Source: a bacterium (GTDB lineage: Bacteria; Patescibacteriota; Minisyncoccia; UBA6257; WO2-44-18). From it: a DNA stretch of 64,000 nucleotides. Positions 1-64,000 of this stretch are shown one piece after another. The notes beneath the pieces are model-generated. The model was not told where the DNA came from, ran no database searches, and saw only the letters and a list, made by a program, of their open reading frames with translations. The position numbers and the translations under genes were made by a program. The stretch is from positions 8,624 to 72,623 of the forward strand of contig JAUSKF010000006.1 in the NCBI GenBank assembly GCA_030646995.1, in the 5' to 3' direction. The stretch's first letter is position 1. Each line of letters starts with the position of its first letter.

Positions 1-1
1 A

Positions 2-115
2 TGGTGGTTTGCGTTGCGTCCCTCAAACACGGAAAATCTTTTGCGTTTAGTGATGGAAGCGAAAAACGAAGAAGTTTTGCGGTCAAAACTTGCGGAGATT
101 AAAGAGCTTCTATAG
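2..115 (+). CDS. 3' end of an upstream ORF cut by the window edge (…LVMEAKNEEVLRSKLAEIKELL*)
   Basis: Frame 2 is open from the window edge to a TAG at 113-115. It is too short to classify. A GAGGAGG Shine-Dalgarno sequence for the next gene follows. Confidence 0.15.
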   Translation, partial: WWFALRPSNTENLLRLVMEAKNEEVLRSKLAEIKELL

Positions 116-149
116 GATTTGATTAGCAACTTTATAGCGAGGAGGCGGA

Positions 150-935
150 ATGCAGATCCTATATGGCCACGCCGTAGTTAAAGGAGTCATCGACTATTTG
201 CGGGCGTCTCCAAAGCGAAATAAGCAGCTTGCGATTATTGTTCCCGTGAATGATGACGCGGCTAGCGATGGATTTGTCGCGGAAGTTAATAACTTTGCTT
301 CCAATTTGGCGATTTCTACCAGAACCCTTTTCAAGACGATTAATGCTACGACAGAAGAGTTGATTGCTGATTTGGATCGGTTATCAGCCGATAAGGACGT
401 TGGCGGCGTGGTTTTGGTTTTGCCTTTGCCGAAGAATATTGATCGTGAAAAAGTTCTTTTGGCGATTCCGATCCGGAAGGACGTTGATGTGCTCAATCCC
501 GGAAATAAGGTTAGTGAGCCACCGGCCGTTCGGACTGTTTCGGAGATTTGGAAAGAATTTAATGATGGCTATCATCCGCGAAATGGCCCACCAAAGAAGG
601 TAGCAGTTGTCGGGCGCGGCTTGTTGATTGGGGCGCCCATCGCTAAGTATTTGCGTATGTGGGGGCATAGCGTTGAAGTTTATAACAGCAAAACCTCGCT
701 GGATGGCTTGAGAGACGCAGACGTTGTGATTCTCGGCGCCGGAGTTCCCAAATTGGTTTCTCCTTCAATACTCAAAGCCGGGGCGCATGTAATCGATTTC
801 GGCTATCCGGGAGATTTCGATTCAAAACATCCCGAAGCAGGAAAGGTCGGAATATATGTACCGGCCCGAGGCGGTACCGGGACGATCCTGACCGTTTCGA
901 TGTTCTACAACTTTTACCTTCTGAATAGCTGGTAG
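150..935 (+). CDS. FolD-like methylene-THF dehydrogenase/cyclohydrolase paralog, divergent and possibly non-catalytic
   Basis: FolD-like architecture: VGGVVLVLPLPKNI (canonical DGILVQLPLP), KDVD, Rossmann VVGRGLLIGAPIAKYL, C-terminal GGTGTILTVSMFYNFY. The canonical S-x-x-Y-x-x-x-K catalytic stretch is FVAEV with no Lys. It is paralogous to the ORF at 31867..32646. A GAGGAGG Shine-Dalgarno sequence lies 7 nt upstream. Confidence 0.55.
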   Translation: MQILYGHAVVKGVIDYLRASPKRNKQLAIIVPVNDDAASDGFVAEVNNFASNLAISTRTLFKTINATTEELIADLDRLSADKDVGGVVLVLPLPKNIDREKVLLAIPIRKDVDVLNPGNKVSEPPAVRTVSEIWKEFNDGYHPRNGPPKKVAVVGRGLLIGAPIAKYLRMWGHSVEVYNSKTSLDGLRDADVVILGAGVPKLVSPSILKAGAHVIDFGYPGDFDSKHPEAGKVGIYVPARGGTGTILTVSMFYNFYLLNSW

Positions 936-994
936 CGAATTGACAGGACCGTCAAGGTAGGTTATTATCTTGACGGTCTTTTTTTAAGGAGAAA

Positions 995-1456
995 GTGATG
1001 ATTCGCTTGGTCACGGCAGTGCTGATGGCGCTCGTGGTGGTCTCGTGCGTCGGTTGCGGTGGCATGAATTGGAGCGTGACTCCATATGCCGGAGTTAGCG
1101 GCAATACGGATGATGAGTATTATCAGGGAATGGGCTGGCAAGCAGGAGTTTCCGTCACGCTTTATAGCGGGAGGTACCCGGCGCCTCCGGCAGTAATCCA
1201 GCCGGCTCCGGTCTATCGAAACGAGACCAAGGTGGAGAACAATGTTTCCAGCTCGTCCTCAAGTTCTTCGAGCTCGAATAGCTCGGCGACACAGAGTCAG
1301 ACGCAAAATCAGGAGCAGTCGCAGAGCCAGTCCCAGAGCCAGAATCAGGATCAGAGTCAGTCTGGTGGTGGTGAGGGAGGCGATGATGATGACCACGGTC
1401 ACGGCCATGACGATGAGCATGGTGGCCATGGTCATGATGACGACCATCCCGATTAG
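995..1456 (+). CDS. Small lipoprotein with Ser/Gln-rich low-complexity region and His/Asp-rich (HGHGHDDEHGGHGHDDDH) C-terminal tail
   Basis: N-terminal signal peptide with lipobox-like VVSC/VGC. The coding DNA has TCN/AGC and CAG-AGC microrepeats at 1255..1375. The His-rich tail suggests metal binding. A hairpin terminator follows directly. Confidence 0.45.
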   Translation: MMIRLVTAVLMALVVVSCVGCGGMNWSVTPYAGVSGNTDDEYYQGMGWQAGVSVTLYSGRYPAPPAVIQPAPVYRNETKVENNVSSSSSSSSSSNSSATQSQTQNQEQSQSQSQSQNQDQSQSGGGEGGDDDDHGHGHDDEHGGHGHDDDHPD

Positions 1457-1461
1457 CCGGA

Positions 1462-1490
1462 AGCCCCGCAGTACGCGGGGCTTTTTTATT
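1462..1490. terminator. Rho-independent terminator (8-bp GC stem AGCCCCGC/GCGGGGCT plus T-run)
   Basis: AGCCCCGCagtacGCGGGGCTTTTTTATTTG seen directly. It sits between the convergent genes at 995..1456 and 1502..2092. Confidence 0.65.
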
Positions 1491-1501
1491 TGTGAATAAT
1501 A

Positions 1502-2092
1502 CTAGAAAAGAGTTGCCGGCAGGGATTCTTCTTGCCAGTTGAATTCGGCCTTCGATAATTCTTCTGTGTATTTTTTCGGGACCATTAGGTGTTTTTGTTT
1601 TTTTGCCAAGTCGTACAATTCTTTGGTGATTTTCACGTCGTTGAGGCAATAGCTGGCGAGCTCATCCATTTTTCCTTCTTTGTATAGCCGGATAGCCTCC
1701 AAGCCAGAGGAATGTGTTTTTCCGATTCCTAGGTTAGTTTTGGCCAGCATGTCCAGGCTGATCCGGTGGCCGAGAGCCAACTCGATCTCATCCAGCAGGT
1801 CCAGCCGGGGGAGGGCCATAATATTGAACTTGCAATGCTTGGCAAGCACCGGAAGATCGAAGCGGTTGATGCTAAATCCAATAATCAGTCCGGCTTTTTG
1901 AATCAAGACAGCGAGTTTGTCTAATTCATTTTCAAAAAAAGAAAGATATTTATCTTGGTTGTAGGAATAAACTCCTACAAAGGAGACCTCCAATTTATCG
2001 ATATTACTTTGCCCGCCTACGTCGGCGAAGCTATTTTTAGTTTCGATATCTATGACCAATTTATCCATTTTATACGTGTTTATCCGCAACAT
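1502..2092 (-). CDS. DEDD-family 3'-5' exonuclease (DnaQ/RNase D-like, DEDDy type)
   Basis: Exo I motif LVIDIETKN, Exo II FSINRFDLPVL, Exo III YCLNDV. Confidence 0.5.
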   Translation of the reverse strand: MLRINTYKMDKLVIDIETKNSFADVGGQSNIDKLEVSFVGVYSYNQDKYLSFFENELDKLAVLIQKAGLIIGFSINRFDLPVLAKHCKFNIMALPRLDLLDEIELALGHRISLDMLAKTNLGIGKTHSSGLEAIRLYKEGKMDELASYCLNDVKITKELYDLAKKQKHLMVPKKYTEELSKAEFNWQEESLPATLF

Positions 2093-2555
2093 TTGAAGCG
2101 GCGTAGCTCTCCGGTTTGGTTTTCGCTTCGAAATTGTGGGCGCGGATCATTCCAACTAATTCCTGGATCATTACTTTCGTAGCCCCATTTTGTCCGATAT
2201 CAACGTGGATCTCGAAATCAAACTTTGGCGCGTCTTTAAAAGCCGCCAAGGATTCCGAGAACTGATTCGCGGAATCAAGCGAGATAAGCACCTCTCTGGT
2301 GATGCGGTCGCGAAGAGAATGAAATTTTATCGGCTCTCCGCTTCGAGTCCAAAAATAACGGGCGCCTTTGCCGATGCGGTGCACTACGATAGCAGTAACG
2401 AAGTCGGCTTTTTGTTCGATGTTGGCTTGAGAGTCCGTGCCAATCGTTACCCGGTATTCGGAGAGCCGATCATCTTTCATAAAATCAATAATTTGCTGAA
2501 CCACTTGTTCAGCCGTAATTGAAAATGGGAGACTGCTATTGAAGTATTTACTCAT
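2070..2555 (-). CDS. DUF458 (YkuK-like) predicted RNase H-like fold protein
   Basis: From memory it resembles the Bacillus YkuK family: TIGTDSQ, FVTAIVVHR, EIHVDIGQNG, KPESYAASNVADK. It overlaps the exonuclease gene by 23 nt. Confidence 0.4.
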   Translation of the reverse strand: MSKYFNSSLPFSITAEQVVQQIIDFMKDDRLSEYRVTIGTDSQANIEQKADFVTAIVVHRIGKGARYFWTRSGEPIKFHSLRDRITREVLISLDSANQFSESLAAFKDAPKFDFEIHVDIGQNGATKVMIQELVGMIRAHNFEAKTKPESYAASNVADKHV

Positions 2556-2598
2556 TGGTTATAAAATACCCTTTCTTGCCTGTTTTGGCAAGTATAAT

Positions 2599-3816
2599 AT
2601 GAAGATGAAAGAAGTTTATCTTGATTATGCGGCCTCTACTCCCGTAGATCCCAGAGTTGAGGAGGCAATGAAGCCATATTTAGGGGGAGTTTTTGGTAAC
2701 CCTCATTCTATGCATCGCTTTGGTCAGAAGGCTTCTCGGGCGGTTTTCGAGTCGCGTAAGGCCATTGCCGAATCTATCGGAGCTCATTACGAAGACATTA
2801 TCTTTACCGGATCGGCTACCGAAGCAAATAATTTGGCAATTCGCGGGTTAGTGAGCGGAGTATTGGCATCTCGTAAATTTTCTAAGCCAAGAATTATTAC
2901 TCTAGCAATTGAGCACGAGTCGATTTTGAGTACCTGCCAAGCCTTGTCGCTGAATGTAGAGACGATTTTTATTCCAGTCGACAAAAATGGCTTTGTGAAT
3001 TTGAAAAAGTTCAAAGAGGCGTTGAACGATCAGACGGTCTTAGTTTCGATAATGCACGCTAATAACGAAGTTGGGACAATCCAGCCGATTGCCGCCATAG
3101 CGGCAGAAATTAGAAATTGGAAATTGGAAATTAAGAGCGACTTGTTCCCTATTTTCCATACTGACGCCGCGCAGTCTTTCCAATATCTAGACTGTCAGGT
3201 AGAAAATTTGGGAGTGGATTTGATGACCTTGTCGGCTCATAAGATTTACGGCCCTAAAGGAATTGGGCTATTGTATGCTGGAAAAAATGCCCGCGAGATA
3301 ATGAAGCCGGTAATTACAGGAGCCGGCCAGGAAGGAGGTTTGCGTTCCGGCACGGACAACGTTCCGTATATAGTGGCCTTTGCGAAAGCCGTGGAGATTG
3401 CCGATAAGTTGCGGGAAAAAGAATCAAGGCGAATCGGAGAATTAAGGGATTATTTTTGGGTGAAGCTGGAAAAAGCGCTTGGCTTGAAGAAGGTGGTATT
3501 AAACGGAGTAATGCGAGACCGATTGCCTAATAATTTAAATCTTTATTTTCTAAAGCAAAAAGCTCACGATTTGTTAATTAAGTTGGATTTATTGGGTATT
3601 GCGGTTTCGCCGGGAGCGGCCTGTTCGGCGAGAGTTGCTAAAGCGTCTTATGTTTTGGAGGAGCTGGGCTTTTCGGAGGCGCGCGCTTCTGGAAGCTTGC
3701 GGTTCAGCCTCGGAAGACAGACCAGCAAGGATGACATTGATTACGTAATTTCTGCTACGTGTACCAGCCTTATAAAAACTAAGCGGGATGGTATAATTAA
3801 AGTATTGGATAGGTAG
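2599..3816 (+). CDS. iscS: Cysteine desulfurase (IscS/NifS type, class V aminotransferase)
   Basis: EVYLDYAASTP, GSATEANNLAI, HTDAAQS, SAHKIYGPKGIGLLY (PLP Lys), GTDNVPYIV, AACSA. The start was moved to the in-frame ATG at 2599, because the track's 2539 start adds a non-homologous leader. Confidence 0.85.
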   Translation: MKMKEVYLDYAASTPVDPRVEEAMKPYLGGVFGNPHSMHRFGQKASRAVFESRKAIAESIGAHYEDIIFTGSATEANNLAIRGLVSGVLASRKFSKPRIITLAIEHESILSTCQALSLNVETIFIPVDKNGFVNLKKFKEALNDQTVLVSIMHANNEVGTIQPIAAIAAEIRNWKLEIKSDLFPIFHTDAAQSFQYLDCQVENLGVDLMTLSAHKIYGPKGIGLLYAGKNAREIMKPVITGAGQEGGLRSGTDNVPYIVAFAKAVEIADKLREKESRRIGELRDYFWVKLEKALGLKKVVLNGVMRDRLPNNLNLYFLKQKAHDLLIKLDLLGIAVSPGAACSARVAKASYVLEELGFSEARASGSLRFSLGRQTSKDDIDYVISATCTSLIKTKRDGIIKVLDR

Positions 3817-3822
3817 CAGTTC

Positions 3823-3851
3823 TTGAAAATTAGTATTTTTATTGATATAAT
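3823..3851 (+). promoter_or_regulatory. Sigma70-type promoter for clpB: TTGAAA -17- TGaTATAAT (extended -10)
   Basis: -35 TTGAAA at 3823-3828. Extended -10 TGaTATAAT at 3843-3851. This is 15 nt upstream of the clpB ATG, so the leader is short. Confidence 0.45.
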
Positions 3852-3865
3852 CCGTTAAAATCAAA

Positions 3866-6481
3866 ATGCCTTCTTTTAATAGATTCACTATCCGAGCCCA
3901 AGAGGCTCTCCAAAATGCTCAAGAGTTAGCCGCTAAGAGAAGTCACGGCGAATTCCGCGTTTTGCATCTTTTGCATACTCTCTTGCAAGACGAGCAAACT
4001 CTCGTCAGGCCAATGCTGATTAAGGCAGGTTTGAATGTGGAAAACTTTTTGCGTTCAGTGGAGGCGGAAATGAAGAAAATGCCAAAGATTTTCACCGCTT
4101 CCAATGTCGGTCAGCTCTATCTTTCTCCGGAATTAATGCAGGTCTTGGAGCGGGCCGGAAAGATCGCTATTTCTCAAAAAGATGAATATATCTCCTGCGA
4201 GCATTTGCTTTTGGGTATTTTTGATTCTTCTTCTTCGGCGCAAAAAATGCTTGAGAAATTCGGTTTGAAAAGGGATTTGGCTTTCCGTGCGCTTGCGCAG
4301 CTACGTGGCTCTACTCGTATTACCGATGAAACGCCGGAAAGTAAGTTCCAAGTTTTGGAAAAATACGCAGTTAATCTCACTGATCGGGCTCGAGATGGTA
4401 AGTTGGATCCGGTAATTGGCCGACAGGAAGAGTTGCGCCGTTTAATTCAAGTTTTGAGTCGGAGAACCAAGAATAATCCCGTGTTAATAGGAGAGTCGGG
4501 TGTGGGTAAGACCGCAATCGTTGAGGGATTAGCCCAGAGGATTGTTTCCGGTGATGTGCCGGAGACTCTGAAGGATAAGGAGATTATTATGTTGGATTTG
4601 GGTTCATTAATCGCCGGAACTAAGTTCCGTGGTGAGTTTGAAGATCGTTTGAAGGCCTTCGTGAAGGAAATCCAGAACTCTGCCGGCCGGTTAATCCTGT
4701 TTATTGATGAGATACACATGATAGTAGGAGCCGGCGCCGCAGAAGGGGCAATTGATGCTTCTAATCTTCTCAAGCCACCGCTCGCCCGTGGTGAGTTGCA
4801 TGCAATCGGCGCCACTACTATTCGGGAATATCAGCGTCATATTGAAAAAGACCCGGCTTTAGAGCGCCGGTTTCAGCCGATTATGGTTGAAGAGCCGAAC
4901 ACGGAAGATGCGGTTTCTATTTTGCGTGGCTTAAAAGAAAAATATGAGATGCATCATGGGTTGCAGATTAGCGACGAGGCTATTAGAGCGGCTGTGAATC
5001 TTTCTGCTCGATATATCACAGATCGCTTTTTGCCCGACAAAGCGGTGGATTTGATTGACGAAGCCGCTGCGGCGCGACGTCTGGAAACCGAAAGTCTGCC
5101 GATTGAATTGGATAAGATTCGTAGAGAGATTACCCGCCGAGAAATTGAGCGTTCAGCGCTTTCTCAAGAGAGTTCGGTTAAAAATAAGAGTCGGATGAAG
5201 ACTATCGACGGTGAGGTGGGTAAGTTGAAGGAAAAGAACGATGATCTATCGGCCTCTTGGCATGCGGAAAAAATTACTTTTGAAAATTTACATAATCTAA
5301 GGAAAAAAATTGAAGATTTGAAACGACAGGCTGAATTAGCCGAGCGAGAGGGCGATTTGGAGGGAGTTGCGCAAATTGTTTATGGAAGCTTGCCGCAGGC
5401 CGAGAAAGATTATAAGAGCTTCACGAAAAAACACGCTAAATCGTCCGGATTCATCAAAGAGAAGGTGGATGCCGAAGATATTGCTGCGGTGGTGGCTCGG
5501 TGGACGGGCATTCCGGTGAGTCGGATGTTGGAATCTGAGGCAAAAAAATTGATAAGAATTGAAGAGGCTTTACAGGGTCGGGTTATCGGGCAGGGAGCTG
5601 CCGTTAAGGCCGTGGCTAGCTCCTTGCGGCGTGCCCGCGCAGGGCTTTCCGATGAAAATCGCCCTCTCGGCTCATTTATGTTCTTGGGGCCGACCGGAGT
5701 CGGAAAAACTGAACTCGCTAAAGCCCTAGCGGAGTTTATGTTTAACGATGAAAAGTCCCTAATTCGCATAGATATGTCTGAATATATGGAGAAACATTCG
5801 GTTGCGCGTTTAATCGGATCGCCGCCGGGATATGTTGGTTTCGAGGATGGCGGGCAGCTGACTGAATTAGTGCGGCATCGGCCATATAGTCTGATTTTGT
5901 TTGATGAGATAGAAAAAGCGCATCCGGAGGTGTTTAATATTCTGCTACAAATTTTGGATAACGGACGGTTAACGGACAGCAAGGGCCGAGTAATTAACTT
6001 TAAAAATTCCATTATTTTACTTACCTCCAACGTGGGCAGTCATTACTTCAAGGCAATGTCGAACATAGGGTTTTCTTCTTCTGGAGACTCCGCTCACGAG
6101 TCTCAAGAGGAGGGATTACGCTCTAAAGTCAGCGAATCTTTAAAGCGGACTTTTAAACCGGAATTTCTGAATCGTTTAGATGAAACAATTATTTTTAATA
6201 CCTTAACAAAAAAAGAGATTGAGCAGATTGTTGATTTGCAGATTGATCAGGTGAAAGAAAGGCTAAAAGAGCGCAGTATCATCATTAATGTAGACGTGGC
6301 TGCTAAAAAGTATATAGTTGAGAACGGATTTGACCCGGAATACGGAGCTAGGCCGATTAGACGGTTAATACAAAAAACTATTCTCGATAAGCTTGCCGAC
6401 AAGATAATCGGCGGGGAAATTAAAGATGGTGACAAAGTTAAAATCGGTTTTTCTAAGTCCTCAATCAGCGTTAGCGTTTAA
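3866..6481 (+). CDS. clpB: ATP-dependent chaperone ClpB (two AAA+ modules plus coiled-coil middle domain)
   Basis: N-terminal Clp repeats; Walker [19 protein letters not shown] and [15 protein letters not shown]; a long M-domain; 871 aa, typical for ClpB. Confidence 0.9.
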
Positions 6482-7136
6482 GGCGGCTGTTTTCGCCGGT
6501 TTTTTTGCTTTGGCAAAACTAGGCGATTTCAGCCTATTTTCGTTATCTGTATTTTTTGTGGCTGCCTGGGTTTTATACACCCGACCATTTTTTAGGACGT
6601 TTGAGATGGCCGGAACTTTTGTTGTGTTATTGGCTAGCTCAATTGTATTTAGCCACACATTTACTGATTCGATTGATTTCCTGTTCGCAATTGTATATTT
6701 CTCGGCGCTCTTCTATATACTGGTGGGAATTAAGGATTTAGTCCTGATTAACAGAGATGGTTGGAGGGTATTTTTGAACTTCGCTTTGGCCTATCCGGCC
6801 TTTCTTATGTACTTTTACTACAATCAAGGTCATTTTTGGTGGAAATTGCCCTTATTGTTCGCAGTCCTCTTGTTTTTATCCAAGGATTTTCTCAAGAAGA
6901 GGATTGTCTTCTGGTTGGTCGCATTTTTAGGTTCACAAATTGCCTGGGCTGCCGATTTTTTACCAATCGGCTTCGTTAGCTCTGCTAATTTAGCGATTCT
7001 CTTCTATGCTACGGCCGTGTCCTATTGCGACCAGTATTTACGGGAAGGCCTGACTAAAAGACACATTCTTGCGTCTTTTAGTATTTTTCTTGTTCTTTTA
7101 GTCGCTATTTTCGCCTTCTCCTCCTGGGGATTTTAG
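6426..7136 (+). CDS. Multi-pass integral membrane protein of unknown function
   Basis: Five or more hydrophobic helices. The start is ambiguous. The ATG at 6426 has a GGGGAA Shine-Dalgarno sequence but overlaps the clpB 3' end by 56 nt. An alternative ATG at 6606 has an AGGA Shine-Dalgarno sequence. Confidence 0.4.
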   Translation: MVTKLKSVFLSPQSALAFKAAVFAGFFALAKLGDFSLFSLSVFFVAAWVLYTRPFFRTFEMAGTFVVLLASSIVFSHTFTDSIDFLFAIVYFSALFYILVGIKDLVLINRDGWRVFLNFALAYPAFLMYFYYNQGHFWWKLPLLFAVLLFLSKDFLKKRIVFWLVAFLGSQIAWAADFLPIGFVSSANLAILFYATAVSYCDQYLREGLTKRHILASFSIFLVLLVAIFAFSSWGF

Positions 7137-7943
7137 GTATTCCCTGAACTCGGGCCCGAAGTCCTTATGCTTCAAGCCAAAATATACCTGCGCTTTTAAA
7201 ATCCCGATTTTGGATCCCGCATCAAACCTTTTACCAGGGAACTCCCAGGCATAAATTGAGCCTCCTTTAGACACATAGCTTCTTAGCGCGTCTGCTAGGG
7301 GGATTTCTTTGCCCGTGTATGGGTATAATTTTTCTAATTCTTCGAAAATCTCCGGAGTTAAAAGGTATCTGCCGATAATTGCCAGATTTGACGGCGCCTG
7401 GCCTTGGGCGGGTTTTTCCACAATATCCTCGATTAGTCGTAGGTCCTCATACTGCCCATCGGGCGCCACCTTAACCATGCCGTAGCTGGAGGCCAGCTCC
7501 GGAGGGACCGATTCTACCACTACTATCGGGGCATTAGCCTTTTTGAACTGGTCTACTAAGTTCTTTAGAGGCGGAATTTTGTCAGCCAGCAGGTCGTCGC
7601 CGAAACAAACCAAAAAGGGCTCATTTTTTATGAATTGGCGAGCCAGATATACCGCGTCGCCGTTTCCGGCCAGTTTTTCTTGTATAACGAAATCAAATTT
7701 TATTCCCAGCGTTTTCCAGCTGGGATCTTTTTCCAAATGGGTGATGTATTTTTTGAACTCCGGTTGATTTGGCCCGGTCACCAAAATAATATGATTGATT
7801 CCGGCGGCTACGATTTCGTCTATGACATAGTGAATAATCGGTCGGTCTACAATCCCAATCATTCCCTTTGGTTGATGTAGAGTCAGGGGCATTACTCGGG
7901 TCCCTAATCCGGCAACCGGCAAGATGGCTTTTTTGACTTCCAT
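7098..7943 (-). CDS. galU: UTP--glucose-1-phosphate uridylyltransferase
   Basis: KAILPVAGLGTRVMPLT...PKGMIGIVDRPIIHYVIDE is the classic GalU N-terminus. Its stop overlaps the end of the previous gene. Confidence 0.85.
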   Translation of the reverse strand: MEVKKAILPVAGLGTRVMPLTLHQPKGMIGIVDRPIIHYVIDEIVAAGINHIILVTGPNQPEFKKYITHLEKDPSWKTLGIKFDFVIQEKLAGNGDAVYLARQFIKNEPFLVCFGDDLLADKIPPLKNLVDQFKKANAPIVVVESVPPELASSYGMVKVAPDGQYEDLRLIEDIVEKPAQGQAPSNLAIIGRYLLTPEIFEELEKLYPYTGKEIPLADALRSYVSKGGSIYAWEFPGKRFDAGSKIGILKAQVYFGLKHKDFGPEFREYLKSPGGEGENSD

Positions 7944-7969
7944 ATTTGGGAAGTATAGAATAATTTCTA

Positions 7970-8611
7970 ATGTTTGTTAATCAAAAATCTACCGAAATCT
8001 GTTATGCCTTATTGCGGGTGGCGGCGCAGATTCGTCGTCAGCAACTAAAGCAGAACCTTGAGAAGTTGGCTTTCAGGTTTCTGGAAGCCGCCACCTCGGA
8101 GGATTTTGACTTGGCGTTGAAAACATCATCTTCTATTGATGCGATGCTGAAGATTGGTCAATCTCTCTATGAAATCGAACCGGTTAACTCTAAGGTTATT
8201 TCTGGCGAGCTTGAAGCGGTTAACGCGGCAATGCGGCAATCATTGGGCATAGATGGATTGCCGAATCTAGACAGGATTTTTGAAAAGGCGAATAATGCGG
8301 CAAGCTATTCGGCAAAAACTTTTGCCGATATACGGCCATCTGCCGGATTGCCGGATTCTTTGCCTGTTTCTGAAAATAATAACGGCAATAGCAATGGATT
8401 CTCGGCAACAATCCGGCAATCGGCAATTTTGGATAAGATTCGGCAATCCGGCAACAACCAGGCAGCACTTAAAGATATCATTGCCGCATTCCCGGAAATC
8501 AGTGAGCGGACTATGAGATATGACCTCCAAAAGCTATGTCTCCAAGGCTTAATAGAGCGTGTCGGTAGTGGTGGTCCGGGTAGCTACTATTCGGTCAAAA
8601 ATGGGGCGTAA
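7970..8611 (+). CDS. Hypothetical protein with C-terminal winged-HTH (DeoR / Fic-C-terminal-like ISERTMRYDLQKLCLQGLIERVGSG)
   Basis: The C-terminal 45 aa match the S-E-R-T-x-R-x-D-L wHTH pattern. The N-terminal domain is helical. The coding DNA at 8220-8500 carries CGGCAA microrepeats. It is transcribed divergently from galU. Confidence 0.35.
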   Translation: MFVNQKSTEICYALLRVAAQIRRQQLKQNLEKLAFRFLEAATSEDFDLALKTSSSIDAMLKIGQSLYEIEPVNSKVISGELEAVNAAMRQSLGIDGLPNLDRIFEKANNAASYSAKTFADIRPSAGLPDSLPVSENNNGNSNGFSATIRQSAILDKIRQSGNNQAALKDIIAAFPEISERTMRYDLQKLCLQGLIERVGSGGPGSYYSVKNGA

Positions 8612-8788
8612 TAAAACGAAAATAGCCTCGTTATATCTAGGTAATGACTTTGTGTGAGGCTGGGTCATTTACGAAGGCTTTTAATGTTTAAATATTTCAA
8701 TATTTAAATGTTGTAGCCCTTACCAGCCCTCCCACATCGGGAGAGTTTTTTTATTCCTCACAAGTAAAAAACTCCCAGTAATTACTTA

Positions 8789-8826
8789 AGACCTATAGGT
8801 CCTATAAGACTTATAAGTCCTATGTC
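8789..8826. repeat. Four tandem ~9-bp units (AGACCTATAGG / TCCTATAAG / ACTTATAAG / TCCTATGTC) including the palindrome GACCTATAGGTC
   Basis: Seen directly about 135 bp upstream of the 1250-aa surface protein gene. A GCGCGCactaGCGCG hairpin follows at 8874..8889. Confidence 0.5.
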
Positions 8827-8959
8827 AGCTTGAAACAAAGAAAAGATTGATTTTCGGTCCGTGGTCGATTCTTGCGCGCACTAGCGCGTCGGAAGGAACA
8901 GGAAACGATCTTTTAGTCAGTAATAAAAACAATTAAGTTAAAGGTAAAATAAATTAAAC

Positions 8960-11900
8960 ATGGGAAATATAACAAAGAAATTTGCTTCGATTGCCATTTC
9001 GGTGGCGACCGTCGCATCACTTTCGGGCTTCTCAATGTTGGTACCTGTCGCTCACGCGCAGACCAGCTTGCAAGCTCAAATCGATGCTTTGTTAGCTCAG
9101 ATTGCTGCGCTACAATCCCAGTTAGCTAGTTCGAGCCCTGTTAGCACCGCCCTCTGCTCTTTCACCCGAGACCTCACCTTGGGAGTAAGAGGAGATGATG
9201 TAATGTGCTTACAGAAATACTTGAATAGCACTGGACATAAAGTATCAACCAGTGGACCAGGTTCCATTGGAAACGAAACATCCTACTTCGGTGCATTGAC
9301 CGCTTCGGCTGTTGCCAAATGGCAGGCCGCTAACGGCGTTGCTCCGGCTGCTGGATATTTTGGACGCATCTCTCGAGCTAAATATGCATCATTGGCTGTC
9401 GTGGCCCCAGCTCCGGCCCCGGCTCCAGTTCCTGGCACTCCGGCCCCAGTTCCTTCTGGTTCTGGATTGACAGTCACATTAGCTTCCGATCAACCGTCCA
9501 ACGGCTTATTCGGCGAATCATTTGCTAGCCGCCCATTCACGAAACTCACGTTGCGTGCTTCGGCTGATGGCGATGTAACCGTTAAAGCTATGGTTGTTGA
9601 AAGGACTGGTCAGGGTAGTGATGCCGCCTTCTCTGGCGTTATCGCTACTGATGAATCAGGTCTCCGTCTTGGTCCGTCCAAAACTTTTGGTTCTGACCAC
9701 AGACTACGCTTGACCGAGAAAGTTGTTGTTAAAGCGGGTCAAACCAGGACCATCGTCTTGGCTGGTGATTCCGATAGCGATCAAAATGACTACAATGGTC
9801 AATTGGTTAGCTTGAGCTTAGTCGGTGTAGAAACCGAAGGAGCTACCGCCGTTAACGCTTCATTCCCGATGACTGGCGCGACTCACACAGTAAATAGCAC
9901 GTTGGCGATCGGTAGCATGACTATCGCTCGCGGCGCTTTCGATCCAGGCTCCGGCTTGACGAAAGAAATCGGAACCGTGGGATATACCTTCTCCGGTTTG
10001 CGGTTGAATGCCGGCACTAACGAAGATGTTTTGGTAAAAGCAATTCAGTGGAACCAATCCGGTTCGGCTGGTTTGGCTGATTTGACCAACGTCAAAGTTG
10101 TGCTTGACGGTACTACTTATGACGTCACCAGCACCGATGGCAAAGACTATGTTGCCAAATTCGGAGCCGGTTTGAAGATTGAAAAAGGTTTGAGCAAGGA
10201 AGTTTACATTAAAGGCGATGTTGCTGGCGGTTCCGCCCGTACCGTTGACTTTGACCTCTTCCGCTACTCTGACATTCAAGTTGTCGGCTTAACCTATGGC
10301 TACGCTTTGTTGCCATCGGGTACAGAAATCGCAGCTGATAACGATGATGACGGCGAAATACAAGACGCCGAGCCTCGTTTTGACGCTTATCAGGTTCACA
10401 TTGGCGCAGGCAGTATCAGCGCTCAAAACGCGCCGACTGTCGGATCCCAGAACGTTGCCGTCAACCTTTCCAACCAGCCTTTGGGTGGTTTGTTGATAGA
10501 CGTTAAGGGTGAAGATGTCACTGTCGCTGCGATGAACTTTGACTTGAGCATCATTGAGTCAACGTCTCAAACCGATGTTGATACCAATGACATCACCAAT
10601 ATCACTTTGGTTGATGAAAACGGAAAGGTAGTTGCGGGTCCGGTTGACGCTGTGGCTGGTGGCAATAATGCTATCCGCTTCTCCGACACCGTTACCTTCA
10701 AGCCTGGCCGTATGGTTTATACCTTGAAAGGTAAAGTCGGAACCGATGTTGGAACCAACGATACAATCGCTGCTTCCACCACTCCAAACTCTGATTGGAC
10801 CACTGTTCGTGGTGTAACCTCCGCGGTAACCATCACCCCAACCCCATCGAGCGCTGTTACTATGAGCACGATGACGGTGAAGGCTGCTTCTTTGAGCATT
10901 ACTTTGTCGTCCGATACCCAGCAGGGCGTTGCTAGCTCTACCGCGCAAACCGTGGTTTCCGGCACCTCTGGATATACGTTCACACAGTATGTGTTAGATG
11001 CTAGCGGTTCTGGTGAAGATCTTCGCATTAATGCTATGCAGTTGTTGTTAACCTTCAGCTCGGCTAACGCCGCTGATGATTTGACCAATTGCCAATTATT
11101 CGATGGCGCTACCGCGTTAAACACCGGAGGCAACATCGTCAATCCGAGCAACAGCGATTCTACCGGTGCAGCTAAGACCTTCAGCTTTGACTCGAGCTTA
11201 ATCGTTGCAAAAGGCACCGTTAAGACCTTGTCTATGAAGTGCAACTTAGTTTCCGGCGCTGCCTCTGGACATTATTGGAATTGGGGTATTGCTGATGCAG
11301 ATGCTTCCATCAACTCCACCGGTATGACCTCAGGTCAAACCGTTGACGGTTCGGATGCAATCACCGCTGATAACGGCCGCATCGTAATTGCCGCGACTTC
11401 CGGAACATTGTCTTTGGTATTGGATGCTTCGAGCCCGTCTCTAAAATGGGCCCAATCCGGTTCCACTGATAACATCTTGGCAGTCTTCCGCTTGAACGCT
11501 ACCAATGAATCGGTTCGCGTAGACACTCTTGGCTTGCAGTTAGCTACTTCTACCAATTCTTCTGCTGTAAACGGTTCCAGCACTCCGAGCGACTTAACTA
11601 AAGTCACTTTGTGGGTTGGCGCCTTGAAAGTTGGTGAAGTTGTCTTCACTGCCAGCGATTATGCTACCGCCACCCTTTCCGGAGTAACTGTTCCGAAAGA
11701 TGGTCAGGTGCTGATTACCGCTAAAGGCGATATCGGCAACATCGGCACTGGTTTGTCGGCTCGTCCGGGCCACTTGGTCAACGTCAATTATGACGCTTCC
11801 AATAGCTCCGATGAATCAAACCTTGGTGCAATTGGTGTAGGTCTTTCTTCCGGCACTACTATTAGCGCTGGTGGATCTGACACTGGTTCCAATGGCGCTA

Positions 11901-12712
11901 GAATCGCTCGGGCTATCCCGACGGTGTCTAAAGAAGCCTTGGCTTCTAACACGTTCTCCAATTCCTCCAATCAGGCACTGTACCGATTTAAGGTTACAGC
12001 TCCGTCTGGTGGTAATGGTGTGAGCTTGTACAAGATGACCTTTGCGATTGCTACTAGCACCCTTAGCTCTCAAGAGACTGATGGTCAAAAAGTAGCTTCG
12101 ACTTATAGGGTGACCAACTTCGATCTGTATTGCTATGAGAATGCAGCTTTCTCGGTTGCTTCTTGCAATACGTTTGATAACTCTGGTCTCTTGAACCAGG
12201 GAGGTTTGGCCAATGCTTCGCACGACAAGTTGGGTCTTAACAACACCAATGAAGGTGCATATAGCTCCTCTTCCCCGAGCGTTAGCGTTCGCTTCAACCC
12301 GACTGACACTACACAGGGTTCTACTGCTGAAGCTATTAGATTGGCTGCTGGTGAAACCAAATACTTCGTCTTACAGGCGGACGTAACTGGTGGAACCAAC
12401 ACCCCGTCTATCACTGTTAGAATGGATGGCGATGCAACTTTCGCTTCGCTGAACGATTCTACTGACTTCGGCGCGGATGCAACTGGTGAAGATAAAGACT
12501 TCACCAATGGTCACGACAACTGGTCCACGGGTCGTTATGTCTTCGCAACCACGGCTTCTATTGTGGATGCGTGGGATAATGATGACTTCATCTGGTCCGG
12601 TAACTCTACCAACACCTCGCAGGGCATTTCGTCTTACGATTGGTTCAACGGATTCTTAGTTCCGGGCCTGTCTAACTCCGACAACGGCGCCACCGAAGTG
12701 TTAACTCTCTAA
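8960..12712 (+). CDS. Large secreted cell-surface protein (candidate S-layer / wall protein): signal peptide, coiled coil, peptidoglycan-binding domain, Pro/Ala linker, ~1050-aa Thr/Ser/Gly/Ala-rich beta-type region
   Basis: Signal peptide ending AHA/QT. PG_binding_1-like motif LTLGVRGDDVMCLQKYLN...GYFGALTASAVAKWQAANGV. APAPAPAPVPGTPAPVP linker. Almost Cys-free and acidic. Codon usage is clearly shifted to C/T-ending codons relative to its neighbours. A strong terminator lies downstream. Confidence 0.8.
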   Translation: MGNITKKFASIAISVATVASLSGFSMLVPVAHAQTSLQAQIDALLAQIAALQSQLASSSPVSTALCSFTRDLTLGVRGDDVMCLQKYLNSTGHKVSTSGPGSIGNETSYFGALTASAVAKWQAANGVAPAAGYFGRISRAKYASLAVVAPAPAPAPVPGTPAPVPSGSGLTVTLASDQPSNGLFGESFASRPFTKLTLRASADGDVTVKAMVVERTGQGSDAAFSGVIATDESGLRLGPSKTFGSDHRLRLTEKVVVKAGQTRTIVLAGDSDSDQNDYNGQLVSLSLVGVETEGATAVNASFPMTGATHTVNSTLAIGSMTIARGAFDPGSGLTKEIGTVGYTFSGLRLNAGTNEDVLVKAIQWNQSGSAGLADLTNVKVVLDGTTYDVTSTDGKDYVAKFGAGLKIEKGLSKEVYIKGDVAGGSARTVDFDLFRYSDIQVVGLTYGYALLPSGTEIAADNDDDGEIQDAEPRFDAYQVHIGAGSISAQNAPTVGSQNVAVNLSNQPLGGLLIDVKGEDVTVAAMNFDLSIIESTSQTDVDTNDITNITLVDENGKVVAGPVDAVAGGNNAIRFSDTVTFKPGRMVYTLKGKVGTDVGTNDTIAASTTPNSDWTTVRGVTSAVTITPTPSSAVTMSTMTVKAASLSITLSSDTQQGVASSTAQTVVSGTSGYTFTQYVLDASGSGEDLRINAMQLLLTFSSANAADDLTNCQLFDGATALNTGGNIVNPSNSDSTGAAKTFSFDSSLIVAKGTVKTLSMKCNLVSGAASGHYWNWGIADADASINSTGMTSGQTVDGSDAITADNGRIVIAATSGTLSLVLDASSPSLKWAQSGSTDNILAVFRLNATNESVRVDTLGLQLATSTNSSAVNGSSTPSDLTKVTLWVGALKVGEVVFTASDYATATLSGVTVPKDGQVLITAKGDIGNIGTGLSARPGHLVNVNYDASNSSDESNLGAIGVGLSSGTTISAGGSDTGSNGARIARAIPTVSKEALASNTFSNSSNQALYRFKVTAPSGGNGVSLYKMTFAIATSTLSSQETDGQKVASTYRVTNFDLYCYENAAFSVASCNTFDNSGLLNQGGLANASHDKLGLNNTNEGAYSSSSPSVSVRFNPTDTTQGSTAEAIRLAAGETKYFVLQADVTGGTNTPSITVRMDGDATFASLNDSTDFGADATGEDKDFTNGHDNWSTGRYVFATTASIVDAWDNDDFIWSGNSTNTSQGISSYDWFNGFLVPGLSNSDNGATEVLTL

Positions 12713-12740
12713 CGGGACTTGAGACCCGCTTAGTGAATCA

Positions 12741-12768
12741 AAACCCCCCGCAAGGGGGGTTTTGATTT
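12741..12768 (+). terminator. Rho-independent terminator AAACCCCCCgcaaGGGGGGTTTTGATTT
   Basis: 6-bp G/C stem with a GCAA loop and a T-run, 29 nt after the stop of the surface protein gene. Confidence 0.75.
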
Positions 12769-12826
12769 GGGGAAGAAGGGTTGGAAATTAGATTAAAATC
12801 TGTTAGAATTCCAGTAATCTAAGATC

Positions 12827-13621
12827 ATGAAGAAAATCTTATTAACTTTAGGAGGACTAGTTGTAATCGGTGCGTCTACCGCCGTTTTTTATTCTAATTA
12901 TTACAAACCGAAAGGCGATGTGGTTACTCCGACGCAAGGTCAGAGCGATGACGGCATCGTTCTAGCAACCAGCTCTCCAGAAAAGCCGGCCGAGAAGCCG
13001 ATTGTTATTGATAGTACTCCGAAGTACAAAGGGCAGGATTTAAATTTTTTGGCTTCCCCAAAAGAGCTTTCCGGTTATCCGAAAGAATTCGTGGAGGCGC
13101 AGCAAAAGAAATTACTCGGAATTATTAAGTTGGTGAATGAAAACCCTAAAGATGAGACTAACTGGATAGACGTCGGGTTGGTGAAAAAAGTTTTTAATAA
13201 TTATATCGGCGCTCGTGATGTTTGGGAATATGCCAAACTGCTAAATCCGAATGCCTCAATGTCTTACAGTAATCTTGGCAAGCTTTATTCGGGATATTTA
13301 TCAGATAATAAAAAAGCGGAAGAAAATTTTTTGGCCGCCTTGAAACTAGACCCCGGAATAAGCGATGGCTATCTCGCTTTAGCCGAGTTTTACCGTGATT
13401 TTTATAAGGAAAAATTTGACCAAGTGGATGACGTTTTGCTCGCAGGAATTAAGGTTGTGCCATTGGATCTCAATTTGCATCTCCAGCTGGCCTTTTACTA
13501 TAAAAACATCGGAGATAAAGAAAATGCGATAAAGTATTTTGAGAAGTTTTTGAAGCTTCCTGACCTGACCGGAGCTCAACAAAAAGCCATTGAAGAAGAA
13601 GTGGTTGCTCTTAAGAGTTAA
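12827..13621 (+). CDS. N-terminally membrane-anchored protein with TPR-like helical repeats
   Basis: One N-terminal TM helix (ILLTLGGLVVIGASTAVFY). The rest is helical-repeat-like (…KAEENFLAALKLDP…NAIKYFEKFLKL). Its 3' end overlaps the convergent GT4 gene by 11 nt. Confidence 0.45.
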   Translation: MKKILLTLGGLVVIGASTAVFYSNYYKPKGDVVTPTQGQSDDGIVLATSSPEKPAEKPIVIDSTPKYKGQDLNFLASPKELSGYPKEFVEAQQKKLLGIIKLVNENPKDETNWIDVGLVKKVFNNYIGARDVWEYAKLLNPNASMSYSNLGKLYSGYLSDNKKAEENFLAALKLDPGISDGYLALAEFYRDFYKEKFDQVDDVLLAGIKVVPLDLNLHLQLAFYYKNIGDKENAIKYFEKFLKLPDLTGAQQKAIEEEVVALKS

Positions 13622-14738
13622 GATAGATCTTTTCTGTAGCGGCCACCATCAACTCTAAGTTTAGAGATTCTTTCAGGAAGGTATTCCCCTTTTGCGCTAA
13701 TTGCTCCGCCACCTCTTTATTGTTGATTAGGTGCTCGATGGCTCGGGCCAATTCGCCTGGCATATTGGGTTGCATCACCAGGCCGCGATCTGTGGCTATC
13801 TCGGTCATACCGCCTACTCGCGTGGTGATTACCGGCAGTCCGGCGGCCATAGCCTCAAGGAGGGTGTAGGGCAGACCTTCTTTGATTGACGACAGTAGGA
13901 AGATATCGAAGGCTTTCATATATGGCGCGGCCGGAGCAACGCCATTGACGATGTAGAATTTATTTTCCAGGCCCAGTTTTTTTATTCTGGAGAGCAAGCG
14001 GTCTTTCAGTGGCCCGTCGCCGATTATAAAAAATTGTACATTTTCGTTTTTTACTAAAGCAGCGGCATCAACGAAGTCGCGGTAGCTTTTTTCTATGACT
14101 AGCCGGCCGATTGAGCCGACCCAAATTGAGTTTGTGAGTTGATGAGTTGATAGGTTTAATCCGGCCAGAGTTGTCAGCGCCTTGCGGGAGGTTTTTTTAT
14201 CAAAAAATTTAAGGTTTTCCCAGTCCAAGCCATTATAAATGGTCACCAGTTTATTTAATGGAGCAATCTTATTTTGGATCGCCAAGCTTCTGTCATATTC
14301 GGATACGTTGATTATGACATCCTGATACCGGGCGGCCATTCTATGTATTAAAGTGAAAAGCTTTCTTTTTAAGTACCCCAAGGAGTTATCCGGATTAAAA
14401 ACCCATCCATGAGCGGTAAATACTACTTTGGGGACGCCGCTTAGTTTGGCGGCGATTGCTCCCACCACGCCGGCCTTTGAGCTGTTGAGGTGTACTACAT
14501 CCGGCTTTTCTTTTTTGAAGAAAAAGAACAATTCCGCAATTGCCAGCCAGTCATTGATGAATAAAAGGTGCGGCCAAAAAGAATTGGAGAGGAAGAAAAT
14601 CCCCTTTTTCCCTCCGGTAACTACCCTCACCTCAAATTTATCTTTATTTAAGTTGTCGGCGAGATCTTGGACGTATTTTTGCGCTCCGCCAACGTCTTCT
14701 TTGGTGATTAAATATAATACTTTCGTTCTCATATTCAC
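13611..14738 (-). CDS. GT4-family glycosyltransferase (GT-B, retaining)
   Basis: EGLPYTLLEAMAAGLPVITTRVGG E-x7-E motif and a GT4-like N-terminus (VGGAQKYVQDLA). Confidence 0.8.
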   Translation of the reverse strand: MNMRTKVLYLITKEDVGGAQKYVQDLADNLNKDKFEVRVVTGGKKGIFFLSNSFWPHLLFINDWLAIAELFFFFKKEKPDVVHLNSSKAGVVGAIAAKLSGVPKVVFTAHGWVFNPDNSLGYLKRKLFTLIHRMAARYQDVIINVSEYDRSLAIQNKIAPLNKLVTIYNGLDWENLKFFDKKTSRKALTTLAGLNLSTHQLTNSIWVGSIGRLVIEKSYRDFVDAAALVKNENVQFFIIGDGPLKDRLLSRIKKLGLENKFYIVNGVAPAAPYMKAFDIFLLSSIKEGLPYTLLEAMAAGLPVITTRVGGMTEIATDRGLVMQPNMPGELARAIEHLINNKEVAEQLAQKGNTFLKESLNLELMVAATEKIYLNS

Positions 14739-14776
14739 TCTTTAATTTTACCAATTTATAAGATAATATAAGACCA

Positions 14777-17032
14777 ATGTCAAAGCCCTGCGTTGCCGTC
14801 TTCAGTTTAGCTTACCACCCTTTTGTGGGGGGCGCGGAAATAGCAGTCAAGGAGATTATTTCCCGTAACCCTGCCAGTGACTTTGTGATTCTCACAAAGA
14901 AGTTTGATCGAGCTTGGCCGTCGGCGGAGTCCTCCGATAATTGCTCTATTTTGCGTCTTGGGCGGGGCGAAATTTCACCCCGCAGTTATTATGGCGGATT
15001 TTTCGGTAAGATTTTTTATATTTTCCAAGCGGTTCGAGTTGCCGAAAAGATTCACCGCTCCCAGCCATTTTCGGCTATTTGGGGAATGATGGCTTCCTAT
15101 GCCGGCATTGCCGCTTTAATATTTAAGTTGCGACACCCAAGCGTGCCCTTTTTGCTTACTTTGCAGGAAGGCGACTCCGAAGCGCATATTTTGAGAAAAG
15201 TAGGAATTTTTTATCCATTTTGGAGAAAGATATTTAAAAAGGCGGATAGCATACAAGTTATAAGTAGGTATTTGGCGAATTTTGCTAGGCGCCACGGAGC
15301 TATTTGCCCGATTGAGGTGATCCCGAACGGAGTGGATTTGTCTGATTATGGGACCGATAGGACTTATGAGTCTTATAAGACCAATACATCTAATGAGCCT
15401 TATGTGATCATCACCACTTCCCGATTAGTTCATAAGAACGGAGTAGATATTTTGATTGCTTCGTTGCCGTTGCTACATACTACTAACTACAAGCTACTAA
15501 TTTTAGGCGACGGCCCGGATAAAGAAAAATTAAAGGACCTGGCCATTCAGTTGGGTGTTTCCGATAAGATAGAGTTCCTTGGCCACGTCGAACCCGATCT
15601 CATTCCTTCCTACTTGCTACAAGCTACTATCTTCGTCCGCGCCTCTCGCTCGGAGGGCTTGGGAAACTCATTTCTTGAGGCGATGGCCGCCGGGTTGCCT
15701 GTAATTGGAACTCCGGTCGGCGGCATCCCGGATTTTTTGAAGGATGGAGAAACGGGCATTTTCTGCCGAGTGGACGATCCGAAGGATTTAGCGAGAAAGA
15801 TCAACCTCTTGATAGAGAATAAGGATTTATACAAAAAGATTTCGGAGTCGGGGCGGGTTTTGGTCGCCAAAAATTATTCTTGGGATGAAATATCTTCAAA
15901 AATGAGCTTAATTTTCCAATCCCTTAATACTAAATACTTGCTACTTACTACTCGTTTGTTGATTGCGACTGGAATATACCCCCCGGACATCGGAGGGCCG
16001 GCGACCTATACGGTGCTTATGGAGAAAGAGCTGCCAAAGCGTGGCTTTGCAGTGGATCATTTGGCCTTCACGGATTATCGGAAGAAGCCCAAGGTAATTC
16101 GCCATTTCCTATATTTATGGGATTGCTGGAGGAAGGCGAAAAATTTTGATGCGATTTACGCGCAAGATCCGGTAAGTGTTGGCTTGCCTGCGTTAATCGC
16201 CGCCCGACTTCGCGGCAAAAAGTTTTTCATCCGCGTCGCCGGAGATTATGCTTGGGAGCAATCGGCCCAGCGTTTTGGCGTAAAAGAGACGATAGACGAG
16301 TTCCAAAATAAGAAATATGGCTTCCGGGTCGGAGTGTTGCGGGCAATCCAGCGCTTTGTTGTTGGTCGCGCTGATTTAGTTATTACGCCGAGCAATTATT
16401 TCAGGAAACTTGTCGGCGGCTGGATAAAAAATCCGGAGAAAGTAAAAACTATCTATAACGGAATTGAGCTAGAAAGAATTCAGAAAACAAATCTACAAAA
16501 CTCGAACGCCAAACTTATTGCTTCCACCGGACGCCTAGTCCCCTGGAAGGGCTTTGATGTATTAATAGAATTGATGAAAGAAGAGGATCTAAAAGATTGG
16601 TCCCTTCGAATATACGGCGATGGCCCGGACAAACAAAAACTGCAGAATCTGATATCCAAAAATGATCTTCAAGACAGAGTTTTATTAGTAGGGGCGCAGG
16701 ATAGAAAAACTTTACTTAGCGATGCCGAAGCCGCCTCAATATTTGTGTTGAATACCACTTTCGAGAGTTTTTCTTTTCAGGTCGTTGAAGAGATGTATCG
16801 AGGTGTTCCCGTTGTTACTACCAATATTGGCAGCCTGCCTGAATTGATTGAAAACAATAAAGAGGGCATATTGGTTGAGCCAAACAATAAGGGTCAGATA
16901 TTGGATGCTATAAAGAAAATTTCCCAAGATGAAGCTTTTCGGGAATTGATTGTTAAAAATGCCCAGGAGAAAGCCCAACAATTTTCTATAACCAGAACTG
17001 TCGATAATCTAGTAAAATTAATAAGCAATTAA
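14777..17032 (+). CDS. Tandem double GT4 glycosyltransferase (two complete GT-B modules fused, 751 aa)
   Basis: Module 1 EGLGNSFLEAMAAGLPVIGTPVGG; module 2 starts LLIATGIYPPDIGGPATY and carries FQVVEEMYRGVPVVTTNIGS. There is no stop between the modules. Confidence 0.8.
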   Translation: MSKPCVAVFSLAYHPFVGGAEIAVKEIISRNPASDFVILTKKFDRAWPSAESSDNCSILRLGRGEISPRSYYGGFFGKIFYIFQAVRVAEKIHRSQPFSAIWGMMASYAGIAALIFKLRHPSVPFLLTLQEGDSEAHILRKVGIFYPFWRKIFKKADSIQVISRYLANFARRHGAICPIEVIPNGVDLSDYGTDRTYESYKTNTSNEPYVIITTSRLVHKNGVDILIASLPLLHTTNYKLLILGDGPDKEKLKDLAIQLGVSDKIEFLGHVEPDLIPSYLLQATIFVRASRSEGLGNSFLEAMAAGLPVIGTPVGGIPDFLKDGETGIFCRVDDPKDLARKINLLIENKDLYKKISESGRVLVAKNYSWDEISSKMSLIFQSLNTKYLLLTTRLLIATGIYPPDIGGPATYTVLMEKELPKRGFAVDHLAFTDYRKKPKVIRHFLYLWDCWRKAKNFDAIYAQDPVSVGLPALIAARLRGKKFFIRVAGDYAWEQSAQRFGVKETIDEFQNKKYGFRVGVLRAIQRFVVGRADLVITPSNYFRKLVGGWIKNPEKVKTIYNGIELERIQKTNLQNSNAKLIASTGRLVPWKGFDVLIELMKEEDLKDWSLRIYGDGPDKQKLQNLISKNDLQDRVLLVGAQDRKTLLSDAEAASIFVLNTTFESFSFQVVEEMYRGVPVVTTNIGSLPELIENNKEGILVEPNNKGQILDAIKKISQDEAFRELIVKNAQEKAQQFSITRTVDNLVKLISN

Positions 17033-17034
17033 AT

Positions 17035-17673
17035 ATGGATGTACAAGTAAATAAAACTCATTACTTCCGCAAAAAATACGACGACCTTGATCGGTTTATT
17101 TCCTATTTCTATCAGGTCGATCTATCGCAGGAAGCGATCAGTAAAGAAGCGAAGGTTTTGGAGATTGGAAAAGGAAACGGGTTTTATTCTGACTATATGA
17201 AAAAACTCGGGTATCAGGTTTCGACCTGTGATTTTGATAAGGATCTTAGCCCAGATGTGGTGGCCGATATCCGCAAACTTCCTTTCCCGGATAACAGTTT
17301 TGATCTGGTGACGGCGTTTGAGGTTCTTGAGCATCTTCCTTTTGAGGACGTTGAGGTCGCATTAGCTGAATTAAAAAGAGTTTCCAGCGGCAAGGTTCTT
17401 ATTTCTGTTCCATATAAATCTACTTATTTTGAGATGGTTTTAAAGTTTCCCTTTGTTCGCACGATTCTTCGCCGGATGTTTTTGGATATACACTTCCGGA
17501 TTCCGCTGGTTTTCGGCGGCATCAAGGTTTCCGGCCAGCATTATTGGGAAGTAGATTTGTTTAAAACCCCTTTGCGAAAAGTTCGGAAGGTAATCCGGAA
17601 ATTCTTTGCGATTGAGAAAGAGGTCAGCCCGGTGCTGGATCATTATCACCGATTCTTCGTTCTGAAAAAATAA
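17035..17673 (+). CDS. Class I SAM-dependent methyltransferase
   Basis: Motif I VLEIGKGNGF, post-I acidic D, FDLVTAFEVLEHL. Confidence 0.7.
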   Translation: MDVQVNKTHYFRKKYDDLDRFISYFYQVDLSQEAISKEAKVLEIGKGNGFYSDYMKKLGYQVSTCDFDKDLSPDVVADIRKLPFPDNSFDLVTAFEVLEHLPFEDVEVALAELKRVSSGKVLISVPYKSTYFEMVLKFPFVRTILRRMFLDIHFRIPLVFGGIKVSGQHYWEVDLFKTPLRKVRKVIRKFFAIEKEVSPVLDHYHRFFVLKK

Positions 17674-18731
17674 TGAAGGTTTTACTACTATCAACCGATA
17701 GTCAGATATTCAACGAAGCGAGCCAAGTGCGCGCTCGAATTTTAGAATACGGGAAATTGTTTGAGGAGTTGCATGTCATCGTTTACACAAAACCAGGGTA
17801 TAAAGAAAAAATAATCGGCAATGTTCATCTCTGGCCAACGAATAATAAATTCCGGGTGGGATACCAAAGAGCCGTGTTCGGCTATGTTCGCAAAAATTGC
17901 AAAAAGGGCAGTGATTGGACCGTTTCGTCGCAGGACCCTTTTGAGGCGGGTTGGGTGGGATATAAGTTAAAATCTTTTTTAGGGGCCCATTTCCAGATCC
18001 AGATTCATACGGATTTTTTAAGCCCATTTTTTGCCAAGGAGTCCTGGAGGCATCGTACCCGGGTTTTATTGGCGAAGTGGCTGGTTAAAAAGGCAGACCG
18101 AATCCGGGTAGTTTCAGAACGTATTAAAAAATCTTTAATTGCCTTGGACGCCGATTTAGAAAGGAAAATTGTAGTCCTGCCTATTTTTGTGGACAGGGAA
18201 GTTTTTCATTTAGCTATCTCCGAGAGCCGAGAAATAAATGTCGTTGGTCCGGATGACGTCTTGGTGCTGACCGTGGCGCGGAAAGGCCCGGAAAAGAATA
18301 TAGATTTAGCAAATAGTATAATTGGGGAGCTAAAGAGCAGAGGCAACAAAGTGAAGTGGCTTCATATTGGATATAAAGCCAGCGACAAGGAGCCTGAGTG
18401 GCTCGTTCAATTTATAGAAAATCCGAAATCCATAGCTTCCTTCTATAAAATGGCCGACCTGTTTTTATTGACCTCAAATTACGAAGGGTACGGAATGGCC
18501 GCCGTTGAAGCAGCGGCTGCGGGCGTACCGGTAGTAATGACTGATGTTGGCGTAGCTTTGGGCGCAACATTTCCCGTTGGCGACAAAGAAAGAGCGGTCG
18601 CGATAATTGAGGAATTAATTCAGAGCCCGGAGAAGCGACGGCAATTAGTGGAAAAACAAAACGAATTTTTCAAGAATTGGCCGACCAAGGAGCAATACTT
18701 GGAGCAATTTAAAAAAAGTCTAACTTTTTAA
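17673..18731 (+). CDS. GT4-family glycosyltransferase
   Basis: NYEGYGMAAVEAAAAGVPVVMTDVG E-x7-E region. Confidence 0.7.
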   Translation: MKVLLLSTDSQIFNEASQVRARILEYGKLFEELHVIVYTKPGYKEKIIGNVHLWPTNNKFRVGYQRAVFGYVRKNCKKGSDWTVSSQDPFEAGWVGYKLKSFLGAHFQIQIHTDFLSPFFAKESWRHRTRVLLAKWLVKKADRIRVVSERIKKSLIALDADLERKIVVLPIFVDREVFHLAISESREINVVGPDDVLVLTVARKGPEKNIDLANSIIGELKSRGNKVKWLHIGYKASDKEPEWLVQFIENPKSIASFYKMADLFLLTSNYEGYGMAAVEAAAAGVPVVMTDVGVALGATFPVGDKERAVAIIEELIQSPEKRRQLVEKQNEFFKNWPTKEQYLEQFKKSLTF

Positions 18732-18733
18732 AC

Positions 18734-19837
18734 ATGCGCCTATTATTTATTACTCAAAAAGTTGATAAGAACGATGACGTGCTTGGCGTCTATCACCGTT
18801 GGATAGAGAAGCTTGCCGCAAAAACCGAAAAAATAAATGTTATCTGTTTGTATAAAGGAAAAGTGGAGATGCCCGGCAATGTAGTGGTCCATTCTCTGGG
18901 CAAAGAGCTGACGGGGCATAATCGTTTCCGATATCTTGGGAACTTTTTCCGGTTAGTTTGGAAATTGCGTTCGGAGTATGATGTTGTCTTTGTCCACATG
19001 AACCCGGAGTATGTGATTCTGGCGGGGTGGCTCTGGCGGATGTTGGGCAAGCGCGTGGTTCTTTGGTATGCCCACTATTTATCCAACTTGAAATTGCGGA
19101 TTGCCGCCATATTCCCGAATATTATCGTCACCTCTACTCGTCGAGCCTTTCCTTATGCCAGTAAAAAATTAATAGTGTTGCAGCAGGGCATAGATACGGG
19201 AAATTTTTCTTCGCTTCCTCGGCCCGTGTCCTCCGAAGGAGGATCCGCCTCCGGCGGAAAGGACGCCGCAGTTGTTAAGTTTTTGTTTTTGGGTCGGATC
19301 GCTCCGGTAAAGAAGCTGGAGGTATTGGTCCGCGCGATACAGTTGGCTTCCCAGAGAATTAACGCGCGATTGTCGGTGGTGGGATCGCCGACGGCCGGCA
19401 AGCCGGTGGAGGCGGAATATTTAAGGGAGGTTCAGAAATTAGTTTCCGGGTTGGGCCTGTCGGGCCGGATAGGTTTTGAAAAGCCGGTTGCTAATATTCT
19501 CACTCCGGAGATTTATCGGAAGCATGATATTTTCGTGAACCTGACCGTGACCGGAAGCTTTGATAAAAGCACTCTGGAAGCGATGGCGTGTGGATCTCCG
19601 ATTTTGGTAAGCAACTTGGCCTTTCGGGATGTTCTGCCTGAAGATTTACAGAGCTTATTGATGTTCCAAGAGGGCGATCATCGGGATTTAGCCGAGCAAA
19701 TGGTCAAATTAGCTGCTTTGTCGGCTCAAGATAGGGAGGCAATAGGGGGCCGGTTGCGTGATATTATAGTTGAGAAGCACGGACTAGATGGTTTGGTGGA
19801 TAAATTGTATAGTGCCCTTTCAGCCAATGATAATTAA
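18734..19837 (+). CDS. GT4-family glycosyltransferase
   Basis: FDKSTLEAMACGSPILVSN; GRIAPVKKLEVLV; a Gly/Ser linker between lobes. Confidence 0.75.
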   Translation: MRLLFITQKVDKNDDVLGVYHRWIEKLAAKTEKINVICLYKGKVEMPGNVVVHSLGKELTGHNRFRYLGNFFRLVWKLRSEYDVVFVHMNPEYVILAGWLWRMLGKRVVLWYAHYLSNLKLRIAAIFPNIIVTSTRRAFPYASKKLIVLQQGIDTGNFSSLPRPVSSEGGSASGGKDAAVVKFLFLGRIAPVKKLEVLVRAIQLASQRINARLSVVGSPTAGKPVEAEYLREVQKLVSGLGLSGRIGFEKPVANILTPEIYRKHDIFVNLTVTGSFDKSTLEAMACGSPILVSNLAFRDVLPEDLQSLLMFQEGDHRDLAEQMVKLAALSAQDREAIGGRLRDIIVEKHGLDGLVDKLYSALSANDN

Positions 19838-21224
19838 TGCTTCGGACCAGAAACACTCCTTGTTGCACTACTTCTTTAAGGGCGAGGCCCTGAAGAGGTT
19901 TTTTGATACGCTGGCGACCGGCATCGGGTTAATCAATTCCTACTTCATCATCAGCACTCTCTCCGTTTTCCACTTCGGTTTGTATCAGTTAGTACTATCT
20001 TTCATAGCCATACTGGACGGCTTCAGTTTGGATGTGATGGATGGAGTGGTAGTGGTAGATATGCGTAGTTATCTTAATAAAGGTTTGAGGGGAGCCGCTA
20101 AAAAACTTTATTTGGCGTATATAAAGTTGAAACTTGGAATCTCTATCATGATGGCGGTCGGCGCTTTTTTCCTTTCCGGCATAATTGCCAAGTCTTATAG
20201 CGAGGACATCGGACTGCTGATAAAGATCGCCAGCTTGCTGCTGATATTCAGATCCCTTCAATCATTGGAGTCGTTGATTCTGAAAGTGATAATGAACTTT
20301 ACTTATTGGAGTTATCCGGCCGTGCGCGAGGTCGCCAAGTTGGGTCTTATTATATTTTTGTTGGTTACGAGTGGAAGTTTTTCAATAGTTCAACTGCTGA
20401 CCGCCCACGTTATAGCCGATGGCGTGGCGGTGCTGTTTCTGACCTTGGTTTTGTTTTGGAGGAATTTTTATAAGGTATTTCACGGGGTCGTTAGCGATGC
20501 CGAGAACCACTTGTGGGGGGTAATCAAAACATATGGCCATTGGACGGTTTTGCGTTATGTTTTTTCCAAGATCAGCAAAAATGTCACACCCTGGTTCTTG
20601 AAGTTCTTTATTAACACAGAGGCGGTCGCTTTTTATTCGTTAGCGATCAATCTCATAGCCTTTATCGAGAATCTATTTCCTCTGGATGGGCTTTCCCCGA
20701 TCCTGGCTCTTAAGTCGGACAATCGGGGGGAAATTAGCTTTATCTTCAAGAGGGCGGTTAAGTACGCTTTTTGGTTGGGAATGATTCTAATGGTAGTGAG
20801 TTTTATCTTCGTGCCTCCGGTGGTGACGTTTATTTTCCCCAAGTATCAGCCGGCCATGCCCATCTTCAAGGTAATGATTTTGGCTTTGCCTATTTTCGGA
20901 TTCTATAAGATTCTTAAGGCTACTTTGACGGTTTTGAAAGAGCAGAGAGTGCTAACGATGCGTCTACTGAACGAATCATTGATGGTGCCGCTGGGTTTGA
21001 CTATCTTCCTGCCAATCTTTAAATTGGCGGGAGCTGGCGCGGCATACGCTATGGCTTACGTAGAAAGAGTTTGGTTCTTTTATTCCCAGCTGATTAAGAA
21101 ATATCCGGAATTTCGGATTAAGATTCGGCAGTTCTTCAAGATTGATGAATATGACCGCGAAATTTTTCGTCGTACGATCCGGCGTCCTTTGCAGGCGATT
21201 AAAGAATTGCGAAAAAATAAATAA
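19827..21224 (+). CDS. Polysaccharide biosynthesis/export membrane protein (Wzx/MOP flippase-like, about 12 TM helices)
   Basis: Roughly 465-aa multi-pass protein with a Wzx-like N-terminus (LKRFFDTLATGIGLINSYFI). The start is set to the internal ATG at 19827 (MIINAS), which overlaps the upstream GT4 by 11 nt. Confidence 0.5.
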   Translation: MIINASDQKHSLLHYFFKGEALKRFFDTLATGIGLINSYFIISTLSVFHFGLYQLVLSFIAILDGFSLDVMDGVVVVDMRSYLNKGLRGAAKKLYLAYIKLKLGISIMMAVGAFFLSGIIAKSYSEDIGLLIKIASLLLIFRSLQSLESLILKVIMNFTYWSYPAVREVAKLGLIIFLLVTSGSFSIVQLLTAHVIADGVAVLFLTLVLFWRNFYKVFHGVVSDAENHLWGVIKTYGHWTVLRYVFSKISKNVTPWFLKFFINTEAVAFYSLAINLIAFIENLFPLDGLSPILALKSDNRGEISFIFKRAVKYAFWLGMILMVVSFIFVPPVVTFIFPKYQPAMPIFKVMILALPIFGFYKILKATLTVLKEQRVLTMRLLNESLMVPLGLTIFLPIFKLAGAGAAYAMAYVERVWFFYSQLIKKYPEFRIKIRQFFKIDEYDREIFRRTIRRPLQAIKELRKNK

Positions 21225-22570
21225 TGCAAACCAAAACCGTTTTTATATCCTGTTTTTTTAATCTGGTGGCGCGCAATGTTTTGGAAACCAGTTTTTTTCA
21301 AAAATTGCGCAGCCGTACCGATTTGAAGATTGTTCTTCTTGCTCCGCAGGGCAAAGGAGATTTTTTTCGTAAGGAATTTGGTGGATCGAATGTGGCGGTG
21401 GAGGAGGTGCCGACGCGTCCGATGTCCAAACCTGGTCTTTTGTTTCACTTGTTGGCGTGGAATTTATTAAGAACAAAGAGCAAGGAGATACACCGCTTTG
21501 TTCAGTTAGGAAAGGACCGTAATTATGCGCGATATTTTTTCACGTCGGCCATGAATTGGTTTGGTGGTCGGCCGCTTATTCGCCGAGCGTTTCGTTATTT
21601 CGATGCCTTTATGCCTAGCGGTGGCTTTGACTATCTTTTTGATCGTTATCGGCCAGATTTGGTGTTTGCCACAGATATTCAAGATCTACGTGTGCAGGAG
21701 TTAAGCGATACCGCGCTTATCCGGGCCGCTCGGCGACGGGGAGTGAACAGCGTGGGTATGTCGCGCTCGTGGGACAGCATGACCACTAAGGGGTTGCTGC
21801 GCACCCTGCCCGATTTGTTAGTAGTTCAAACAGACAATATCAAAAGCCAGGCAGTCGCCTACCACAGCGTCCCCGCTGATCGTGTGGTCGTAGTCGGCGT
21901 GCCACACTATGATTCCTATATAACCGGTACTCGGACATCCCGAGAAGATTTTTTCAAAAGGATCGGGTTGGATCCGGCTAAAAAACTTATATTTTTTGCC
22001 CCACCCAGCGATATTTGGACCGGCGACAAGTCTTTGAACCCATTTTTATTCAAAACGATCGCTTCCATTGGGGAGCAAGTGGTCGCCCGCTTTCCTATAT
22101 TTGGAGAGTTGGACCTAGGGGATTTCGCGCGACCCGCTAATATGGTTTTTGACCGACCAACCAACTCGGATAATTTAGCGGAGGCTTTATTAGCGAAAAA
22201 AGACGATGCCCACTTTGCTAATCTTCTCTACCACAGCGATGTAGTAGTTACTGGGCCGTCGAGTGTGATCTTAGATGCTTCTCTATTCAATAAGCCAACG
22301 ATCTTGATCGGTTTTGATGGAGAAAAAATAAAGCCCTATTGGCAAAGATTGAGTCGATATTATGATTACGAACACCAGGATGCGGCGATCAGGTTAGGCG
22401 AGCTTAGGGTCGCCAAAAGCCGGGGAGAGCTGGTAGAGTATATAAAAGAAGGTCTTAGTCAGCCTAAGCGCGGAGAAGAGGGTCGTCGACGGTTAGCAAA
22501 TAGTTTCTGCCAGGATTTAGACGGAAGATCCGGGGAGCGTTTGGCGGCAGCGATCACTGATAATCTATGA
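21224..22570 (+). CDS. TagB/TagF-like (CDP-glycerol glycerophosphotransferase family, PF04464-like) polyol-/glycosyl-phosphate transferase, paralog 1
   Basis: C-terminal TagF-like signatures VVTGPSSVILDASLFNKPTILIGFDGE (compare ITDYSSVFFDYALLDKPIIFF) and terminal DGRSGERLAAAI. One of five paralogs in the window. Confidence 0.5.
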   Translation: MQTKTVFISCFFNLVARNVLETSFFQKLRSRTDLKIVLLAPQGKGDFFRKEFGGSNVAVEEVPTRPMSKPGLLFHLLAWNLLRTKSKEIHRFVQLGKDRNYARYFFTSAMNWFGGRPLIRRAFRYFDAFMPSGGFDYLFDRYRPDLVFATDIQDLRVQELSDTALIRAARRRGVNSVGMSRSWDSMTTKGLLRTLPDLLVVQTDNIKSQAVAYHSVPADRVVVVGVPHYDSYITGTRTSREDFFKRIGLDPAKKLIFFAPPSDIWTGDKSLNPFLFKTIASIGEQVVARFPIFGELDLGDFARPANMVFDRPTNSDNLAEALLAKKDDAHFANLLYHSDVVVTGPSSVILDASLFNKPTILIGFDGEKIKPYWQRLSRYYDYEHQDAAIRLGELRVAKSRGELVEYIKEGLSQPKRGEEGRRRLANSFCQDLDGRSGERLAAAITDNL

Positions 22571-23256
22571 AATATTTGAGCCCCGAAGATATAAAGAATT
22601 CTCCAGATGAGTTGATGGCGCTACAACAGCACGCTAGCTGGGATATCCGTAGTGGCCGGGCTTTAAGCTTGGTCCAGCGGTATGTCCCCGATAAAGATGG
22701 AGCGATTTTGGATTGCGCCTCTGCTAGCGGCGGATTTTTGTTACAGTTGGCGAAAAACGGCTATTCCAACGTCAACGGATTGGATATTGACGACTATCGC
22801 CAGCCGGAAGCGAAGAAATTTAATTTCAAAACAGGCGATGTTTGTCTGCAACCGATACCTTGGCCGGACCATTCCTTTGACGCAGTAGTTTCTTTGCAGA
22901 CCATAGAGCATTTGGAGAATCCATATTATTTTGTTCGTGAGGTAAGTCGGGTTTTAAAGCCCGGCGGTATTTTTACTGTTTCTATGCCGAATCCATTTCA
23001 TATTTTAAATCGCCTGCTCTTTTTATCCCGCGGCAATCTATATCATTGGCTGGAAAGTGACAATCACATCACCTTTTTTACTAAAGCGACTTTTAAAAAG
23101 GCATTTTTGAATAATTTTAAATTGTTGGAGATGGGTTATTCCAAGCCGGAGTTTAAGTACCACATCTTCAGCCGCCTACGAGCTTTTTGGAAGATTTTGC
23201 CCGCAAATCAGTGGTTTGGCCGCTATACTTATTTTGTATTGAAGAACAAGGAATAA
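22567..23256 (+). CDS. Class I SAM-dependent methyltransferase
   Basis: Motif I ILDCASASGGF, DAVVSLQTIEHLENP, LKPGGIFTVSMPN. Confidence 0.65.
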   Translation: MKYLSPEDIKNSPDELMALQQHASWDIRSGRALSLVQRYVPDKDGAILDCASASGGFLLQLAKNGYSNVNGLDIDDYRQPEAKKFNFKTGDVCLQPIPWPDHSFDAVVSLQTIEHLENPYYFVREVSRVLKPGGIFTVSMPNPFHILNRLLFLSRGNLYHWLESDNHITFFTKATFKKAFLNNFKLLEMGYSKPEFKYHIFSRLRAFWKILPANQWFGRYTYFVLKNKE

Positions 23257-23269
23257 GATTTCAGGATGA

Positions 23270-23299
23270 TTGACTGATCCGCCTCTTTATCTTAAATTG
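23270..23299 (+). promoter_or_regulatory. Candidate promoter TTGACT -18- TAAATT
   Basis: Hexamers only. It lies upstream of the NeuC-like gene, which has an AAGGAAA Shine-Dalgarno sequence at 23328-23334 and a TTG start. Confidence 0.2.
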
Positions 23300-23340
23300 T
23301 GGCTAGTTGTTTTATATCAGTTTTTTAAAGGAAATCAAAA

Positions 23341-24498
23341 TTGCGCAGAAAAATTTGTGTGTTCTCCGGTAAGCGCGGTGGATTCGGGGCTTATCTGAAC
23401 TTGATGCGTTTAATCGAGAATGATCCTGATCTAGAATTGCAGATCATTTTGAGCGATATGCACGCTTCCGATAAATTCGGAGCGACCGCAAAAGAGGTGA
23501 AAGGATTTTTCCCTAACGTAGATATGGAAGTGGTTCCGATGAATTCCTCCAGCTCAGATTCTCCGGTGGCTCGCGCAACGAATCTTGGTGCCTGCCTAGA
23601 AGGCTTGGCTCCGGCGCTCGAGCGTCTTAAGCCGAATATTCTGATGGTGCACGGAGATCGCGGAGAACATTTGATGGCAGCATTTGCAGCTCTCAATCTT
23701 GGCATCCCCGTTACTCACACCCAAGGAGGCGAGACTTCCGGAAACATCGATGATGTTCAGCGTCATGCGATTACCAAGTTGGCACATTTGCATTTTCCGG
23801 AAACAGAGAAGGCAGCCCAGAAGATCCGCGCACTTGGAGAAGATGATTGGAGAATCCGAGTTGTCGGGTCTTTGTATATCGATCGGATCGTGGGAAAGCA
23901 GTACTCCGATGTCGGTGAGATGAAGAAGCGTTATGATGCGCCCGGTGAGTACGTTCTCGTGTTGTATCATCCCGACACCTTTCTTACCCCTGCCGAGAAT
24001 CGACAAGTGATGACGGACATCCTGGTTGCGGTTATGCACGTATGGAGGATTAGGACGATCGTCGTTCATCCTTGCTCTGATCCCGGTCATGAGGAAGTGA
24101 TTAGCACAATCAACGCCGCGAAAAAAGAAGACGTTTTTGACCACCTTCGGGTTTACAAGAACATCGATAACTTAGACTTCTTGGGGTTGATGGCCGGTGC
24201 CAGTGCCCTGATTGGAAATTCTTCCGCCGCCTTGGTCGAGGCTCCTTATTTTCATCTGCCGGCAGTCAATGTCGGAGATCGGCAGCGAGGGCGTGATCAC
24301 GAGCTGAACATCATCAACTCCGCAACGGAAATAAATTCCATCGTGAACGCCGTGGGTAAGGCGATCAACCCCTCTGGCGATTTGCGGGATATTTTGAAGA
24401 GTTGTGGGCAGAGATTGGGCGATGGGCATGCCTCCGAAAAGATTTTTGCGGCTCTGAAAGCAGTAGAGATCAACGAAAAACTTTTGCGTAAAAGTTAA
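23341..24498 (+). CDS. UDP-N-acetylglucosamine 2-epimerase, hydrolysing type (NeuC/LegG-like)
   Basis: RKICVFSGKRGGFG...DPDLELQIILSDMH (compare NeuC ILCITGTRADFG...HPDLELHLIVTGMH); HGDRGEHLMAAFAALNLGIPVTHTQGGE. TTG start with a good Shine-Dalgarno sequence, and an in-frame TAA 12 nt upstream. Confidence 0.7.
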   Translation: MRRKICVFSGKRGGFGAYLNLMRLIENDPDLELQIILSDMHASDKFGATAKEVKGFFPNVDMEVVPMNSSSSDSPVARATNLGACLEGLAPALERLKPNILMVHGDRGEHLMAAFAALNLGIPVTHTQGGETSGNIDDVQRHAITKLAHLHFPETEKAAQKIRALGEDDWRIRVVGSLYIDRIVGKQYSDVGEMKKRYDAPGEYVLVLYHPDTFLTPAENRQVMTDILVAVMHVWRIRTIVVHPCSDPGHEEVISTINAAKKEDVFDHLRVYKNIDNLDFLGLMAGASALIGNSSAALVEAPYFHLPAVNVGDRQRGRDHELNIINSATEINSIVNAVGKAINPSGDLRDILKSCGQRLGDGHASEKIFAALKAVEINEKLLRKS

Positions 24499-24523
24499 CC
24501 CGGCTAGAAAGGCCGGGTTTTTA
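24499..24523 (+). terminator. Rho-independent terminator CCCGGCtagaaagGCCGGGTTTTT
   Basis: Starts immediately after the stop codon. Confidence 0.6.
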
Positions 24524-24570
24524 ATTTGTTGTAAAATAATGCGTGCGCAGTTATATTGAGATTGGTTTAC

Positions 24571-25284
24571 ATGATAAATTATGAACATAGTGCCGTTGCG
24601 ATTATTCCTGCTCGTGGCGGATCCAAGGGGCTACCGGGCAAGAATACTAAGTTATTAGCCGGAAAGCCGCTGATCGCCTACAGCATTGAAGCAGCCAAAA
24701 AAAGCCGGTTCGTTAGTCGGGTAATCGTCACCACCGACGATCCAAAGATAGCGGAAGTTGCCAAGGCCGCGGGTGCCGAAGTCCCCTTTTTGCGTCCGGC
24801 GGAGATAGCCCAAGACAGCACCCCGATGTTGCCGGTGGTCCGCCATACCCTAGAATGGTTACAGCAAAATGAAAATTTTGCGCCGGAATTTGTGTTGATG
24901 ATCCAGCCGACTTCTCCATTCGTGAAAACTGAGCAGATAGATGCTCTATTCGAACTTTTGGTTTCCAAAGGAGCTGATTCAGGAATTACTACTATCGAAT
25001 TGCCGCGCCCATTCCATCCATATCACGTGCGCCATCTCACCGAGAGCGGGTATTTAGAATTTGATCAACCGGAATTACATTATCAGCACCCGACTAGGCA
25101 ATCCGATCCGAAACGCTACGCCTTCGCGAGCGTTTATTGGTTCAATCGTGACCTTTTTCTGAAAGAAAATAAAATTGAACCGGGTAAAAGAGTAGGTTTA
25201 CCGGTGGACCCGGCAACCGCGCACGATATCAACAATGCTTTTGATTGGGAAATAGCGGAAGTCCTGGTTAAGAAATACGGCTAG
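24571..25284 (+). CDS. Acylneuraminate/nonulosonate cytidylyltransferase family (NeuA/LegF/PseF/KdsB-like, CTP_transf_3)
   Basis: AIIPARGGSKGLPGKN...VIVTTDDPKIAEVAKAAGAEVPFLRP is a near-textbook NeuA N-terminus. The ATG at 24571 is chosen over the TTG at 24556. Confidence 0.75.
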   Translation: MINYEHSAVAIIPARGGSKGLPGKNTKLLAGKPLIAYSIEAAKKSRFVSRVIVTTDDPKIAEVAKAAGAEVPFLRPAEIAQDSTPMLPVVRHTLEWLQQNENFAPEFVLMIQPTSPFVKTEQIDALFELLVSKGADSGITTIELPRPFHPYHVRHLTESGYLEFDQPELHYQHPTRQSDPKRYAFASVYWFNRDLFLKENKIEPGKRVGLPVDPATAHDINNAFDWEIAEVLVKKYG

Positions 25285-25294
25285 AGCCATATTT

Positions 25295-26191
25295 ATGGAA
25301 CCCACAAAAGAGCAGTATATAATTGTTGCCTATCACTATGTAAGGGATCCGGATCCCAAATGGACCGGTATTCATTCTTGCTCAATTCGCGAATTTGATC
25401 GGCAGATCAAGCTTCTGTCGGAGCAATTCAAGATTGTTTCCGTTTCCGAAGTGGCCGAAGCGGCCCGACAGGCACGGGCTGGGAAGTTTTGCGCAATAAC
25501 TTTTGACGATGGACTTTTGGATAATTATCAGAATGCTCTGCCTGTATTGGAAAAATATGGAGCGAAGGCCACCTTTTTTATAATCACCTCGGTTTTTGAC
25601 GGTGGAGTGCCTCTTACTCACAAACTGCATGCTCTTTTCTCTCAGGCTTCTGCCGGCGAGTTGATCGATATTTTTAATCAGTGGGCAGCTGGTCGCTATT
25701 CGATTCCAAAAGACAAACGATTGGATCAGCGCCGCGTGCACGGTGATATCCTGACCAATAATTTTAAGGAAACGATGGTGATGTTGGATGAGGATACCCG
25801 TAAGAATTTTTTAGATTTTTGTTTTCAAAAGTTCCGTATCAATGAGCCTCTCCTTAATAAGCAGTTGTTTATGACTCGAGAGCAGGTAGTAGATATGAAG
25901 CGACGCGGTATGATCATTGGCAGTCATTCTCATAGCCATCATTCTTTTGAGTCCTTAAAGGCACCAGAGGCGGAAGATGATGTGTTTAGATCTAATGAGA
26001 GCTTAACGAAATTATTGGGGCGGACGCCTGATGTATTTTGCTACCCGCACGGACGCCATTCCAAGGTGACGCCCGTGATTCTGCAACAAGCCGGTTTTTC
26101 TTATGCGGTAGTCATCGAGCGCCGCGCGGTTTCTAAGAACGACGATTCATTTTTACTTCCTCGTTACGACGCTAATGATCTACGCGCTTAG
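25295..26191 (+). CDS. Polysaccharide deacetylase (NodB-homology / CE4 family), paralog A
   Basis: FCAITFDDGLLDNY, His-rich GSHSHSHH, CYPHGR; paralogous to the ORF at 42172..43113. Confidence 0.7.
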   Translation: MEPTKEQYIIVAYHYVRDPDPKWTGIHSCSIREFDRQIKLLSEQFKIVSVSEVAEAARQARAGKFCAITFDDGLLDNYQNALPVLEKYGAKATFFIITSVFDGGVPLTHKLHALFSQASAGELIDIFNQWAAGRYSIPKDKRLDQRRVHGDILTNNFKETMVMLDEDTRKNFLDFCFQKFRINEPLLNKQLFMTREQVVDMKRRGMIIGSHSHSHHSFESLKAPEAEDDVFRSNESLTKLLGRTPDVFCYPHGRHSKVTPVILQQAGFSYAVVIERRAVSKNDDSFLLPRYDANDLRA

Positions 26192-26255
26192 TTTTGACTA
26201 TCCCACGTATTTTATTGCATACTACCCCTAGTTGTTTAACAAGAGAGGAGTAGAT

Positions 26256-28343
26256 ATGGCGAGCGATGAGGTTGTTAAACCAAAGCTTGTTTATCTTAGC
26301 GATCTTACGCATACCTACCAGACAGTCGCTCTGAATACGGTTCCCTTTTCTGTTGCCGGATTGGTGTCTTACGCAAAGGCTAAACTCAAAGATTCGCAAG
26401 GTTTTCGGTTCCGCATTTTTAAGTATCCGGAAAAATTGATCACTGCTCTGCTGGAAGCCCCGCCTGATATCTTGTGTTTCAGCAATTACGTCTGGAACCT
26501 GGACCTGGGATATAGCATTGCCGAGCAGGTCAAGAAGGACCATCCGGAGGTCATCGTGATCTTCGGTGGCCCGAACTATCCCACCGATTTCAGCGAACAG
26601 GAGAAATTTCTTGCGGACCATCCGGCGATCGATTTTTATGCCTACAAAGAAGGTGAGATCGGTTTTACGGAACTGCTGGAAAGCCTAGCCACTAAGAATT
26701 TTGATGTTGCTATGGTTAAGGCTCTGAAGCCGCGCAGTTTTCATTACCTACTCGCCGGAGCTTTGGAAGTCGGCTTCTTGGCCGACCGCATCAAAGATTT
26801 GGAGGACATTCCTTCGCCATACCTGACTGGCGAGCTGGATGAGTTTTTCGACGCAACGCTAATCCCGATGATTCAGACTAATCGTGGCTGCCCGTTCACC
26901 TGCACTTTTTGCGTTGAGGGCTTGGGCTACTACAATAAGGTTAATAAGCGTTCGGTGGATACGGTGCGCAAAGAGTTGGAGTACATCGCCGGTCACAAGC
27001 ACCCCAACATCCACGATCTGCATATCGTCGATTCCAATTTCGGAATGTATAAGGAAGACGAGGCGATCGCCGATGCTATCGCGGGAGTACAGGAAAGTCA
27101 CGGCTGGCCGCAATATATCCATGTGGCTACCGGGAAAAACCAAAAGGAGCGCGTTTTGAGGGTTGCGAAGACCATCAACGGCGCTTTGCGGCTGGCCGGT
27201 TCGGTCCAGTCGCTATCGGAAAAAGTTCTCGAGAATATCAAGCGGGGGAATATCTCCGCTGATCAGCTGATGGATCTCGCTCACAAGGCAAAAGAGCTTG
27301 GTAGCAATACCTATTCCGAGATCATCGTGGCTCTGCCCGGTGAGACCAAGGAATCACACTTCGAAACGATCGGTACAATCGTCAACGCCAAATTCAATTG
27401 GGTTAGGATCTATACCCTGATGATGTTGTCGGGCGTGGAGATGTCCAATAATGAAACTCGCAAGAAGTATGAGATGCAGACCCGCTATCGGGTATTGCCT
27501 CGCTGCTTCGGATCATACAAGTTCGGCAACGAATTACTATTGAGCGCCGAGGTGGAAGAGGTTTGTGTGGCGACCAAAGATATGTCGTTTGAAGATTATC
27601 TTGATTGCCGCCTATTCCATCTGACGGTGGAGATTTTCTACAACGACAGCGTCTCTTCCGAGCTGGTGGAATTCCTGAACCTGTTCGGTATCTCGGTTTT
27701 CGACTGGCTGAAGCACATCCATGATCAACGTGATAGTTTCCCCGAACCGCTGAAGAAGATCTACCAGAATTTCTCGAGGTTGAGCCATGAAGAGCTTTGG
27801 GATTCCAAAGAACAGCTTTTGAAATTCACCAAAGACGAGCAGGTAATTCAGAAATACCTAACCGGAGAATACGGCAGCAACCTAATCTTTACCCACAAAG
27901 CGATGGCGATGACCGAAGCCCTGGAGGAGGTGTTGGCCGTTGCTTTCATCAGCGCCCGCTCCATTTTGGGTGGCACGCGACCGGAAACTCTAGGCGAATA
28001 TTCCGATTACCTTTCTAACTTGCAGGTTTACAGTGAGCTGAAGAAGAGAAGTCTCTTTGACGACAAGCTCCTGTCCGGGCCTGGAAATAGTCCGGAATTC
28101 AGCCGCTTGCTCTTCTTTGATTTTTTGGGTCTGGAAAATCAGGGATTCCGGGTTCTGCCCGACAACTTCCGCAAGCCGAACGGAGTGCTGGCAAGCTTCG
28201 TCCATACGGACGATCAGAGGAAGATCATCAAAGACAGTCTGGACCTATATGGCCGGAATATCATCGGCATTGCCCGAGTTCTGAGCAAGGTCCACGTTAC
28301 CAAGATTTACCGTATGTTGGTTCAGAATGATATCGTCGATTAA
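26256..28343 (+). CDS. Cobalamin-binding (class B) radical SAM enzyme, large (about 695 aa)
   Basis: N-terminal B12-binding-like Rossmann (ILCFSNYVWNLD...VIVIFGGPN), radical SAM cluster motif NRGCPFTCTFC (CxxxCxxC), and a long C-terminal extension. The start is moved to the ATG at 26256 (MASDEVV). Confidence 0.7.
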   Translation: MASDEVVKPKLVYLSDLTHTYQTVALNTVPFSVAGLVSYAKAKLKDSQGFRFRIFKYPEKLITALLEAPPDILCFSNYVWNLDLGYSIAEQVKKDHPEVIVIFGGPNYPTDFSEQEKFLADHPAIDFYAYKEGEIGFTELLESLATKNFDVAMVKALKPRSFHYLLAGALEVGFLADRIKDLEDIPSPYLTGELDEFFDATLIPMIQTNRGCPFTCTFCVEGLGYYNKVNKRSVDTVRKELEYIAGHKHPNIHDLHIVDSNFGMYKEDEAIADAIAGVQESHGWPQYIHVATGKNQKERVLRVAKTINGALRLAGSVQSLSEKVLENIKRGNISADQLMDLAHKAKELGSNTYSEIIVALPGETKESHFETIGTIVNAKFNWVRIYTLMMLSGVEMSNNETRKKYEMQTRYRVLPRCFGSYKFGNELLLSAEVEEVCVATKDMSFEDYLDCRLFHLTVEIFYNDSVSSELVEFLNLFGISVFDWLKHIHDQRDSFPEPLKKIYQNFSRLSHEELWDSKEQLLKFTKDEQVIQKYLTGEYGSNLIFTHKAMAMTEALEEVLAVAFISARSILGGTRPETLGEYSDYLSNLQVYSELKKRSLFDDKLLSGPGNSPEFSRLLFFDFLGLENQGFRVLPDNFRKPNGVLASFVHTDDQRKIIKDSLDLYGRNIIGIARVLSKVHVTKIYRMLVQNDIVD

Positions 28344-28345
28344 CT

Positions 28346-28377
28346 AAAAGAGCCCTTTACTGGGCTCTTTTTTTACA
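28346..28377 (+). terminator. Rho-independent terminator AAAGAGCCCtttactGGGCTCTTTTTTT
   Basis: Seen directly, 3 nt after the stop. Confidence 0.65.
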
Positions 28378-28383
28378 GTATGC

Positions 28384-28409
28384 TGGAGGCAGAATTTTGA
28401 CAGCCTCCA
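28384..28409 (+). promoter_or_regulatory. 7-bp hairpin (TGGAGGC...GCCTCCA) with TTGACA in its loop, immediately upstream of the AAGGAG Shine-Dalgarno sequence of the SQD1-like gene
   Basis: Seen directly. Its function as a 5'-UTR structure or promoter element is unknown. Confidence 0.3.
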
Positions 28410-28421
28410 AAAGGAGAAAAA

Positions 28422-29576
28422 ATGAAGAAGATCTTGGTGTTGGGGATTGACGGATATCTCGGTTGGCCGACTGCGATGCGTTTTTCTCAGTTGGGTTATG
28501 AAGTGGCCGGCGTAGATAATATGGCGAAGCGTGGCTGGGAGGACGAAGTCGGCGCCAAGCCCTTGTGGCCGGTGCCGACCTTGCAAAAGCGAGTCCGGGT
28601 CTGGGAAAAAGTTTCCGGCAAAAAGATTCGGGTATTTGTTGGGGATATCACGGGCGGACGTTTCATCTACAAAGTTTTTGAAGATTTCCGTCCGGACGTA
28701 GTTATTCATTATGCCGAACAGCCTTCGGCGCCGTATTCCATGAAGAATCGTCAGCATGCCGTTTTCACTCAGGAGAACAACGTCTCAGGTACGCTGAACG
28801 TGATTCATGCAATGATGAGTTTTTGCCCCAAAGCGCACCTGGTTAAGCTGGGTACGATGGGTGAGTATGGAACTCCGAACATCGACATTGAAGAAGGCTG
28901 GCTGGACATTGAGCACAACGGTCGTAAGGATCGGATGATGTTTCCGAAGCGGCCGGGATCTTTCTATCACCTGAGTAAGGTGCACGACAGTCACAACATT
29001 GAATTTTGCTGTCGGGTCTGGGGTTTGAGGGCGACCGATCTTAACCAGGGAGTGGTTTATGGTATCGCAACCGACGAAACGGAACTCCACCCGGAATTGC
29101 TCACCAGTTTTCATTACGATAGCGATTTCGGGACTGCCCTGAATCGCTTCTGCGTTGAAGCAGTGGCGGGAGTTCCTTTGACCGTTTACGGAAATGGTGG
29201 CCAGAAGCGCGGATTTTTGAATATCCGTGATACGCTCCAGTGCGTCCAGATCGCTACGGAGAATCCAGCCGAATCCGGAGAGTTTCGGGTATTCAATCAG
29301 TTCACGGAAGTATTTTCTGTGACGGAGCTGGCTAAGTTGGTTCAGAGTGGCGCAAAGGAGCTGGGTTTGTCGGTGAAGATCGCCAACCTGCCCAACCCTC
29401 GCGTCGAAAGTGAGGCGCATCACTATAATCCGAAAAACGATTCGCTTCTGAAGCTCGGATTGCAGCCGAATATGCTTTCTGGAGAGTTGGTTGACTCCAT
29501 GCTCCGGAAGATCCAAGACGCCCGGGAATTGATTGATCTCGAGGTCATTCATCCTAAGACGAAGTGGAAACGTTAA
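28422..29576 (+). CDS. sqdB: UDP-sulfoquinovose synthase (SQD1/SqdB/Agl3 family)
   Basis: Near-identical blocks to plant/cyanobacterial SQD1 from memory: LVKLGTMGEYGTPNIDIEEG, FYHLSKVHDSHNI, ATDLNQGVVYG, GTALNRFCVEA, YGNGGQKRGFLNIRDTLQCVQIA, EFRVFNQFTEVFSVTELA. It is a monocistronic unit flanked by terminators. Confidence 0.85.
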   Translation: MKKILVLGIDGYLGWPTAMRFSQLGYEVAGVDNMAKRGWEDEVGAKPLWPVPTLQKRVRVWEKVSGKKIRVFVGDITGGRFIYKVFEDFRPDVVIHYAEQPSAPYSMKNRQHAVFTQENNVSGTLNVIHAMMSFCPKAHLVKLGTMGEYGTPNIDIEEGWLDIEHNGRKDRMMFPKRPGSFYHLSKVHDSHNIEFCCRVWGLRATDLNQGVVYGIATDETELHPELLTSFHYDSDFGTALNRFCVEAVAGVPLTVYGNGGQKRGFLNIRDTLQCVQIATENPAESGEFRVFNQFTEVFSVTELAKLVQSGAKELGLSVKIANLPNPRVESEAHHYNPKNDSLLKLGLQPNMLSGELVDSMLRKIQDARELIDLEVIHPKTKWKR

Positions 29577-29580
29577 AATC

Positions 29581-29610
29581 AGCTCCGCATTAATGCGGAG
29601 CTTTTTATTT
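29581..29610 (+). terminator. Rho-independent terminator (perfect 22-bp palindrome AGCTCCGCATTAATGCGGAGCT plus T-run)
   Basis: Seen directly, 5 nt after the sqdB-like stop. Confidence 0.7.
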
Positions 29611-29671
29611 CTTAAATTGCCAAACCGGCTTTAAATTGTTAATTTATGGTTATAACTTCCGTCTATCAGAT

Positions 29672-30634
29672 ATGTTGAATATTCTATTAGCAGAAAAAGT
29701 TTTCAGCCCTGATGCCAAGAAGATCCTAGCCAAAAAAGGCAGGGTTGTGGATTTTGTTTCTCGCCGGGAATTTATGAAAAATCTATCGAAGGCCGATGTT
29801 TTAGTGAATGCCTTAGAGATAAAGCTGGATAAGAATATCTTGCAAAAGGCGATCCGGTTGAAGCTGATAGGTAGCCGCACCACCCAGCTTCGCTATATTG
29901 ATTTGGACGAATGCAAAAAACGAGGAATTGAAGTAGTAAATATCAAGGCCGACTCACCGGTATTGCAGATTACCCCGTCCACCGCCGAAGAGGCGATGGC
30001 TCTGATTTTTTCCGTCCTCCGTCATATTCCTTGGGCGTTCGATTCAATTAAAAATGGCCAATGGGATCGGAAAAAATATGAAGGCCGCGAACTTTATGAA
30101 AAAACAGTCGGTCTAATCGGCTTTGGACGCTTAGGAAAGATGGTAGCAAAATTCTGCCAGGCTTTTGGCGCGATAGTGATTGCTTGCGACCCTAATATAA
30201 CCGCTAAGGCTATGCAAAAATCTAAAGTAAGAAAGGTTCCTATGAAAGAGTTGCTTAAAAAAGCTGATATTATTTCTCTGCATTCTGTTTATAATGACGC
30301 TACCTTCGGGATGTTAAAGGAGGAACATTTTCGATCCATGCGGCCGACGGCGATTTTTATCAATACTGCCAGAGGAGAGATAACTGATGAAAAGGCTTTG
30401 CTGAAAGCCCTAAGGCAAAATTGGATCGCCGGATCAGGGATTGATACTTTGGCCGGAGAAATGCCCGACGGCAGACATCTGATAGGTAATCCGCTAGTGG
30501 ATTATGCGCGGAAGAATAATAATTTGATTATCCTTCCACACCTGGGGGGATCCACTAAAGAGGCGACCGAGAGAACCCAGGTCTACATAAGCGAGCTTGT
30601 AGCCCGGGAGTTAAAAGGCGCTAAATATGAATAA
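29672..30634 (+). CDS. D-isomer-specific 2-hydroxyacid dehydrogenase (SerA-like 3-phosphoglycerate/glycerate dehydrogenase)
   Basis: NAD-binding GLIGFGRLGKMVA, catalytic R/E/H context (FINTARGEITDE, HLGGST). It sits upstream of glyA. Start at the ATG at 29672 (MLNILLAEKVF). Confidence 0.65.
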   Translation: MLNILLAEKVFSPDAKKILAKKGRVVDFVSRREFMKNLSKADVLVNALEIKLDKNILQKAIRLKLIGSRTTQLRYIDLDECKKRGIEVVNIKADSPVLQITPSTAEEAMALIFSVLRHIPWAFDSIKNGQWDRKKYEGRELYEKTVGLIGFGRLGKMVAKFCQAFGAIVIACDPNITAKAMQKSKVRKVPMKELLKKADIISLHSVYNDATFGMLKEEHFRSMRPTAIFINTARGEITDEKALLKALRQNWIAGSGIDTLAGEMPDGRHLIGNPLVDYARKNNNLIILPHLGGSTKEATERTQVYISELVARELKGAKYE

Positions 30635-31865
30635 AGATCATCAATTAGGAAAATTAGTTAAAGCCGAGATCAAGAGACAGGAGGAAACCTTGGATCTTAT
30701 CCCGTCCGAAAATTACGCCTCTCCGGAAATTCTAGAATTGCTGGGTTCGCCCCTCACTAATAAATATTCCGAGGGTTATCCGGGCAAGCGCTATTATCCG
30801 GGCAATGTTTTTTATGATGAGATAGAGCGGCTGGCTCAAAAGAGGGCGTTGGAGGTCTTTACTCTGGACCAGAATGAGTGGGCGGTGAACGTACAGCCAT
30901 ATTCCGGATCCCCCGCCAATCTGGCGATCTATTCGGCCCTGATGGAGTTCGGCGATACCCTGCTTGGTTTAAAGTTAGACGCGGGTGGTCATCTCACTCA
31001 TGGGCATAAGGTTAATTTTTCCGGCAAGGCCTACAAGGTTGTTCATTATGGAGTTTCCGAAAAAACGGGATTAATAGACTACGATCAATTGGAAAAGTTG
31101 GCGCGGGAGAATAAGCCCAAGGTAATCGTTTCCGGTTTAACTGCATATCCTCGGGAGATTGATTTTAAAAGGATTGGCGCAGTGGCCAAATCGGTTGGCG
31201 CTTATCACCTGGCGGACATTTCTCATATTGCCGGATTAGTTTTGGCCGGCTTGCACCAATCCCCATTTGATTATGCCGACGTGGTGATGACCACCACTCA
31301 TAAGGCCCTCCGTGGGCCGAGAGGAGCAGTAATCTTTTCGAGAAAATTCCCAATTACTAATTCCCAATTACTAATTTCTGAAGCAATCGATAAGGCGGTT
31401 TTTCCGGGGATGCAGGGCGGGCCCCACAACAACTCCACGGCCGCCCGCGCTTTGATGTTTTGGGAGGCTGGCCAGCCATCGTTCAAAAAATATCAGGAGC
31501 AGACTCTGAAGAACTCTAAAAAACTGGCGGAATCGTTGATGAAATTGGGTTTTAAATTGCTGACCAATGGCACCGACAATCATTTGATGGTAGTAGATTT
31601 GAAGAATTTTAATTTGGATGGAAAGATAGCCGAGCAGATGTTGGAAGCTAATAATATTAATGCTAATCGCAATTCTATTCCCGGAGATCTTTCGCCTCTG
31701 AAGCCGAGCGGTATTCGTATAGGCACTCCAGCGGTTACGACTCGTGGAATGAAGGAGCGAGAAATGGAATTAATCGCTGATTTTATTTATCGGGTATTAG
31801 TTAAAAAGGAAGACGTGGGCGCAGAGGCCAAGAAGCTTTGCAAAAAGTTCCCGCTCCCTTATTAA
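30627..31865 (+). CDS. glyA: Serine hydroxymethyltransferase
   Basis: DLIPSENY, VQPYSGSPAN, TTTHKALRGPRGAVIF, AVFPGMQGGPHNN. It contains a perfect 14-bp tandem duplication at 31347..31374. Confidence 0.9.
   Translation: MNKDHQLGKLVKAEIKRQEETLDLIPSENYASPEILELLGSPLTNKYSEGYPGKRYYPGNVFYDEIERLAQKRALEVFTLDQNEWAVNVQPYSGSPANLAIYSALMEFGDTLLGLKLDAGGHLTHGHKVNFSGKAYKVVHYGVSEKTGLIDYDQLEKLARENKPKVIVSGLTAYPREIDFKRIGAVAKSVGAYHLADISHIAGLVLAGLHQSPFDYADVVMTTTHKALRGPRGAVIFSRKFPITNSQLLISEAIDKAVFPGMQGGPHNNSTAARALMFWEAGQPSFKKYQEQTLKNSKKLAESLMKLGFKLLTNGTDNHLMVVDLKNFNLDGKIAEQMLEANNINANRNSIPGDLSPLKPSGIRIGTPAVTTRGMKEREMELIADFIYRVLVKKEDVGAEAKKLCKKFPLPY
31347..31374 (+). repeat. Perfect 14-bp tandem direct repeat (TTCCCAATTACTAA x2) inside glyA coding sequence
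   Basis: Seen directly. It encodes PITN|SQLL inside the variable loop between the PLP-Lys region and the FPGMQGGP motif. Confidence 0.6.
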
Positions 31866-31866
31866 A

Positions 31867-32646
31867 ATGATTATTAACGGCAAAGAAATAGCCGCTAAAG
31901 TTTTGGCGGAGTTGAAATCTCGACCACGGCCCTTGAAAAGCTTAGTGGCTGTTTTGGTTGGAGATGATGCCGCTTCTTTGAGTTTTTTAAAACAGAAAGA
32001 AAAGATTGCGAAGGAGTTAGAGGTGCCATTTACGTTGGAGAGAATTGCTGAAGAGACCAACGAAGAAGATTTAAAAGAAAGGATTGAAGAGATTTGCTCC
32101 GACAAGGGGGTGGGTGGAGTGATTGTGCAATTGCCGTTGCCGGAAAAATTTAATCGCAGCGAGGTTTTGTCGGCGATTGCGCCGGAAAAAGACGTTGATG
32201 GCTTAGTCGGCGCCGCCTTGCCGCCTGCGGCTTTAACCGTTAAAGAAATTTTGAATAATTTGAGTTTTGATTTGGAGGGAAAGACAGTCGGAGTAGTCGG
32301 CAAAGGATTTTTAGTCGGTGCACCGATTGCGAAGTGGCTGGCCGGAAAATGCGGGGAGGTGATAGTTTTCGATAGCAAAAGTGATTTATCCGGACTAAAA
32401 AAGGCCGACTTAGTGATAACTGGCACCGGAAGGGCCGGCTTGATCAAGCCGGAAATGTTAAAAGTTGGCGCGGGAGTAATTGATTTTGGTTTTGGAATGG
32501 TGGACGGGAAGATTCGTGGCGACCTCGACACTTTTAACTTTGAACTTTTAACTTTAAACTTGTCTTTTTATACCCCGACTCCCGGAGGCACGGGCCCAAT
32601 CTTAGTTGCAGAATTGTTTCGGAACTTTTACGATCTGAATAAGTAA
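31867..32646 (+). CDS. folD: Bifunctional methylene-THF dehydrogenase / methenyl-THF cyclohydrolase (FolD), divergent
   Basis: IINGKEIA, VLVGDDAAS, catalytic-region Lys retained (ASLSFLKQKEK), VGGVIVQLPLPEKF, KDVDG, VVGKGFLVGAPIA, PGGTGPILVAELFRNFY. Confidence 0.7.
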   Translation: MIINGKEIAAKVLAELKSRPRPLKSLVAVLVGDDAASLSFLKQKEKIAKELEVPFTLERIAEETNEEDLKERIEEICSDKGVGGVIVQLPLPEKFNRSEVLSAIAPEKDVDGLVGAALPPAALTVKEILNNLSFDLEGKTVGVVGKGFLVGAPIAKWLAGKCGEVIVFDSKSDLSGLKKADLVITGTGRAGLIKPEMLKVGAGVIDFGFGMVDGKIRGDLDTFNFELLTLNLSFYTPTPGGTGPILVAELFRNFYDLNK

Positions 32647-33674
32647 TGCGTATATTATTTTTTAACCACAGTATCAGTCCTTATTCCGGAGTAGGGCGAT
32701 TTTATATTTATTTAACCTCCGCCCTGAAGCACATAATTCCCGACCTATCTATAAAGGTGGCTACCTCCGAAGATTTAATTTCTCGGAGTAAATTTAAGTT
32801 ATTGTGGAATTTCCCGAAAATTTTGAAAATGGCTAGGCAGAGCGATATACTCCATGCCCTTGATGGCTGGCCCTACGGCTTTGTTGCCGCGGTCTGCGCC
32901 AAATTGTTGAATAAAAAATTAGTGATTACTGCGGTTGGCACTGGAGGAGTGAAGCCGCTATATAATTTTTGGCAGCGCCCATTATTGCGCTGGGCCTACC
33001 GATTCGCCGATCAGTTAGTATCTGTCAGCAATCAGACAAAAAAAGAAATTCTTAAAGTAGTTCCCGGATTGGAGATTGAGGTGATTAATCACGGAGTTTC
33101 TCCGGGACGCTATCAATCCTCTTCGGAGAGTTTTAAAGAGTTCCAGCCGTATATTTTGAGCGTTGGAGCCTGGAAGCCGCGCAAGGGGCTGGAGACATCA
33201 ATTCAGGCATTCAATGAATTACGGAAAAATTTCCCCAAGCTCAACTACTTAATTTTGAGTAATCCGCCGGAGGAAGTTAAAAAGAAATATAATCAGGTGA
33301 ATTTTTTAAGTGGACTCTCCGAGAAGCAATTAATTGCTTTATATCAGAATGCGGAATTATTTATTTTACTTCCCCAAGACGATAAAAAAGATATTGAAGG
33401 TTTCGGATTGGCTTATTTAGAGGCCGCCGCCGCCGGCTTGCCGGTGATTGGCGCTAGAGATACCAGTGCCGAAGACGCGATGTTGGACGGCAAGAGCGGA
33501 TTTTTGGTTGACGGGAAAGACGCGGGAGAGGCCTCTTATAAGATGCTAGAAATCCTCAACGATCCTGCCTTGCGCTCAAAGATGTCTGAAGAGTCCAAGA
33601 AATTTGCTCAACTAATGACTTGGGAAAAAGCGGCTAGCTCTTATTCGCGACTCTACTCTTCTGCCACTCAATAG
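32646..33674 (+). CDS. GT4-family glycosyltransferase
   Basis: EGFGLAYLEAAAAGLPVIGARDTSAEDAM. Confidence 0.75.
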   Translation: MRILFFNHSISPYSGVGRFYIYLTSALKHIIPDLSIKVATSEDLISRSKFKLLWNFPKILKMARQSDILHALDGWPYGFVAAVCAKLLNKKLVITAVGTGGVKPLYNFWQRPLLRWAYRFADQLVSVSNQTKKEILKVVPGLEIEVINHGVSPGRYQSSSESFKEFQPYILSVGAWKPRKGLETSIQAFNELRKNFPKLNYLILSNPPEEVKKKYNQVNFLSGLSEKQLIALYQNAELFILLPQDDKKDIEGFGLAYLEAAAAGLPVIGARDTSAEDAMLDGKSGFLVDGKDAGEASYKMLEILNDPALRSKMSEESKKFAQLMTWEKAASSYSRLYSSATQ

Positions 33675-34620
33675 TCCTCTTTAATCCCTTTTCGAATTTT
33701 ACTTTCGGGTCATAGCCAAGCCATTCTTGAGCTTTGGAAATATCTGCGTAGGAATGTTTGATATCTCCGGCGCGAGATGGGCGGTTCTCCAGTTCCAGTT
33801 TTTTTCCGGAATATTTTTCTATCAATTCGCGGACCTGGTTCACGCTGGTTTTGTCGCCACAGGCGATATTGAAAACTTCTCCGCCGAGCGGTTTCGGATA
33901 TTGCATTGCCAAAATATTCGCTTCAACAACATTGTCGATATAGCAGAAATCCCGCGACTGTTCGCCGTCCCCTTCTATGAATAAATGTTTTTTGCTGTCC
34001 GGTTGGTAAATTGCCTCCAGCCATCCGGAAATGACACTGGCGTAAGGCGAGTCGCCGTATTGGCCTGGGCCGAAAACATTGAAGTATCTCAAAACTACGG
34101 TATCCAGGCCATAAAGCTCGCTGAATATTCTGCAAAGCGGTTCGCCTGCGTATTTCTGAAAAGCATACGGTGATTTTGGATTCGGGGCATTTTCCGATTC
34201 TTTTGTCGGGAGCTTGGCCGCTCCGCCATATACGGAGGATGAGGAGGAATAGATGAAGCGTTTTGCTTTGTGATCTTTTGCCGCTTCAAGGAGGGCAACC
34301 GTGCCTACCACGTTATTTTCGGTCGTCTCCCGGGGGTGCTCCACCGAATAAGCTACGCGAGGGATGGCGGCGAAATGGAAAACATATTCCGGCTTGTGTT
34401 TCCGGAAGATCTGCTCCAGTAGGTTTTTGTCTAGCACCGATCCTTCATAGAAAGTGACGTTCGGATCAATGGCCGAGCGACGCCCGGTGGCAAAGTTATC
34501 TACGCCAACCACCGCTGTTCCCGGGAATCTTTCTCGGAACTGGTTCACAAAATTACTCCCGATAAATCCGGCGCAACCCGTTACCAATATAGCTTTCGGC
34601 CCTTCTTTCACATCTTCCAT
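33634..34620 (-). CDS. NAD-dependent nucleotide-sugar epimerase/dehydratase (extended SDR; UDP-hexose/GlcNAc 4-epimerase-like)
   Basis: GCAGFIGSNFV, catalytic S...YAFQK. Its 3' end overlaps the convergent GT4 gene by 41 nt. Confidence 0.7.
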   Translation of the reverse strand: MEDVKEGPKAILVTGCAGFIGSNFVNQFRERFPGTAVVGVDNFATGRRSAIDPNVTFYEGSVLDKNLLEQIFRKHKPEYVFHFAAIPRVAYSVEHPRETTENNVVGTVALLEAAKDHKAKRFIYSSSSSVYGGAAKLPTKESENAPNPKSPYAFQKYAGEPLCRIFSELYGLDTVVLRYFNVFGPGQYGDSPYASVISGWLEAIYQPDSKKHLFIEGDGEQSRDFCYIDNVVEANILAMQYPKPLGGEVFNIACGDKTSVNQVRELIEKYSGKKLELENRPSRAGDIKHSYADISKAQEWLGYDPKVKFEKGLKRTIEWQKSRVANKS

Positions 34621-34733
34621 ATATGGTCATTCTATAAGCGGCGTCGGTTTTAATCAATTGCTAAAACTAACTATTTTGGGTATAGTGTGCTTGGAACTTT
34701 CACATTTCATTTACACAAAAAGGAGACTCAAAG

Positions 34734-36023
34734 ATGTCTGACGGAGTCAAGAAAACGGTTGGCGAACTCCGCAAGGAAGCGGTGGCCACCCACGATGAAC
34801 GCTCTGAAAAGATCTTCAATTGGGCCAAGGAGCATGGGGGCGTGCACCACCGGGTAAGTCGCTATAAGACCAGGGCAACTCCGGAAAACGTGCAGAAACT
34901 GATCGATTTGATCTCCGGCGCGCTGGAGGCCAGCGTCCGACCGGATGCTTCTATTCTGATTTCGGTGATGGCCTACCTTCAGAAGTATGATCCTACCAAT
35001 ACTGATGAAGCGGGGCGGGACACCGGTGGTTTCTCCCTTGCTCTAAGCGAGATTGACGTCGCATTGACGCATCTCGATGACAGCCAAGAGAAAGCGCTCC
35101 GTTACCTGGCATATCGCTACAAATCCAAAATGTATCCGGATGAGAGCCGAGTCGTGGATTTCCCGACTATTCTTTATGTTGAATCGGCGTTGGCCTGCAA
35201 TCTGATGTGCACGATGTGCTATCAGTCGGATAAGAAACTTGTCGAAGTGATAAGATCTACAGAAAAGAAGGTAATGGATTGGGATCTTTATCAGAAAGTG
35301 ATCGATGAGGGCGCGGAAAACGGCCTTTGCGCGGTTGTATTTGCCGGCAGGGGCGAGCCTACGCTGAATAAAAACTTCACCCAGATGCTCCGGTACGCCG
35401 ACGATAAGGGAGTCCTGGACATCAAGATCAATACCAACGCCACTAGACTCACGGAGCAGATGGTTCGCGATTGGCTTTCCATCGGCGCTCCTCTGACTGT
35501 GGTTTTCTCGGTAGACGCCGCCGACAAAGAAGGCTTCGAGGCAATCCGCCTTGGCGCTAACTTCGACGAGGTGATTGCCAACATCAAGATGTTTGACCGG
35601 ATCCGCTCGGAAGAATTTCCGGACTCTCCGGTCCGCACCCGCATCTCGATGACTCTTTTTCAGGATAGTCAGGATCCGGAAGCGGCGAGAAATTTGTGGG
35701 GTAGTCTGGTTGATGAGTTTACCGCCAAGAACGCTCGTGGCGAGCAGTCCGGCAGTATTTATCAGACCGGCATTGGCGGCCAGCCCAAGAATCTGAATCC
35801 CGGTAAGAAGTGTCGAGTACTCTTCGACCGCCTGTATATCTGGTGTGATGGCAAGGTGAATCCTTGCGAGGATGATTACTTGAGCACGCTTCAACTCGGC
35901 AATGCCTACACGCACACACTGAAGTCTCTTTGGGGTTCCAAGGAGATGAACACGATGCGGATCCGGCATATGACCGGCTGTAAGAACAAGATCAGCCCGT
36001 GCAACGGCTGCAACGGATACTAA
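34734..36023 (+). CDS. Radical SAM enzyme with C-terminal SPASM/twitch Cys-rich domain and a ~140-aa N-terminal extension
   Basis: CNLMCTMC (CxxxCxxC) at residues ~155-162, glycine-rich GRGEPTL, C-terminal Cys cluster CRVLFDRLYIWCDGKVNPCED...CKNKISPCNGCNGY. AAAGGAG Shine-Dalgarno sequence. Confidence 0.7.
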   Translation: MSDGVKKTVGELRKEAVATHDERSEKIFNWAKEHGGVHHRVSRYKTRATPENVQKLIDLISGALEASVRPDASILISVMAYLQKYDPTNTDEAGRDTGGFSLALSEIDVALTHLDDSQEKALRYLAYRYKSKMYPDESRVVDFPTILYVESALACNLMCTMCYQSDKKLVEVIRSTEKKVMDWDLYQKVIDEGAENGLCAVVFAGRGEPTLNKNFTQMLRYADDKGVLDIKINTNATRLTEQMVRDWLSIGAPLTVVFSVDAADKEGFEAIRLGANFDEVIANIKMFDRIRSEEFPDSPVRTRISMTLFQDSQDPEAARNLWGSLVDEFTAKNARGEQSGSIYQTGIGGQPKNLNPGKKCRVLFDRLYIWCDGKVNPCEDDYLSTLQLGNAYTHTLKSLWGSKEMNTMRIRHMTGCKNKISPCNGCNGY

Positions 36024-36033
36024 AGGAGAAAAC

Positions 36034-36999
36034 ATGAAAAACAAAGTTTACCTAGCTGGTCTGGGAAACTTCGGGAAGAAGATCGGGGAGTATCTCGAAA
36101 AGATGGGCAAGAACGTTTGCGTTCTGCCGAAAGACTTGGCGGCGCAGACCGAGGCCCTCAAAGATCCCGAAGTGGAAGCCCTGTTTGTAGTCACTCCCAA
36201 CGATCGGCATTATGAATTGCTGGATAAAGCCTTGAAGGGAGGGCGGCACCACATTTTTGTGGAAAAGCCGATCACGTCTTCTTGGGGGGATGCTTTGCAG
36301 CTTCGCGATCTAGCGAAAGCAAACAGGAACATTTTGATGGTTGGTCACAACCAGCGGCGTGAAGCAGTTTTCCGGAAAGCAAAAGAAATTTTGGATTCCG
36401 GAAGGATCGGCAAGGTTGTCAGTGCGTACTTCAACTACTCTCACGGCGCGGCGTTCAATATCTCGCCGGATAATTGGCGAGCGCAGATCAAGCGGCATCG
36501 TGAAGGCCCGTTGATCACTCTTGGTAGTCATAGCATTGATACCCTGCATTATCTTCTGGGCCCGGTGAAATTGGTCACGGCGTTCATTCAGAATTTGACC
36601 GGCAAGATCGAGGCACCGGATGCGAATGCGGTGACGATGTTGATGGAAAACGGAGCAACTGTTTTTTTGCAGGCGGATTACAATATCCCCAGCGAGAAGA
36701 TCTGCTTGATCCACGGGACGGAAGGAGTAATCGGGATTAACCGCGACAAGATTCACCTGCGGATCGGCCGGGACGTTGATCGGAAACCTTCCGAGTATGA
36801 AGAGATCCCGGTCGCTCACGTGGATACGATTGAAGAAGAGCTGGAAGAGTTCTTTGCGGCGATTGAAGGCAGGGCCACCGTGGAGACTGGTTTTTCCGAA
36901 GCCTTCAACGTGATGGCCGTGATAGATAGTTGTTTTCATAGCGATAGACATCGCCCACTGCTTTCTGTGGCTGATGAATCGCCCGGCTACTTTTCTTAG
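36034..36999 (+). CDS. Gfo/Idh/MocA-family NAD(P)-dependent oxidoreductase (sugar/cyclitol dehydrogenase-like)
   Basis: N-terminal Rossmann KVYLAGLGNFGKK, HIFVEKP motif, C-terminal alpha/beta domain. Forms a two-gene unit with the radical SAM/SPASM gene, and a terminator follows. Confidence 0.7.
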   Translation: MKNKVYLAGLGNFGKKIGEYLEKMGKNVCVLPKDLAAQTEALKDPEVEALFVVTPNDRHYELLDKALKGGRHHIFVEKPITSSWGDALQLRDLAKANRNILMVGHNQRREAVFRKAKEILDSGRIGKVVSAYFNYSHGAAFNISPDNWRAQIKRHREGPLITLGSHSIDTLHYLLGPVKLVTAFIQNLTGKIEAPDANAVTMLMENGATVFLQADYNIPSEKICLIHGTEGVIGINRDKIHLRIGRDVDRKPSEYEEIPVAHVDTIEEELEEFFAAIEGRATVETGFSEAFNVMAVIDSCFHSDRHRPLLSVADESPGYFS

Positions 37000-37001
37000 A
37001 T

Positions 37002-37028
37002 GAGCCCCTTGTAAGGGGCTCTTTTTTA
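37002..37028 (+). terminator. Rho-independent terminator GAGCCCCTtgtaAGGGGCTCTTTTTT
   Basis: Seen directly, 3 nt after the stop. Confidence 0.7.
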
Positions 37029-37044
37029 ACTTAATAATTAGGGA

Positions 37045-38364
37045 ATGCGAACCATCTTTTTATTCGTGGATAAGCCGACTTTCATAGGGGACCTGTTGGA
37101 CACCTCTTATCTGCCTTACCTAGCCTCCAAATATAAGGTGATAGTTTTTACTCGCAAAGTAGACCAGCGGGAGGCGGCGGCGCGCGGTTACCACCAGTCG
37201 CCAAATATTACTTATATGAAATGGCAGATCGAGAACAATCGTCTGCTGGGAGCGATGAAGTTTTTCCGATTTTCCTGCATACGGGAATTCGATTATCTGA
37301 TTACCACAAAATATATACGCAATCGCCGCGGTGAAGATGGAAATAGTTCTCTATTAAGAATTGCCTCTTGGCCCTTAGCCTGGTTGTTCACCTCAAAGTT
37401 TTTTAATTTCATTGAGCGTTTGCTGATGAGGCGTTCGGCCAAGTTTTCCGAATATTGCCGGACTTATCAGCCATCACTGGTCATCACCGCCACCCCCGGT
37501 TTGAATAATTTTGAGGCGGAAGCGGTTTGGCTCGCTAAAAAAGCCGGCCTGCCTACGGTAGCGGTCGATTGCGCTTGGGACAACCTCACTACCCGTGTTA
37601 CCCGCGTTCGTCCCACTGACTATTTTTTTGCCTGGCATGAGCCGATGCGTCAGGAGGCGATAAGGATACACGGCCTTTCTCCGGAACGAGTGCAGGTTAC
37701 CGGACCTTTGCGTTTTGATTATTACTTCACCAAGGAGCCTCAGCAGCCAACCAAGGAAGAGTTTTTGCAATCGTGCGGGCTGGATCCGAAGCTGCCGGCC
37801 ATTTTATATACCACGCAAAAATCCCATCTTTTTGAGGATGATTTTTTAAGGAATCTTATCCAGATGCGTAATGAGCAGCAGATCCCATATGCCAGCATCT
37901 TTATCAGAGTGCACCCACTGGCAAAGCCGGGCCGTTTTCAGGAATTTGAAAAGTTGAAAGATATTTTTGTTGATAGGCCGACAGAAGTTATGTCGTCTGC
38001 CGATCTACGTCATTTAAAATACTCGCTTATGTATGCCGACCTGAATATTAACTATTCCTCCACCATTTCTTTGGAGGCGATGGCTTTTGATAAGCCGGTG
38101 ATAAATTATTTCGAGCCCAGCCTGAAAAGTTTTGAGTTGAATCATTATAAGCCCTTGTTGGATATGAAAGCGTTAAAGTTGGTTTATGACACCAAAAATG
38201 AGCTGGCCAAAGCCATCCGCGATTATTTAGAAGATCCGAGTATTGATCGGGAAGCCCGCAATAAGGTTTTGAATATCTATTTCCCGTTCCGGGACGGCCT
38301 GTGTTATAAGAGGAATGTAGATTTCCTAGAGGAAATTGCAAATTATGGAAATAAGAAAGATTAA
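37045..38364 (+). CDS. TagB/TagF-like polyol-/glycosyl-phosphate transferase, paralog 2
   Basis: LVITATPGLNNFEAEAVWLAKKAGLPTVAVDCAWDNLTTR; C-terminal INYSSTISLEAMAFDKPVINYFEP. Homologous to the ORFs at 21224, 39444, 40809 and 53823. Confidence 0.5.
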   Translation: MRTIFLFVDKPTFIGDLLDTSYLPYLASKYKVIVFTRKVDQREAAARGYHQSPNITYMKWQIENNRLLGAMKFFRFSCIREFDYLITTKYIRNRRGEDGNSSLLRIASWPLAWLFTSKFFNFIERLLMRRSAKFSEYCRTYQPSLVITATPGLNNFEAEAVWLAKKAGLPTVAVDCAWDNLTTRVTRVRPTDYFFAWHEPMRQEAIRIHGLSPERVQVTGPLRFDYYFTKEPQQPTKEEFLQSCGLDPKLPAILYTTQKSHLFEDDFLRNLIQMRNEQQIPYASIFIRVHPLAKPGRFQEFEKLKDIFVDRPTEVMSSADLRHLKYSLMYADLNINYSSTISLEAMAFDKPVINYFEPSLKSFELNHYKPLLDMKALKLVYDTKNELAKAIRDYLEDPSIDREARNKVLNIYFPFRDGLCYKRNVDFLEEIANYGNKKD

Positions 38365-39439
38365 AAAATCAGAGCTTGGCAAAGTTATGGAATTCAACCG
38401 GAAGGAATATCCGGCTGGCCATATTTTGCAGAACGAAACTTACTACAATTGGCAGTTTGATAATGTTTTCAATCCGGAATCGGACAGTTATACCTCCCTC
38501 GGCCTTTTTAATGATGCGGGAGAGTTGGTCGGCACTAATGGATTATTCCCTGCCCCAATCACTTTTTTAAGCAAAAGTCTCCCGTGTATTTGGTTCGCCA
38601 ATTTGATCGTTCGTGAAGATCTACGTAGTTTGGGATATGGCTATCTTCTGATGGAGAAAAGTGTATCGATGGCGGATATGGCGGTAGACCACAATATAAA
38701 TGCTGCGGCGTGGCCTCTTTTTATTAAATCTGGCTGGCAAGGCGGAGATATTGAGCGGTATTTGGGAATTATTAATCCGGAAGGGGCCGAGAGAGTGATT
38801 GGTCAGAGTAATTTAGGGTTGAAGGTCTTGAGTTCTCTGCCGACTAATGATTCCGGTTTGAATTTTGAGTCAGTTTCCAAATTTGATTCGGAAGTGGATG
38901 CTTTGTGGGAAAGCGTCTCGCAGCGTTATCCAATTTCTATAGAGCGAAGTAGTAAATATCTCAATTGGAGATATGCCGAGCATCCGATGACGAAATATCA
39001 CATTTTTTCGGCCAACGCTGGAAACGAAATGAAAGGATTTATTGTGTTGCGCATAGATGAGATCACCGAAGGACCGGAACGAAAGCCGTCGGGAGTTAAG
39101 ATCGGCAGGATAATTGATTGGGTGGCTGACTCGAGCGCAGAAGAATTTATTTTGTTGCAGGCAATCGAGTGGTGCCGGGATCAAAAAGTGGATTTTATTG
39201 ATTATTTCACTACTGAGAATTTTCACGCCGAAAGTCTGAAGAAGTTGGGTTTCGTGAATGATAGGGAAGAGCCTTATTCTTTGATGCCAACCCTCCTGAA
39301 CCCGATCGACCGAGTTAAAAGGACGCGACATAATTTTGCCTTTAAGATTTCTAATCCTGAAAGATTAGATTCCAAGGCGCAAGATTTGGGTAATTGGTAT
39401 GCAGTTAAAGGTTGTGGCGACCAGGATCGGCCATATTAA
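38345..39439 (+). CDS. Acyltransferase of the GNAT fold, FemAB-like tandem architecture (tentative)
   Basis: About 365 aa, in two roughly 170-aa halves with GNAT-like beta-strand/helix patterns (…GYGYLLMEKSV…; …KGFIVLRIDE…). Weak call from sequence alone. Confidence 0.3.
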   Translation: MEIRKIKKSELGKVMEFNRKEYPAGHILQNETYYNWQFDNVFNPESDSYTSLGLFNDAGELVGTNGLFPAPITFLSKSLPCIWFANLIVREDLRSLGYGYLLMEKSVSMADMAVDHNINAAAWPLFIKSGWQGGDIERYLGIINPEGAERVIGQSNLGLKVLSSLPTNDSGLNFESVSKFDSEVDALWESVSQRYPISIERSSKYLNWRYAEHPMTKYHIFSANAGNEMKGFIVLRIDEITEGPERKPSGVKIGRIIDWVADSSAEEFILLQAIEWCRDQKVDFIDYFTTENFHAESLKKLGFVNDREEPYSLMPTLLNPIDRVKRTRHNFAFKISNPERLDSKAQDLGNWYAVKGCGDQDRPY

Positions 39440-39443
39440 AAAG

Positions 39444-40799
39444 ATGAAAACGATTTTTCTAACTAGTTTTAATCCGTTTATCGCGCGCAACATTCTGGCT
39501 ACGGATGTTTTGCGGATTTTGAAGGAATGCAGCGATTTGAAGATCGTAGTTTTTGTGCCAGATTATAAAATTGATTGGTTTAAGAAGAATTTTTCCGGAC
39601 TGAATGTGGTTTTTGAAGGCATTATGTCGCAAAAGATTTCCCGCACCGATGTTATTTTTACCTACCTTGCCAGCTCTCTTTTAGACAGTAAGACCTTGGC
39701 CATTCATAAGAGAGAAGAATTGGCGAAGGATCATAATTATTTTAAATTCGCAGCCTCTTGGGCGCTCAGGAAAATCATTGGCCGCGCAAAAACCTTTCGC
39801 TGGTTAGTTCGATTGCTGGATAGTAAATTTTCTTTCAGATTGGAGTTGAAAAAATATTTTGATAGTTATAAGCCAGATCTTTTGTTTGCGACTGATGTTT
39901 ATCACAATGACGATGTCCATTTTCTATTGGAGGCCCAGCGGCGCTGTGTCTCTACGATCGGAATGATCCGTTCTTGGGATAATATTACTAACAAGGGAAT
40001 TTTCCGGGCCAAGCCCGATCAGTTGATTGTGCACAATGAAACCATTCGGGATGAGGCGGTCCAATTCAATGATTTCAATTCTGAGAAAATTTTTGTTTCC
40101 GGCATCCCTCAATATGATGACTTCGTTAAAGGGCAGAGGATGGAGCGAGCGGAATTTTTCGCCAAGCTCGGGCTGGATCCAGCGAAGAAACTTATTATGT
40201 ATTCTCCGTTTGGAGGTCGTTTTTATAAATATGACGGAGAAATATTAGAAATTTTAAAGGAGTTAGGTGAGCAAGTTCTGGTGCGCATGCCCCCAAACGA
40301 CAAGACTGAATTGATAGGCTTCCAGCCAACAAAACTTTTTTATATTGATCAGTCTGGTCACAAATTCCAAAAAGATACTTTGCGTGATGTGGAATTAAAC
40401 CAGCAGGATATGCGTTGGCTCGGAGATTCCTTGTATCATACCGATGTGCTGGTCGCCTGCGGGGCAAGTATCGCTATTGATGCCGCGCTATTCAACAAGC
40501 CGTCCGTATTCATTTATTTTGATGGCTTAGAAGAAGATTTGCCGTACATGAAGAGTGCTCGCCGATGGCTAGATTTTGACCATGCGAGAAAGCTTCGGGA
40601 TCTCGGCGGATCAGTGTCGGCGATGAGTAAAAAGGAATTACTGGAATTCGTCGGGTCTTTTTTGAGGAATCCGGCCAAGGATCAAGAGAAGAGGAGGGCT
40701 CTAGCCGAAAAGCAGTGCTGGAAGTTGGACGGAAGATCGGGCCATCGGATTGCCGAATTTATTTTAGCCAGAATTGACCTTCAGCGTTTCGGAGGATAG
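39444..40799 (+). CDS. TagB/TagF-like polyol-/glycosyl-phosphate transferase, paralog 3
   Basis: MKTIFLTSFNPFIARNIL N-terminus shared with the paralogs; LVACGASIAIDAALFNKPSVFIYFDGLEEDLPY; terminal LDGRSGHRIAEFI. The start is moved to the ATG at 39444. Confidence 0.5.
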   Translation: MKTIFLTSFNPFIARNILATDVLRILKECSDLKIVVFVPDYKIDWFKKNFSGLNVVFEGIMSQKISRTDVIFTYLASSLLDSKTLAIHKREELAKDHNYFKFAASWALRKIIGRAKTFRWLVRLLDSKFSFRLELKKYFDSYKPDLLFATDVYHNDDVHFLLEAQRRCVSTIGMIRSWDNITNKGIFRAKPDQLIVHNETIRDEAVQFNDFNSEKIFVSGIPQYDDFVKGQRMERAEFFAKLGLDPAKKLIMYSPFGGRFYKYDGEILEILKELGEQVLVRMPPNDKTELIGFQPTKLFYIDQSGHKFQKDTLRDVELNQQDMRWLGDSLYHTDVLVACGASIAIDAALFNKPSVFIYFDGLEEDLPYMKSARRWLDFDHARKLRDLGGSVSAMSKKELLEFVGSFLRNPAKDQEKRRALAEKQCWKLDGRSGHRIAEFILARIDLQRFGG

Positions 40800-40808
40800 A
40801 TTGAATGA

Positions 40809-42161
40809 ATGAAGACAGTCTTTTTAGCGGTGCCGCACGCGGTATTTTCCTCGGACCTTTTACGGACAAAATATATAGAGTATTTGGCTCAGAAATATAA
40901 AGTAGTGGTTTTGAGCGAAATGTTTGATGCCGCCGAGGCTAAGGAGCGAGGATATTTCCAGTCTTCAAATGTTGCATACATAAAGCGTGATATAGAGAAT
41001 CCGCGTTTTTGGGGCCGAATGAAATTTTTGCGCGTTGCCCTAATCAATGAGTTTGATTACTTAATTTCGATCAAGCATTTTTATAAGCGCCCCAACTATG
41101 CCAATAACTGGAAGAGAAGGGTGGTTCGCATGATTGGTTTGCCGTTCAAATATTTTTTGACCGCTGATTTTTTTACAAAATGGGAATTAAAATACTGCCC
41201 CATCTCCCCCCAATTCAATTCTTTACTTTCGGAGTATAAACCGGATCTACTGATTACCGCTACGCCGGGCTTTTCTCCTCTAGAGGCGGAATTAGTTGTT
41301 TTAGCGAAGCGCTCCGGCTTGCCGTCGGTAGCGGTTAACTTTAGCTGGGATAACCTGACTATGAATTCCAAGCATATCCGCAAAACCGATTGGTTGATCG
41401 CTTGGAATGAGGTGATGCGGCAAGAAGCTATTAATATACATAAATATTCTCCTGAAAAAGTTTCTGTGTCGGGTACTTTGAGATTTGACCCATATTTTGA
41501 TGACTCCGACGCTGTGATCGGAGCAGGTAAAGAAGAGCCAACGCGGAAAACTTTTTTGGAGTCCAAGGGATTGAACCCAGAGAATAAAACCGTTTTTCAC
41601 ACTACGGTTACTAAGGCTTACCCGTTCCAGAAAAAATATATTAATGATCTGATCAAATTGAGGGATTCCAAAAAAATCCCCTACGTTAATTTCTTGATCC
41701 GAATCCATCCCTTGGATTTGATAGAGAACTATTCGGAATTCAAGAATATTCCCGATCTTTGCTTGGAAAGGTCCGGTCAAAATGTAGAAATGAGCTATAC
41801 CGACCTGCTGAACCTTAAATATTCTTTGAAATATACCGATCTGAACATCAATTATGCTTCTACGATCACCATTGAGGCCTGTATTTTCGATAAGCCGGTC
41901 ATCAACATTGGCTATTTGGATCGCTTCGCCTTGGCCTATGAGTTCAACCATTATCAACCAATTTATGAAAGTGGAGCGATAAAGTTAGCGAAGACTGACG
42001 AGGACTTACCGATCCTTATTAATCAATACTTAGAGCATCCGGAATCAGGAAGGGAGCAGCGGTTAGCAATCGTGGATAAGTATGTACAATTCACTGATGG
42101 TTTATCATATAAACGTAGCGTAGACGCGCTAAGCGCAATATTTAAATATTTAAATATTTAA
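40809..42161 (+). CDS. TagB/TagF-like polyol-/glycosyl-phosphate transferase, paralog 4
   Basis: MKTVFLAVPH…; LLITATPGFSPLEAELVVLAKRSGLPSVAVNFSWDNLT; INYASTITIEACIFDKPVINIGY. Confidence 0.5.
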   Translation: MKTVFLAVPHAVFSSDLLRTKYIEYLAQKYKVVVLSEMFDAAEAKERGYFQSSNVAYIKRDIENPRFWGRMKFLRVALINEFDYLISIKHFYKRPNYANNWKRRVVRMIGLPFKYFLTADFFTKWELKYCPISPQFNSLLSEYKPDLLITATPGFSPLEAELVVLAKRSGLPSVAVNFSWDNLTMNSKHIRKTDWLIAWNEVMRQEAINIHKYSPEKVSVSGTLRFDPYFDDSDAVIGAGKEEPTRKTFLESKGLNPENKTVFHTTVTKAYPFQKKYINDLIKLRDSKKIPYVNFLIRIHPLDLIENYSEFKNIPDLCLERSGQNVEMSYTDLLNLKYSLKYTDLNINYASTITIEACIFDKPVINIGYLDRFALAYEFNHYQPIYESGAIKLAKTDEDLPILINQYLEHPESGREQRLAIVDKYVQFTDGLSYKRSVDALSAIFKYLNI

Positions 42162-42171
42162 ACTTAAAAAT

Positions 42172-43113
42172 ATGTCTGATTTATCGAAAGATAAATATAT
42201 CATTGTTAACTACCACTACGTGGAAGATCCGCGCCCTAAGTCGGCGGGAATTTCTCCCTGTTCGATTGCTGAGTTTGATCGTCAGATCAGTTATTTGTCA
42301 AAGAATTTTAAAATAGTCAACTTGGGAGAGATTTATCAGGCCGCGGTTTCCGGTAAGGAGGGGAAGTTTTGTGCTATTACTTTCGATGATGGCCTGAAAG
42401 ACAATTATGTTAATGCTTTTCCAATCCTCCAGAAATATCAGGCAACGGCTACTTTCTTTATCATTACCTCTGTATTCGAGCATCGTCTACCCGCAGCTCA
42501 CAAGATCCATATTTTACTTTCTAGATTTACCGCTGATCAGATTATCGATCTTTTCCATACTTTCATAGGTGAGTTTTATCCAGACCTAAAAAACCAATAT
42601 ATCATTCCCAAGGACCGTCGTTTAACAGAGCGTAGGATGCATGAAGGAGTAGCAATGGCTAATTTCAAAGAAACAATGATCGCCTTGCCGGAAGATGTGC
42701 GGAGTCAGTTTTTGCGTTATGGATTTAAGATTAATAAATTGAACGAGGAAAAAATCAGTAGCCATTTATTTTTAAATCGAGAAGAAATCAAGGCTTTGCT
42801 GGATGGGGGCATGCAAATCGGTTCGCACTCCCATGGTCATTATTCTATGTCAGGAGACGATGAATCTTTTTTGCGAAAAGACGTAAAACTTTCCAAAGAA
42901 ATTTTATCAGGGATCATCGGCGCTTATCCCAAATGGTTTTCCTATCCGCATGGGCGTTCTAGCGCGGTGGCCGAACGGGTTCTGCGAGAGGAGGGTTTTG
43001 ATTTAGCGGTGACTATTCAGCGGAAAAAAATAGAGAGCACCGATAGTCCGTTGACGATCCCTCGGTATGATACGATAGATATAAAAGAGTATTTGGATGA
43101 GCAAAAGATTTAG
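42172..43113 (+). CDS. Polysaccharide deacetylase (NodB-homology / CE4), paralog B
   Basis: FCAITFDDGLKDNY, GSHSHGHY, SYPHGR; paralogous to the ORF at 25295..26191. Confidence 0.7.
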   Translation: MSDLSKDKYIIVNYHYVEDPRPKSAGISPCSIAEFDRQISYLSKNFKIVNLGEIYQAAVSGKEGKFCAITFDDGLKDNYVNAFPILQKYQATATFFIITSVFEHRLPAAHKIHILLSRFTADQIIDLFHTFIGEFYPDLKNQYIIPKDRRLTERRMHEGVAMANFKETMIALPEDVRSQFLRYGFKINKLNEEKISSHLFLNREEIKALLDGGMQIGSHSHGHYSMSGDDESFLRKDVKLSKEILSGIIGAYPKWFSYPHGRSSAVAERVLREEGFDLAVTIQRKKIESTDSPLTIPRYDTIDIKEYLDEQKI

Positions 43114-44929
43114 TTTTTTAATTCTGGGTTTGGCAGTGTTAGTTGGGGTGCTTTATCTAGCACCTCAACTCCTAATCAAGCGCGCTGTGGAAAATTCCGG
43201 TCGTACTTTCGTATTGGCTCAATTCAACCAGCTGCATGATGGGGGAGAAGTCTATTTCCAGTTTGCTCGCGAGGCCGCTGAAGGCCATATTCCGCCTGCC
43301 GATCTTTATTTTGACCAGCAGCTCCCCAATATTTATCCGCCTCTTCCACCGGTGATTTTGTCGGTATTGATCCGAATATTCGGAGACGTGACCGGGGCTT
43401 ATTTGGCCGCGTTGTTTATTTTTCCGGCGATTACCTTTCTGTTCTTCTTTTGGTTGGGCTGGATTGTTTTTGATCGCAATAAGCTTTGGTCGGTTTTTAT
43501 GGCTTTGACTGGAATTCTAACTCCTATATTTTTAGTAACCTCGCAAATATTTTTAGGCCCTTCATATTTTGCAAATATCGTATTGAAGAATTTTTATCCC
43601 GGCATCCAGACCCTGCTACCGCTTTTATTCTTCTCCCGGGTTGATCACCCCCTGATTACCAGCTTAATTTACCTTCCGGCCATCGCTTCGTTGTTGATCT
43701 TTTGGAAAAGACCGAGCGCCAAGACGGCGGTTTTAACCGGGTTTGTTTCCGGGCTGCTTTTCTACACCTACTTTCACTTCTGGGCCTATTGGGTGGTGGT
43801 GGGCGGGTTGTTGTTGGTAGCGTCACTACTCTTGTGGCGCCATGAAAAAGCTTTGATAAAAAATTTCCTTGGACTGATCGGCGTTTTTATTGTGATAAGT
43901 ATCCCATATGTAGTTAATCAGTTTCGGTTAAGTCGGTTGCCGGGGTATGACGAGTTTATTAAGCGGGTGGGGGTGGATTTTGGACACGGTGTCGGTTGGC
44001 AGTGGTGGCCATATTATTTGATTTACGCCGGAATGGCGATTTTGATTTACGCGGTTCTTTGGAAGAAAGAGAATGAAAAAAAACGAGCGGTTTTTTACTG
44101 GGTGGCGTTGTTGTCCGGAGTGGTGGCGTTGAATGTTCAGGTGATTACAGGATTCGTACCGCATCCAGATCATTGGTCTAGAGCCGTAGATCCAATCTTG
44201 GCATTGATGATATTTGAGATCATTTATCATCTAGCGAAGAGAGCTTCGGCTCGTTATCCAAATTTCAAAAAGGCGTTGCCGATAGCACTCGCTTTGCTGA
44301 TGGTTCTACTTGTGGCGAAAAAGGCGGTGAACGTGGCCGGCTTTGTGAGGCCTGACCCGGAGTCGCTGGTTCAGTACGCGATGCCGGAGGATTTGTTGGA
44401 ATCTTGGCGATGGATGGATGAAAACCTGAAAGAACCAAAGATTATTTCGCCTTCTATCATCACGACTATTTATTCCACGGCATTCAGTTCGGCGCGGCCG
44501 TTTTTGCCATCAGGTGGCGTTATCCCAATAACCAACGAAAAACTGGAAGACCTTTTTTTGATTGCCAATAAAGTTTTTGGAGTGAGTGTGGATGTAGTGG
44601 AGAAGCGATTAAGAGGGGGCGTGGGATTAGATTGTAAATATCTTTGCGATTGGAACCCTGCGCTCGTGAACATCGAGGGAGCTTCAGGGTTTCTGTACTC
44701 CTCTTATTTTAAGCACCTGACGGGCTCTAAGGCGGTACCGGAAGAAAAGATTGCCGAACTTTCTCGTAAGTATCGGAAAATTCGAGCTGATTGGGATAAC
44801 TTGGGGGCGAATTATGTCTATTATGGGCCGCTCGAGAGGCAATTTTCCACAATTGATCCAAAGAAAGATTCTCGGTTGGAATTGGTTTATAAAAATACCT
44901 CGGTAGAGATTTATAAAATTAAGCGCTAG
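43097..44929 (+). CDS. Large polytopic membrane protein, GT-C-like (ArnT/PMT-like lipid-linked-sugar transferase candidate)
   Basis: About 14 TM helices. Homologous to the C-terminal 600 aa of the GT2 fusion at 61116..63629 (HEKALIKNFLGL versus HDKALIKNFLIL; YVYYGPLERQF versus YVYYGPWEKQF). Confidence 0.5.
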   Translation: MSKRFSFLILGLAVLVGVLYLAPQLLIKRAVENSGRTFVLAQFNQLHDGGEVYFQFAREAAEGHIPPADLYFDQQLPNIYPPLPPVILSVLIRIFGDVTGAYLAALFIFPAITFLFFFWLGWIVFDRNKLWSVFMALTGILTPIFLVTSQIFLGPSYFANIVLKNFYPGIQTLLPLLFFSRVDHPLITSLIYLPAIASLLIFWKRPSAKTAVLTGFVSGLLFYTYFHFWAYWVVVGGLLLVASLLLWRHEKALIKNFLGLIGVFIVISIPYVVNQFRLSRLPGYDEFIKRVGVDFGHGVGWQWWPYYLIYAGMAILIYAVLWKKENEKKRAVFYWVALLSGVVALNVQVITGFVPHPDHWSRAVDPILALMIFEIIYHLAKRASARYPNFKKALPIALALLMVLLVAKKAVNVAGFVRPDPESLVQYAMPEDLLESWRWMDENLKEPKIISPSIITTIYSTAFSSARPFLPSGGVIPITNEKLEDLFLIANKVFGVSVDVVEKRLRGGVGLDCKYLCDWNPALVNIEGASGFLYSSYFKHLTGSKAVPEEKIAELSRKYRKIRADWDNLGANYVYYGPLERQFSTIDPKKDSRLELVYKNTSVEIYKIKR

Positions 44930-44945
44930 AAGATCTTTGCGTAGG

Positions 44946-44975
44946 TTGATTTTTTTGGGCTAAATGGTCTAGTAT
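44946..44975 (+). promoter_or_regulatory. Candidate promoter TTGATT -18- TAGTAT, ending 8 nt before the rfbF ATG (leaderless-type)
   Basis: Hexamers only; no Shine-Dalgarno sequence upstream of the ATG. Confidence 0.2.
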
Positions 44976-44982
44976 TCAGGGT

Positions 44983-45786
44983 ATGAAAGTAGTTATCTTG
45001 TGCGGCGGGAAAGGAATGCGGCTCCGCGAGGAAACCGAGCACAAACCTAAGCCATTAGTAACTATCGGCGAGATGCCGATTCTTTGGCATATTATGAAAA
45101 CCTACGCCCACTATGGGTTCAGGGATTTTGTGCTTTGCCTGGGTTATAAAGGCGAAATGATTAAGGATTATTTTCTTGGCCTTGATGAAGCGGCCAACGA
45201 TTTCACCCTGAAGCTTGGTTCCGGACCGAAAGTGATTACTCATCACAACAAGCGTGGTTTGGCGGATGACTGGAATATCACCTTCGTGAATACCGGCCTG
45301 AATTCCAATACCGGCTCCCGCCTCGCTAAAATAAAAGATTTCATTGGCAATGACGAAGAGTTTTTGTTGACCTACGGCGATGGCGTCGCGGACATTGATA
45401 TCAACGCTGCGGTGGCCTACCACAAGCAGAAGGGGAAGGTGGCTACACTTTCCGGAGTGAATTGGATTAATCCTTTTGGTGTCATTGAGCCGCAAGATGG
45501 ATTAGTGGCGGCCTTCAAAGAGAAGCCCCGCTCCAAGGCCTTCATCAACGGCGGATTTTATATATTAAACAAGAAAGTTTTTGACTACGTGAAAAAAGAC
45601 GAGGACTGCATTTTGGAAAAAGAACCGATGGAAAAATTATCGCGGGAAGGTCAGTTGGCAATCTATGAGCATCACGGATTCTGGTACTGTGTAGATACGA
45701 TGAAGCACTTAGAAGATTTGAATGTGATGTATGCCTCCGGTAATCGTCCGTGGATGGTTTGGGAAAATAAAACGACCGAAGTTTAA
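44983..45786 (+). CDS. rfbF: Glucose-1-phosphate cytidylyltransferase
   Basis: MKVVILCGGKGMRLREET..KPKPLVTIGEMPILWHIMK...FLLTYGDGVADIDI...INGGFYILN...HHGFWYCVDT closely matches RfbF/DdhA. Confidence 0.8.
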   Translation: MKVVILCGGKGMRLREETEHKPKPLVTIGEMPILWHIMKTYAHYGFRDFVLCLGYKGEMIKDYFLGLDEAANDFTLKLGSGPKVITHHNKRGLADDWNITFVNTGLNSNTGSRLAKIKDFIGNDEEFLLTYGDGVADIDINAAVAYHKQKGKVATLSGVNWINPFGVIEPQDGLVAAFKEKPRSKAFINGGFYILNKKVFDYVKKDEDCILEKEPMEKLSREGQLAIYEHHGFWYCVDTMKHLEDLNVMYASGNRPWMVWENKTTEV

Positions 45787-45803
45787 ACTTCGGTCGTTTT
45801 ATT
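45766..45803. terminator. Perfect 38-bp palindrome (AAAACGACCGAAGTTTAAACTTCGGTCGTTTT core), a bidirectional terminator shared by convergent genes whose stop codons overlap at its centre
   Basis: Seen directly. The GTTTAAAC centre supplies TAA on both strands, and both genes end with the peptide NKTTEV. Confidence 0.7.
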
Positions 45804-46847
45804 CCAGTAGAGTTTTTCGTCAATCTCCTTCTTGTCTTTCAGGTGATTGATTTGCTTAAGACGAATGAAATGCCGCTGTTCTAAGGGTTTTTCCGGTAAT
45901 CCATGTTTTTGGAAATCATCCCGTAGTTCTTCCGCCGCTTTTTTCAGGTCCCATTTAAATTTGAAATCTGGAAGTATTTTCTGCAGTTTTTGGAAAGACA
46001 CTCGATAACTGCGGGAATCTTTATCGGGCTTGTCCGATAGGGAAATTTTGGCCTTTGGGAAGACTCCTTGAACTATCTGCGCTATTTCTTTGACTTGATA
46101 GTTTTCTTTATCCTGGCCGCAATTAATCGCTTCTCCGCGCACTTTTTCTTCCGGAGTCTCCAGAAAGGCCACGAATAGCCGAGCGATATCTTCTGCGTGA
46201 ATCATCGGCCTCCACGGAGTTCCGTCGCTCAAGATTTTCACCTCGCCAGCCGAGAAGGCATTGGCGGCGAAATTATTCAGCACTATGTCTAGGCGAAGCT
46301 TGCTGGAAGAGCCATAGGCGGTGGCGTTACGGAGGATTATCGGGCAGAATTTTTCATCGGCCATTCCTTTTAATACTTTTTCAAATTCTACTTTTGATAT
46401 TGCATAAGCTGTTCGTGGGTCGGTGGGCGTTTCTTCGTCCACTGGTTTTTCTCCGCCGAGAGCTCCATAGATACTACAAGAAGAAGAGAAGAGGAATTTT
46501 TTTACGCCTGATTCTTTGGCGAGCTTGGCGAGCCGGATGGAGCCGTTGAGGTTGATGTCCATTGTGAGCTGGGAGTCTAGTGCTCCCATCGGATCGTTAG
46601 AGAGGGCGGCCAGATGGCAGATGGCATCTACGCTGGAGAGGTCGCTTTCATTGATATCCCGCACGTCTTTTTTAATGGCGGTAAAATTGGCGGTCTTTTT
46701 GAAAACGCATTCCGGGTCGTCAAAATAGCCGGCATCCACGCCGAGCACTTCGTATCCTTTTTCCTGCAATAACGGCACCAGCAGAGAGCCAATATAGCCA
46801 TTACTGCCGGTTACCAGCACCTTTTTTAGCTTATCCATATAGCGCAA
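45783..46847 (-). CDS. NAD-dependent nucleotide-sugar epimerase/dehydratase (extended SDR)
   Basis: VLVTGSNGYIGS, catalytic S…YAISK. Convergent with rfbF; 354 aa. Confidence 0.7.
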   Translation of the reverse strand: MRYMDKLKKVLVTGSNGYIGSLLVPLLQEKGYEVLGVDAGYFDDPECVFKKTANFTAIKKDVRDINESDLSSVDAICHLAALSNDPMGALDSQLTMDINLNGSIRLAKLAKESGVKKFLFSSSCSIYGALGGEKPVDEETPTDPRTAYAISKVEFEKVLKGMADEKFCPIILRNATAYGSSSKLRLDIVLNNFAANAFSAGEVKILSDGTPWRPMIHAEDIARLFVAFLETPEEKVRGEAINCGQDKENYQVKEIAQIVQGVFPKAKISLSDKPDKDSRSYRVSFQKLQKILPDFKFKWDLKKAAEELRDDFQKHGLPEKPLEQRHFIRLKQINHLKDKKEIDEKLYWNKTTEV

Positions 46848-46875
46848 TGATTATGAAACAAAAACTGGAAAATAT

Positions 46876-46900
46876 AAAGCCCCGATTTTGTCGGGGCTTT
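46876..46900 (-). terminator. Hairpin terminator AAAGCCCCGAttttgTCGGGGCTTT
   Basis: Immediately downstream (on the minus strand) of the stop of the DUF218-like gene. Confidence 0.5.
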
Positions 46901-46904
46901 GTTT

Positions 46905-47576
46905 TTACATTTCGTCGCGAATTCTAAGATATTCAAACATCTCGGGGATGGTGGCGTTTGGAGTGAAGTCGACGCCGTCCTTTTGAGCGTACTTCACGAT
47001 TCGGTCGTATTCACCCTGTACGTGGTCTACGAGCGTCCCGTCCATCGTTCCGCCACCGAGTAGCGGTTTCGCGAGCGGTTTGCTCCAATCCACTACGTGG
47101 AAAGTGCGATTGTACGCCTTCACGAAGATGCCCAACTTTTTCATCGAGGCGATGATTTGCAGGAAACAGCGGAGTTGGTGATGTGGAGCAGTAACGATTG
47201 TCACTGCTCTAAGATCTTGATCGTGCATCATCTTCAGCAAAGTTTCCGATTCGGCAGCGGTGTGATCGGCTCCTGCGATTATGCTGATGTCATCACGCCT
47301 AACTCCACAGCGCTCTAGTTCATCGGTAAATACTTCTAGGCCGGGATAGGCGAGGCCGCGCAAGCTGCAGACTAGATGCGAATGGCCGTTCAAGAAAATA
47401 TTCTTCGTCATCTTCTCTTTGTAGAACCGACCGATTGTGATTGCGGCCTCTCGGTTGTGTGCGGTGCTGGTGGTCGGGCTCCCATGCCAGAACAGACAGT
47501 CGGTTTTCTTCTCCTTGTCCATGAGGACCATCAGCACGGCCTTCATCATTTCGGCGCTTGTCGGCTCCCACTTCAC
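46905..47576 (-). CDS. DUF218 (YdcF/ElyC/SanA-like) domain protein
   Basis: AVTIVTAPHHQLR matches the DUF218 T-x-x-x-H-x-x-R signature; Rossmann-like; about 220 aa. Confidence 0.45.
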   Translation of the reverse strand: MKWEPTSAEMMKAVLMVLMDKEKKTDCLFWHGSPTTSTAHNREAAITIGRFYKEKMTKNIFLNGHSHLVCSLRGLAYPGLEVFTDELERCGVRRDDISIIAGADHTAAESETLLKMMHDQDLRAVTIVTAPHHQLRCFLQIIASMKKLGIFVKAYNRTFHVVDWSKPLAKPLLGGGTMDGTLVDHVQGEYDRIVKYAQKDGVDFTPNATIPEMFEYLRIRDEM

Positions 47577-47676
47577 GGGCCACCTCCTTTGTTGGGGTTC
47601 TGTGGGAAATAATAAATCAAAAAACCAGTAATGTCAAGGTTGAAAGAAAGCCGATTTTATCGTAAAATATCGGAGT

Positions 47677-48630
47677 ATGTTAAGTGAACCGAAAGCGGTT
47701 TTAGTGACCGGGGCGACCGGTTTTGTGGGTTCTCATTTGGTGCAGAGATTGACCAATGAGGGATATCAGACCCATATCTTATTGAGAACAAAGTCCGATC
47801 CGTGGAGGATAGCGGACATTTTGCCGAAACTGAAAGCGCATAATGTGGACCTGACTGATAGAGAAGGATTAGTAAAACTGATGGAAGAGGTGAGGCCGAA
47901 CTTTATATTCCATTTGGCAACCGCCGGGGTTTATGGAGGGAAGTCTTTACCTGATCAAGATCTTTTGAAAATAAATTTGGGCGGATTCTTAAATTTGGTG
48001 GAGGCAACTAATGATCTCGAATATTCTTTGTTCGTTAACACTGGAAGTTCAAGTGAATACGGTCCCAAAAATGAAGCGATGAAAGAGGGTGATGTGTGTC
48101 AACCTTCAAATATGTATGGGATCACCAAGTTGGCCGCCACTTTATACGGCCAGGCAGTCGCTGCGACCCACAAAAAGCCGATCGTGACTTTGCGGCTTTT
48201 CTCTCCGTTCGGCTCGCACGACGATGCCAAGCGTTTTATGGCGATTGCTGTAAGCGGGGGAATAAAAAATGAGGAATTGATCCTTAGTAACCCCACAGCT
48301 GTGCGCGACTTTATTTATATTGACGATGTGATTGATGCCTATCTACAATGTATGAGCAAAGCGGAAGCGCTTCGCGGCCAGGTGCTCAATATCGGCAGTG
48401 GCATAGAGATTGGCATTCCGTCCCTGTGCGAGAAGCTAAAAGAAATAGGCAAGTTTACCAACACTATCCGTAAGGAGCCGGGTCAGCCGAGGCTGGGAGA
48501 GTCTCCGAGTTGGCAGGCGGACATCACGAAAGCCAAAAAGTTGTTGGGGTGGCAACCCAAGCGTTCGCTGGAAGAGGGGCTGGAAAAGACTATTACTTGG
48601 TTTAGGGAGAATCTTAAATCTTATGAATAA
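47677..48630 (+). CDS. NAD-dependent nucleotide-sugar epimerase/dehydratase (extended SDR)
   Basis: VLVTGATGFVGSHLV, S…YGITK catalytic motif. First gene of the 16-kb co-directional operon. Confidence 0.7.
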   Translation: MLSEPKAVLVTGATGFVGSHLVQRLTNEGYQTHILLRTKSDPWRIADILPKLKAHNVDLTDREGLVKLMEEVRPNFIFHLATAGVYGGKSLPDQDLLKINLGGFLNLVEATNDLEYSLFVNTGSSSEYGPKNEAMKEGDVCQPSNMYGITKLAATLYGQAVAATHKKPIVTLRLFSPFGSHDDAKRFMAIAVSGGIKNEELILSNPTAVRDFIYIDDVIDAYLQCMSKAEALRGQVLNIGSGIEIGIPSLCEKLKEIGKFTNTIRKEPGQPRLGESPSWQADITKAKKLLGWQPKRSLEEGLEKTITWFRENLKSYE

Positions 48631-49573
48631 CCATCTGACACAAAAGAAAATTTCCGTAGTGATTGCCTGCTACAACGAGGAGGCAAACATCCGGACCTTA
48701 TACGACCGGCTGATTAACGTTTTTAAAGACATCACCCCTCACTACGAATTTATCTACGTTGATAACAACAGCACTGATAGTTCGCCGCAGATCTATAAAG
48801 AGCTGGCGGCGCAGGACAAATCCGTTTCCGCCATATTAATGGCCAGGAATTTCGGAACTTCCGATTCTTCTTTTTCGGCCGGTACCGAATATGCCTCCGG
48901 CGACGCCGTGATCTGGATAGACGGTGACATCCAAGATCCTCCGGAGTTGATAAAAGAATTCGTGCAGAAATGGTTGGAAGGCAATGATGTTGTTTATGGC
49001 ATCCGGGCGAAGCGCGATGCCAGCTTGGTAATGAAGCTAGGTTCTAAGTTGTTCTATCGTGTCTTTAACAAAATGTCTTATATCCATATGCCGGTGGACG
49101 CGGGAGATTTCGGCTTGATGGACCGAAAGGTGGTGGACGTCTTCAATCAGCTGCCGGAGCGCGACCGGTTCGTGCGTGGATTACGGGCTTGGGTAGGCTT
49201 TAAGCAGACCGGAATACCGTACAAGCGAGCCGACCGCCAAGCAGGAGTGAGTACGCAAAAGATTTCGCGTTATTTTTACACCTTCCGCAAAGGAATCTTC
49301 TCCTTTTCTTATTACCCACTTTCCCTGATCACTTATCTGGCTGTTTTCGCTTTCTTTATTTTGGTGGCGGCAGGAATTATTTACCCGATTTGGTCCATTA
49401 TTGATCCCGCGCCTTCCGGATTCCTGACAATCTTAATGATTGTTTTGTTTATCGGCAGTGTGCAAATGATTTCTCTGGCAATCTTGGGCGAATATCTTGG
49501 AAGAATTTTTGAAGAAGTGAAGGGTCGGCCGAAGTATGTAATTCGGGAGATTATTAACGATAAAAGAAAATAA
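48623..49573 (+). CDS. GT2 polyprenyl-phosphate glycosyltransferase (ArnC/GtrB/DPM1-like) with C-terminal TM helices
   Basis: ISVVIACYNEEANI, YVDNNSTDSS, WIDGDIQDPPE (DxD region), two C-terminal TM helices. Confidence 0.75.
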   Translation: MNNHLTQKKISVVIACYNEEANIRTLYDRLINVFKDITPHYEFIYVDNNSTDSSPQIYKELAAQDKSVSAILMARNFGTSDSSFSAGTEYASGDAVIWIDGDIQDPPELIKEFVQKWLEGNDVVYGIRAKRDASLVMKLGSKLFYRVFNKMSYIHMPVDAGDFGLMDRKVVDVFNQLPERDRFVRGLRAWVGFKQTGIPYKRADRQAGVSTQKISRYFYTFRKGIFSFSYYPLSLITYLAVFAFFILVAAGIIYPIWSIIDPAPSGFLTILMIVLFIGSVQMISLAILGEYLGRIFEEVKGRPKYVIREIINDKRK

Positions 49574-51351
49574 TGAAGTTATCCGACTATTTAATTGAAT
49601 ATCTACGCGACCAAGGGGTGAAGGATGTTTTTTTGGTAACCGGAGGAGCGGTGGCGCACATCGTGGACTCTTTTCGAAACATAAAGGGCATTGATTATGT
49701 GTGCACCCAACACGAACAGCCGGCGGCGATGGCGGCAGAGGCTTACGCGCGTGTTACCGGAAATATTGGAGTGGCGATGGCGACCAGTGGGCCGGGAGCG
49801 ACTAATTTAATTACCGGAATGTGTTGCGCTTGGTTTGATTCTATCCCGACGGTTTATATCACGGGGCAGGTCAATCGCGGAGAGTCAAAAGGAAAGAGCG
49901 GAGCGCGGCAGGTCGGTTTCCAGGAAACCGACATTGTCAGCATGGTGAAGCCAATCACTAAGTACGCAGTATTAGTGGATGATCATTTGAAAATAAAATA
50001 TTACTTAGACAAAGCTTTTTATATGGCCAAAGAAGGCCGGCCCGGACCGGTTCTGATTGATGTGCCGATGGATGTCCAGCGGCAGGAAATTGACCCAGCG
50101 AAACTCAGGGGTTTTAACGCGCCGAAAGAAAAAACTGTGGATGCGGTTTTAAAAAAGAAAATTAAATCCGCCTTGGCATTGGTTGCGAAATCCCAGCGCC
50201 CGGTAATCCTTGCGGGTGGGGGAATTAAGTTAGCTAAGGGCAATGCTGAGCTTTTGGAATTCATTAAGAAAACCGGCTTCCCGGTAGTTACCTCTTGGAG
50301 CGGATTTGACCTAGTGCCGCACAACCATAAAATGTTGGTAGGGCAATTCGGAGTTTATGGAAACCGAGGAGCTAACTTTGCCGTGCAAAATGCTGATTTG
50401 ATAATTAGCGTGGGTTCTCGTTTGGATACAAGGCAAACCGGCGGCCGTCCGGCTACTTTTGCCAGAGAGGCAAAAAAAATTGTTGTGGACATTGATCAGT
50501 CTGAGCTGGATAAGCGCCGAGGTCTGACTCCTGATGTTGAGATTTGCGCCGACGCTAAGTTATTTTTGAAAGAGATGAATCAATCTCTTAAAGATATAAA
50601 AATTCCCAAGATTGATTCATGGCTGAAAAAGGCGGCTGAATGGAAAGTGAAATATCCTACAGTTCTCCCTGAATATGAAAAGCAAAAGGGCAGCGTTAAT
50701 TCCTATGTTTTCGCTAAAACTCTTTCCGAAGAAGCCGCGGCGAATTCAATCGTCCTTCCCGATGACGGAGGCAACCTTACTTGGACAATGCAGTCTTGGC
50801 AGCTGAAAGAAGGCCAGATGCTTTTTTCGGCCTTCGGGAATTCTCCGATGGGTTATTCTTTCCCGGCGGCGATTGGCGCTTCTTATGCCGCCGACCACAA
50901 ACGTCCGGTGATTTGTATCATCGGTGACGGCAGTTTCCAGATGAATATTCACGAACTGCAAACCGTTGCTCACTATAAGATTCCAATCAAGATATTTATT
51001 TTGAATAATCACTCTTACGGAATCATCAAGCAATTCCAGGATATGTATTTTGGTGGCCGACACGAGGCTTCTTCCTCGGACAAAGGCTATAGCTGTCCGG
51101 ATTTTATTAAAGTTGCTCAAGCATACGGGCTAAAGACTGTTTCTATTAATAATCATCAGGAGTTACGGAAAAAGATTAAGGAGGTGCTGGCCTCTAAGGA
51201 GGCAGTTCTATGTGATGTGTTGTTGGATGAAGGGCAAAAGTTGATGCCGAAATTGGAATTCGGAAAATCGATTGAAGACTTGATGCCTTATTTGCCGCGC
51301 GAGGAGTTTAAGAAAAATATGATCGTGAAGCCGTTGGACGAACCAAGATAA
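49573..51351 (+). CDS. Thiamine-pyrophosphate-dependent enzyme, acetolactate-synthase-like (YerE/IlvB family)
   Basis: TPP_enzyme N/M/C architecture; TPP-binding GDGSFQMNIHELQT with NN…; about 590 aa. Confidence 0.75.
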   Translation: MKLSDYLIEYLRDQGVKDVFLVTGGAVAHIVDSFRNIKGIDYVCTQHEQPAAMAAEAYARVTGNIGVAMATSGPGATNLITGMCCAWFDSIPTVYITGQVNRGESKGKSGARQVGFQETDIVSMVKPITKYAVLVDDHLKIKYYLDKAFYMAKEGRPGPVLIDVPMDVQRQEIDPAKLRGFNAPKEKTVDAVLKKKIKSALALVAKSQRPVILAGGGIKLAKGNAELLEFIKKTGFPVVTSWSGFDLVPHNHKMLVGQFGVYGNRGANFAVQNADLIISVGSRLDTRQTGGRPATFAREAKKIVVDIDQSELDKRRGLTPDVEICADAKLFLKEMNQSLKDIKIPKIDSWLKKAAEWKVKYPTVLPEYEKQKGSVNSYVFAKTLSEEAAANSIVLPDDGGNLTWTMQSWQLKEGQMLFSAFGNSPMGYSFPAAIGASYAADHKRPVICIIGDGSFQMNIHELQTVAHYKIPIKIFILNNHSYGIIKQFQDMYFGGRHEASSSDKGYSCPDFIKVAQAYGLKTVSINNHQELRKKIKEVLASKEAVLCDVLLDEGQKLMPKLEFGKSIEDLMPYLPREEFKKNMIVKPLDEPR

Positions 51352-52517
51352 TGGAGCATCAATTTTCTAAAGACGCAAAAAATTTAGTTGGCAGCCCGAT
51401 GTTCAAAATGATGGCGCGGGTGCAGGAGCTGGAAAAGTCCGGCAAGAAGATCATCCATTTTGAAATAGGCGATCCCGATTTTTCCACGCCTCAGCGTATT
51501 ACCGATGCGGCAATCGATGCTTTGAAGGCCGGAGAAACTCACTATGTGAATTCTTCCGGTATGGCCCAGCTACGCGATGCTATCTGCGATTCCACCGAAA
51601 AAGATCTGGGTTGGAGGCCGGAGCGTGAGCAGGTCGTCGTTGCCCCAGCGATTTCTTTTATTTATTTTACCGTCCGGGCGTTGGTTAATCCCGGTGAAGA
51701 AGTGATTGTAGCAGAGCCGGGCTATTCTTCATATTTTTCTACTTTTGACTTCATCGGCGTAAAGGCCGTCACCGTTCCGGTATTTGAAAAGAATAATTTT
51801 CGGCTAGCGGCGGCCGATCTGGAAAAAGCGATTACTCCAAAAACTCGGTTGGTAATTCTCACTTCTCCTAGTAATCCGACCGGGGCGATGATGACCAAGG
51901 AGAATTTGACGGCCATCTACAAGCTGGCGGAGAAGCATAATTTTTATATCTTGAGCGACGAGGTTTATAAAAAAATGACTTACGACTTGCCCTTTAGCTC
52001 CATTTCGGCCAACGACCGTTGCCAGGAACGGGTGATTATTTTGGATGGATTTTCAAAGGCTTATGCAATGACTGGCTGGCGTCTGGGTTATTCTATTGCT
52101 CCGAAGCCAATCGCTGAAAAATTAGGATTAATGATTCAGACGGTCATTTCCAATGTGCCCCCATTTATTCAATTGGCAGGCGTTGAGGCCCTTTCCGGAG
52201 ATCAGAGCAGTATAAAAGTGATGATGGATGAGTATCGAAAGAGAAAGGATGTGATGATTAAAGGATTTAATGAATTGCCTGGAGTTTCCTGCATAGATCC
52301 CGATGGAGCTTTTTATGCATTTCCGAATATTCAGAAAACCGGAATGACCAGCAAAGAATTTGCGGAATTTATTTTAGAAAAGGCCAACGTTGCGCTGTTG
52401 CCCGGCACTGATTTTGGGCCGCACGGCGAGGGATATTTACGTGTTACCTTTGCCACCTCTTTGTCTAATATTGAAGAAGGGCTTCGCCGGATGAAAGAAG
52501 CGCTGTCAAAAAAATAA
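51351..52517 (+). CDS. PLP-dependent aminotransferase, class I/II (AspB-like)
   Basis: IHFEIGDPDF, SPSNPTG, PLP-Lys SKAYAMTGWRLGY. Confidence 0.7.
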   Translation: MEHQFSKDAKNLVGSPMFKMMARVQELEKSGKKIIHFEIGDPDFSTPQRITDAAIDALKAGETHYVNSSGMAQLRDAICDSTEKDLGWRPEREQVVVAPAISFIYFTVRALVNPGEEVIVAEPGYSSYFSTFDFIGVKAVTVPVFEKNNFRLAAADLEKAITPKTRLVILTSPSNPTGAMMTKENLTAIYKLAEKHNFYILSDEVYKKMTYDLPFSSISANDRCQERVIILDGFSKAYAMTGWRLGYSIAPKPIAEKLGLMIQTVISNVPPFIQLAGVEALSGDQSSIKVMMDEYRKRKDVMIKGFNELPGVSCIDPDGAFYAFPNIQKTGMTSKEFAEFILEKANVALLPGTDFGPHGEGYLRVTFATSLSNIEEGLRRMKEALSKK

Positions 52518-52518
52518 A

Positions 52519-53823
52519 ATGGATAAAGAAATAGCGGGTTTCATAAAAAAGTATTACCAGAAGAACTTCGCGGGGAAGAAATTCGTTCCCGGCGAAACAC
52601 ATATTCCCGCTTCGGGAAAATCTTTTGATTATCAGGAGATGGTTTTGATGACGGAAGCCGTTTTGGATGGTTGGTGGACCGAGGGACGGTTCGCGGCGGC
52701 TTTTGAGAAGCAGTTGGCCGAATTCGTAGGCGTCAAACATTGCGTTACCACCAATTCCGGATCTTCGGCCAATCTTCTGGCTATTTCCGCGCTGACTTCT
52801 TATCATCTGGGCGAACGACGCTTGAAACCGGGAGATGAAGTGATTACTTTGGCAGCCGGATTCCCAACCACTATTAATCCGATAATTCTTCATCAAGCCA
52901 TCCCGGTTTTCGTGGATATTGATCTCGCGACTGCCAACGTGGATATTGGAAAATTAGAGAAAGCTTTCTCTAAAAAAACTAAAGCTGTGTTCCTTCCTCA
53001 CCATCTCGGCAATCCATTTAACGTGGCAGCCGTTCAGAAGCTTTGCAAAAAACATAAAGCCTGGCTGATAGAGGATTGTTGCGATGCTCTGGGGGCGAAA
53101 TTCGGTGGGAAGCGCGTCGGCAGCTTCGGCGACTTGTCCACCTTCAGTTTTTATGCCGCACACCACATAACCAGCGGAGAAGGAGGAGCGATAATGACCA
53201 ATGATGAGCGGCTGGCCGCCATCGTGCGTTCATTCCGTGATTGGGGTCGGGAATATTGGTTCAAGACTGGCGAGGATATCCGACGCAACAAAGGCCTGGG
53301 AACGGTTAAGCACAGCAAGCTTCCGGCTGATTACGATGATAAATTTATCTTCTCCGAGATCGGCTACAACCTGCGCCTGACCGATATGCAGGCCGCGCTG
53401 GGTTTAGTTCAACTCGGAAAGATCGGAGAGTTCGCGAAACGTCGGGAAAGCAATTTCCAATATTTGTATAAGTTGATGAGCCCGTATAAAAAGTTCTTTA
53501 TTTTGCCGGGCATGGAAAAATCCGCAGCGCCTTCTTGGTTTGGATTTTTAATGACCCTGAAGCCGGATTGCCCATTTACTCGTAAGGAATTCGTGGATTA
53601 TTTGCACAAACACAACGTTGGTACCCGTATGTTCCTCGCCGGCAACGTTATCAAGCAGCCGTACTTCCAGATATATAAGGTAAAGTTTAAAGCTGGGAAT
53701 CTTGCCAGCACGGATTACGTTTTGAGTAATTCCGTTTGGGTCGGAGTCCATCAGGCGATTGATAATGAGAGGAGGGAATATATGGGGAAAGTCTTGAAGT
53801 CGTTTTTGGCGAAGTATAAATAA
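52519..53823 (+). CDS. DegT/DnrJ/EryC1/StrS-family PLP/PMP enzyme, RfbH/DdhC-like (CDP-4-keto-6-deoxyglucose 3-dehydratase-like)
   Basis: KKFVPGETHIPASGKSFDYQEMVLMTEAVLDGWWTEGRF…VKHCVTTNSGSSANLLAISALTS matches the RfbH N-terminus; 434 aa, which is the RfbH size class. Confidence 0.7.
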   Translation: MDKEIAGFIKKYYQKNFAGKKFVPGETHIPASGKSFDYQEMVLMTEAVLDGWWTEGRFAAAFEKQLAEFVGVKHCVTTNSGSSANLLAISALTSYHLGERRLKPGDEVITLAAGFPTTINPIILHQAIPVFVDIDLATANVDIGKLEKAFSKKTKAVFLPHHLGNPFNVAAVQKLCKKHKAWLIEDCCDALGAKFGGKRVGSFGDLSTFSFYAAHHITSGEGGAIMTNDERLAAIVRSFRDWGREYWFKTGEDIRRNKGLGTVKHSKLPADYDDKFIFSEIGYNLRLTDMQAALGLVQLGKIGEFAKRRESNFQYLYKLMSPYKKFFILPGMEKSAAPSWFGFLMTLKPDCPFTRKEFVDYLHKHNVGTRMFLAGNVIKQPYFQIYKVKFKAGNLASTDYVLSNSVWVGVHQAIDNERREYMGKVLKSFLAKYK

Positions 53824-55172
53824 TGACAAAGACCATTTTTATTACGATCTTCCAAGGAGTGGAGGCGCGTAATATTCTCCGAACCGATATATATAAGGAA
53901 TTGGTTGGTCGTCCGGATGTTCGGCTGGTTCTTTTTACCGACAGTGAAGAGAAAAGGAATTATTATCAAAAGGAATTTAACGGTCCGAACGTGATCTATG
54001 AGGTCGTTGGGGAATATCACGCTCGCGGCATTCAGAAATTTTTTGGTGCAGCCAAATTCAATCTAATTAATACTGCCACGGTTGATATTAAAAGAGATAT
54101 CCTGTTTTTCAAAGAACATAGTTATCTGAAATTTTATCGGCGGTGGCTGATCAATCGGCTGTTCGCGCGCAATTTTGTTCGCCGGATAGTTCGCTGGTTG
54201 GACTGGCGGTTGGTTTCTGACCAGTTTTTTAAAAAGTATTTTGATCAATACGATCCGGATCTAGTCCTATCAGCACATCTTTTTGGTGGCACAGAGACCG
54301 CAGTGATTCGGGAGGCGCGCCGTCGTGGAGTTGTCAGCGTCGGATTGATCAATTCCTGGGATAAACTGACCGCCAGAGCAATGATCCGTTTGCTTCCGGA
54401 TTGGATGATTGTTCATAACGATTCAGTGAAAAAAGATGCGATTATTTATGCCGATATGCCAGCTGGTCGCATCTTCGTTTCCGGCATACCCCACTTCGAT
54501 CGGTATAAGACCGGGACCAGGGCTCCGCGCGATCGCTTTTTGCAAGAGATCGGCCTTGACCCCGATAAAAAAACCATTTTGTATCTTCCAGTCGGTCGCG
54601 CCGCCAGTGATGATGATGCCGATATGATGAAATTTTTTGCCGATCTGTTATCGGATAAACGTTTGAAATTTCCGACTCAGCTGATTTTTCGATTCCCGCC
54701 TAATGATGAGATTGTCGCGGAGGGAAAATTTCCAAATGGTGTAGTTATTCAAACACCGGGACGAAGATTCTCTTTGAAACGTGGATCGGATTGGGATATG
54801 AATGAGGACGATTTCCGGATCCTAGCCGACACAATTACTAGCAGTGATGTCGTGGTCGGGTATCCTTCAACGATGATGATAGATGCGGCGATTTTTGATA
54901 AGCCGGTGATTAACATTGCATATGAGCGGCGCCCGCATCCCCGAAATTTCATCCTCTGGGCTTACGAGGTGGATCACTATCGGTCCGTGCTCAATACCGG
55001 CGCCGTCCGGTTGGTTAAGAATGACGATGAATTAATTGATCAGCTGAATGCTTATTTTGCGGATCCTTCATCGGATCGTGAGGGGCGCCGTCGTTTAGTC
55101 GCGGAGCAATGCGGCGCACAGGACGGTAAGGCGGGAAAGCGGGTGGCGGATTTTTTGCTAAACCGTATTTAA
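53823..55172 (+). CDS. TagB/TagF-like polyol-/glycosyl-phosphate transferase, paralog 5
   Basis: MTKTIFITIFQGVEARNIL; VVGYPSTMMIDAAIFDKPVINIAYE; terminal QDGKAGKRVADFLLNRI. Confidence 0.5.
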   Translation: MTKTIFITIFQGVEARNILRTDIYKELVGRPDVRLVLFTDSEEKRNYYQKEFNGPNVIYEVVGEYHARGIQKFFGAAKFNLINTATVDIKRDILFFKEHSYLKFYRRWLINRLFARNFVRRIVRWLDWRLVSDQFFKKYFDQYDPDLVLSAHLFGGTETAVIREARRRGVVSVGLINSWDKLTARAMIRLLPDWMIVHNDSVKKDAIIYADMPAGRIFVSGIPHFDRYKTGTRAPRDRFLQEIGLDPDKKTILYLPVGRAASDDDADMMKFFADLLSDKRLKFPTQLIFRFPPNDEIVAEGKFPNGVVIQTPGRRFSLKRGSDWDMNEDDFRILADTITSSDVVVGYPSTMMIDAAIFDKPVINIAYERRPHPRNFILWAYEVDHYRSVLNTGAVRLVKNDDELIDQLNAYFADPSSDREGRRRLVAEQCGAQDGKAGKRVADFLLNRI

Positions 55173-55190
55173 AACGATACTATTAAACCA

Positions 55191-55667
55191 ATGATCTCAT
55201 TTGAAATATTAAGGAAATACAGTGACCGGGATCGAGCTGATATTAATCGGCTCCTTCCTCAAATTGCCGAAAAACCTCATTTGTTATCAAAGAAAGAATT
55301 CCAGAAAGTTTTGAACGAGAAGGACAATTGCAATCTGGTGGTGGCCAGAGACAGCATTAAGAAAAGGATCGCGGGGATGGCTGCCGTCACTTTTGCTCGA
55401 GTCCCTACTGGTCTTTTGGCGATGGTTGAGGACGTGGTAGTGGATTCCGATTATCGTGGAATGGGTATTGGAGCTAAGCTGACCGAAAAGTTGATCGCCT
55501 TAGCGAAGAAAAGGATGGCGAAGCACATCAGTCTTACGACTAATCCGGCGCGCGAAGCTGCCAACGCCATGTATAAGAAAATGGGGTTTTTTTTGAAGGA
55601 AACTAATTATTACCGCATCAACTTGCACCTACCAAAGCCCAACCTTAAGAGGGGTAAGAATCTATAG
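55191..55667 (+). CDS. GNAT-family N-acetyltransferase
   Basis: Motif A VVVDSDYRGMGIGAKL; 158 aa. Confidence 0.65.
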   Translation: MISFEILRKYSDRDRADINRLLPQIAEKPHLLSKKEFQKVLNEKDNCNLVVARDSIKKRIAGMAAVTFARVPTGLLAMVEDVVVDSDYRGMGIGAKLTEKLIALAKKRMAKHISLTTNPAREAANAMYKKMGFFLKETNYYRINLHLPKPNLKRGKNL

Positions 55668-55717
55668 GGTGTATTGGATTTTTCCTGATTTTGTTGCATA
55701 GTCTTAGGGAAATTATG

Positions 55718-55939
55718 GAGTATATAAAGCTCAAGCGGCGCAAGGACAACCTGATTATCCTGCGTTATCCCGACGGCCACGAAGTGGTCAGCTTGGTAAG
55801 TGAAGTTCAGCATCCCGTGATTCGGGAAGCCTTGGAGTCTCGGAGCTTTCGTGGCGGGCTGGATTTGGTGGCCAGTTCCGCAATCGCCAAGCGAGAAGAT
55901 GTCCTGCAGGCATTGGATCGCGAATCGTTAACCTCTTAA
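55718..55939 (+). CDS. Small hypothetical protein (74 aa)
   Basis: An ORF with no recognisable motif, between the GNAT and acpS genes. Kept only because the operon is tightly packed. Confidence 0.15.
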   Translation, partial: EYIKLKRRKDNLIILRYPDGHEVVSLVSEVQHPVIREALESRSFRGGLDLVASSAIAKREDVLQALDRESLTS

Positions 55940-55943
55940 AAAA

Positions 55944-56291
55944 ATGGAAAAAATTTTGGGTATCGGTGTGGATCTTGCAGAGGTCGGGAGGTTTCGGAAA
56001 ATGCCGTTTAAGCGGCATTCCGATTTCTATAAAAAAATTTTTACCGCGTCGGAGATAAAGTATTGTTTATCGAAAGAAAATCCTTATCCGCACTTCGCCG
56101 CTCGCTTTGCCGCCAAAGAAGCGGTGCTTAAGTGTATTCAAGGTACTATTTATAAAATTTTGGATGTGGAGATTTTCAATGATAAAAATGGAGCTCCGAG
56201 TGTTAAAGTTAAAAAGCAGCGAGGAAGATTTTTGGTTTCGCTTTCGCACACCAAAGATCACGCTATTGCCACAGCAATATGGTTAAATTAA
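55944..56291 (+). CDS. acpS: Holo-[acyl-carrier-protein] synthase (4'-phosphopantetheinyl transferase, AcpS type)
   Basis: ILGIGVDLAEV, RFAAKEAVLKCIQ, SLSHTKDHAIATAI. Confidence 0.7.
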   Translation: MEKILGIGVDLAEVGRFRKMPFKRHSDFYKKIFTASEIKYCLSKENPYPHFAARFAAKEAVLKCIQGTIYKILDVEIFNDKNGAPSVKVKKQRGRFLVSLSHTKDHAIATAIWLN

Positions 56292-57757
56292 TTCAAGAAT
56301 ATTTTTCCGCATCAGCCGAGAAATTTCCGGATAAGATTGCGGTTAACTGGAAAGATCAAAATATTACTTTTGCGGAATTAGAGAGCCGGAGTAATCAGCT
56401 GGCTTTCGCTCTCAAAGGATTAGGGGTGAAGCGAGGAGATCGCATAGCTTTTTGTCTTCAAAAATCTCCCAAAGCAATTCAAGTAATTCTCGGAATTTTG
56501 AAGGTAGATGCGGCCTATGTACCTTTGAATCCCAGAGCTCCGGAAGCAAGGATCGCGCAAATGATTAACGACGCGCAGCCATCGGTTGTGATTTGCGAAC
56601 GGGCTACTAAGGCTTTGGTGAAAAGTGGCAAGGTTTTTGATTTGGACGAAAAGGCAGAAATGCTAGCAGATATGCCGGTCAGTGCGATGCATTGCAAAAA
56701 TACCTCCGTTGATCTTGCCTACATCCTTTACACTTCCGGCTCTACTGGTATTCCTAAGGGCGTAATGATTACGCATGGCAATATTATCAACGCAACCGAT
56801 TGGGCAGTAGAAGAATTTGGTATTAGCGAAAAAGATAGGATGTCTCAGCATCCGCCGTTGCACTTTGACCTCTCCACTTTTGATCTTTATTGCGCTTTTA
56901 AGGCAGGAGCGACTTTGTATTTGGTGCCGGAGGAGTTATCCTTATTCCCGGGCCAGCTTCTGAAATTTATTGAAGAGAGTAAATTAACTATTTGGAATTC
57001 TGTGCCATCAGTTTTAGTTTATCTTTGGAACTCGGGTTTAATTAAAGAGGATCGTTTATCACTGGTACGGAAATTTTTCTTCAATGGCGAAGGATTTCCG
57101 ACCCGATTTTTGGCCGAGTGGATGAAAACTTTTCCGAAAAAAGAATTCGTGAATATGTATGGGCCGACCGAGACGACCGTTCAGTGTACTTTCTATCGGA
57201 TACCAGAGGCGCCGACCGATCTGACCAAGTTGGTGCCTATCGGCAAGGCCTGTCGCAATGTGGAAGTTTTTCTTGTGGATGGAGAATTGTGTGTTGCCGG
57301 CGACGGCGTGGGGCTGGGGTATTGGAATAACCCCGAAAAGACAGCAGTCTCATTTGTGGATATTACGGGCAAGGGGCGAGTCTATAAAACCGGAGATTCG
57401 GGTCGGTTACTTCCGGATGGCAACTATGAATTTATCGGGCGGAAGGATTTTCAGGTAAAAATAATGGGCAATCGGATAGAATTGGGCGATGTGGAGGCGG
57501 CTTTGTTAGCTTTGCCATATATCGAAGACGCTGCAGCGGTTGCGATAGACGCGTCCGCAACAGGAGGGCAGGAGCTTATCGGTTTTGTGAAGTTGAAAGA
57601 AGCGAAGGAGGAATTGATGATCAAAATAGATTTGGCAAAACTTATTCCGCAATATATGGTTCCGGCAAAGATAGTAGTGCGTCCTCTTTTGCCCCGTACC
57701 AGCACCGGGAAGGTGGATCGTAATGCTTTAAAATCAGACTATGGAGATAAAAAATAA
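56279..57757 (+). CDS. Stand-alone adenylation (AMP-binding) enzyme, DltA-like carrier-protein ligase
   Basis: A3 YILYTSGSTGIPKGV, A5 YGPTETTV, A7 YKTGDSGRL, A8 GRKDFQVKIMGNRIELGDVE, A10 PRTSTGKVDRNAL. About 490 aa with no condensation domain. Confidence 0.75.
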   Translation: MVKLIQEYFSASAEKFPDKIAVNWKDQNITFAELESRSNQLAFALKGLGVKRGDRIAFCLQKSPKAIQVILGILKVDAAYVPLNPRAPEARIAQMINDAQPSVVICERATKALVKSGKVFDLDEKAEMLADMPVSAMHCKNTSVDLAYILYTSGSTGIPKGVMITHGNIINATDWAVEEFGISEKDRMSQHPPLHFDLSTFDLYCAFKAGATLYLVPEELSLFPGQLLKFIEESKLTIWNSVPSVLVYLWNSGLIKEDRLSLVRKFFFNGEGFPTRFLAEWMKTFPKKEFVNMYGPTETTVQCTFYRIPEAPTDLTKLVPIGKACRNVEVFLVDGELCVAGDGVGLGYWNNPEKTAVSFVDITGKGRVYKTGDSGRLLPDGNYEFIGRKDFQVKIMGNRIELGDVEAALLALPYIEDAAAVAIDASATGGQELIGFVKLKEAKEELMIKIDLAKLIPQYMVPAKIVVRPLLPRTSTGKVDRNALKSDYGDKK

Positions 57758-57962
57758 AGTTCGGGAATTTCTTAAAACAGAAACTCAAAAAGAAATTACC
57801 AACGATTCGGAGAATCTGATTACTTCCGGAGTGCTCGATTCTTTTTCGATGATTAAATTGATTACTTTTATTGAGAGCGAGCTAAAGATCAAGGTGGATA
57901 TGGAAAAATTATCTGCGGAAAATTTTAATTCCATCGAGAAGATAGATGAATTTCTTCGGTAA
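57741..57962 (+). CDS. Acyl/aminoacyl carrier protein (DltC-like)
   Basis: 73 aa with GVLDSFSMIKLITFIE; the Ser in the LDS motif is the phosphopantetheine attachment site. Overlaps the adenylating enzyme gene by 17 nt. Confidence 0.6.
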   Translation: MEIKNKVREFLKTETQKEITNDSENLITSGVLDSFSMIKLITFIESELKIKVDMEKLSAENFNSIEKIDEFLR

Positions 57963-58004
57963 ATAGGCTTGCCAAAAGCAGTAAATTCTCGTATATTTTT
58001 TATT

Positions 58005-59012
58005 ATGAAAAAGGCGCTTATTACTGGAATCGCCGGCCAAGACGGAAGCCATTTGGCAGAGCTTTTACTCGGAAAGGGATATGAGGTTCACGGAGTCATC
58101 CGACGTTCTTCCAGCTTCAATACCGCCCGCATCGCCCATCTTTTTAGCGATATTCATGAGCCCAACCAACGGCTCCATCTCCACTATGGAGATCTCTCTG
58201 ATGCGGCGATGATTCGTAAAATTATTTATAAGATATCCCCGGATGAGATATATAATTTGGGCGCTCAATCGCATGTGCGGGTGTCGTTCGATATTCCGGA
58301 GTACACCGCTGACATTACCGGTTTGGGCGCGCTTCGGGTTTTGGATGCAATTAAGGATTTTCAGGAACACACAGGCAAGAAAGTAAAATATTATCAGGCA
58401 TCTTCTTCGGAGATGTTTGGGGCTGCTGTTCCGCCGCAGAATGAAGAAACGCCGTTTTGGCCAAGAAGTCCGTATGGCGTGGCCAAGACCTTCGCCTATT
58501 ATACAACTAAGAATTATCGGGAGGCCTACGGAATTTTCGCAGTGAACGGAATTTTATTTAATCATGAAGGTCCGCGCCGTGGAGAGACGTTTGTGACCCG
58601 GAAAATTTCCCGAGGAGTTGCCAGAATTAAAGCCGGATTGGATAAGAAAATTTATCTGGGATATTTAGATTCGCGGAGAGATTGGGGGTATGCTCCGGAA
58701 TACGTAGAGGCCATGTGGATGATGCTTCAGCAGGACAAGCCGGAGGATTATGTTATCGGTACCGGAGAATCCCATTCAATTCGGGACTTTTTGGATGTTG
58801 CGTTCGCTCATGCCGGATTAGGAGATTGGAAGCCCTATGTGGAAATCGATCCTCGCTACCATCGTCCAGCGGAGGTAGAGAATCTGGTCGCCGATACTCG
58901 GAAGGCCAAAGAAAAACTCGGATGGGTCGCCAAGACTAAATTCCATGATTTAGTGAAGATAATGGTGGACGCTGACATTAAAGCGATATGCCCAGACAAA
59001 TTAGAAAAATAG
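58005..59012 (+). CDS. gmd: GDP-mannose 4,6-dehydratase
   Basis: [34 protein letters not shown], catalytic [18 protein letters not shown]. Start at the ATG at 58005. Confidence 0.85.
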
Positions 59013-60190
59013 GGGTTGGCACGGTGAAGATATCGCCGCTTGCCAAAAAATACGTCAACGAAGCTTTGGATAATCACAGGCTTTCTTATGGGCCGTTTTT
59101 ACGCAGATTTGAAAATGAATTCGCTAAGTTGCATGCGAGAAAATATGCGATCAGTTGCAATAGTGGCACCGGAGCCTTGCAGATCGCAATCGGGGCCTTG
59201 AAAGAAGTTCACAATTGGAAAGATGGAGACGAGGTGATCGTGCCGGCGCTGACTTTTATCGCCACTTCTAATGTGGTTATTCAAAATGGACTGAAGCCGA
59301 TCTTCGTGGATATCGATCCAGTTACCTATAATATCGACCCTTCGAAAATAGAGGAGAAGATCACCAAGCGCACCCGGGCGATCATGCCGGTCCATCTTTT
59401 CGGTCTTTCTTCCGATATGGAAGCCGTGATGAAGATTGCAAAGAAATATAAATTGAAAGTAGTGGAGGATTCTTGTGAGTCCATGTTCGCTGATCATAAG
59501 GGAATGCCTGTGGGTTCTCGGGGAGATATTTCCTGCTTCTCTACTTATGCCGCCCATCTTGTGGTCACCGGCGTCGGCGGTTTGTCGCTGACCAACAATC
59601 CGAAGTACGCCGTGGTGATGAAAAGCATGATGAATCATGGCCGTGATTCTATTTATATGAATATTGACGACGATGATAAGCTGACTGACGATCGATCAAT
59701 TTTTAAAATGGCCGACCGGCGTTTTTCTTTCGTTAGAATGGGTTACAGCCTTCGCCTAACAGAGCTGGAGGGCGCGCTTGGCGTTGCGGAGCTGGAAAAT
59801 CGGCACAGTAATCTGAAAAATCGTTCGATTAACGCCGACTACTTACTCAAAGGACTCTCGAAATTTTCCAATTTGATCCAGCTTCCTTCCTGGCCGAAGC
59901 ATTCCGAACACGCCTTTATGATGTTCCCGATAGTGGTGAAGGATAAGCAAATCAGCAGGGATAAGTTGATTACTTATCTAGAAAAGAACGGTGTTGAGAC
60001 GCGCTACATGCTTCCTTTGTTGAATCAGCCCTATTACAAAAAGATCTTTGGTGATATCGAGAAAAATTATCCGGTGGCCCAATGGATCAATAATAATGGT
60101 TTTTATATCGGTTGCCATCAGAATCTTTCCCGCAAAGATCTGGATTACGTCATCGAAGTTTTCTCTGATTTTCTTAAAAAATGGATCTAA
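58988..60190 (+). CDS. DegT/DnrJ/EryC1/StrS-family sugar aminotransferase (GDP-perosamine synthetase-like)
   Basis: [26 protein letters not shown]; sits immediately after gmd. Confidence 0.75.
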
Positions 60191-61116
60191 GTAAAAAAAA
60201 TATACTTATTACCGGCGGAGCCGGTTTTTTGGGCCGTAGGGTTTTTGACAAGTTGGTTGAGCGCGGCGTGCCGGCTGAGAAGATTTCCGTTACTCGGTCA
60301 AAAGAGTACGATCTGCGTGATGCCGCGGCCTGCAAAGAGGTCGTTAAGGGGAGGGATATCGTTATTCATCTGGCGGCCATCGTCGGCGGTATCGGCTACA
60401 ATCGTAAGCATCCCGGAGTGGCATTTTACGACAATGCGGCGATGGGGATGAATATTTTGGAGGCCTTTCGGTTGGCGGGTGGAGAAAAATTTGTGGGAGT
60501 TGGCAGTGTCTGCTCCTATCCGAAGTTTGCCCCGGTACCTTTTCAGGAAAAAGATCTATGGAACGGTTATCCGGAGGAAACCAATGCTTCTTATGGTCTC
60601 GCTAAGAAAATGATGTTAGTGCAATCGCAAGCCTATCGGCAAGAATATGGGACTAATGCCGTCCACCTTTTAATGGTGAATCTCTATGGCCCCGGTGACA
60701 ATTTTGACCCGGAGAATTCTCATGTAGTCCCGGCTCTGATTCGAAAGGTGGCGGAGGCAAAAAAGGAGGGTCGCCCATTCATAGAAGCTTGGGGCACCGG
60801 CTCTGCCACCCGTGAGTTTCTATACGTTGATGATGCTGCCGAAGCGATTGTGCTGGCGGCAGAAAAATATGACAAAGGTGAGCCAGTAAATATCGGCTCC
60901 GGTCAGGAGATGAGCATTAAAGACCTGATGGTTACTATCTGTCGGTTGATGGATTATAATGGAGAAATCCGTTGGGATAGTTCTAGGCCCGATGGCCAAC
61001 CTCGCCGCTGTTTGGATGTCGGTTTAGCTGAAAAAGAATTTGGTTTTCGGGCCAAGACTTCCATGGAAGAGGGGTTTCGTAAAACTATTAATTGGTTTTT
61101 GGAAAATCATAAATAA
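60181..61116 (+). CDS. fcl: GDP-L-fucose synthase-like 3,5-epimerase/4-reductase (Fcl/WcaG family)
   Basis: ILITGGAGFLGRRV, SVCSYPKFAPVPFQE, YGLAKKM, NLYGPGDNFDPENSHVVPALIRK. Confidence 0.8.
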   Translation: MDLSKKNILITGGAGFLGRRVFDKLVERGVPAEKISVTRSKEYDLRDAAACKEVVKGRDIVIHLAAIVGGIGYNRKHPGVAFYDNAAMGMNILEAFRLAGGEKFVGVGSVCSYPKFAPVPFQEKDLWNGYPEETNASYGLAKKMMLVQSQAYRQEYGTNAVHLLMVNLYGPGDNFDPENSHVVPALIRKVAEAKKEGRPFIEAWGTGSATREFLYVDDAAEAIVLAAEKYDKGEPVNIGSGQEMSIKDLMVTICRLMDYNGEIRWDSSRPDGQPRRCLDVGLAEKEFGFRAKTSMEEGFRKTINWFLENHK

Positions 61117-63629
61117 TGAAATTAGCGCTCTGCTTTTTAACTTATAACGAAGCGGAATGTTTGAAGAAAATTTTACCTGGCCTCGATACTTCAATGTTCG
61201 ATGAGGTTTTTGCTGTTGATGGCGGTTCTACCGATGGCACTTTGGATATCTACCAGCAGAAGAATATCCGGGTTATTCCGCAGAAGTCTCGGGGTCGTGG
61301 CGAGGCGTTTAAGTTGGCGGAAAAATCTACCGACGCGGATGCTGTCGTGTATTTTAGCCCGGACGGCAATGAAGACTCGGCCGATTTTCCTAAATTTAGA
61401 ATTTTGTTGGAGCAAGGAGCGGACATCGTGATTGCCTCTAGGATGATGAGGGGGGCTATAAATGAAGAAGATATTTCCTGGTGGCGGCCGCGCAAGTGGG
61501 TAAACAATGCCTTTAATTTGGCTGCCAATATTTTATGGAATCGTTCGGGAAAATATATTACCGACTCTATCAACGGTTTCCGGGCTCTGCGTCGGGGAAT
61601 TATTGAGAGGCTTGGTCAGGACGCCATCGGATACACTATTGAATATCAAAATACGATTCGGGCAATGAAAGCCGGTTTGAAGATCGTGGAATTTCCGACT
61701 CATGAAGGTCAGCGCCTTGCCGGTGGAACCCAGGCGCAGTCCTTGAAAGTTGGGCTGCAATTCGTCAAATGTCTTTTTCGGGAAATCGGATTAAGTTTTT
61801 CAAAAAATAGGTTCCTTTTGTTACTAGCTGCGAGCGCGGTTTTTGTTGGGTTGGTTTATGTTCTCCCGCCACTTCTAATCGAGAGAAAAATATTGAGTCA
61901 GGGGGATTCTTTTTTATTAGTCCAGCCGGAAACTTATCGGGATGAGTTTTTCAGCTATGTTCCGCGTGATCGGGAGGTTTTCGACGGGCACTTCCCGGCG
62001 GCGGGCCCCTACGCGAACGATAATCCGCAAACGCTGATGAATCAGTTCCCGCCATTGATATTCTCCGCCTTCATTTATTTGTTTGGCGGTAATGTAGAGT
62101 CCGGATATCTTGCTTTGCAATTTGTTTTTTCCGCCCTGGCTTTTTTGTTATTTTTTTCCCTAGGATCGGCAATGATGAAGTCGCGGTTGTGGGGAGTTCT
62201 GCTGGGTTTTATTGGAGTTTTCACCTATCTTGCCCAACAGATATTTTATTATGCTTATCGCAATCCGCTTGCTATCTACTTCAATAATTTCATTCCGTTC
62301 GTCCGGACGCCGATCTCGAAAATGCCGCTTGCGCGTATTGAAGACCCGCTGATCACCCTCCCTGTTTTTCTAGCCGTGCTTATCGCCTTCTATTCTTTTT
62401 GGAATAAACCCAGACGTTCTACTGCGATTATTACCGCCCTGCTTTCTGGATTGCTGGCCTACACCTATCTTCATCATTGGCTTATGATGATGGTCATCAT
62501 CGGATCAGTTTTTATTCTGGTTCTGCTGACGCGTCGCCACGACAAGGCCTTGATCAAAAATTTCTTGATTTTATTCTCCGTCGCTGGGGTAGTAGTTTTG
62601 CCATATTTGATAAATAATTTTTCTTTCCTGGCCACCCATGGAAAAGACTTTGCTTTGCGTTTGGGATTGGAGCAGGGCCGAGGTCATATTTGGCAGATGA
62701 TCTTTGAAACCCCGATCGTTTTCGACCATATCATCTACTCAATCCTTTTCGCCGTAGTTTATCTGGTTTATTTCCGCTGGCGCCCTGATAGAAAAAAAGG
62801 GCTTTTTATGGCCGGCCTTACCTTATCAATGTTCTTGGTTTGGCAGATACCGTTGATTTTGGGATCTTTTCCTCAGATCTCGCATTTTATAAAATCGGTA
62901 AGTTTAGTAGCTTTGTTGATCATCGTAAATCTCATTTATGACGTGCTGGTTGGATTGGGTAAACGGGGAAGATTGGCGGCCTTGGCGTTGGGTATTTCTT
63001 TAATCGCTGGCCTAGCAGGCAAAAAATTAGTGAATACTTTGATATTCATCAACCCGCCCGCAGGCATCGTGAAAGAGTATAGTTTTCCTAAAGAAATGTT
63101 GGATTCCTGGAGTTGGATAGATGCTAATTTGGGCAAAGAGCCGAAGATCGTTTCTTCATCTTTAGTGACCTCGCTTTATCTTGCCGGTAACACCAAGGCG
63201 CGCCCTTATCTTCCGACCGGATTTATTTCGGCTTTACCAACGACCGAATTGGAGAAAAGATTTATGTTGGTGAATAAATTATTTGGAGTTACTCCGGAGA
63301 TGTTGAGTCGGAGGATAAAAGATTTTGACGATGATTTTAGTGACATCTGCGCCGGAGAAGAGTGCTTTAAGGCCTCGCATTTTAATTTTACAAAAAACCG
63401 ATGGTACTTGGCTGAGCATGGTTGGTATATGACAGAGATGGCTTCTAGTCCGGAAAAGGCGATTGCGGGGTACCGGAAAATGAAGGCCTCTTGGAAAGAC
63501 ACTAACGCTGACTATGTTTATTATGGCCCCTGGGAAAAACAGTTTGGCGCTGCCCGTCTTTCGAGCGACCCCAATCTTAAGCAGGTCTTCAAAAATTCTT
63601 TGGTAGAGATATATCAGATCCAGAGATAG
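61116..63629 (+). CDS. Fusion protein: N-terminal GT2 (DPM1/ArnC-like polyprenyl-phosphate glycosyltransferase) plus C-terminal ~600-aa GT-C-like polytopic membrane domain
   Basis: GT2 domain KLALCFLTYNEAECL…FAVDGGSTDGT…; multi-TM C-terminal domain homologous to the ORF at 43097..44929. 837 aa. Confidence 0.7.
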   Translation: MKLALCFLTYNEAECLKKILPGLDTSMFDEVFAVDGGSTDGTLDIYQQKNIRVIPQKSRGRGEAFKLAEKSTDADAVVYFSPDGNEDSADFPKFRILLEQGADIVIASRMMRGAINEEDISWWRPRKWVNNAFNLAANILWNRSGKYITDSINGFRALRRGIIERLGQDAIGYTIEYQNTIRAMKAGLKIVEFPTHEGQRLAGGTQAQSLKVGLQFVKCLFREIGLSFSKNRFLLLLAASAVFVGLVYVLPPLLIERKILSQGDSFLLVQPETYRDEFFSYVPRDREVFDGHFPAAGPYANDNPQTLMNQFPPLIFSAFIYLFGGNVESGYLALQFVFSALAFLLFFSLGSAMMKSRLWGVLLGFIGVFTYLAQQIFYYAYRNPLAIYFNNFIPFVRTPISKMPLARIEDPLITLPVFLAVLIAFYSFWNKPRRSTAIITALLSGLLAYTYLHHWLMMMVIIGSVFILVLLTRRHDKALIKNFLILFSVAGVVVLPYLINNFSFLATHGKDFALRLGLEQGRGHIWQMIFETPIVFDHIIYSILFAVVYLVYFRWRPDRKKGLFMAGLTLSMFLVWQIPLILGSFPQISHFIKSVSLVALLIIVNLIYDVLVGLGKRGRLAALALGISLIAGLAGKKLVNTLIFINPPAGIVKEYSFPKEMLDSWSWIDANLGKEPKIVSSSLVTSLYLAGNTKARPYLPTGFISALPTTELEKRFMLVNKLFGVTPEMLSRRIKDFDDDFSDICAGEECFKASHFNFTKNRWYLAEHGWYMTEMASSPEKAIAGYRKMKASWKDTNADYVYYGPWEKQFGAARLSSDPNLKQVFKNSLVEIYQIQR

Positions 63630-63674
63630 CTTCTTGATTCACTAGTGATTCTATGATTAAATCTTTGTATTATG

Positions 63675-64000
63675 GAAAAAGTTGGGTGCGAGGTCTGCGC
63701 TTTTCGTAATCCCAGGGCGACGGTCACGGCTTTGATTTTGAAAGATAAAAAAGTTCTTTTGGCGAAGCGCACACAGGAACCCTTCTTGGGCTGGTGGGAT
63801 CTAATAGGCGGGTATATGAGTGAGCAAGAAGTTCCTGAGGACGCCCTGCGAAGAGAAATCAAGGAAGAGTTGTCTATAGATTGTGGTAAAATGGAACTTG
63901 TCGGATTTTTCCCCGGTTACGCGGAATGGAAGGGGGTAAGTAATCCGATTCTTTCTATCGTATATCGAACTGATTTATCTGATCAGAAAATTAATTTAAG
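63675..64000 (+). CDS. NUDIX hydrolase (5' part; continues beyond the window)
   Basis: Nudix box GGYMSEQEVPEDALRREIKEELS (GX5EX7REUXEEXGU); N-terminal CEVC zinc-ribbon-like Cys pair; no stop before the window end. Confidence 0.6.

Follow-up and report, generated by a model that had tools for sequence, protein, structure and literature searches.

A large peptidoglycan-binding surface protein of Parcubacteria as a candidate S-layer-type coat protein

The window, by which we mean the whole stretch of 64,000 nucleotides analysed, carries a gene of 1250 codons preceded by a DeoR-type HTH gene and two conserved RNA elements, and followed by a terminator-like hairpin, a gene for a TPR protein, and a long series of glycan genes. 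The features discussed are listed in Table 1.

Table 1. Positions, within the window, of the gene for the 1250-aa protein, its parts and its neighbours
Feature	Position	Strand	Remarks
213-aa protein, C-terminal DeoR-type HTH	7970..8611	+	upstream of the 1250-aa gene
Conserved hairpin with invariant GTGTGAGGCT loop	8642..8669	+	after the stop codon of the upstream gene and before that gene's terminator
Two-tier stem-loop, presumed 5′ leader	8852..8904	+	~55-105 nt upstream of the ATG; contains GGTCGAT; conserved in alignment
Whole gene, 1250 aa	8960..12712	+	same sequence as GenBank MDO8467162.1, whose annotation reads "peptidoglycan-binding domain-containing protein"
Sec signal peptide, aa 1-33	8960..9058	+	predicted cleavage AHA-Q
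Short coiled coil, aa 37-55	9068..9124	+	~three heptads
PG_binding_1 domain, aa 72-147	9173..9400	+	Cys66/Cys83 pair close by
Ala/Pro-rich flexible linker, aa 147-169	9398..9466	+	from sequence; pLDDT <50 in the model
Non-repetitive beta-sandwich (Ig-like or cohesin-like) domains, ~1080 aa	9467..12709	+
Intrinsic-terminator-like hairpin AAAACCCCCCGCAAGGGGGGTTTTGATTT	12740..12768	+	28 nt past the stop codon; -16.1 kcal/mol
264-aa partner protein, N-terminal membrane anchor and TPR domain	12827..13621	+	Pfam; single N-terminal transmembrane segment
GT4 gene	13611-14738	minus
Double-GT4 gene, 751 aa	14777-17032	plus
610-aa GT-C-fold membrane glycosyltransferase, candidate extracytoplasmic transferase	43097..44929	+	in the glycan cluster; ~nine transmembrane segments

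The layout proposed in a first-pass annotation of this DNA, namely a signal peptide, a coiled coil, a peptidoglycan-binding domain and an Ala/Pro linker within a single 1250-aa frame, proved to be real. The signal peptide is the sole hydrophobic segment of the protein, and an AxA-Q cleavage motif is kept in its close homologs. The a and d positions of the coiled coil, read directly from the sequence, are L37, I41, L44, I48, L51 and L55, and the consensus of this element across the family is LQAQIxALLAQIxALQAQL. The PG_binding_1 domain (PF01471) matches above the Pfam gathering score and is also recovered by its three-helix fold. As an anchor for S-layer proteins, this domain is of an unusual, non-classical type.

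The long region beyond the linker, for which structure prediction had been proposed as a check for beta-sandwich or Ig-like repeats, does consist of beta-sandwich domains, but these are non-repetitive. Conservation is highest at aa 110-760, residues 1010-1210 are variable and rich in indels, and the last 40 aa are again conserved. The closest solved folds found by Foldseek include the Ig-like domains of PrgB, integrin legs and cohesins; no solved S-layer protein is among the matches. The composition is as first described, with S+T+G+A amounting to 44%, only 6 Cys and a pI of 4.5. Acidic proteins that are rich in Ser, Thr, Gly and Ala and poor in Cys show the classic traits of S-layer proteins. 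Both a predicted signal peptide and a wall-anchoring module recognized by Pfam and by fold are found in a protein of S-layer-like composition, and neither Pfam nor fold comparison finds a catalytic domain or enzyme fold in it. This last result bears on whether the protein might be an enzyme, such as an extracellular hydrolase of the cell wall: PG_binding_1 proteins often are enzymes, and a GenBank name like "SpoIID/LytB protein" suggests the same here, yet with no enzyme fold found we regard this reading as effectively refuted and give it hardly any weight.

Counted at 50% identity, the family has 1267 clusters; it occurs in at least 273 species genomes and is limited, by the names of the records, to Parcubacteria/Paceibacteria. 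Its members are colinear and their length is tightly held at 1150-1300 aa (1172-1199 aa in Kaiserbacteria), and among the 80 best genome loci there is one match per genome. Some members carry misleading database names, for example "DNA topoisomerase IV subunit A" or "SpoIID/LytB", which the family analysis corrects.

The atypical codon usage noted earlier is real and a property of the whole family. Taking the homologous loci together, which span GC contents of 34-59%, the family gene contains more C-ending Phe, Tyr, Asn and His codons in 71 of 72 (p = 2e-13), and the GGG codon is nearly absent from it across the same loci. The signature is also present within the window and in four individual loci. 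Since the bias recurs at this frequency over such a range of GC content, horizontal transfer was rejected as its source. The window holds no ribosomal-protein or tRNA genes, and rpoB and rpoC in two homologous loci served as the yardstick of expression; in both genomes the signature of the family gene is stronger than that of rpoBC. The bias thus fits translational selection, and the very high expression proposed at the outset, as predicted from the codons, is supported indirectly but strongly.

The hairpin behind the gene had been called the strongest terminator in the window; an energy scan places it only about seventh. Ahead of the gene, the two-tier stem-loop has compensatory changes in 8 of 18 pairs (RNAalifold), and the share of paired cells is 85.8%, whereas slid controls reach 50-61%. 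Twenty-five loci have a GGTCGA motif at about -100. The GTGTGAGGCT 8-mer was found in 22 loci, a single copy in each, and in every case its distance upstream of the family gene is 220-440 nt. An Rfam search of these conserved upstream elements gave nothing at threshold, the GTGTGAGGCT hairpin matching no family. In 67 of 71 loci a gene for the TPR protein lies downstream in the same orientation. The DeoR-type HTH gene stands beside the family gene in 21 of 80 loci, being kept in the closer clade, and its product may be a regulator.

We consider it likely, though by no means certain, that the 1250-aa protein is the major cell-surface coat protein, of S-layer type, of a monoderm Parcubacterium (Paceibacteria/Minisyncoccia). 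The analysis shows the open reading frame, its domains and folds, the codon bias, the size and colinearity of the family, and synteny; that the protein forms a lattice, which way its domains face, and what the TPR protein and the leader do is inferred. The precursor would be exported by the Sec pathway and cleaved by signal peptidase past Ala33. The PG_binding_1 domain would then bind the cell's own peptidoglycan, possibly as an oligomer held together by the short coiled coil that precedes it, and the flexible Ala/Pro linker would let a beta-sandwich array of ~110 kDa cross the wall and extend past it. The conserved inner domains (aa 170-760) may provide the lateral contacts of the lattice, and the variable, indel-rich C-terminal domain would face outward. 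Selected codons, the structured 5′ leader, which probably stabilizes the mRNA, and a dedicated terminator would together give a very high output. The membrane-anchored TPR protein encoded downstream, a near-universal partner, probably aids export, folding or placement.

Well-known Gram-positive S-layer glycoproteins with adjacent slg clusters are SgsE of Geobacillus stearothermophilus, whose cluster encodes WsaB, and SpaA of Paenibacillus alvei. Like these, the 1250-aa protein is large, acidic, Ser/Thr-rich, Cys-poor and secreted, with an N-terminal wall anchor, signs of very high expression behind a long leader, and glycan genes clustered close by. There is no sequence similarity or specific fold similarity to them, however, and their anchor is an SLH domain binding a pyruvylated secondary cell-wall polymer, in place of PG_binding_1.

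Proteins resembling this family have been proposed for the same role. Predicted p6 S-layer proteins of 1131-1274 aa have been tabulated for Kaiserbacteria (A0A0G1WWP5, 1173 aa), Nealsonbacteria (A0A1G2EN61, 1131 aa), Doudnabacteria (A0A1F5NRV7, 1264 aa), Kazan (A0A1F4NSF7, 1274 aa) and Parcubacteria (GMX59286.1, 1185 aa), the last being cited there to a study describing PG-binding-domain proteins (bioRxiv 10.1101/2024.05.28.596244). They are secreted, multi-domain, proposed lattice formers of the same lineages and length class as our family, a likeness drawn by taxon and length, and they were predicted by computation, using AlphaFold multimer under planar symmetry. In Kuroda et al. (2024, mBio, PMC10936435), proteins of Ca. 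Yanofskyibacterium, Ca. Microsyncoccus and Minisyncoccus are described as combining a signal peptide at the N-terminus with a peptidoglycan-binding domain and Ig-like beta domains, as here, with similar predicted structures in all three organisms; we compare them by description. By the metatranscriptomic figures given there, PG-binding secreted proteins rank in the top five signal-peptide genes for expression in these three Paceibacteria, which have archaeal, murein-less hosts, and one is logged at 16.7 compared to ~12 for ribosomal proteins (PMC10936435). Cryo-TEM has revealed S-layers without an outer membrane on CPR cells, though these layers are not tied to this protein. The S-layer candidacy raised by the first-pass annotation agrees with every property that could be tested at the level of sequence and with this independent literature (PMC10936435, the table of predicted S-layer proteins and CPR cryo-TEM), and the protein is probably an S-layer or major wall-coat protein of the kind already proposed.

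Kuroda et al. themselves read their proteins, one of which is only 692 aa long, as host-attachment "extracellular enzymes" (PMC10936435). Applied to our family, this interpretation would make the protein an adhesin, with a stalk of beta domains, a variable C-terminal host-binding tip and a PG-binding domain that either anchors it in the symbiont wall or binds host murein. Parcubacteria are episymbionts, the C-terminal 200 aa are variable, the closest folds are protein-protein interaction modules, and multi-Ig surface proteins may serve as adhesins too; the two roles are not mutually exclusive. Gram-positive fibrillar adhesins of the PrgB and FnBPA type, which provide the best Foldseek matches, are likewise chains of Ig-like beta-sandwiches, but they have tandem near-identical repeats, a recognized adhesive domain at the tip and an LPXTG anchor at the C-terminus. 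In the 1250-aa protein self-BLAST finds no internal repeats, so that a repetitive adhesin was rejected; Pfam and fold comparison give no match to a known adhesive domain; and the C-terminus has neither a hydrophobic segment nor LPXTG as a sortase anchor. Length and colinearity are tightly conserved, and a codon bias exceeding that of rpoBC would be unusual for an adhesin. Because the published hosts are archaea without murein, the PG-binding domain would in those cases have to bind the symbiont's own wall. We therefore think host attachment an unlikely main function.

The evidence of expression and anchoring would serve equally for an abundant wall-associated structural protein that is not crystalline, for instance one that spaces or scaffolds the wall glycopolymer which the cluster next to it would produce, and in this clade the gene does adjoin genes of teichoic-acid type. 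Ordered layers are nevertheless seen on CPR cells, and for proteins of this size in the same lineages, modelling produced planar p6 assemblies (bioRxiv 10.1101/2024.05.28.596244); to our minds this makes a non-crystalline role improbable.

Ordered surface layers have been seen on CPR/Patescibacteria in the absence of an outer membrane, and the envelope proteins of these bacteria are without experimental characterization. The family is the best candidate for the surface-layer coat of the ultra-small Parcubacteria, and it is well defined: its anchor is conserved, its structural model is confident, a TPR partner accompanies it almost everywhere, and its expression signature can be measured. It could be used for fitting in cryo-ET, for raising antibodies for cell sorting and imaging, and in studies of phage receptors and of host contact in episymbionts.

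The position of the gene just upstream of glycan genes, from which it had been taken as the obvious acceptor of O-glycans, is shared by only part of the family. Of the glycosyltransferase genes, GT4 and double-GT4 show synteny with the family gene most often, lying within 10 kb of it in 32-34 of 80 loci; this adjacency is mostly found at loci of at least 48% identity and is absent in many distant members. At one distant family locus, a PMT_2 gene lies 179 nt downstream of the family gene. The cluster looks like one for a wall polymer of teichoic-acid type, since it encodes proteins typical of such polymers: TagF-like glycerophosphotransferases, five or six in number, and a flippase. Unlike the SgsE and SpaA clusters, which encode a Wzy_C-type O-oligosaccharyltransferase, it yielded no Wzy_C/PglL/WsaB-type enzyme among the 49 ORFs scanned. 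A role of the 1250-aa protein as an O-glycan acceptor is thus not established, the one favourable point being the enzyme with a GT-C fold. The model of this 610-aa protein is of high quality (AF2 pLDDT 93.8, pTM 0.92), and its nearest solved folds by Foldseek include STT3, PglB and AglB, with AftA and ArnT matching equally well; neither Pfam nor the PDB gave a sequence match. Because the WWDYG motif is absent, it was ruled out as a canonical N-oligosaccharyltransferase.

A wider proposal, which we put forward as speculative, is that most Parcubacteria/Paceibacteria are defined by a vertically inherited, single-copy S-layer system, made up of a lattice protein anchored to murein by PG_binding_1, a TPR assembly factor that is obligatory and acts outside the cytoplasm, and a conserved mRNA leader with secondary structure; within one clade the GT-C protein would be a previously unrecognized oligosaccharyltransferase decorating the lattice protein with the product of the 50-kb glycan cluster. 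If true, the direct attachment of PG_binding_1 to murein would represent a novel way of anchoring an S-layer.

The surface-protein gene encodes 1250 amino acids, identical to GenBank MDO8467162.1. The domain order described in the first-pass annotation (signal peptide, coiled coil, peptidoglycan (PG)-binding domain, (AP)n linker and a Thr/Ser/Gly/Ala/Asn-rich remainder) was recovered by sequence and Pfam analysis, and its "almost no Cys" is borne out by a count of six in the whole chain. The pI is 4.5, the mature mass is 125 kDa, and the signal-peptide stretch is the sole hydrophobic segment. An NCBIfam search of the protein gave no match, and self-BLAST revealed no internal repeats.

Positions of the features discussed (window coordinates, unless marked aa or assigned to another locus)
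Feature	Position	Details
FolD paralogue	150-935	
Five-TM protein gene	6426-7136	236 aa; overlaps end of clpB
DeoR-like gene	7970-8611 (+)	
Conserved hairpin	8642-8669	invariant GTGTGAGGCT loop; between DeoR-like stop codon and its terminator; stems differ among loci
Terminator-like hairpin	8729-8752	in spacer upstream of surface-protein gene
36-nt insertion	8802-8837	short direct repeats (CCTATAGGTCCTATAAGACTTATAAGTCCTAT)
Two-tier stem-loop	8852-8904	GGTCGAT motif; presumed 5′ leader
Surface-protein ORF	8960-12712 (+)	
Sec-type signal peptide	N-terminus to aa 33	K6K7, one hydrophobic stretch, AHA-Q site
Coiled coil	aa 37-55	three heptads; a/d residues L37, I41, L44, I48, L51, L55
PG_binding_1 domain (Pfam)	aa 77-128	27.9 bits vs cutoff 23
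Ala/Pro linker	aa 147-169	
Remainder after linker		about 1080 residues, rich in Ser, Thr, Gly, Ala, Asn
TPR partner gene	12827-13621 (+)	264 aa
Glycan cluster	13.6 to 63.6 kb	41 ORFs
TagF-like paralogues	21224-22570, 37045-38364, 39399-40799, 40809-42161, 53823-55172	CDP-glycerol glycerophosphotransferases
B12-binding radical-SAM enzyme	26232-28343	703 aa
SHMT-FolD pair	30627-31865 and 31867-32646	mid glycan cluster
SPASM radical-SAM enzyme	34734-36023	
GT-C protein	43097-44929	610 aa, unannotated
Three-domain TPP enzyme, then class I/II aminotransferase	49573-52517	
AMP-binding enzyme	56279-57757	
PMT_2/PMT-family GT-C gene	L034 4118-5758	distant locus of the family
Gene and TPR partner 5′ of rpoB-rpoC	L037 5246-17713; L063 9785-22132	homologous loci

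The AlphaFold2 model of residues 60-1250, with 57 family members as input, is confident (mean pLDDT 84.9) and shows the PG-binding domain as three helices, followed by a disordered linker and a string of beta-sandwich domains; structure prediction for such domains had been proposed as a check. Foldseek matched it to generic multi-Ig proteins only (PrgB, mastigoneme, alpha-2-macroglobulin/complement domains and integrin legs); neither a catalytic fold nor a solved S-layer protein was among the matches of the two fold searches. A non-crystalline wall protein, which would share the PG-binding domain, is one of the two main rival readings, and we consider it improbable.

Atypical codon usage relative to flanking genes, also claimed previously, was confirmed against 48 other ORFs of the window and then across the family. 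The gene strongly prefers GCT, GGT, GTT, TTC, AAC, ATC, CAC and GAA, and uses GGG and CCC not once. In 72 homologous loci (GC 34% to 59%), the C-ending fraction at Phe/Tyr/Asn/His is 0.605 vs 0.341 in neighbouring genes (p 2e-13) and GGG accounts for 0.028 vs 0.160 of Gly codons (p 2.4e-13), the family gene being more biased in 71 of the 72 loci by either measure. The bias belongs to the whole family and, in two genomes with rpoB and rpoC nearby, exceeds theirs (0.62 vs 0.44; 0.70 vs 0.41). A strand artefact does not account for the excess of C, as the window's + strand has more G than C. Translational selection in bacteria generally shows itself as a preference for C-ending Phe, Tyr, Asn, His and Ile codons, a signature reportedly described by Sharp et al. 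in 2005. Horizontal transfer was rejected as the origin, since recurrence in 71/72 loci and the excess over rpoB/rpoC argue against it and for very high expression.

S-layers without an outer membrane have been seen by cryo-TEM on groundwater CPR cells and Ca. Nealsonbacteria. In three Paceibacteria parasitising methanogens, PG-binding secreted proteins rank in the top five signal-peptide genes by expression; the three have similar predicted structures, and one was logged at 16.7 vs about 12 for ribosomal proteins (Kuroda et al. 2024, PMC10936435). Since murein is absent from these hosts, the PG-binding domain probably binds the symbiont's own wall. A role as host adhesin, the other main rival, is unlikely in our judgement, and is compatible with a coat role rather than exclusive of it. 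A table in a 2024 preprint (bioRxiv 10.1101/2024.05.28.596244) gives Patescibacteria proteins 1131-1274 aa long as predicted p6 S-layer proteins, one of them with a citation of Kuroda et al.; they resemble the present family in taxon and length. The best explanation is that the surface protein is probably a PG-anchored S-layer-type coat protein, and it is best filed with a kind already proposed, so far by prediction rather than experiment.

Full-length searches returned hundreds of colinear proteins (1150-1300 aa, 40-73% identity), and a search seeded with a Kaiserbacteria member added >1150 more. With the beta region alone as query, 1267 clusters at 50% identity were found (463 at E ≤ 1e-30), nearly all matches beginning 150-250 residues into the subject, so that the anchor-plus-array layout is common to these relatives. 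A single peptide pattern turned up relatives in at least 273 species genomes, recorded under names such as Harrison-, Sung-, Giovannoni-, Kaiser-, Yanofsky-, Taylor-, Yonath- and Niyogibacteria, Paceibacterota and Minisyncoccia. The best 80 loci represent 80 separate assemblies, one each. Conservation peaks at aa 110-760, falls at aa 1010-1210 where indel hot spots occur, and returns in the last 40 residues. Some members (protein records P0011, P0037, P0116, P0149; loci L006-L082) are misnamed "DNA topoisomerase IV subunit A," "SpoIID/LytB protein" or "cell wall surface anchor family protein," and many TPA MAGs with the gene bear the label "uncultured Candidatus Saccharibacteria bacterium," the closest relatives being Parcubacteria.

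The 348-nt spacer upstream of the gene holds three conserved features, none with an Rfam match. Each of 22 loci has a single copy of the 8-mer GTGAGGCT of the first hairpin, invariably 220-440 nt 5′ of the surface-protein gene; this hairpin could be a protein-binding site or small RNA element. The two-tier stem-loop shows compensatory changes in 8 of 18 pairs, with 85.8% of cells paired vs 50-61% when partners are slid. In 25 homologous loci its motif, GGTCGA(T/A), lies about 100 nt before the start codon (roughly -75 to -125), and it recurs even in distant members (Kaiserbacteria, Giovannonibacteria), often inside a hairpin loop. The stem-loop may act as a stabiliser, which would fit a very abundant mRNA. 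Among eleven close loci aligned, only the window and L012 have the 36-nt insertion, both at the same position. The gene is followed by a good terminator (-16.1 kcal/mol); the first-pass observation was largely correct, although this terminator was not confirmed as the strongest in the window, about six others being stronger.

The most constant neighbour is the TPR partner, a TPR-domain protein with a single transmembrane segment at its N-terminus. Of 71 loci with sufficient flank, 67 have a homologue of it downstream in the same orientation (≤1.5 kb away in 57 of these). In the closer clade, ClpB, the five-TM protein and a DeoR-HTH protein are encoded upstream; in about 24 loci the five-TM protein, for which no Pfam family was found, keeps its place between ClpB and the surface-protein gene. 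Downstream, GT4 and double-GT4 genes occur in 32-34 of the best 80 loci, and in Giovannonibacteria the gene is instead directly upstream of rpoB-rpoC; the glycan cluster is thus a neighbour specific to a clade and does not accompany the gene throughout the family. L037 and L063 (Giovannonibacteria; one GW2011 Parcubacterium) have the TPR partner there as well, and in L063 a frameshift splits the surface-protein gene into 993 aa and 269 aa.

Of the ">40 glycan biosynthesis genes" said to lie downstream, a large cluster is indeed present, with glycan-related domains in about 33 ORFs. It comprises five GT4 and two GT2 genes, five or six TagF-like glycerophosphotransferases, one flippase, seven epimerases or dehydratases, two DegT aminotransferases, deacetylases, methyl- and acetyltransferases, nucleotidyltransferases and two radical-SAM enzymes. 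By gene content it resembles a teichoic-acid-type wall-polymer locus, and the number of TagF-like paralogues suggests that this organism, whose genome is very small, makes a complex teichoic-acid-like polymer. No Wzy_C/PglL-type O-oligosaccharyltransferase was found in the cluster.

The unannotated 610-aa protein has about nine transmembrane segments, and its model (pLDDT 93.8, pTM 0.92) matches the oligosaccharyltransferases STT3, PglB and AglB as well as AftA, ArnT and AftD, and its fold is therefore GT-C. D48, R58 and E59 are conserved in its first loop, the WWDYG motif is absent, and no Pfam family covers it. Its homologues share contigs with those of the surface protein; about 50 were found, every one unnamed or just "hypothetical protein," the organism-named ones being Patescibacteria. 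This candidate enzyme could serve in protein glycosylation or polymer extension, and the surface protein as putative glycosylation target is a lead. At L034, a PMT_2/PMT-family gene (protein O-mannosyltransferase or ArnT type) begins 179 nt downstream of the family member.

GC3 is unusually high (0.62-0.64) in both radical-SAM genes and also in the neighbouring genes at 28422 and 36034; these may form a sub-cluster of other origin or expression level. The SHMT-FolD pair, which includes the second of two FolD paralogues in the window, may be a source of one-carbon units for formylating or methylating sugars. Taken together, the TPP enzyme, aminotransferase and AMP-binding enzyme may indicate an unusual substituent, either a sugar or an acid.

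Follow-up and report, generated by a model that had tools for sequence, protein, structure and literature searches.

Organization of the five paralogs

Five genes encoding TagB/TagF-like proteins lie within a 50-kb surface-sugar gene island in the window, a 64-kb stretch of DNA from an uncultured ultrasmall (CPR) bacterium. All are on the + strand and begin and end exactly where the original prediction had placed them: paralog 1 (448 aa) at 21224-22570, paralog 2 (439 aa) at 37045-38364, paralog 3 (451 aa) at 39444-40799, paralog 4 (450 aa) at 40809-42161 and paralog 5 (449 aa) at 53823-55172. The start of paralog 3 was set at 39444, though the longest ORF begins at 39399, because this fits the other N-termini and leaves no overlap with the upstream gene. 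The five align end to end, and all ten pairs are significant by BLASTP, with E values between 3e-19 and 2e-124, against 9e-4 at best in 500 shuffled comparisons. They fall into subgroup A (paralogs 1, 3 and 5; 32-36% identity) and subgroup B (paralogs 2 and 4; 44-45%), with 19-30% identity between the two. In order along the DNA they belong to orthogroups A2, B2, A3, B1 and A1. Since each of these orthogroups is conserved across CPR genomes, the paralogs have diverged anciently and specialised, as had been proposed, rather than arising by recent duplication. The clade to which they belong is large and, in this sample, nearly all from CPR/Patescibacteria.

The description of paralogs 2 to 4 as a tandem array holds for 3 and 4, which are separated by only 9 nt, but a GNAT-like acyltransferase of 367 aa (38336-39439, +; PF00583 E 1.5e-6) splits 2 from 3. 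Directly upstream of paralog 1 is a multi-TM protein of about 9 segments (19788-21224, +) resembling polysaccharide flippases, though its PF01943 match (E 8e-6) is below cut-off; its stop overlaps the start of paralog 1, whose own stop overlaps by 4 nt the SAM methyltransferase directly downstream (22567-23256, +). The start codon of paralog 5 similarly overlaps the stop of an RfbH equivalog (52519-53823; NF011936, 569 bits vs 423).

Family assignment and fold

The predicted relationship to the TagF-like family is real. Four of the five proteins match PF04464 above the gathering cut-off (paralogs 1, 2, 3 and 5, with E values of 7e-14, 5e-8, 2e-10 and 1e-12), while paralog 4, the least PF04464-like copy, is just under it (21.1 bits; cut-off 22.1). 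Profile-profile alignment with hhalign pairs them with bona fide TagF, TarL and TagD/TarIJ-linked plasmid homologs at 95.6-98.2% probability, and in the PDB only TarL and Cps3D match in sequence with E below 0.001. They also share the C-terminal nucleotide-binding motifs of TagF-type proteins: Y-x-S-S/T, F-x-K-P and D-G-x-S/A-x-x-R. AF2 models of paralogs 4 and 5 (pLDDT 93.6 and 91.4) show confident GT-B folds, and TM segments are absent from the models. We place the paralogs in the TagB/TagF superfamily, as GT-B enzymes that are soluble or peripheral.

These matches would suit genuine TagF/TagB-type CDP-polyol (or CDP-X) phosphotransferases, priming and polymerising a phosphodiester-linked, teichoic-acid-like glycopolymer, but the more specific models do not follow: the NCBIfam TarF/TarB models give at most 26 bits for any of the five, against cut-offs of 500 or more. 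The top NCBIfam match for all of them is instead NF046086, the BFO_1060 family, at 43-80 bits (71.5 for paralog 2, 80.5 for paralog 4); these scores are far under the 200-bit cut-off, and the paralogs are therefore not members of NF046086. Paralog 2 also scores 34 bits against TIGR04396.

The best structural neighbours of the paralogs act on nucleotide sugars as epimerase/hydrolase-like enzymes, so one might consider that the paralogs are enzymes of that kind, or non-catalytic scaffolds, and not transferases at all. We regard this as very improbable: PF02350 scores reach at most 21.8 bits (cut-off 30.6), both PF04464 and NF046086 similarity are stronger, and the island already has a dedicated NeuC equivalog. 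Inert scaffolds are further disfavoured because the cleft residues are strictly conserved across about 2,000 clusters.

Motifs and catalytic residues

An alignment of 277 family members (154 B-types and 123 A-types) bears out the SWDxxT and FxKP blocks as common to all. The other predicted signatures are features of subgroup A only: where A has the N-terminal ARNIL block, B has S/GDLL, and where A has the C-terminal DG(R/K)(S/A)GxR, B has DGL(S/C)YKR.

In the TagF-like family the two histidines that define catalysis are reported to be invariant and essential. The catalytic-base histidine (WHG motif) has no counterpart in any of the five paralogs, and the beta5-loop is without histidine in 267 of the 277 family members. 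The loop in which TagF carries this histidine has an invariant W-D in the five paralogs, with W in 273 and D in 275 of the family, though the W-D cannot be equated residue by residue with W-H-G, the edge of the hhalign alignment being unreliable there. This aspartate might in principle serve as a phosphoryl-transfer base too. The second histidine is present in R-x-H-P form in every B-type (154/154) and replaced by Q or P in every A-type (123/123); H300 of paralog 4 aligns with TagF H584 by hhalign. Accordingly, paralogs 2 (AWDNLT, IRVHPL) and 4 (NFSWDNLT, IRIHPLD, FTDGLSYKRS) retain it, and paralogs 1 (SRSWDSMT, RFPIFG), 3 (IRSWDNIT, VRMPPND) and 5 (INSWDKLT, FRFPPND) have neither signature histidine. 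The P-T-x-R motif, invariant in the reference TagF-type proteins, is also not conserved in the five. Judging from these alignments, the clade no longer has the His-His phosphotransfer dyad that genuine teichoic-acid enzymes carry.

Neighbouring genes and related loci

Between paralogs 1 and 2 lie a NeuC-type hydrolysing UDP-GlcNAc (or UDP-diNAcBac) 2-epimerase (23341-24498, +; TIGR03568 307.6 bits vs 235.9; Pfam Epimerase_2), a CMP-nonulosonate/ulosonate synthetase-type cytidylyltransferase of the CTP_transf_3 family (24556-25284, +; PF02348 E 6e-28), a polysaccharide deacetylase (25295-26191) and a D-2-hydroxyacid/phosphoglycerate dehydrogenase-like enzyme (29636-30634, +). The CTP_transf_3 protein matches the PseF model over its full length at 162.5 bits (cut-off 205.7) and is the candidate supplier of a CMP-sugar donor. 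NeuB, the nonulosonate synthase, was not found within the 64-kb window.

Nine related loci, each at least 7.7 kb long, were compared with the window. The CMP-sugar synthetase occurs in all ten, usually accompanied by NeuC/NeuB; NeuB is present in six of the related loci (L002, L004, L007, L009, L011 and L019). B2 orthologs adjoin CTP_transf_3 in L002-L004, with NeuB nearby in L002 and L004, and the dehydrogenase-like gene travels with CTP_transf_3 (syntenic in L006, L007, L009, L018 and L019). One B1 ortholog, P0163, carries an in-frame CTP_transf_3 fusion, and the window protein is 45% identical to the C-terminal half of P0163; the fusion was seen once, on a single contig, and the closest relatives of P0163 lack it. 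By comparison, genes for a CDP-glycerol or CDP-ribitol synthase (TagD/TarI/TarJ), whose presence would be expected of the phosphodiester polymer originally predicted, were found neither in the window nor in the nine related loci, with PF01467 (TagD) and PF01128 (TarI) both at zero.

Paralog 4 is followed directly by another polysaccharide deacetylase (42172-43113, +), a B1-deacetylase pair conserved in L002, L003, L004 and L011, and then by a 610-aa protein (43097-44929, +) with about 9 predicted TM helices and a soluble C-terminal domain. The latter has no match in Pfam, NCBIfam or PDB, but as a partner of these transferases it is conserved, being syntenic in L002-L004, L011, L018 and L019; P0088 joins an A1 to the N-terminal segment of this protein (E 8e-23). 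Orthologs of a second methyltransferase (17035-17673) immediately precede B1 in L007 and L011, and the ortholog of the 367-aa GNAT-like protein in L007 adjoins a formyltransferase and A3. Other relatives contain fusions of one paralog to another (e.g. A3::A1 in P0273), of a methyltransferase to a paralog (P0127, TylF::B1, and P0287) and of a paralog to a deacetylase (P0316), mirroring the gene order of the window, and we take them as a sign that the paralogs and their partners act together. Such multi-domain fusions look like those of TagF-like capsule polymerases, a point in favour of the phosphotransferase reading.

That reading also draws on the acylation module following paralog 5 (55191-57962, +), which recalls teichoic-acid D-alanylation. 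It consists of a GNAT (55191-55667), a holo-ACP synthase (55944-56291), an amino-acid adenylation enzyme (56279-57757; TIGR01733 370 bits vs 317) that is DltA-like at 327 bits, below 476, and a carrier protein (57741-57962; PP-binding 24.4 bits vs 20.8). DltB and DltD are absent, however, GNATs being there instead. The whole module is arranged alike in L011, and A1 is also followed by ACPS, AMP-binding and carrier proteins in L007, L009 and L018.

A second cytidine-nucleotide donor route abuts paralog 5. A glucose-1-phosphate cytidylyltransferase-like enzyme (44983-45786, +; CDP-glucose; TIGR02623 292 bits, cut-off 300), the RfbH equivalog and an AHAS-like TPP enzyme (49573-51351; 481 bits), which presumably resembles YerE, form a CDP-3,6-dideoxy/branched-hexose branch of the island. 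This we count in favour of sugar transfer.

Proposed function

With the TagF catalytic histidines missing and sialic-acid-type genes as neighbours, attachment of CMP/CDP-activated sugars is likelier than synthesis of a teichoic-acid-like phosphate polymer. We give about even odds (roughly 50%) to the paralogs being cytidine-nucleotide-dependent glycosyltransferases that attach such sugars and act jointly on an acidic glycan with decorations. CDP-polyol phosphotransfer we consider unlikely; the loss of histidine, the low Tar scores and the CMP-sugar synthetase leave the CDP-polyol-based polymer unsupported.

In the favoured sugar-transfer reading, ancestral cytidine-nucleotide binding and CMP-leaving-group chemistry would most likely have been retained, with a sugar as cargo in place of a polyol-phosphate. 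Subgroup B pairs the invariant Asp of W-D, in the N-domain cleft, with an R-x-H-P that corresponds to both TagF H584 and the sialyltransferase "HP"; the sugar it transfers is proposed to be a CMP-activated nonulosonic (sialic-acid-like) one, and this donor would come from the adjacent NeuC/CMP-sugar-synthetase/2-hydroxyacid-dehydrogenase module. For subgroup A, with both histidines lost, the proposed donors are CMP-sugars bearing other decorations, or the island's CDP-deoxyhexose. The five may act in sequence on a lipid-linked glycan, joined by the methyltransferases, deacetylases and acyl-carrier module that flank them, after which flipping and handling of the glycan would fall to the 9-TM partner.

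The donors might also be mixed, with CMP-nonulosonates for subgroup B and, for subgroup A, either CDP-hexoses, namely the island's own 3,6-dideoxy/branched sugar, or different NDP-sugars, A acting as ordinary glycosyltransferases or sugar-1-phosphate transferases. The RfbH overlap with the start of paralog 5, the cytidylyltransferase and AHAS-like enzyme in the same block, the small sugar-1-P nucleotidylyltransferase that precedes A1 in L007 and L009, and the lack in subgroup A of the HP histidine that B has in common with CMP-sugar enzymes all point this way. Yet what lies upstream of A1 differs from genome to genome (a methyltransferase, a GT2, the 9-TM protein or a nucleotidyltransferase), RfbH not being conserved there; the small NTP-transferases may use a nucleotide other than CTP; and A-types co-occur with CTP_transf_3 in every locus. 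Mixed donors thus seem to us a minority possibility.

Comparison with known systems

Relative to the TagF-like reference set (TagB, TagF, TarF and TarL, the capsule polymerases Cps3D, Cps7D and Bcs3, and Pfam PF04464), the paralogs have about 70-90 aa of extra helical sequence inserted into the N-domain, in addition to lacking the W-H-G histidine (and, in subgroup A, the second one as well), a CDP-polyol synthase nearby and more than near-noise scores with the Tar/Tag equivalog HMMs. They differ from the UDP-GlcNAc 2-epimerase/NeuC family (PF02350) in their sub-cut-off scores and TagF-like C-terminal motifs, with a bona fide NeuC encoded separately in the island.

The best curated match, N-terminal acceptor-side domain included, is to the TagB-like GT-B family of BFO_1060/Tanf_01245, a transferase whose knock-out in T. 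forsythia leads to loss of the terminal Pse/Leg derivative; CMP-NulOs are the proposed donors there, the evidence being genetic, not biochemical (PMC5420450). The paralogs differ from it in their scores, in lacking the strict sialyltransferase D/E-D/E-G motif, in number (five per locus vs one) and in coming from CPR rather than Bacteroidota. They are like it in length (about 440-450 aa), in the HP motif of subgroup B and in linkage to CMP-nonulosonate biosynthesis genes. The proposed chemistry, with a CMP-ulosonate donor, an Asp-type base and an HP histidine at the phosphate, all on a GT-B fold, would also be that of the GT-B bacterial sialyltransferases and CMP-Kdo transferases (GT38 SiaD, GT52, GT80 and GT30 WaaA).

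Five TagF-like paralogs in two subgroups

Five open reading frames encoding TagB/TagF-like proteins have been found on the + strand of the window (copy 1, 21224..22570; copy 2, 37045..38364; copy 3, 39444..40799; copy 4, 40809..42161; copy 5, 53823..55172), exactly where the original prediction had placed them, and all five align with each other over their full length. Each of the 10 pairwise BLASTP comparisons gives a significant match, with E between 3e-19 and 2e-124, against a lowest value of 9e-4 in 500 comparisons of shuffled sequences. Copies 1, 3 and 5, here called subgroup A, share 32-36% identity, and copies 2 and 4 (subgroup B) share 44-45%, with 19-30% identity between the subgroups. 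The motifs thought to be common to all five are so in part, ARNIL and DG(R/K)(S/A)GxR being restricted to subgroup A. The description of three copies in tandem was also loose: copies 3 and 4 do directly adjoin (9-nt gap), but copies 2 and 3 are not adjacent, since a 367-aa GNAT-like ORF lies between them.

The exact window proteins are already present in the NCBI record for this MAG (copy 4 has the locus tag Q7S83_03565), and the source labels for the paralogs are "CDP-glycerol glycerophosphotransferase family protein" or "hypothetical protein". Homologs with a named organism come from Parcubacteria, Patescibacteria, Saccharibacteria or Minisyncoccia MAGs. With clusters defined at 50% identity, an exhaustive profile search gave 1,993 of them within E <= 1e-30, rising to 11,308 when the limit was E <= 1e-3; a single-protein scan of genome contigs yielded 4 loci, and tblastn of paralog 4 against plasmids gave no match. 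Each window copy falls into an orthogroup of its own (A1, the copy at 53823; A2, 21224; A3, 39444; B1, 40809; B2, 37045), and its orthologs in other CPR loci are 39-76% identical to it. Because this is well above the identity between paralogs, the duplications must be ancient and the copies specialized, in agreement with the original view of functional specialization rather than recent duplication.

Relationship to the TagF-like family and its signature histidines

The predicted fold of the paralogs is a GT-B fold resembling that of TagF/TarL, and a role other than that of a transferase seems very improbable. A search with PF04464 (cut-off 22.1 bits) gives 52.0, 32.8, 40.4 and 48.1 bits for copies 1, 2, 3 and 5, as had been anticipated, and 21.1 bits for copy 4, slightly under the gathering cut-off; the matches cover chiefly the C-terminal two-thirds of the proteins. 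The competing model PF02350 (UDP-GlcNAc 2-epimerase) does not reach its cut-off of 30.6 bits, its best score being 21.8 bits for copy 2, with 12.7 bits or nothing for the others. With the NCBIfam equivalog models for TarF/TarB, whose cut-offs are 500 bits or more, no paralog scores above 26 bits.

Members of the TagF-like family have two invariant, essential histidines that define the mechanism, the first acting as catalytic base (TagF H444, TarL H300) and the second contacting the phosphate and protonating the leaving group (TagF H584, TarL H433) (PMC10901376; PMC5974469). The equivalents in Cps7D are H612 (the catalytic base, in a W-H-G/A motif) and H743. In PDB alignments the histidines fall in Q-T-W-H-G and L-R-M-H-Y/P, the published Cps7D mutagenesis primers (PMC5974469) decode to T-W-H-G-T-P and R-G-H-S, and both residues are invariant in the reference set (n=7 for the catalytic-base His). 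In the paralogs the corresponding loop follows strand beta5, has the sequence (S/A)-W-D-x-(L/I/M)-T, as in ...VGLINSWDKLT..., and is free of His in all five; among family members the W is found in 273/277 and the D in 275/277, and 267/277 have no His in the segment. A direct exchange of H for D at the same column was considered and dropped, as the hhalign alignment is untrustworthy across the WHG region; since the register of W-D relative to W-H-G is unreliable at this edge, our claim extends only to the absence of the His and the presence of an invariant Asp in the loop. The second His is retained in subgroup B, where R-x-H-P occurs in 154/154 B-type sequences, aligned with TagF H584 (IRIHPLD and IRVHPLA against TagF LRMHYL). 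In subgroup A the same column is P or Q in 123/123 sequences, all of which have an invariant C-domain His in an "xxHY" motif. In paralog 4 the loop Asp is D181 and the His of R-x-H-P is H300, and a further conserved His is H381 (EFNHY), which corresponds to H385 of paralog 5. P-T-x-R, invariant in the reference sequences, is not conserved in the paralogs. The idea that the five proteins are CDP-polyol phosphotransferases building a phosphodiester-linked polymer thus fits poorly, with the catalytic-base His missing from all of them and the second His missing from subgroup A.

Supply of cytidine-activated donors

No TagD/TarI/TarJ/Bcs1-type CDP-polyol synthase gene (PF01467, PF01128) was detected among the scanned window ORFs of at least 100 aa, nor were these domains found in the nine related CPR loci annotated with Pfam, and tblastn with an approximate TagD probe gave no match, so that the donor supply called for by the phosphotransferase reading was not found in the window or in these loci. 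The paralogs differ here from the reference TagF-like proteins of loci L013 and L014, which adjoin TarI/TarJ or tagD. Because the loop Asp could serve as a base, and because the genome was seen only within the window, we still grant classical TagF-type phosphotransfer a small share of the probability.

The window does encode two other cytidine-nucleotide routes. Near paralog 1, a NeuC equivalog (307.6 bits, cut-off 235.9) comes just before a CMP-sugar synthetase resembling PseF (162.5 bits, under its cut-off of 205.7). The second route is a CDP-sugar branch, all on the + strand, with a glucose-1-phosphate cytidylyltransferase-like gene (44983-45786), a full-length acetolactate-synthase-like TPP enzyme (49573-51351; 481 bits, below cut-off) which may resemble the branched-sugar enzyme YerE, an aspartate-aminotransferase-like enzyme (51351-52517) and an RfbH equivalog, a CDP-6-deoxy-4-hexulose 3-dehydrase (52519-53823; 569 bits, cut-off 423), the stop of which overlaps the paralog 5 start codon. 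For this branch the window showed no clear candidate for a CDP-glucose 4,6-dehydratase or an E3 reductase. A mixed-donor variant, in which subgroup B would use CMP-nonulosonates and subgroup A CDP-activated hexoses or other NDP-sugars, is considered unlikely. NeuB is not encoded in the 64-kb window; NeuB (PF03102) is found in six related loci (L002, L004, L007, L009, L011 and L019). The nine related loci come from different CPR lineages and carry 2-5 paralogs each, always together with CTP_transf_3, which is thus present in 10/10 loci including the window; five of the nine also have a 2-hydroxyacid dehydrogenase, and some have EamA transporters or a NeuC-like epimerase.

The surrounding glycan island

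From about 13.6 kb to its right end at 64 kb, the window is taken up almost entirely by a single + strand glycan island. Besides the paralogs it includes GT4 and GT2 glycosyltransferases, a flippase-like protein, two methyltransferases, two polysaccharide deacetylases and GNATs. Two radical-SAM enzymes, a B12-binding KedN5-like C-methyltransferase (703 aa, 26232-28343, +) and a SPASM/twitch-domain protein (429 aa, 34734-36023, +), represent unusual chemistry for a surface-glycan locus. A UDP-sulfoquinovose-synthase-like SDR (384 aa, 28422-29576, +; a full-length equivalog match at 475 bits, cut-off 575) hints that the glycan may contain a sulfonated or SQ-like sugar. The equivalent island of L019 has a sulfotransferase. 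Serine hydroxymethyltransferase (SHMT) and FolD are encoded inside the island (30627-32646, +), and another, more divergent gene of FolD type is found at the start of the window (150-935, +); related loci contain FolD with a formyltransferase, suggesting N-formylation of an amino sugar.

Paralog 5 is followed by an acylation module (55191-57962, +), which begins with a GNAT and an ORF of 82 aa and continues with a holo-ACP synthase, a DltA-like enzyme for amino-acid adenylation (327 bits) and a carrier protein of 73 aa; neither DltB nor DltD is present. The module probably N-acylates an amino sugar, using either an amino acid or a hydroxy acid. The order of A1 followed by a GNAT is shared by the window, L007 and L011, and that of A1 followed by holo-ACP synthase, adenylation enzyme and carrier protein by the window, L007, L009 and L018; in L011, the synthase and the beginning of an adenylation gene are seen up to the end of the locus. 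Beyond the module lie genes for a GDP-mannose 4,6-dehydratase, a DegT-type aminotransferase and a GDP-fucose-synthase-like reductase/epimerase (57969-61116, +), a predicted GDP-6-deoxy-(amino)hexose branch, perosamine-like, and then an 837-aa GT2 protein. Just upstream of the island, a 1250-aa protein (8960-12712, +) has an N-terminal hydrophobic segment, a single peptidoglycan-binding domain and no further recognisable domains; it is possibly a cell-surface protein and conceivably a target of glycosylation.

Membrane partner and gene fusions

The window also encodes a membrane protein (43097-44929, +; about 610 aa, about 9 TM helices) that has no match in Pfam, NCBIfam or PDB. Paralog B1 followed by a deacetylase and this 9-TM protein is found in the window, L002-L004 and L011, and similar proteins adjoin other paralogs in L011, L018 and L019; relatives have been located in L011 (16631-18451), L018 (6344-8227, 18017-19930), L019 (2300-6006) and L003 (12351-14180, 18297-20255). 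These proteins, which are about 600-650 aa long and whose C-terminal domain is soluble and measures about 190 aa, are conserved neighbors of the TagF-like paralogs, often with two copies per locus. A role of the 9-TM protein as a glycan polymerase, ligase or GT-C-like transferase of an undescribed kind is conceivable.

Several homologs are fused to the products of neighboring gene types. In P0163 (692 aa) a B1 ortholog is joined in frame to a CTP_transf_3 domain 45% identical to the window gene; this was at first regarded as strong Rosetta-stone evidence and has been downgraded, since a dedicated search showed it to be a singleton, to evidence of tight adjacency only. Others include TylF methyltransferase::B1 (P0127), paralog::methyltransferase (P0287), paralog::deacetylase (P0316) and an A3::A1 tandem (P0273), and these mirror the gene order of the window; P0088 joins an A1 homolog to the N-terminal segment of a 9-TM-type protein (E 8e-23). 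Two or three transferase domains each are present in P0273, P0274, P0276, P0278 and P0280 (about 900 aa), P0412 (1090 aa) and P0343 (1546 aa), the last of which has three, with SWDNLT and RPHP retained in every one. Such proteins resemble multi-domain capsule polymerases.

Proposed role and significance

The best-supported reading, to which we assign a probability of about 50% with its donor assignments and order of action included, is that the paralogs form a CPR-specific TagB/TagF clade that has kept cytidine-nucleotide binding and the chemistry of a CMP leaving group and has lost the phosphotransfer His dyad. Subgroup B, with its Asp and R-x-H-P, would most likely transfer a CMP-activated sugar of the nonulosonic type, and subgroup A, which has neither signature His, may transfer differently decorated CMP-sugars or a CDP-deoxyhexose. 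The five would probably act one after another on an acidic glycan linked to a lipid, with the methyltransferases, the deacetylases and the acyl-carrier module also taking part; the glycan would then probably be flipped and processed by the 9-TM partner. A broader proposal is more doubtful: that the family as a whole, some 2,000 clusters and nearly all CPR in our sample, has the TagF fold with the His-His dyad changed to Asp (plus His in one branch) and now consists of nonulosonic-acid/CMP-sugar glycosyltransferases, several per genome working as a polymerase-like team, and that their product, an acidic surface polymer rich in nonulosonates, with heavy N-acylation and methylation, and handed over by the 9-TM partner, stands in for teichoic acid in ultrasmall episymbionts.

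The genomes of CPR/Patescibacteria are reduced, and every member so far brought into culture lives as an episymbiont on another microbe (PMC11623550, PMC11809585); even so, about 50 kb of the window is devoted to one glycan island. Knowledge of the transferases for bacterial sialic-acid-like sugars is scarce, according to a study of Tannerella (PMC5420450); the paralog family would supply many diverse candidates, and would show how, in nature, the scaffold of a TagF-type phosphotransferase can be turned to other chemistry. For CPR bacteria, the literature that could be searched yielded nothing about nonulosonic acids, about teichoic acids or about a multi-paralog family of this kind, and a paper on Leptospira NulO does not mention transferases. 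Genome surveys that relied on the database name "CDP-glycerol glycerophosphotransferase family protein" would conclude that CPR bacteria have teichoic acids, a conclusion that is unsafe on present evidence.

Comparison with known systems

A different departure from polyol phosphates is likely in L015 (Segatella copri plasmid NZ_CP085933.1, 1-2857), where a bona fide PF04464 protein with both histidines follows phosphonopyruvate decarboxylase and phosphonoacetaldehyde reductase and precedes an O-antigen polymerase. It is likely a phosphonate-transferring TagF-like enzyme, and the diversity of donors in the superfamily would thus exceed polyol phosphates. A PEP mutase in L009 was considered as a similar sign of phosphonate transfer and rejected; it is not conserved and fits an acyl-donor route better.

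The best NCBIfam match for all five paralogs is NF046086 ("BFO_1060 family glycosyltransferase"), with 44.9, 71.5, 42.6, 80.5 and 59.9 bits for copies 1-5; at these scores, far below the cut-off of 200 bits, the paralogs do not count as BFO_1060 family members. Subgroup B also matches TIGR04396 ("surface carbohydrate biosynthesis protein"). The paralogs belong to a known superfamily but fail the defining tests of both the TagF-like and the BFO_1060 families. BFO_1060/Tanf_01245 is a TagB-like GT-B protein of Tannerella forsythia; when it is deleted, the S-layer O-glycan loses its terminal derivative of pseudaminic or legionaminic acid. The protein's presumed donors are CMP-nonulosonates, and sialyltransferase-type HP and D/E-D/E-G motifs have been described in it (PMC5420450). 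When the motifs are compared by description, HP is conserved in subgroup B only and none of the five window paralogs has a conserved D/E-D/E-G. Of the CMP-nonulosonate biosynthesis genes whose linkage is expected for this family (NeuC/LegG, NeuB/PseI/LegI, NeuA/PseF/LegF), the window has NeuC and, below its cut-off, a PseF-like synthetase, and NeuB occurs in the six related loci rather than the window itself. The T. forsythia protein shows that TagB-like scaffolds can serve nonulosonate transfer, for which such a scaffold would be usable because both reactions expel CMP.

Follow-up and report, generated by a model that had tools for sequence, protein, structure and literature searches.

A radical SAM gene lies at positions 26256–28343 (stop codon included) on the + strand of the window, by which we mean the whole 64,000-nucleotide stretch analysed; its immediate neighbours, the flanking hairpins and the internal features described below are on the same strand. 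Translation of the window gave an uninterrupted open reading frame running from a TTG at 26232 or an ATG at 26256 to 28343. The ATG, which is preceded at 5 nt by an AGGAG resembling a Shine-Dalgarno sequence on direct reading (26246–26250), yields a protein of 695 aa, and the identical database protein P0001 has the same start. The gene is real and intact. Its product had been described in the original prediction as very large; however, 695 aa is ordinary for the TokK clade (TokK 681 aa, CysS 645 aa) and the notion of an unusually large enzyme was dropped.

Upstream, a NeuC-type hydrolysing UDP-GlcNAc 2-epimerase, a partner in nonulosonic-acid pathways, is encoded at 23341–24498 (NCBIfam NeuC_NnaA 307.6 bits, above 235.9; Pfam Epimerase_2). 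This gene ends at a terminator-like hairpin of 9 pairs, 6 of them G-C, with a T-rich tail (24497–24519), and a similar hairpin, again with 9 pairs, 6 G-C and a T-rich tail, lies at 29581–29602; both were located by a consensus scan only. Bracketed by the two is a putative unit of four genes, the first of which (24571–25284) encodes a PseF/NeuA-like CMP-sugar-acid cytidylyltransferase (Pfam CTP_transf_3; NCBIfam PseF 162 bits against 206). A CE4 polysaccharide deacetylase gene follows (25295–26191; Pfam Polysacc_deac_1), ending 64 nt 5' of the radical SAM gene, and such deacetylase genes were found within 300 bp of a radical SAM homologue in six loci of different clades. The fourth gene (28422–29576) starts 78 nt 3' of the radical SAM gene, is directly followed by the second hairpin and encodes an orthologue of UDP-sulfoquinovose synthase (SQD1). 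Alignment with Arabidopsis SQD1 (1qrr) was gapless, with a score of 505 bits, approximately 62% identity and the YHLSK motif present; the NCBIfam model UDPsulfquin_syn scored 475 bits against a cut-off of 575. The radical SAM gene appears to be co-transcribed with those for the CMP-transferase, the CE4 deacetylase and a true SQD1. The predicted setting among NeuC-like, NeuA-like, deacetylase and SQD1 genes was borne out by these Pfam and NCBIfam matches and the SQD1 alignment, and the YerE-like TPP enzyme also predicted is present at 49573–51351.

Several putative nonulosonic-acid transferases of the TagB/BFO_1060-like type, a family whose role is described in PMC5420450, are among the further neighbours. 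NeuB was absent from the 64-kb window when all ORFs of at least 60 aa were searched by tblastn and with an HMM derived from 35 sequences of NeuB, and a complete nonulosonic-acid pathway is consequently not demonstrated there. Pfam matches in the window, which comes from a probably Patescibacterial genome, included none for cobalamin uptake or salvage, and an Rfam scan returned nothing at gathering thresholds, including no cobalamin riboswitch; no tRNAs were found. The window thus offers nothing for or against the earlier remark on B12 dependence in a streamlined genome. A 610-aa protein without Pfam match encoded after a second deacetylase gene (43097–44929) was considered as a degenerate second copy of the radical SAM enzyme and rejected, with an hhalign probability of 0.3% and the features of a polytopic membrane protein.

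In the AlphaFold model of the radical SAM protein (pLDDT 93.1, pTM 0.91), a five-stranded Rossmann domain with a beta-hairpin occupies residues 10–172; the radical SAM barrel comes next, and some 290 aa at the C-terminus are folded into a further domain. The first of these corresponds to a predicted cobalamin-binding domain at residues 9–175 or thereabouts (26280–26780), which aligned by profile with the cobalamin domains of TokK and CysS and whose modelled topology is the ‘class 1’ described in PMC13331322. Within it the model and alignment place the residue of the loop following strand 3 for a site under the corrin: this is Trp80 (codon 26493–26495), where YVWN pairs with YVWN in the HMM alignment, making it the equivalent of TokK Trp76 and CysS Trp75, which in the published structures sit 3.8 A beneath the cobalt. 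Trp80 was retained in all 69 homologues of one set and in 82 of 83 in a second. The Pfam B12-binding match (PF02310, residues 58–140, E 7e-7) reached 29.5 bits against a cut-off of 32.1, a shortfall of 2.6 bits that counts against a cobalamin-dependent function, although a precomputed PF02310 match is recorded for 116 of the 120 best homologues. Because this score alone falls just below threshold, the B12 assignment is based on homology and fold. We consider it very unlikely that the Rossmann domain has ceased to bind cobalamin and that the protein is an AprD4-like sugar dehydratase or oxidoreductase, or something similar.

The radical SAM core barrel (residues about 207–400; 26874–27455), delimited by Pfam PF04055 (residues 207–371, 61.6 bits against a cut-off of 29.5) and by alignment with TokK and CysS, contains the motif CPFTCTFC (26889–26912). 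This is a CxxxCxxC motif for the radical SAM [4Fe-4S] cluster and its cysteines, C212, C216 and C219, were invariant in both homologue sets. Co-occurrence of PF04055 and PF02310, the proposed check, was therefore clear for the former and marginal for the latter in the protein itself; the predicted N-terminal Rossmann region of B12-binding type and the cysteine cluster were otherwise confirmed by the modelled fold and the invariant cysteines. A GKN motif, Q318, R330/N332 and E355 are common to the window protein, TokK and CysS. The C-terminal part (residues about 405–695; 27468–28340) does exist as predicted, but rather than an odd extension of some 250 aa it is a conserved domain that corresponds to the third domain, which binds substrate, in TokK and CysS. 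Its family-specific invariant residues are R412, Y448, R452 and R686, and the three arginines would fit an anionic substrate. In combination these motif, domain and fold features are far beyond chance.

Compared with the PDB, a profile of 69 homologues matched nothing but TokK (E 2e-66) and CysS (E 2e-60), and the structural correspondence with both extends over the full length, including the large C-terminal substrate-binding domain. The best NCBIfam model was the KedN5 family NF033712 (180.3 bits, E 5e-53, residues 61–399, cut-off 700), while models of the PhpK/Sden_1168, HpnR, HpnJ, BchE and TsrM types scored 32–61 bits against cut-offs of 480–650, those for PhpK, HpnR and BchE giving 41–44 bits. 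Pfam matches at E <= 1 were limited to Radical_SAM, B12-binding and a spurious DUF2124. By sequence and predicted structure, the window protein belongs to class B, the cobalamin-type radical SAM enzymes, and has the three-domain architecture of TokK, ThnK and CysS. The class originally predicted is accordingly upheld by homology, fold and the KedN5-family match; the likeness then drawn to GenK, GenD1 and Fom3 gives way to TokK, CysS and KedN5-type iterative sp3 C-methylases as nearest relatives. A BchE/HemN-like or plain radical SAM identity was set aside in view of family scores and fold, and no YgiQ model was among the best 25 of 30 NCBIfam matches, so that YgiQ/UPF0313 was rejected also. 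JGI gives homologues the name YgiQ/UPF0313, which looks like a generic COG label.

Full-length homologues were found in more than 576 bacterial and archaeal species, among them culturable ones such as Thalassospira lucentensis DSM 14000. Gene neighbourhoods were compared in 82 species-level loci, 53 of which have flanks of 5 kb or more in either direction. NeuB, NeuC or a CMP-transferase is encoded within 10 kb in 32 of the 53 well-flanked loci, and two or more of the three in 25, often inside the same operon as the homologue. Unbiased clustering of neighbours over the 82 loci placed the same genes at the top (CMP-transferase in 33 loci, NeuB in 32, NeuC in 25). Homologues of 43–63% identity from Saccharibacteria, Parcubacteria, Pelagibius and other genomes retain neighbours of the window type, and in Acidobacteria the radical SAM gene lies between NeuB and NeuC within a legionaminic-type operon. 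Across at least eight phylum-level groups the homologue is embedded in sugar operons. This cross-phylum neighbourhood lends real support to the earlier proposal that a sugar undergoes radical modification, probably C-methylation.

Since a large family found inside sialic-acid-like sugar operons has the build of TokK and CysS, it probably methylates a surface sugar of that kind. On balance we favour, with moderate confidence, the reading that the protein works as a B12-dependent C-methylase on a sugar of the nonulosonic-acid pathway, by chemistry of the TokK/CysS type. By analogy with those enzymes, one SAM would methylate cob(I)alamin and a second would be cleaved at the [4Fe-4S] cluster held by C212, C216 and C219, giving a 5'-deoxyadenosyl radical. 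This radical would abstract hydrogen from the substrate at an unactivated sp3 carbon, and the substrate radical would then receive a methyl group from methylcobalamin, presumably held base-off above Trp80; the transfer may repeat. The substrate would most likely be an anionic sugar, an intermediate in the CMP-activated, sialic-acid-like pathway encoded nearby; candidates are the nonulosonic acid, the CMP ester of this acid or a hexosamine or nucleotide-sugar precursor, and the predicted product is a C-methylated or C-alkylated surface sugar. We know of no natural nonulosonic acid bearing a C-methyl group, so that this product would be without precedent.

Two features of gene content count against C-methylation of a nonulosonic-acid pathway sugar. 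The window lacks NeuB even by HMM, and no nonulosonic-acid gene lies within 10 kb in 21 of the 53 well-flanked loci, including a Streptomyces/Nocardia clade. The latter figure would also suit an incidental glycan link, with the enzyme modifying a lipid, peptide or small metabolite, as would the fact that TokK, CysS and KedN5 work on pantetheinyl- or carrier-linked natural-product intermediates. Such a link is nevertheless highly improbable given the recurrence in sugar operons noted above; even the actinobacterial clade devoid of nonulosonic-acid genes has an adjoining GT28 glycosyltransferase, and beside the radical SAM gene the window has no genes for NRPS, PKS or carrier proteins.

The missing NeuB is likewise in keeping with a second reading, in which an enzyme of the same class and chemistry acts with the adjacent SQD1 on UDP-sulfoquinovose, or on some other nucleotide-hexose belonging to the locus, methylating for example C6, which bears the sulfonate, or one of the ring carbons. 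Within the clade of the window, the radical SAM gene adjoins both a true SQD1 orthologue, inside the same terminator-bracketed unit, and a CE4 deacetylase. SQD1-like genes scoring above 390 bits were present near the homologue in 19 loci, in about nine of these within 300 bp, and the linked loci span CPR bacteria and the delta-, alpha-, beta- and gammaproteobacteria. However, SQD1 is missing from the vicinity of most members linked to nonulosonic-acid genes (Acidobacteria, Thaumarchaeota, Chloroflexota, many Proteobacteria), and SQD1-linked loci nearly always also have NeuB, NeuC and CMP-transferase. The catalytic and C-terminal invariant residues are moreover equal across the family, suggesting a substrate feature common to all members, and we regard UDP-sulfoquinovose as a rather unlikely candidate.

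The active site raises a different doubt. TokK Trp215 and CysS Trp206, relevant to methylation, are replaced at the equivalent position by E221, with Glu or Asp in 78 of 83 homologues (52 of 52 nonulosonic-acid-linked and actinobacterial members, 26 of 31 others). This conserved acidic residue counts against a methylase and could signal another radical transformation of a sugar, for instance the forming of a C-S or C-C bond, a rearrangement or a ring contraction, like those carried out by ThnL, OxsB, HpnJ or BchE; non-methylating members of the superfamily are listed in PMC12931638, and the sulfur chemistry of the nearby SQD1 could hint at C-S work. Both solved full-length relatives are, however, methylases, the best-matching NCBIfam family is annotated as a C-methyltransferase and the tryptophan beneath the cobalt, a typical feature of TokK and CysS as radical methyl-transfer enzymes, is invariant. 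SQD1, for its part, forms its C-S bond by itself. A transformation other than methylation is accordingly rather improbable.

The C-methylase reading would bear on microbial surfaces broadly. A known kind of enzyme is found here in an undescribed pathway context; a literature search retrieved no paper linking this B12 radical SAM family or SQD1 with nonulosonic-acid genes and no biochemical characterisation of any family member. Nonulosonic acids are major surface determinants of microbes, with roles in immune evasion, recognition by phages and predators, and glycosylation of flagellin and S-layers. To our knowledge their described diversity consists of N-acyl and O-substituents, with no modification of the carbon skeleton described, and a cobalamin radical SAM enzyme in such operons of hundreds of species would imply that the skeleton is modified as well. 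It is conceivable, though we hold this tentatively, that the family is the missing enzyme for undescribed bacterial and archaeal sialic-acid-like sugars with B12-dependent C-methyl or C-alkyl groups, that in the window's clade these sugars might use or combine a sulfonated precursor made by SQD1, and that the surface glycans of carriers depend on external cobalamin. CPR bacteria and SAR11 are mostly unable to make B12. If this is true, CPR bacteria, some SAR11, Thaumarchaeota, Acidobacteria and many Proteobacteria would need externally supplied cobalamin for their surface glycans, a cell-surface trait would be tied to vitamin B12 availability, and the TokK/CysS structural class would have its first carbohydrate substrate. 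That the gene is conserved as a neighbour of a true SQD1 is, in addition, a hint of sulfonated sugars in bacteria that are non-photosynthetic and poor in lipids. With culturable carriers such as the Thalassospira strain the question is directly testable.

Compared with canonical Neu, Leg and Pse operons, the same partners recur beside the window family, namely NeuC_NnaA, PseF-like CMP-transferase, NeuB, DegT, PglD-like proteins and TagB-like transferases, although the window locus itself differs in having no NeuB. The NeuC-NeuB-NeuA, Leg and Pse pathways as described in the literature searched contain neither a cobalamin radical SAM enzyme nor an SQD1 homologue. Among characterized enzymes, TokK and ThnK are sequential methylases at carbapenem C6 (PDB 7KDX, 7KDY). 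In addition to the exchange of Trp215 for Glu221, the carboxylate anchor Arg280 of TokK falls at position 289, which is His in the window protein and variable in homologues, and was for that reason dropped as a clue to the substrate; unlike TokK, the C-terminal domain has its own invariant arginines and tyrosine. TokK belongs to a beta-lactam cluster whereas the window family is found in sugar operons, where a pantetheinylated substrate is not expected. CysS, the cystobactamid methylase that iteratively builds O-methyl into alkyl groups (PDB 9N1B-D), shares approximately 20% identity with the window protein. Its His371 is replaced by Tyr386, as in TokK, no conservation in the window family was traced for Trp206, Trp271 and Phe485 of its substrate cavity, and its genomic context differs. 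The match to the KedN5 family of methylcobalamin-dependent radical SAM C-methyltransferases spans the cobalamin and radical SAM domains; with a score far below 700 bits and the C-terminal 300 residues unmatched, the window protein is a relative of this family rather than a member. GenK, GenD1, Fom3 and PhpK, which are presumably shorter and lack the TokK-type C-terminal domain, have in common with it the superfamily and the two-SAM methylcobalamin radical mechanism. Their kinship appears much more distant, judged by the PhpK-family model (44 bits against a cut-off of 600). Fom3 and PhpK act on phosphonates, and GenK and GenD1 are class B methylases of aminoglycoside sugars which show that C-methylation of a sugar carbon is feasible for enzymes of this class (PMC12931638).

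The radical SAM gene occupies an uninterrupted forward-strand ORF (26232/26256–28343) in which AGGAG precedes the ATG at 26256 with a spacer of 5 nt. Translation from this ATG gives a 695-residue protein, identical to a database sequence (P0001), that contains the cluster motif RGC212PFTC216TFC219. The large ORF with a CPFTCTFC motif in the original prediction was therefore borne out, and Pfam placed a Radical_SAM domain (PF04055) at residues 207–371 (61.6 bits, cut-off 29.5). The expected pairing with a B12-binding domain (PF02310) was obtained in part: residues 58–140 scored 29.5 bits (E 7e-7), just under the cut-off of 32.1, while precomputed PF02310 matches were present in 116 of the 120 nearest homologues. 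A Pfam scan of the whole protein gave no match in the final 300 residues. The top-ranking NCBIfam model was the KedN5 methylcobalamin-dependent radical SAM C-methyltransferase family (180 bits, E 5e-53, residues 61–399), a score far short of the 700-bit cut-off and so outside family membership; other class B families (Sden_1168, HpnJ, PhpK, HpnR, BchE, TsrM-type and others) scored 32–61 bits. A profile of A1, an alignment of 69 full-length homologues, matched only TokK (E 2e-66, residues 26–471) and CysS (E 2e-60) among solved proteins. Assignment to class B, the cobalamin-type radical SAM enzymes, was correct, with TokK and CysS as nearest solved proteins; GenK, GenD1 and Fom3, cited for comparison in the original prediction, are not close, and neither are PhpK and BchE. 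The label YgiQ, attached to homologues by JGI, looks like a generic name.

An AlphaFold model generated from A1 was confident throughout (pLDDT 93.1, pTM 0.91). Foldseek aligned it over approximately 670 columns with both TokK (TM 0.73–0.78) and CysS (TM 0.70–0.78), and for this reason the C-terminal part is modelled as a third domain of the type that binds substrate in those enzymes (TokK and CysS papers). The protein had been regarded as unusually large with a C-terminal extension, but 695 residues is an ordinary size for the TokK/CysS clade and the extension corresponds to their third domain. Alignments with OxsB, TsrM and MgmA were far weaker. Cobalamin chemistry without methylation, as in ThnL or OxsB, is considered unlikely. 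The modelled N-terminal domain has five strands and a hairpin, the topology of "class 1" cobalamin-dependent radical SAM enzymes (PMC13331322). In the profile alignment W80, within a YVWN motif, matches TokK Trp76 and CysS Trp75, which lie 3.8 Å under the cobalt and hold the cofactor base-off, His-off (TokK and CysS papers). W80 is invariant in A1 and was found in 82 of 83 species-level homologues; a GGP motif (residues 104–106), K294-N295, Q318, R330/N332 and E355 are also common to the three proteins. Enzyme class, architecture and conserved cofactor residues are shown by homology and fold. A cobalamin-free, AprD4-like enzyme appears very improbable. No B12 transporter, salvage gene or cobalamin riboswitch was found in the window.

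The gene is surrounded by a glycan locus exceeding 45 kb. The part upstream of the gene encodes methyltransferases, GT4 glycosyltransferases, a flippase-like protein and, at 21224, a TagB/BFO_1060-like transferase; these are followed by forward-strand genes for a NeuC_NnaA epimerase at 23341 (307 bits, higher than the cut-off), a PseF-like CMP-transferase at 24571 and a CE4 deacetylase at 25295. Directly downstream is an SQD1 orthologue (28422–29576, forward strand) aligning without gaps to Arabidopsis SQD1 (approximately 62% identity, 505 bits), YHLSK catalytic motif included, and all four types of neighbour originally named were recovered. A consensus scan located strong terminator-like hairpins before the CMP-transferase gene (24497–24519) and after SQD1 (29581–29602), a bracketing of the CMP-transferase, deacetylase, radical SAM and SQD1 genes that is only suggestive. 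Beyond SQD1 are a PGDH-like 2-hydroxyacid dehydrogenase, SHMT, FolD, GT4, an epimerase, a radical SAM/SPASM protein, a GFO oxidoreductase and further TagB-like transferases. NeuB was not detected in the 64-kb window by tblastn or with an HMM from 35 NeuB sequences, nor in the examined stretch of a Saccharibacteria locus (L003). Five TagB/BFO_1060-like putative nonulosonic-acid transferases are encoded in the window (21224, 37045, 39399, 40809 and 53823).

Several other genes of the window were also observed. The PGDH-like dehydrogenase, serine hydroxymethyltransferase and FolD genes lie in series (29636–32646, forward strand), with a second, weaker FolD-like gene at 150–935 (forward strand) and a formyltransferase in the Pelagibius locus L006; they may provide a dedicated one-carbon or formyl supply or may be housekeeping genes caught in the operon. 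The radical SAM/SPASM (twitch-like) protein, a second radical enzyme in the same glycan pathway, is paired with the GFO/IDH/MocA oxidoreductase (34734–36999, forward strand), and the same pair adjoins the homologue in the Saccharibacteria MAG (L003, 1320–3607). Consistent with the YerE-like branched-sugar module proposed originally, an acetolactate-synthase-type TPP enzyme precedes two aminotransferases (49573–53823, forward strand). The radical SAM gene is approximately 21 kb away, and the top PDB match of the TPP enzyme was 5AHK (376 bits), the Pseudomonas protegens YerE homologue. A second CE4 deacetylase, 47% identical to that beside the radical SAM gene, overlaps the start of a 610-residue polytopic membrane protein without Pfam match (42172–44929 for the two genes, forward strand); the membrane protein is possibly a polymerase, a ligase or a GT-C-like enzyme. 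The 1250-residue product of a gene that precedes the glycan locus (8960–12712, forward strand) has an N-terminal peptidoglycan-binding domain as its sole Pfam match and is possibly a large surface protein.

Database relatives of the radical SAM protein number more than 3,000, full-length to approximately 42% identity, and with each species represented by a single genome, homologues were found in at least 576 species. The nearest are from MAGs of Saccharibacteria (63%) and Parcubacteria (61%), so the host is probably a Patescibacterium (CPR); other carriers include Pelagibacteraceae, Nitrosopumilus, Acidobacteria, Nitrospira, Chloroflexota, many Proteobacteria and Streptomyces. Gene calls and Pfam searches around six homologues identified NeuC-like, CTP_transf_3, SQD1-like SDR (~385–408 residues), NeuB, TagB-like and MsbA-like ABC exporter genes, with a deacetylase and 2-hydroxyacid dehydrogenase at some. 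When all ORFs within 10 kb were clustered without prior labels across 82 non-redundant loci, the commonest neighbours were CMP-transferase (33 loci), NeuB (32), a generic sugar SDR (31) and NeuC (25), followed by DegT aminotransferase (14), a second B12 radical SAM of ~510 residues (12), NTP-transferase (12), SQD1 (12, or 19 by tblastn), TagB-like (11), ABC exporter (11), PglD-like (9) and deacetylase (9, six within 300 bp of the gene). Among the 53 loci with at least 5 kb available on both sides, NeuB, NeuC or CMP-transferase was present in 32, and at least two of the three in 25. In Acidobacteria the order is PglD-NeuB-[homologue]-NeuC-NTP-transferase-CMP-transferase; with NeuB and NeuC on its two sides, the homologue sits within a legionaminic-type operon. 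Linkage to nonulosonic-acid genes is therefore both statistical and positional, and in the window's clade extends to SQD1 and the deacetylase. A substrate unrelated to glycan is highly improbable. The Streptomyces/Nocardia/Saccharothrix clade (L045, L046, L048, L055, L056, L058, L062 and L083) had no nonulosonic-acid genes within 10 kb; members possibly perform the same chemistry on a different sugar acceptor. In six loci of this actinobacterial clade a GT28 (MurG-like) glycosyltransferase gene lies ~60–90 bp downstream.

In some related glycan loci (L029, L041, L014, L026 and L057) cobalamin-type radical SAM genes occur in twos or threes. In L029 two members of the family are joined by a 508-residue cobalamin-type enzyme, and in L041, from a SAR11 single-cell genome, a 547-residue B12 radical SAM, a SPASM protein and a family member lie side by side. 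Such lineages, SAR11 among them, are usually described as making little use of B12. The window's true SQD1 orthologue lies in a glycan locus, not a sulfolipid context, of a probable CPR bacterium. In CPR and Proteobacteria, SQD1-like genes recur beside the homologue in company with NeuB and NeuC, which points to a sulfonated sugar in the glycans of SQD1-carrying loci. A radical SAM substrate coupled to SQD1, for example UDP-sulfoquinovose, is a minor but credible alternative.

From its context, the preferred substrate would be a nonulosonic acid, its CMP ester or a precursor. Because the gene occurs in Neu-, Leg- and SQD1-type operons alike, features that their sugars share, for example the C3 methylene or N-acetyl methyl, are attractive if speculative targets. 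The family's C-terminal domain has its own invariant R412, Y448, R452 and R686, lacking in TokK and CysS, and the extra arginines might hint at an anionic substrate. A full-text literature search found no paper tying nonulosonic-acid biosynthesis to SQD1 or to a radical SAM enzyme of the cobalamin type, and no such function is among those given in a review of B12 radical SAM enzymes (2026, PMC12931638); the enzyme is therefore of a known kind, whereas its pathway setting is undescribed, and its family-wide tie to sialic-acid-like sugar operons and SQD1 is new here. By analogy with TokK and CysS, one SAM would methylate cob(I)alamin, a second would yield a 5'-deoxyadenosyl radical that takes hydrogen from an sp3 carbon, and the substrate radical would capture the methyl of methylcobalamin, possibly iteratively. 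The counterpart of TokK Arg280, the carboxylate anchor, is a variable position in the family. The protein is predicted to work like TokK and CysS, yet without their active-site Trp after the cluster motif (TokK W215, the mutation of which slows TokK (TokK paper), and CysS W206), which is replaced in most of the family by Glu or Asp (E221 in the window's protein).
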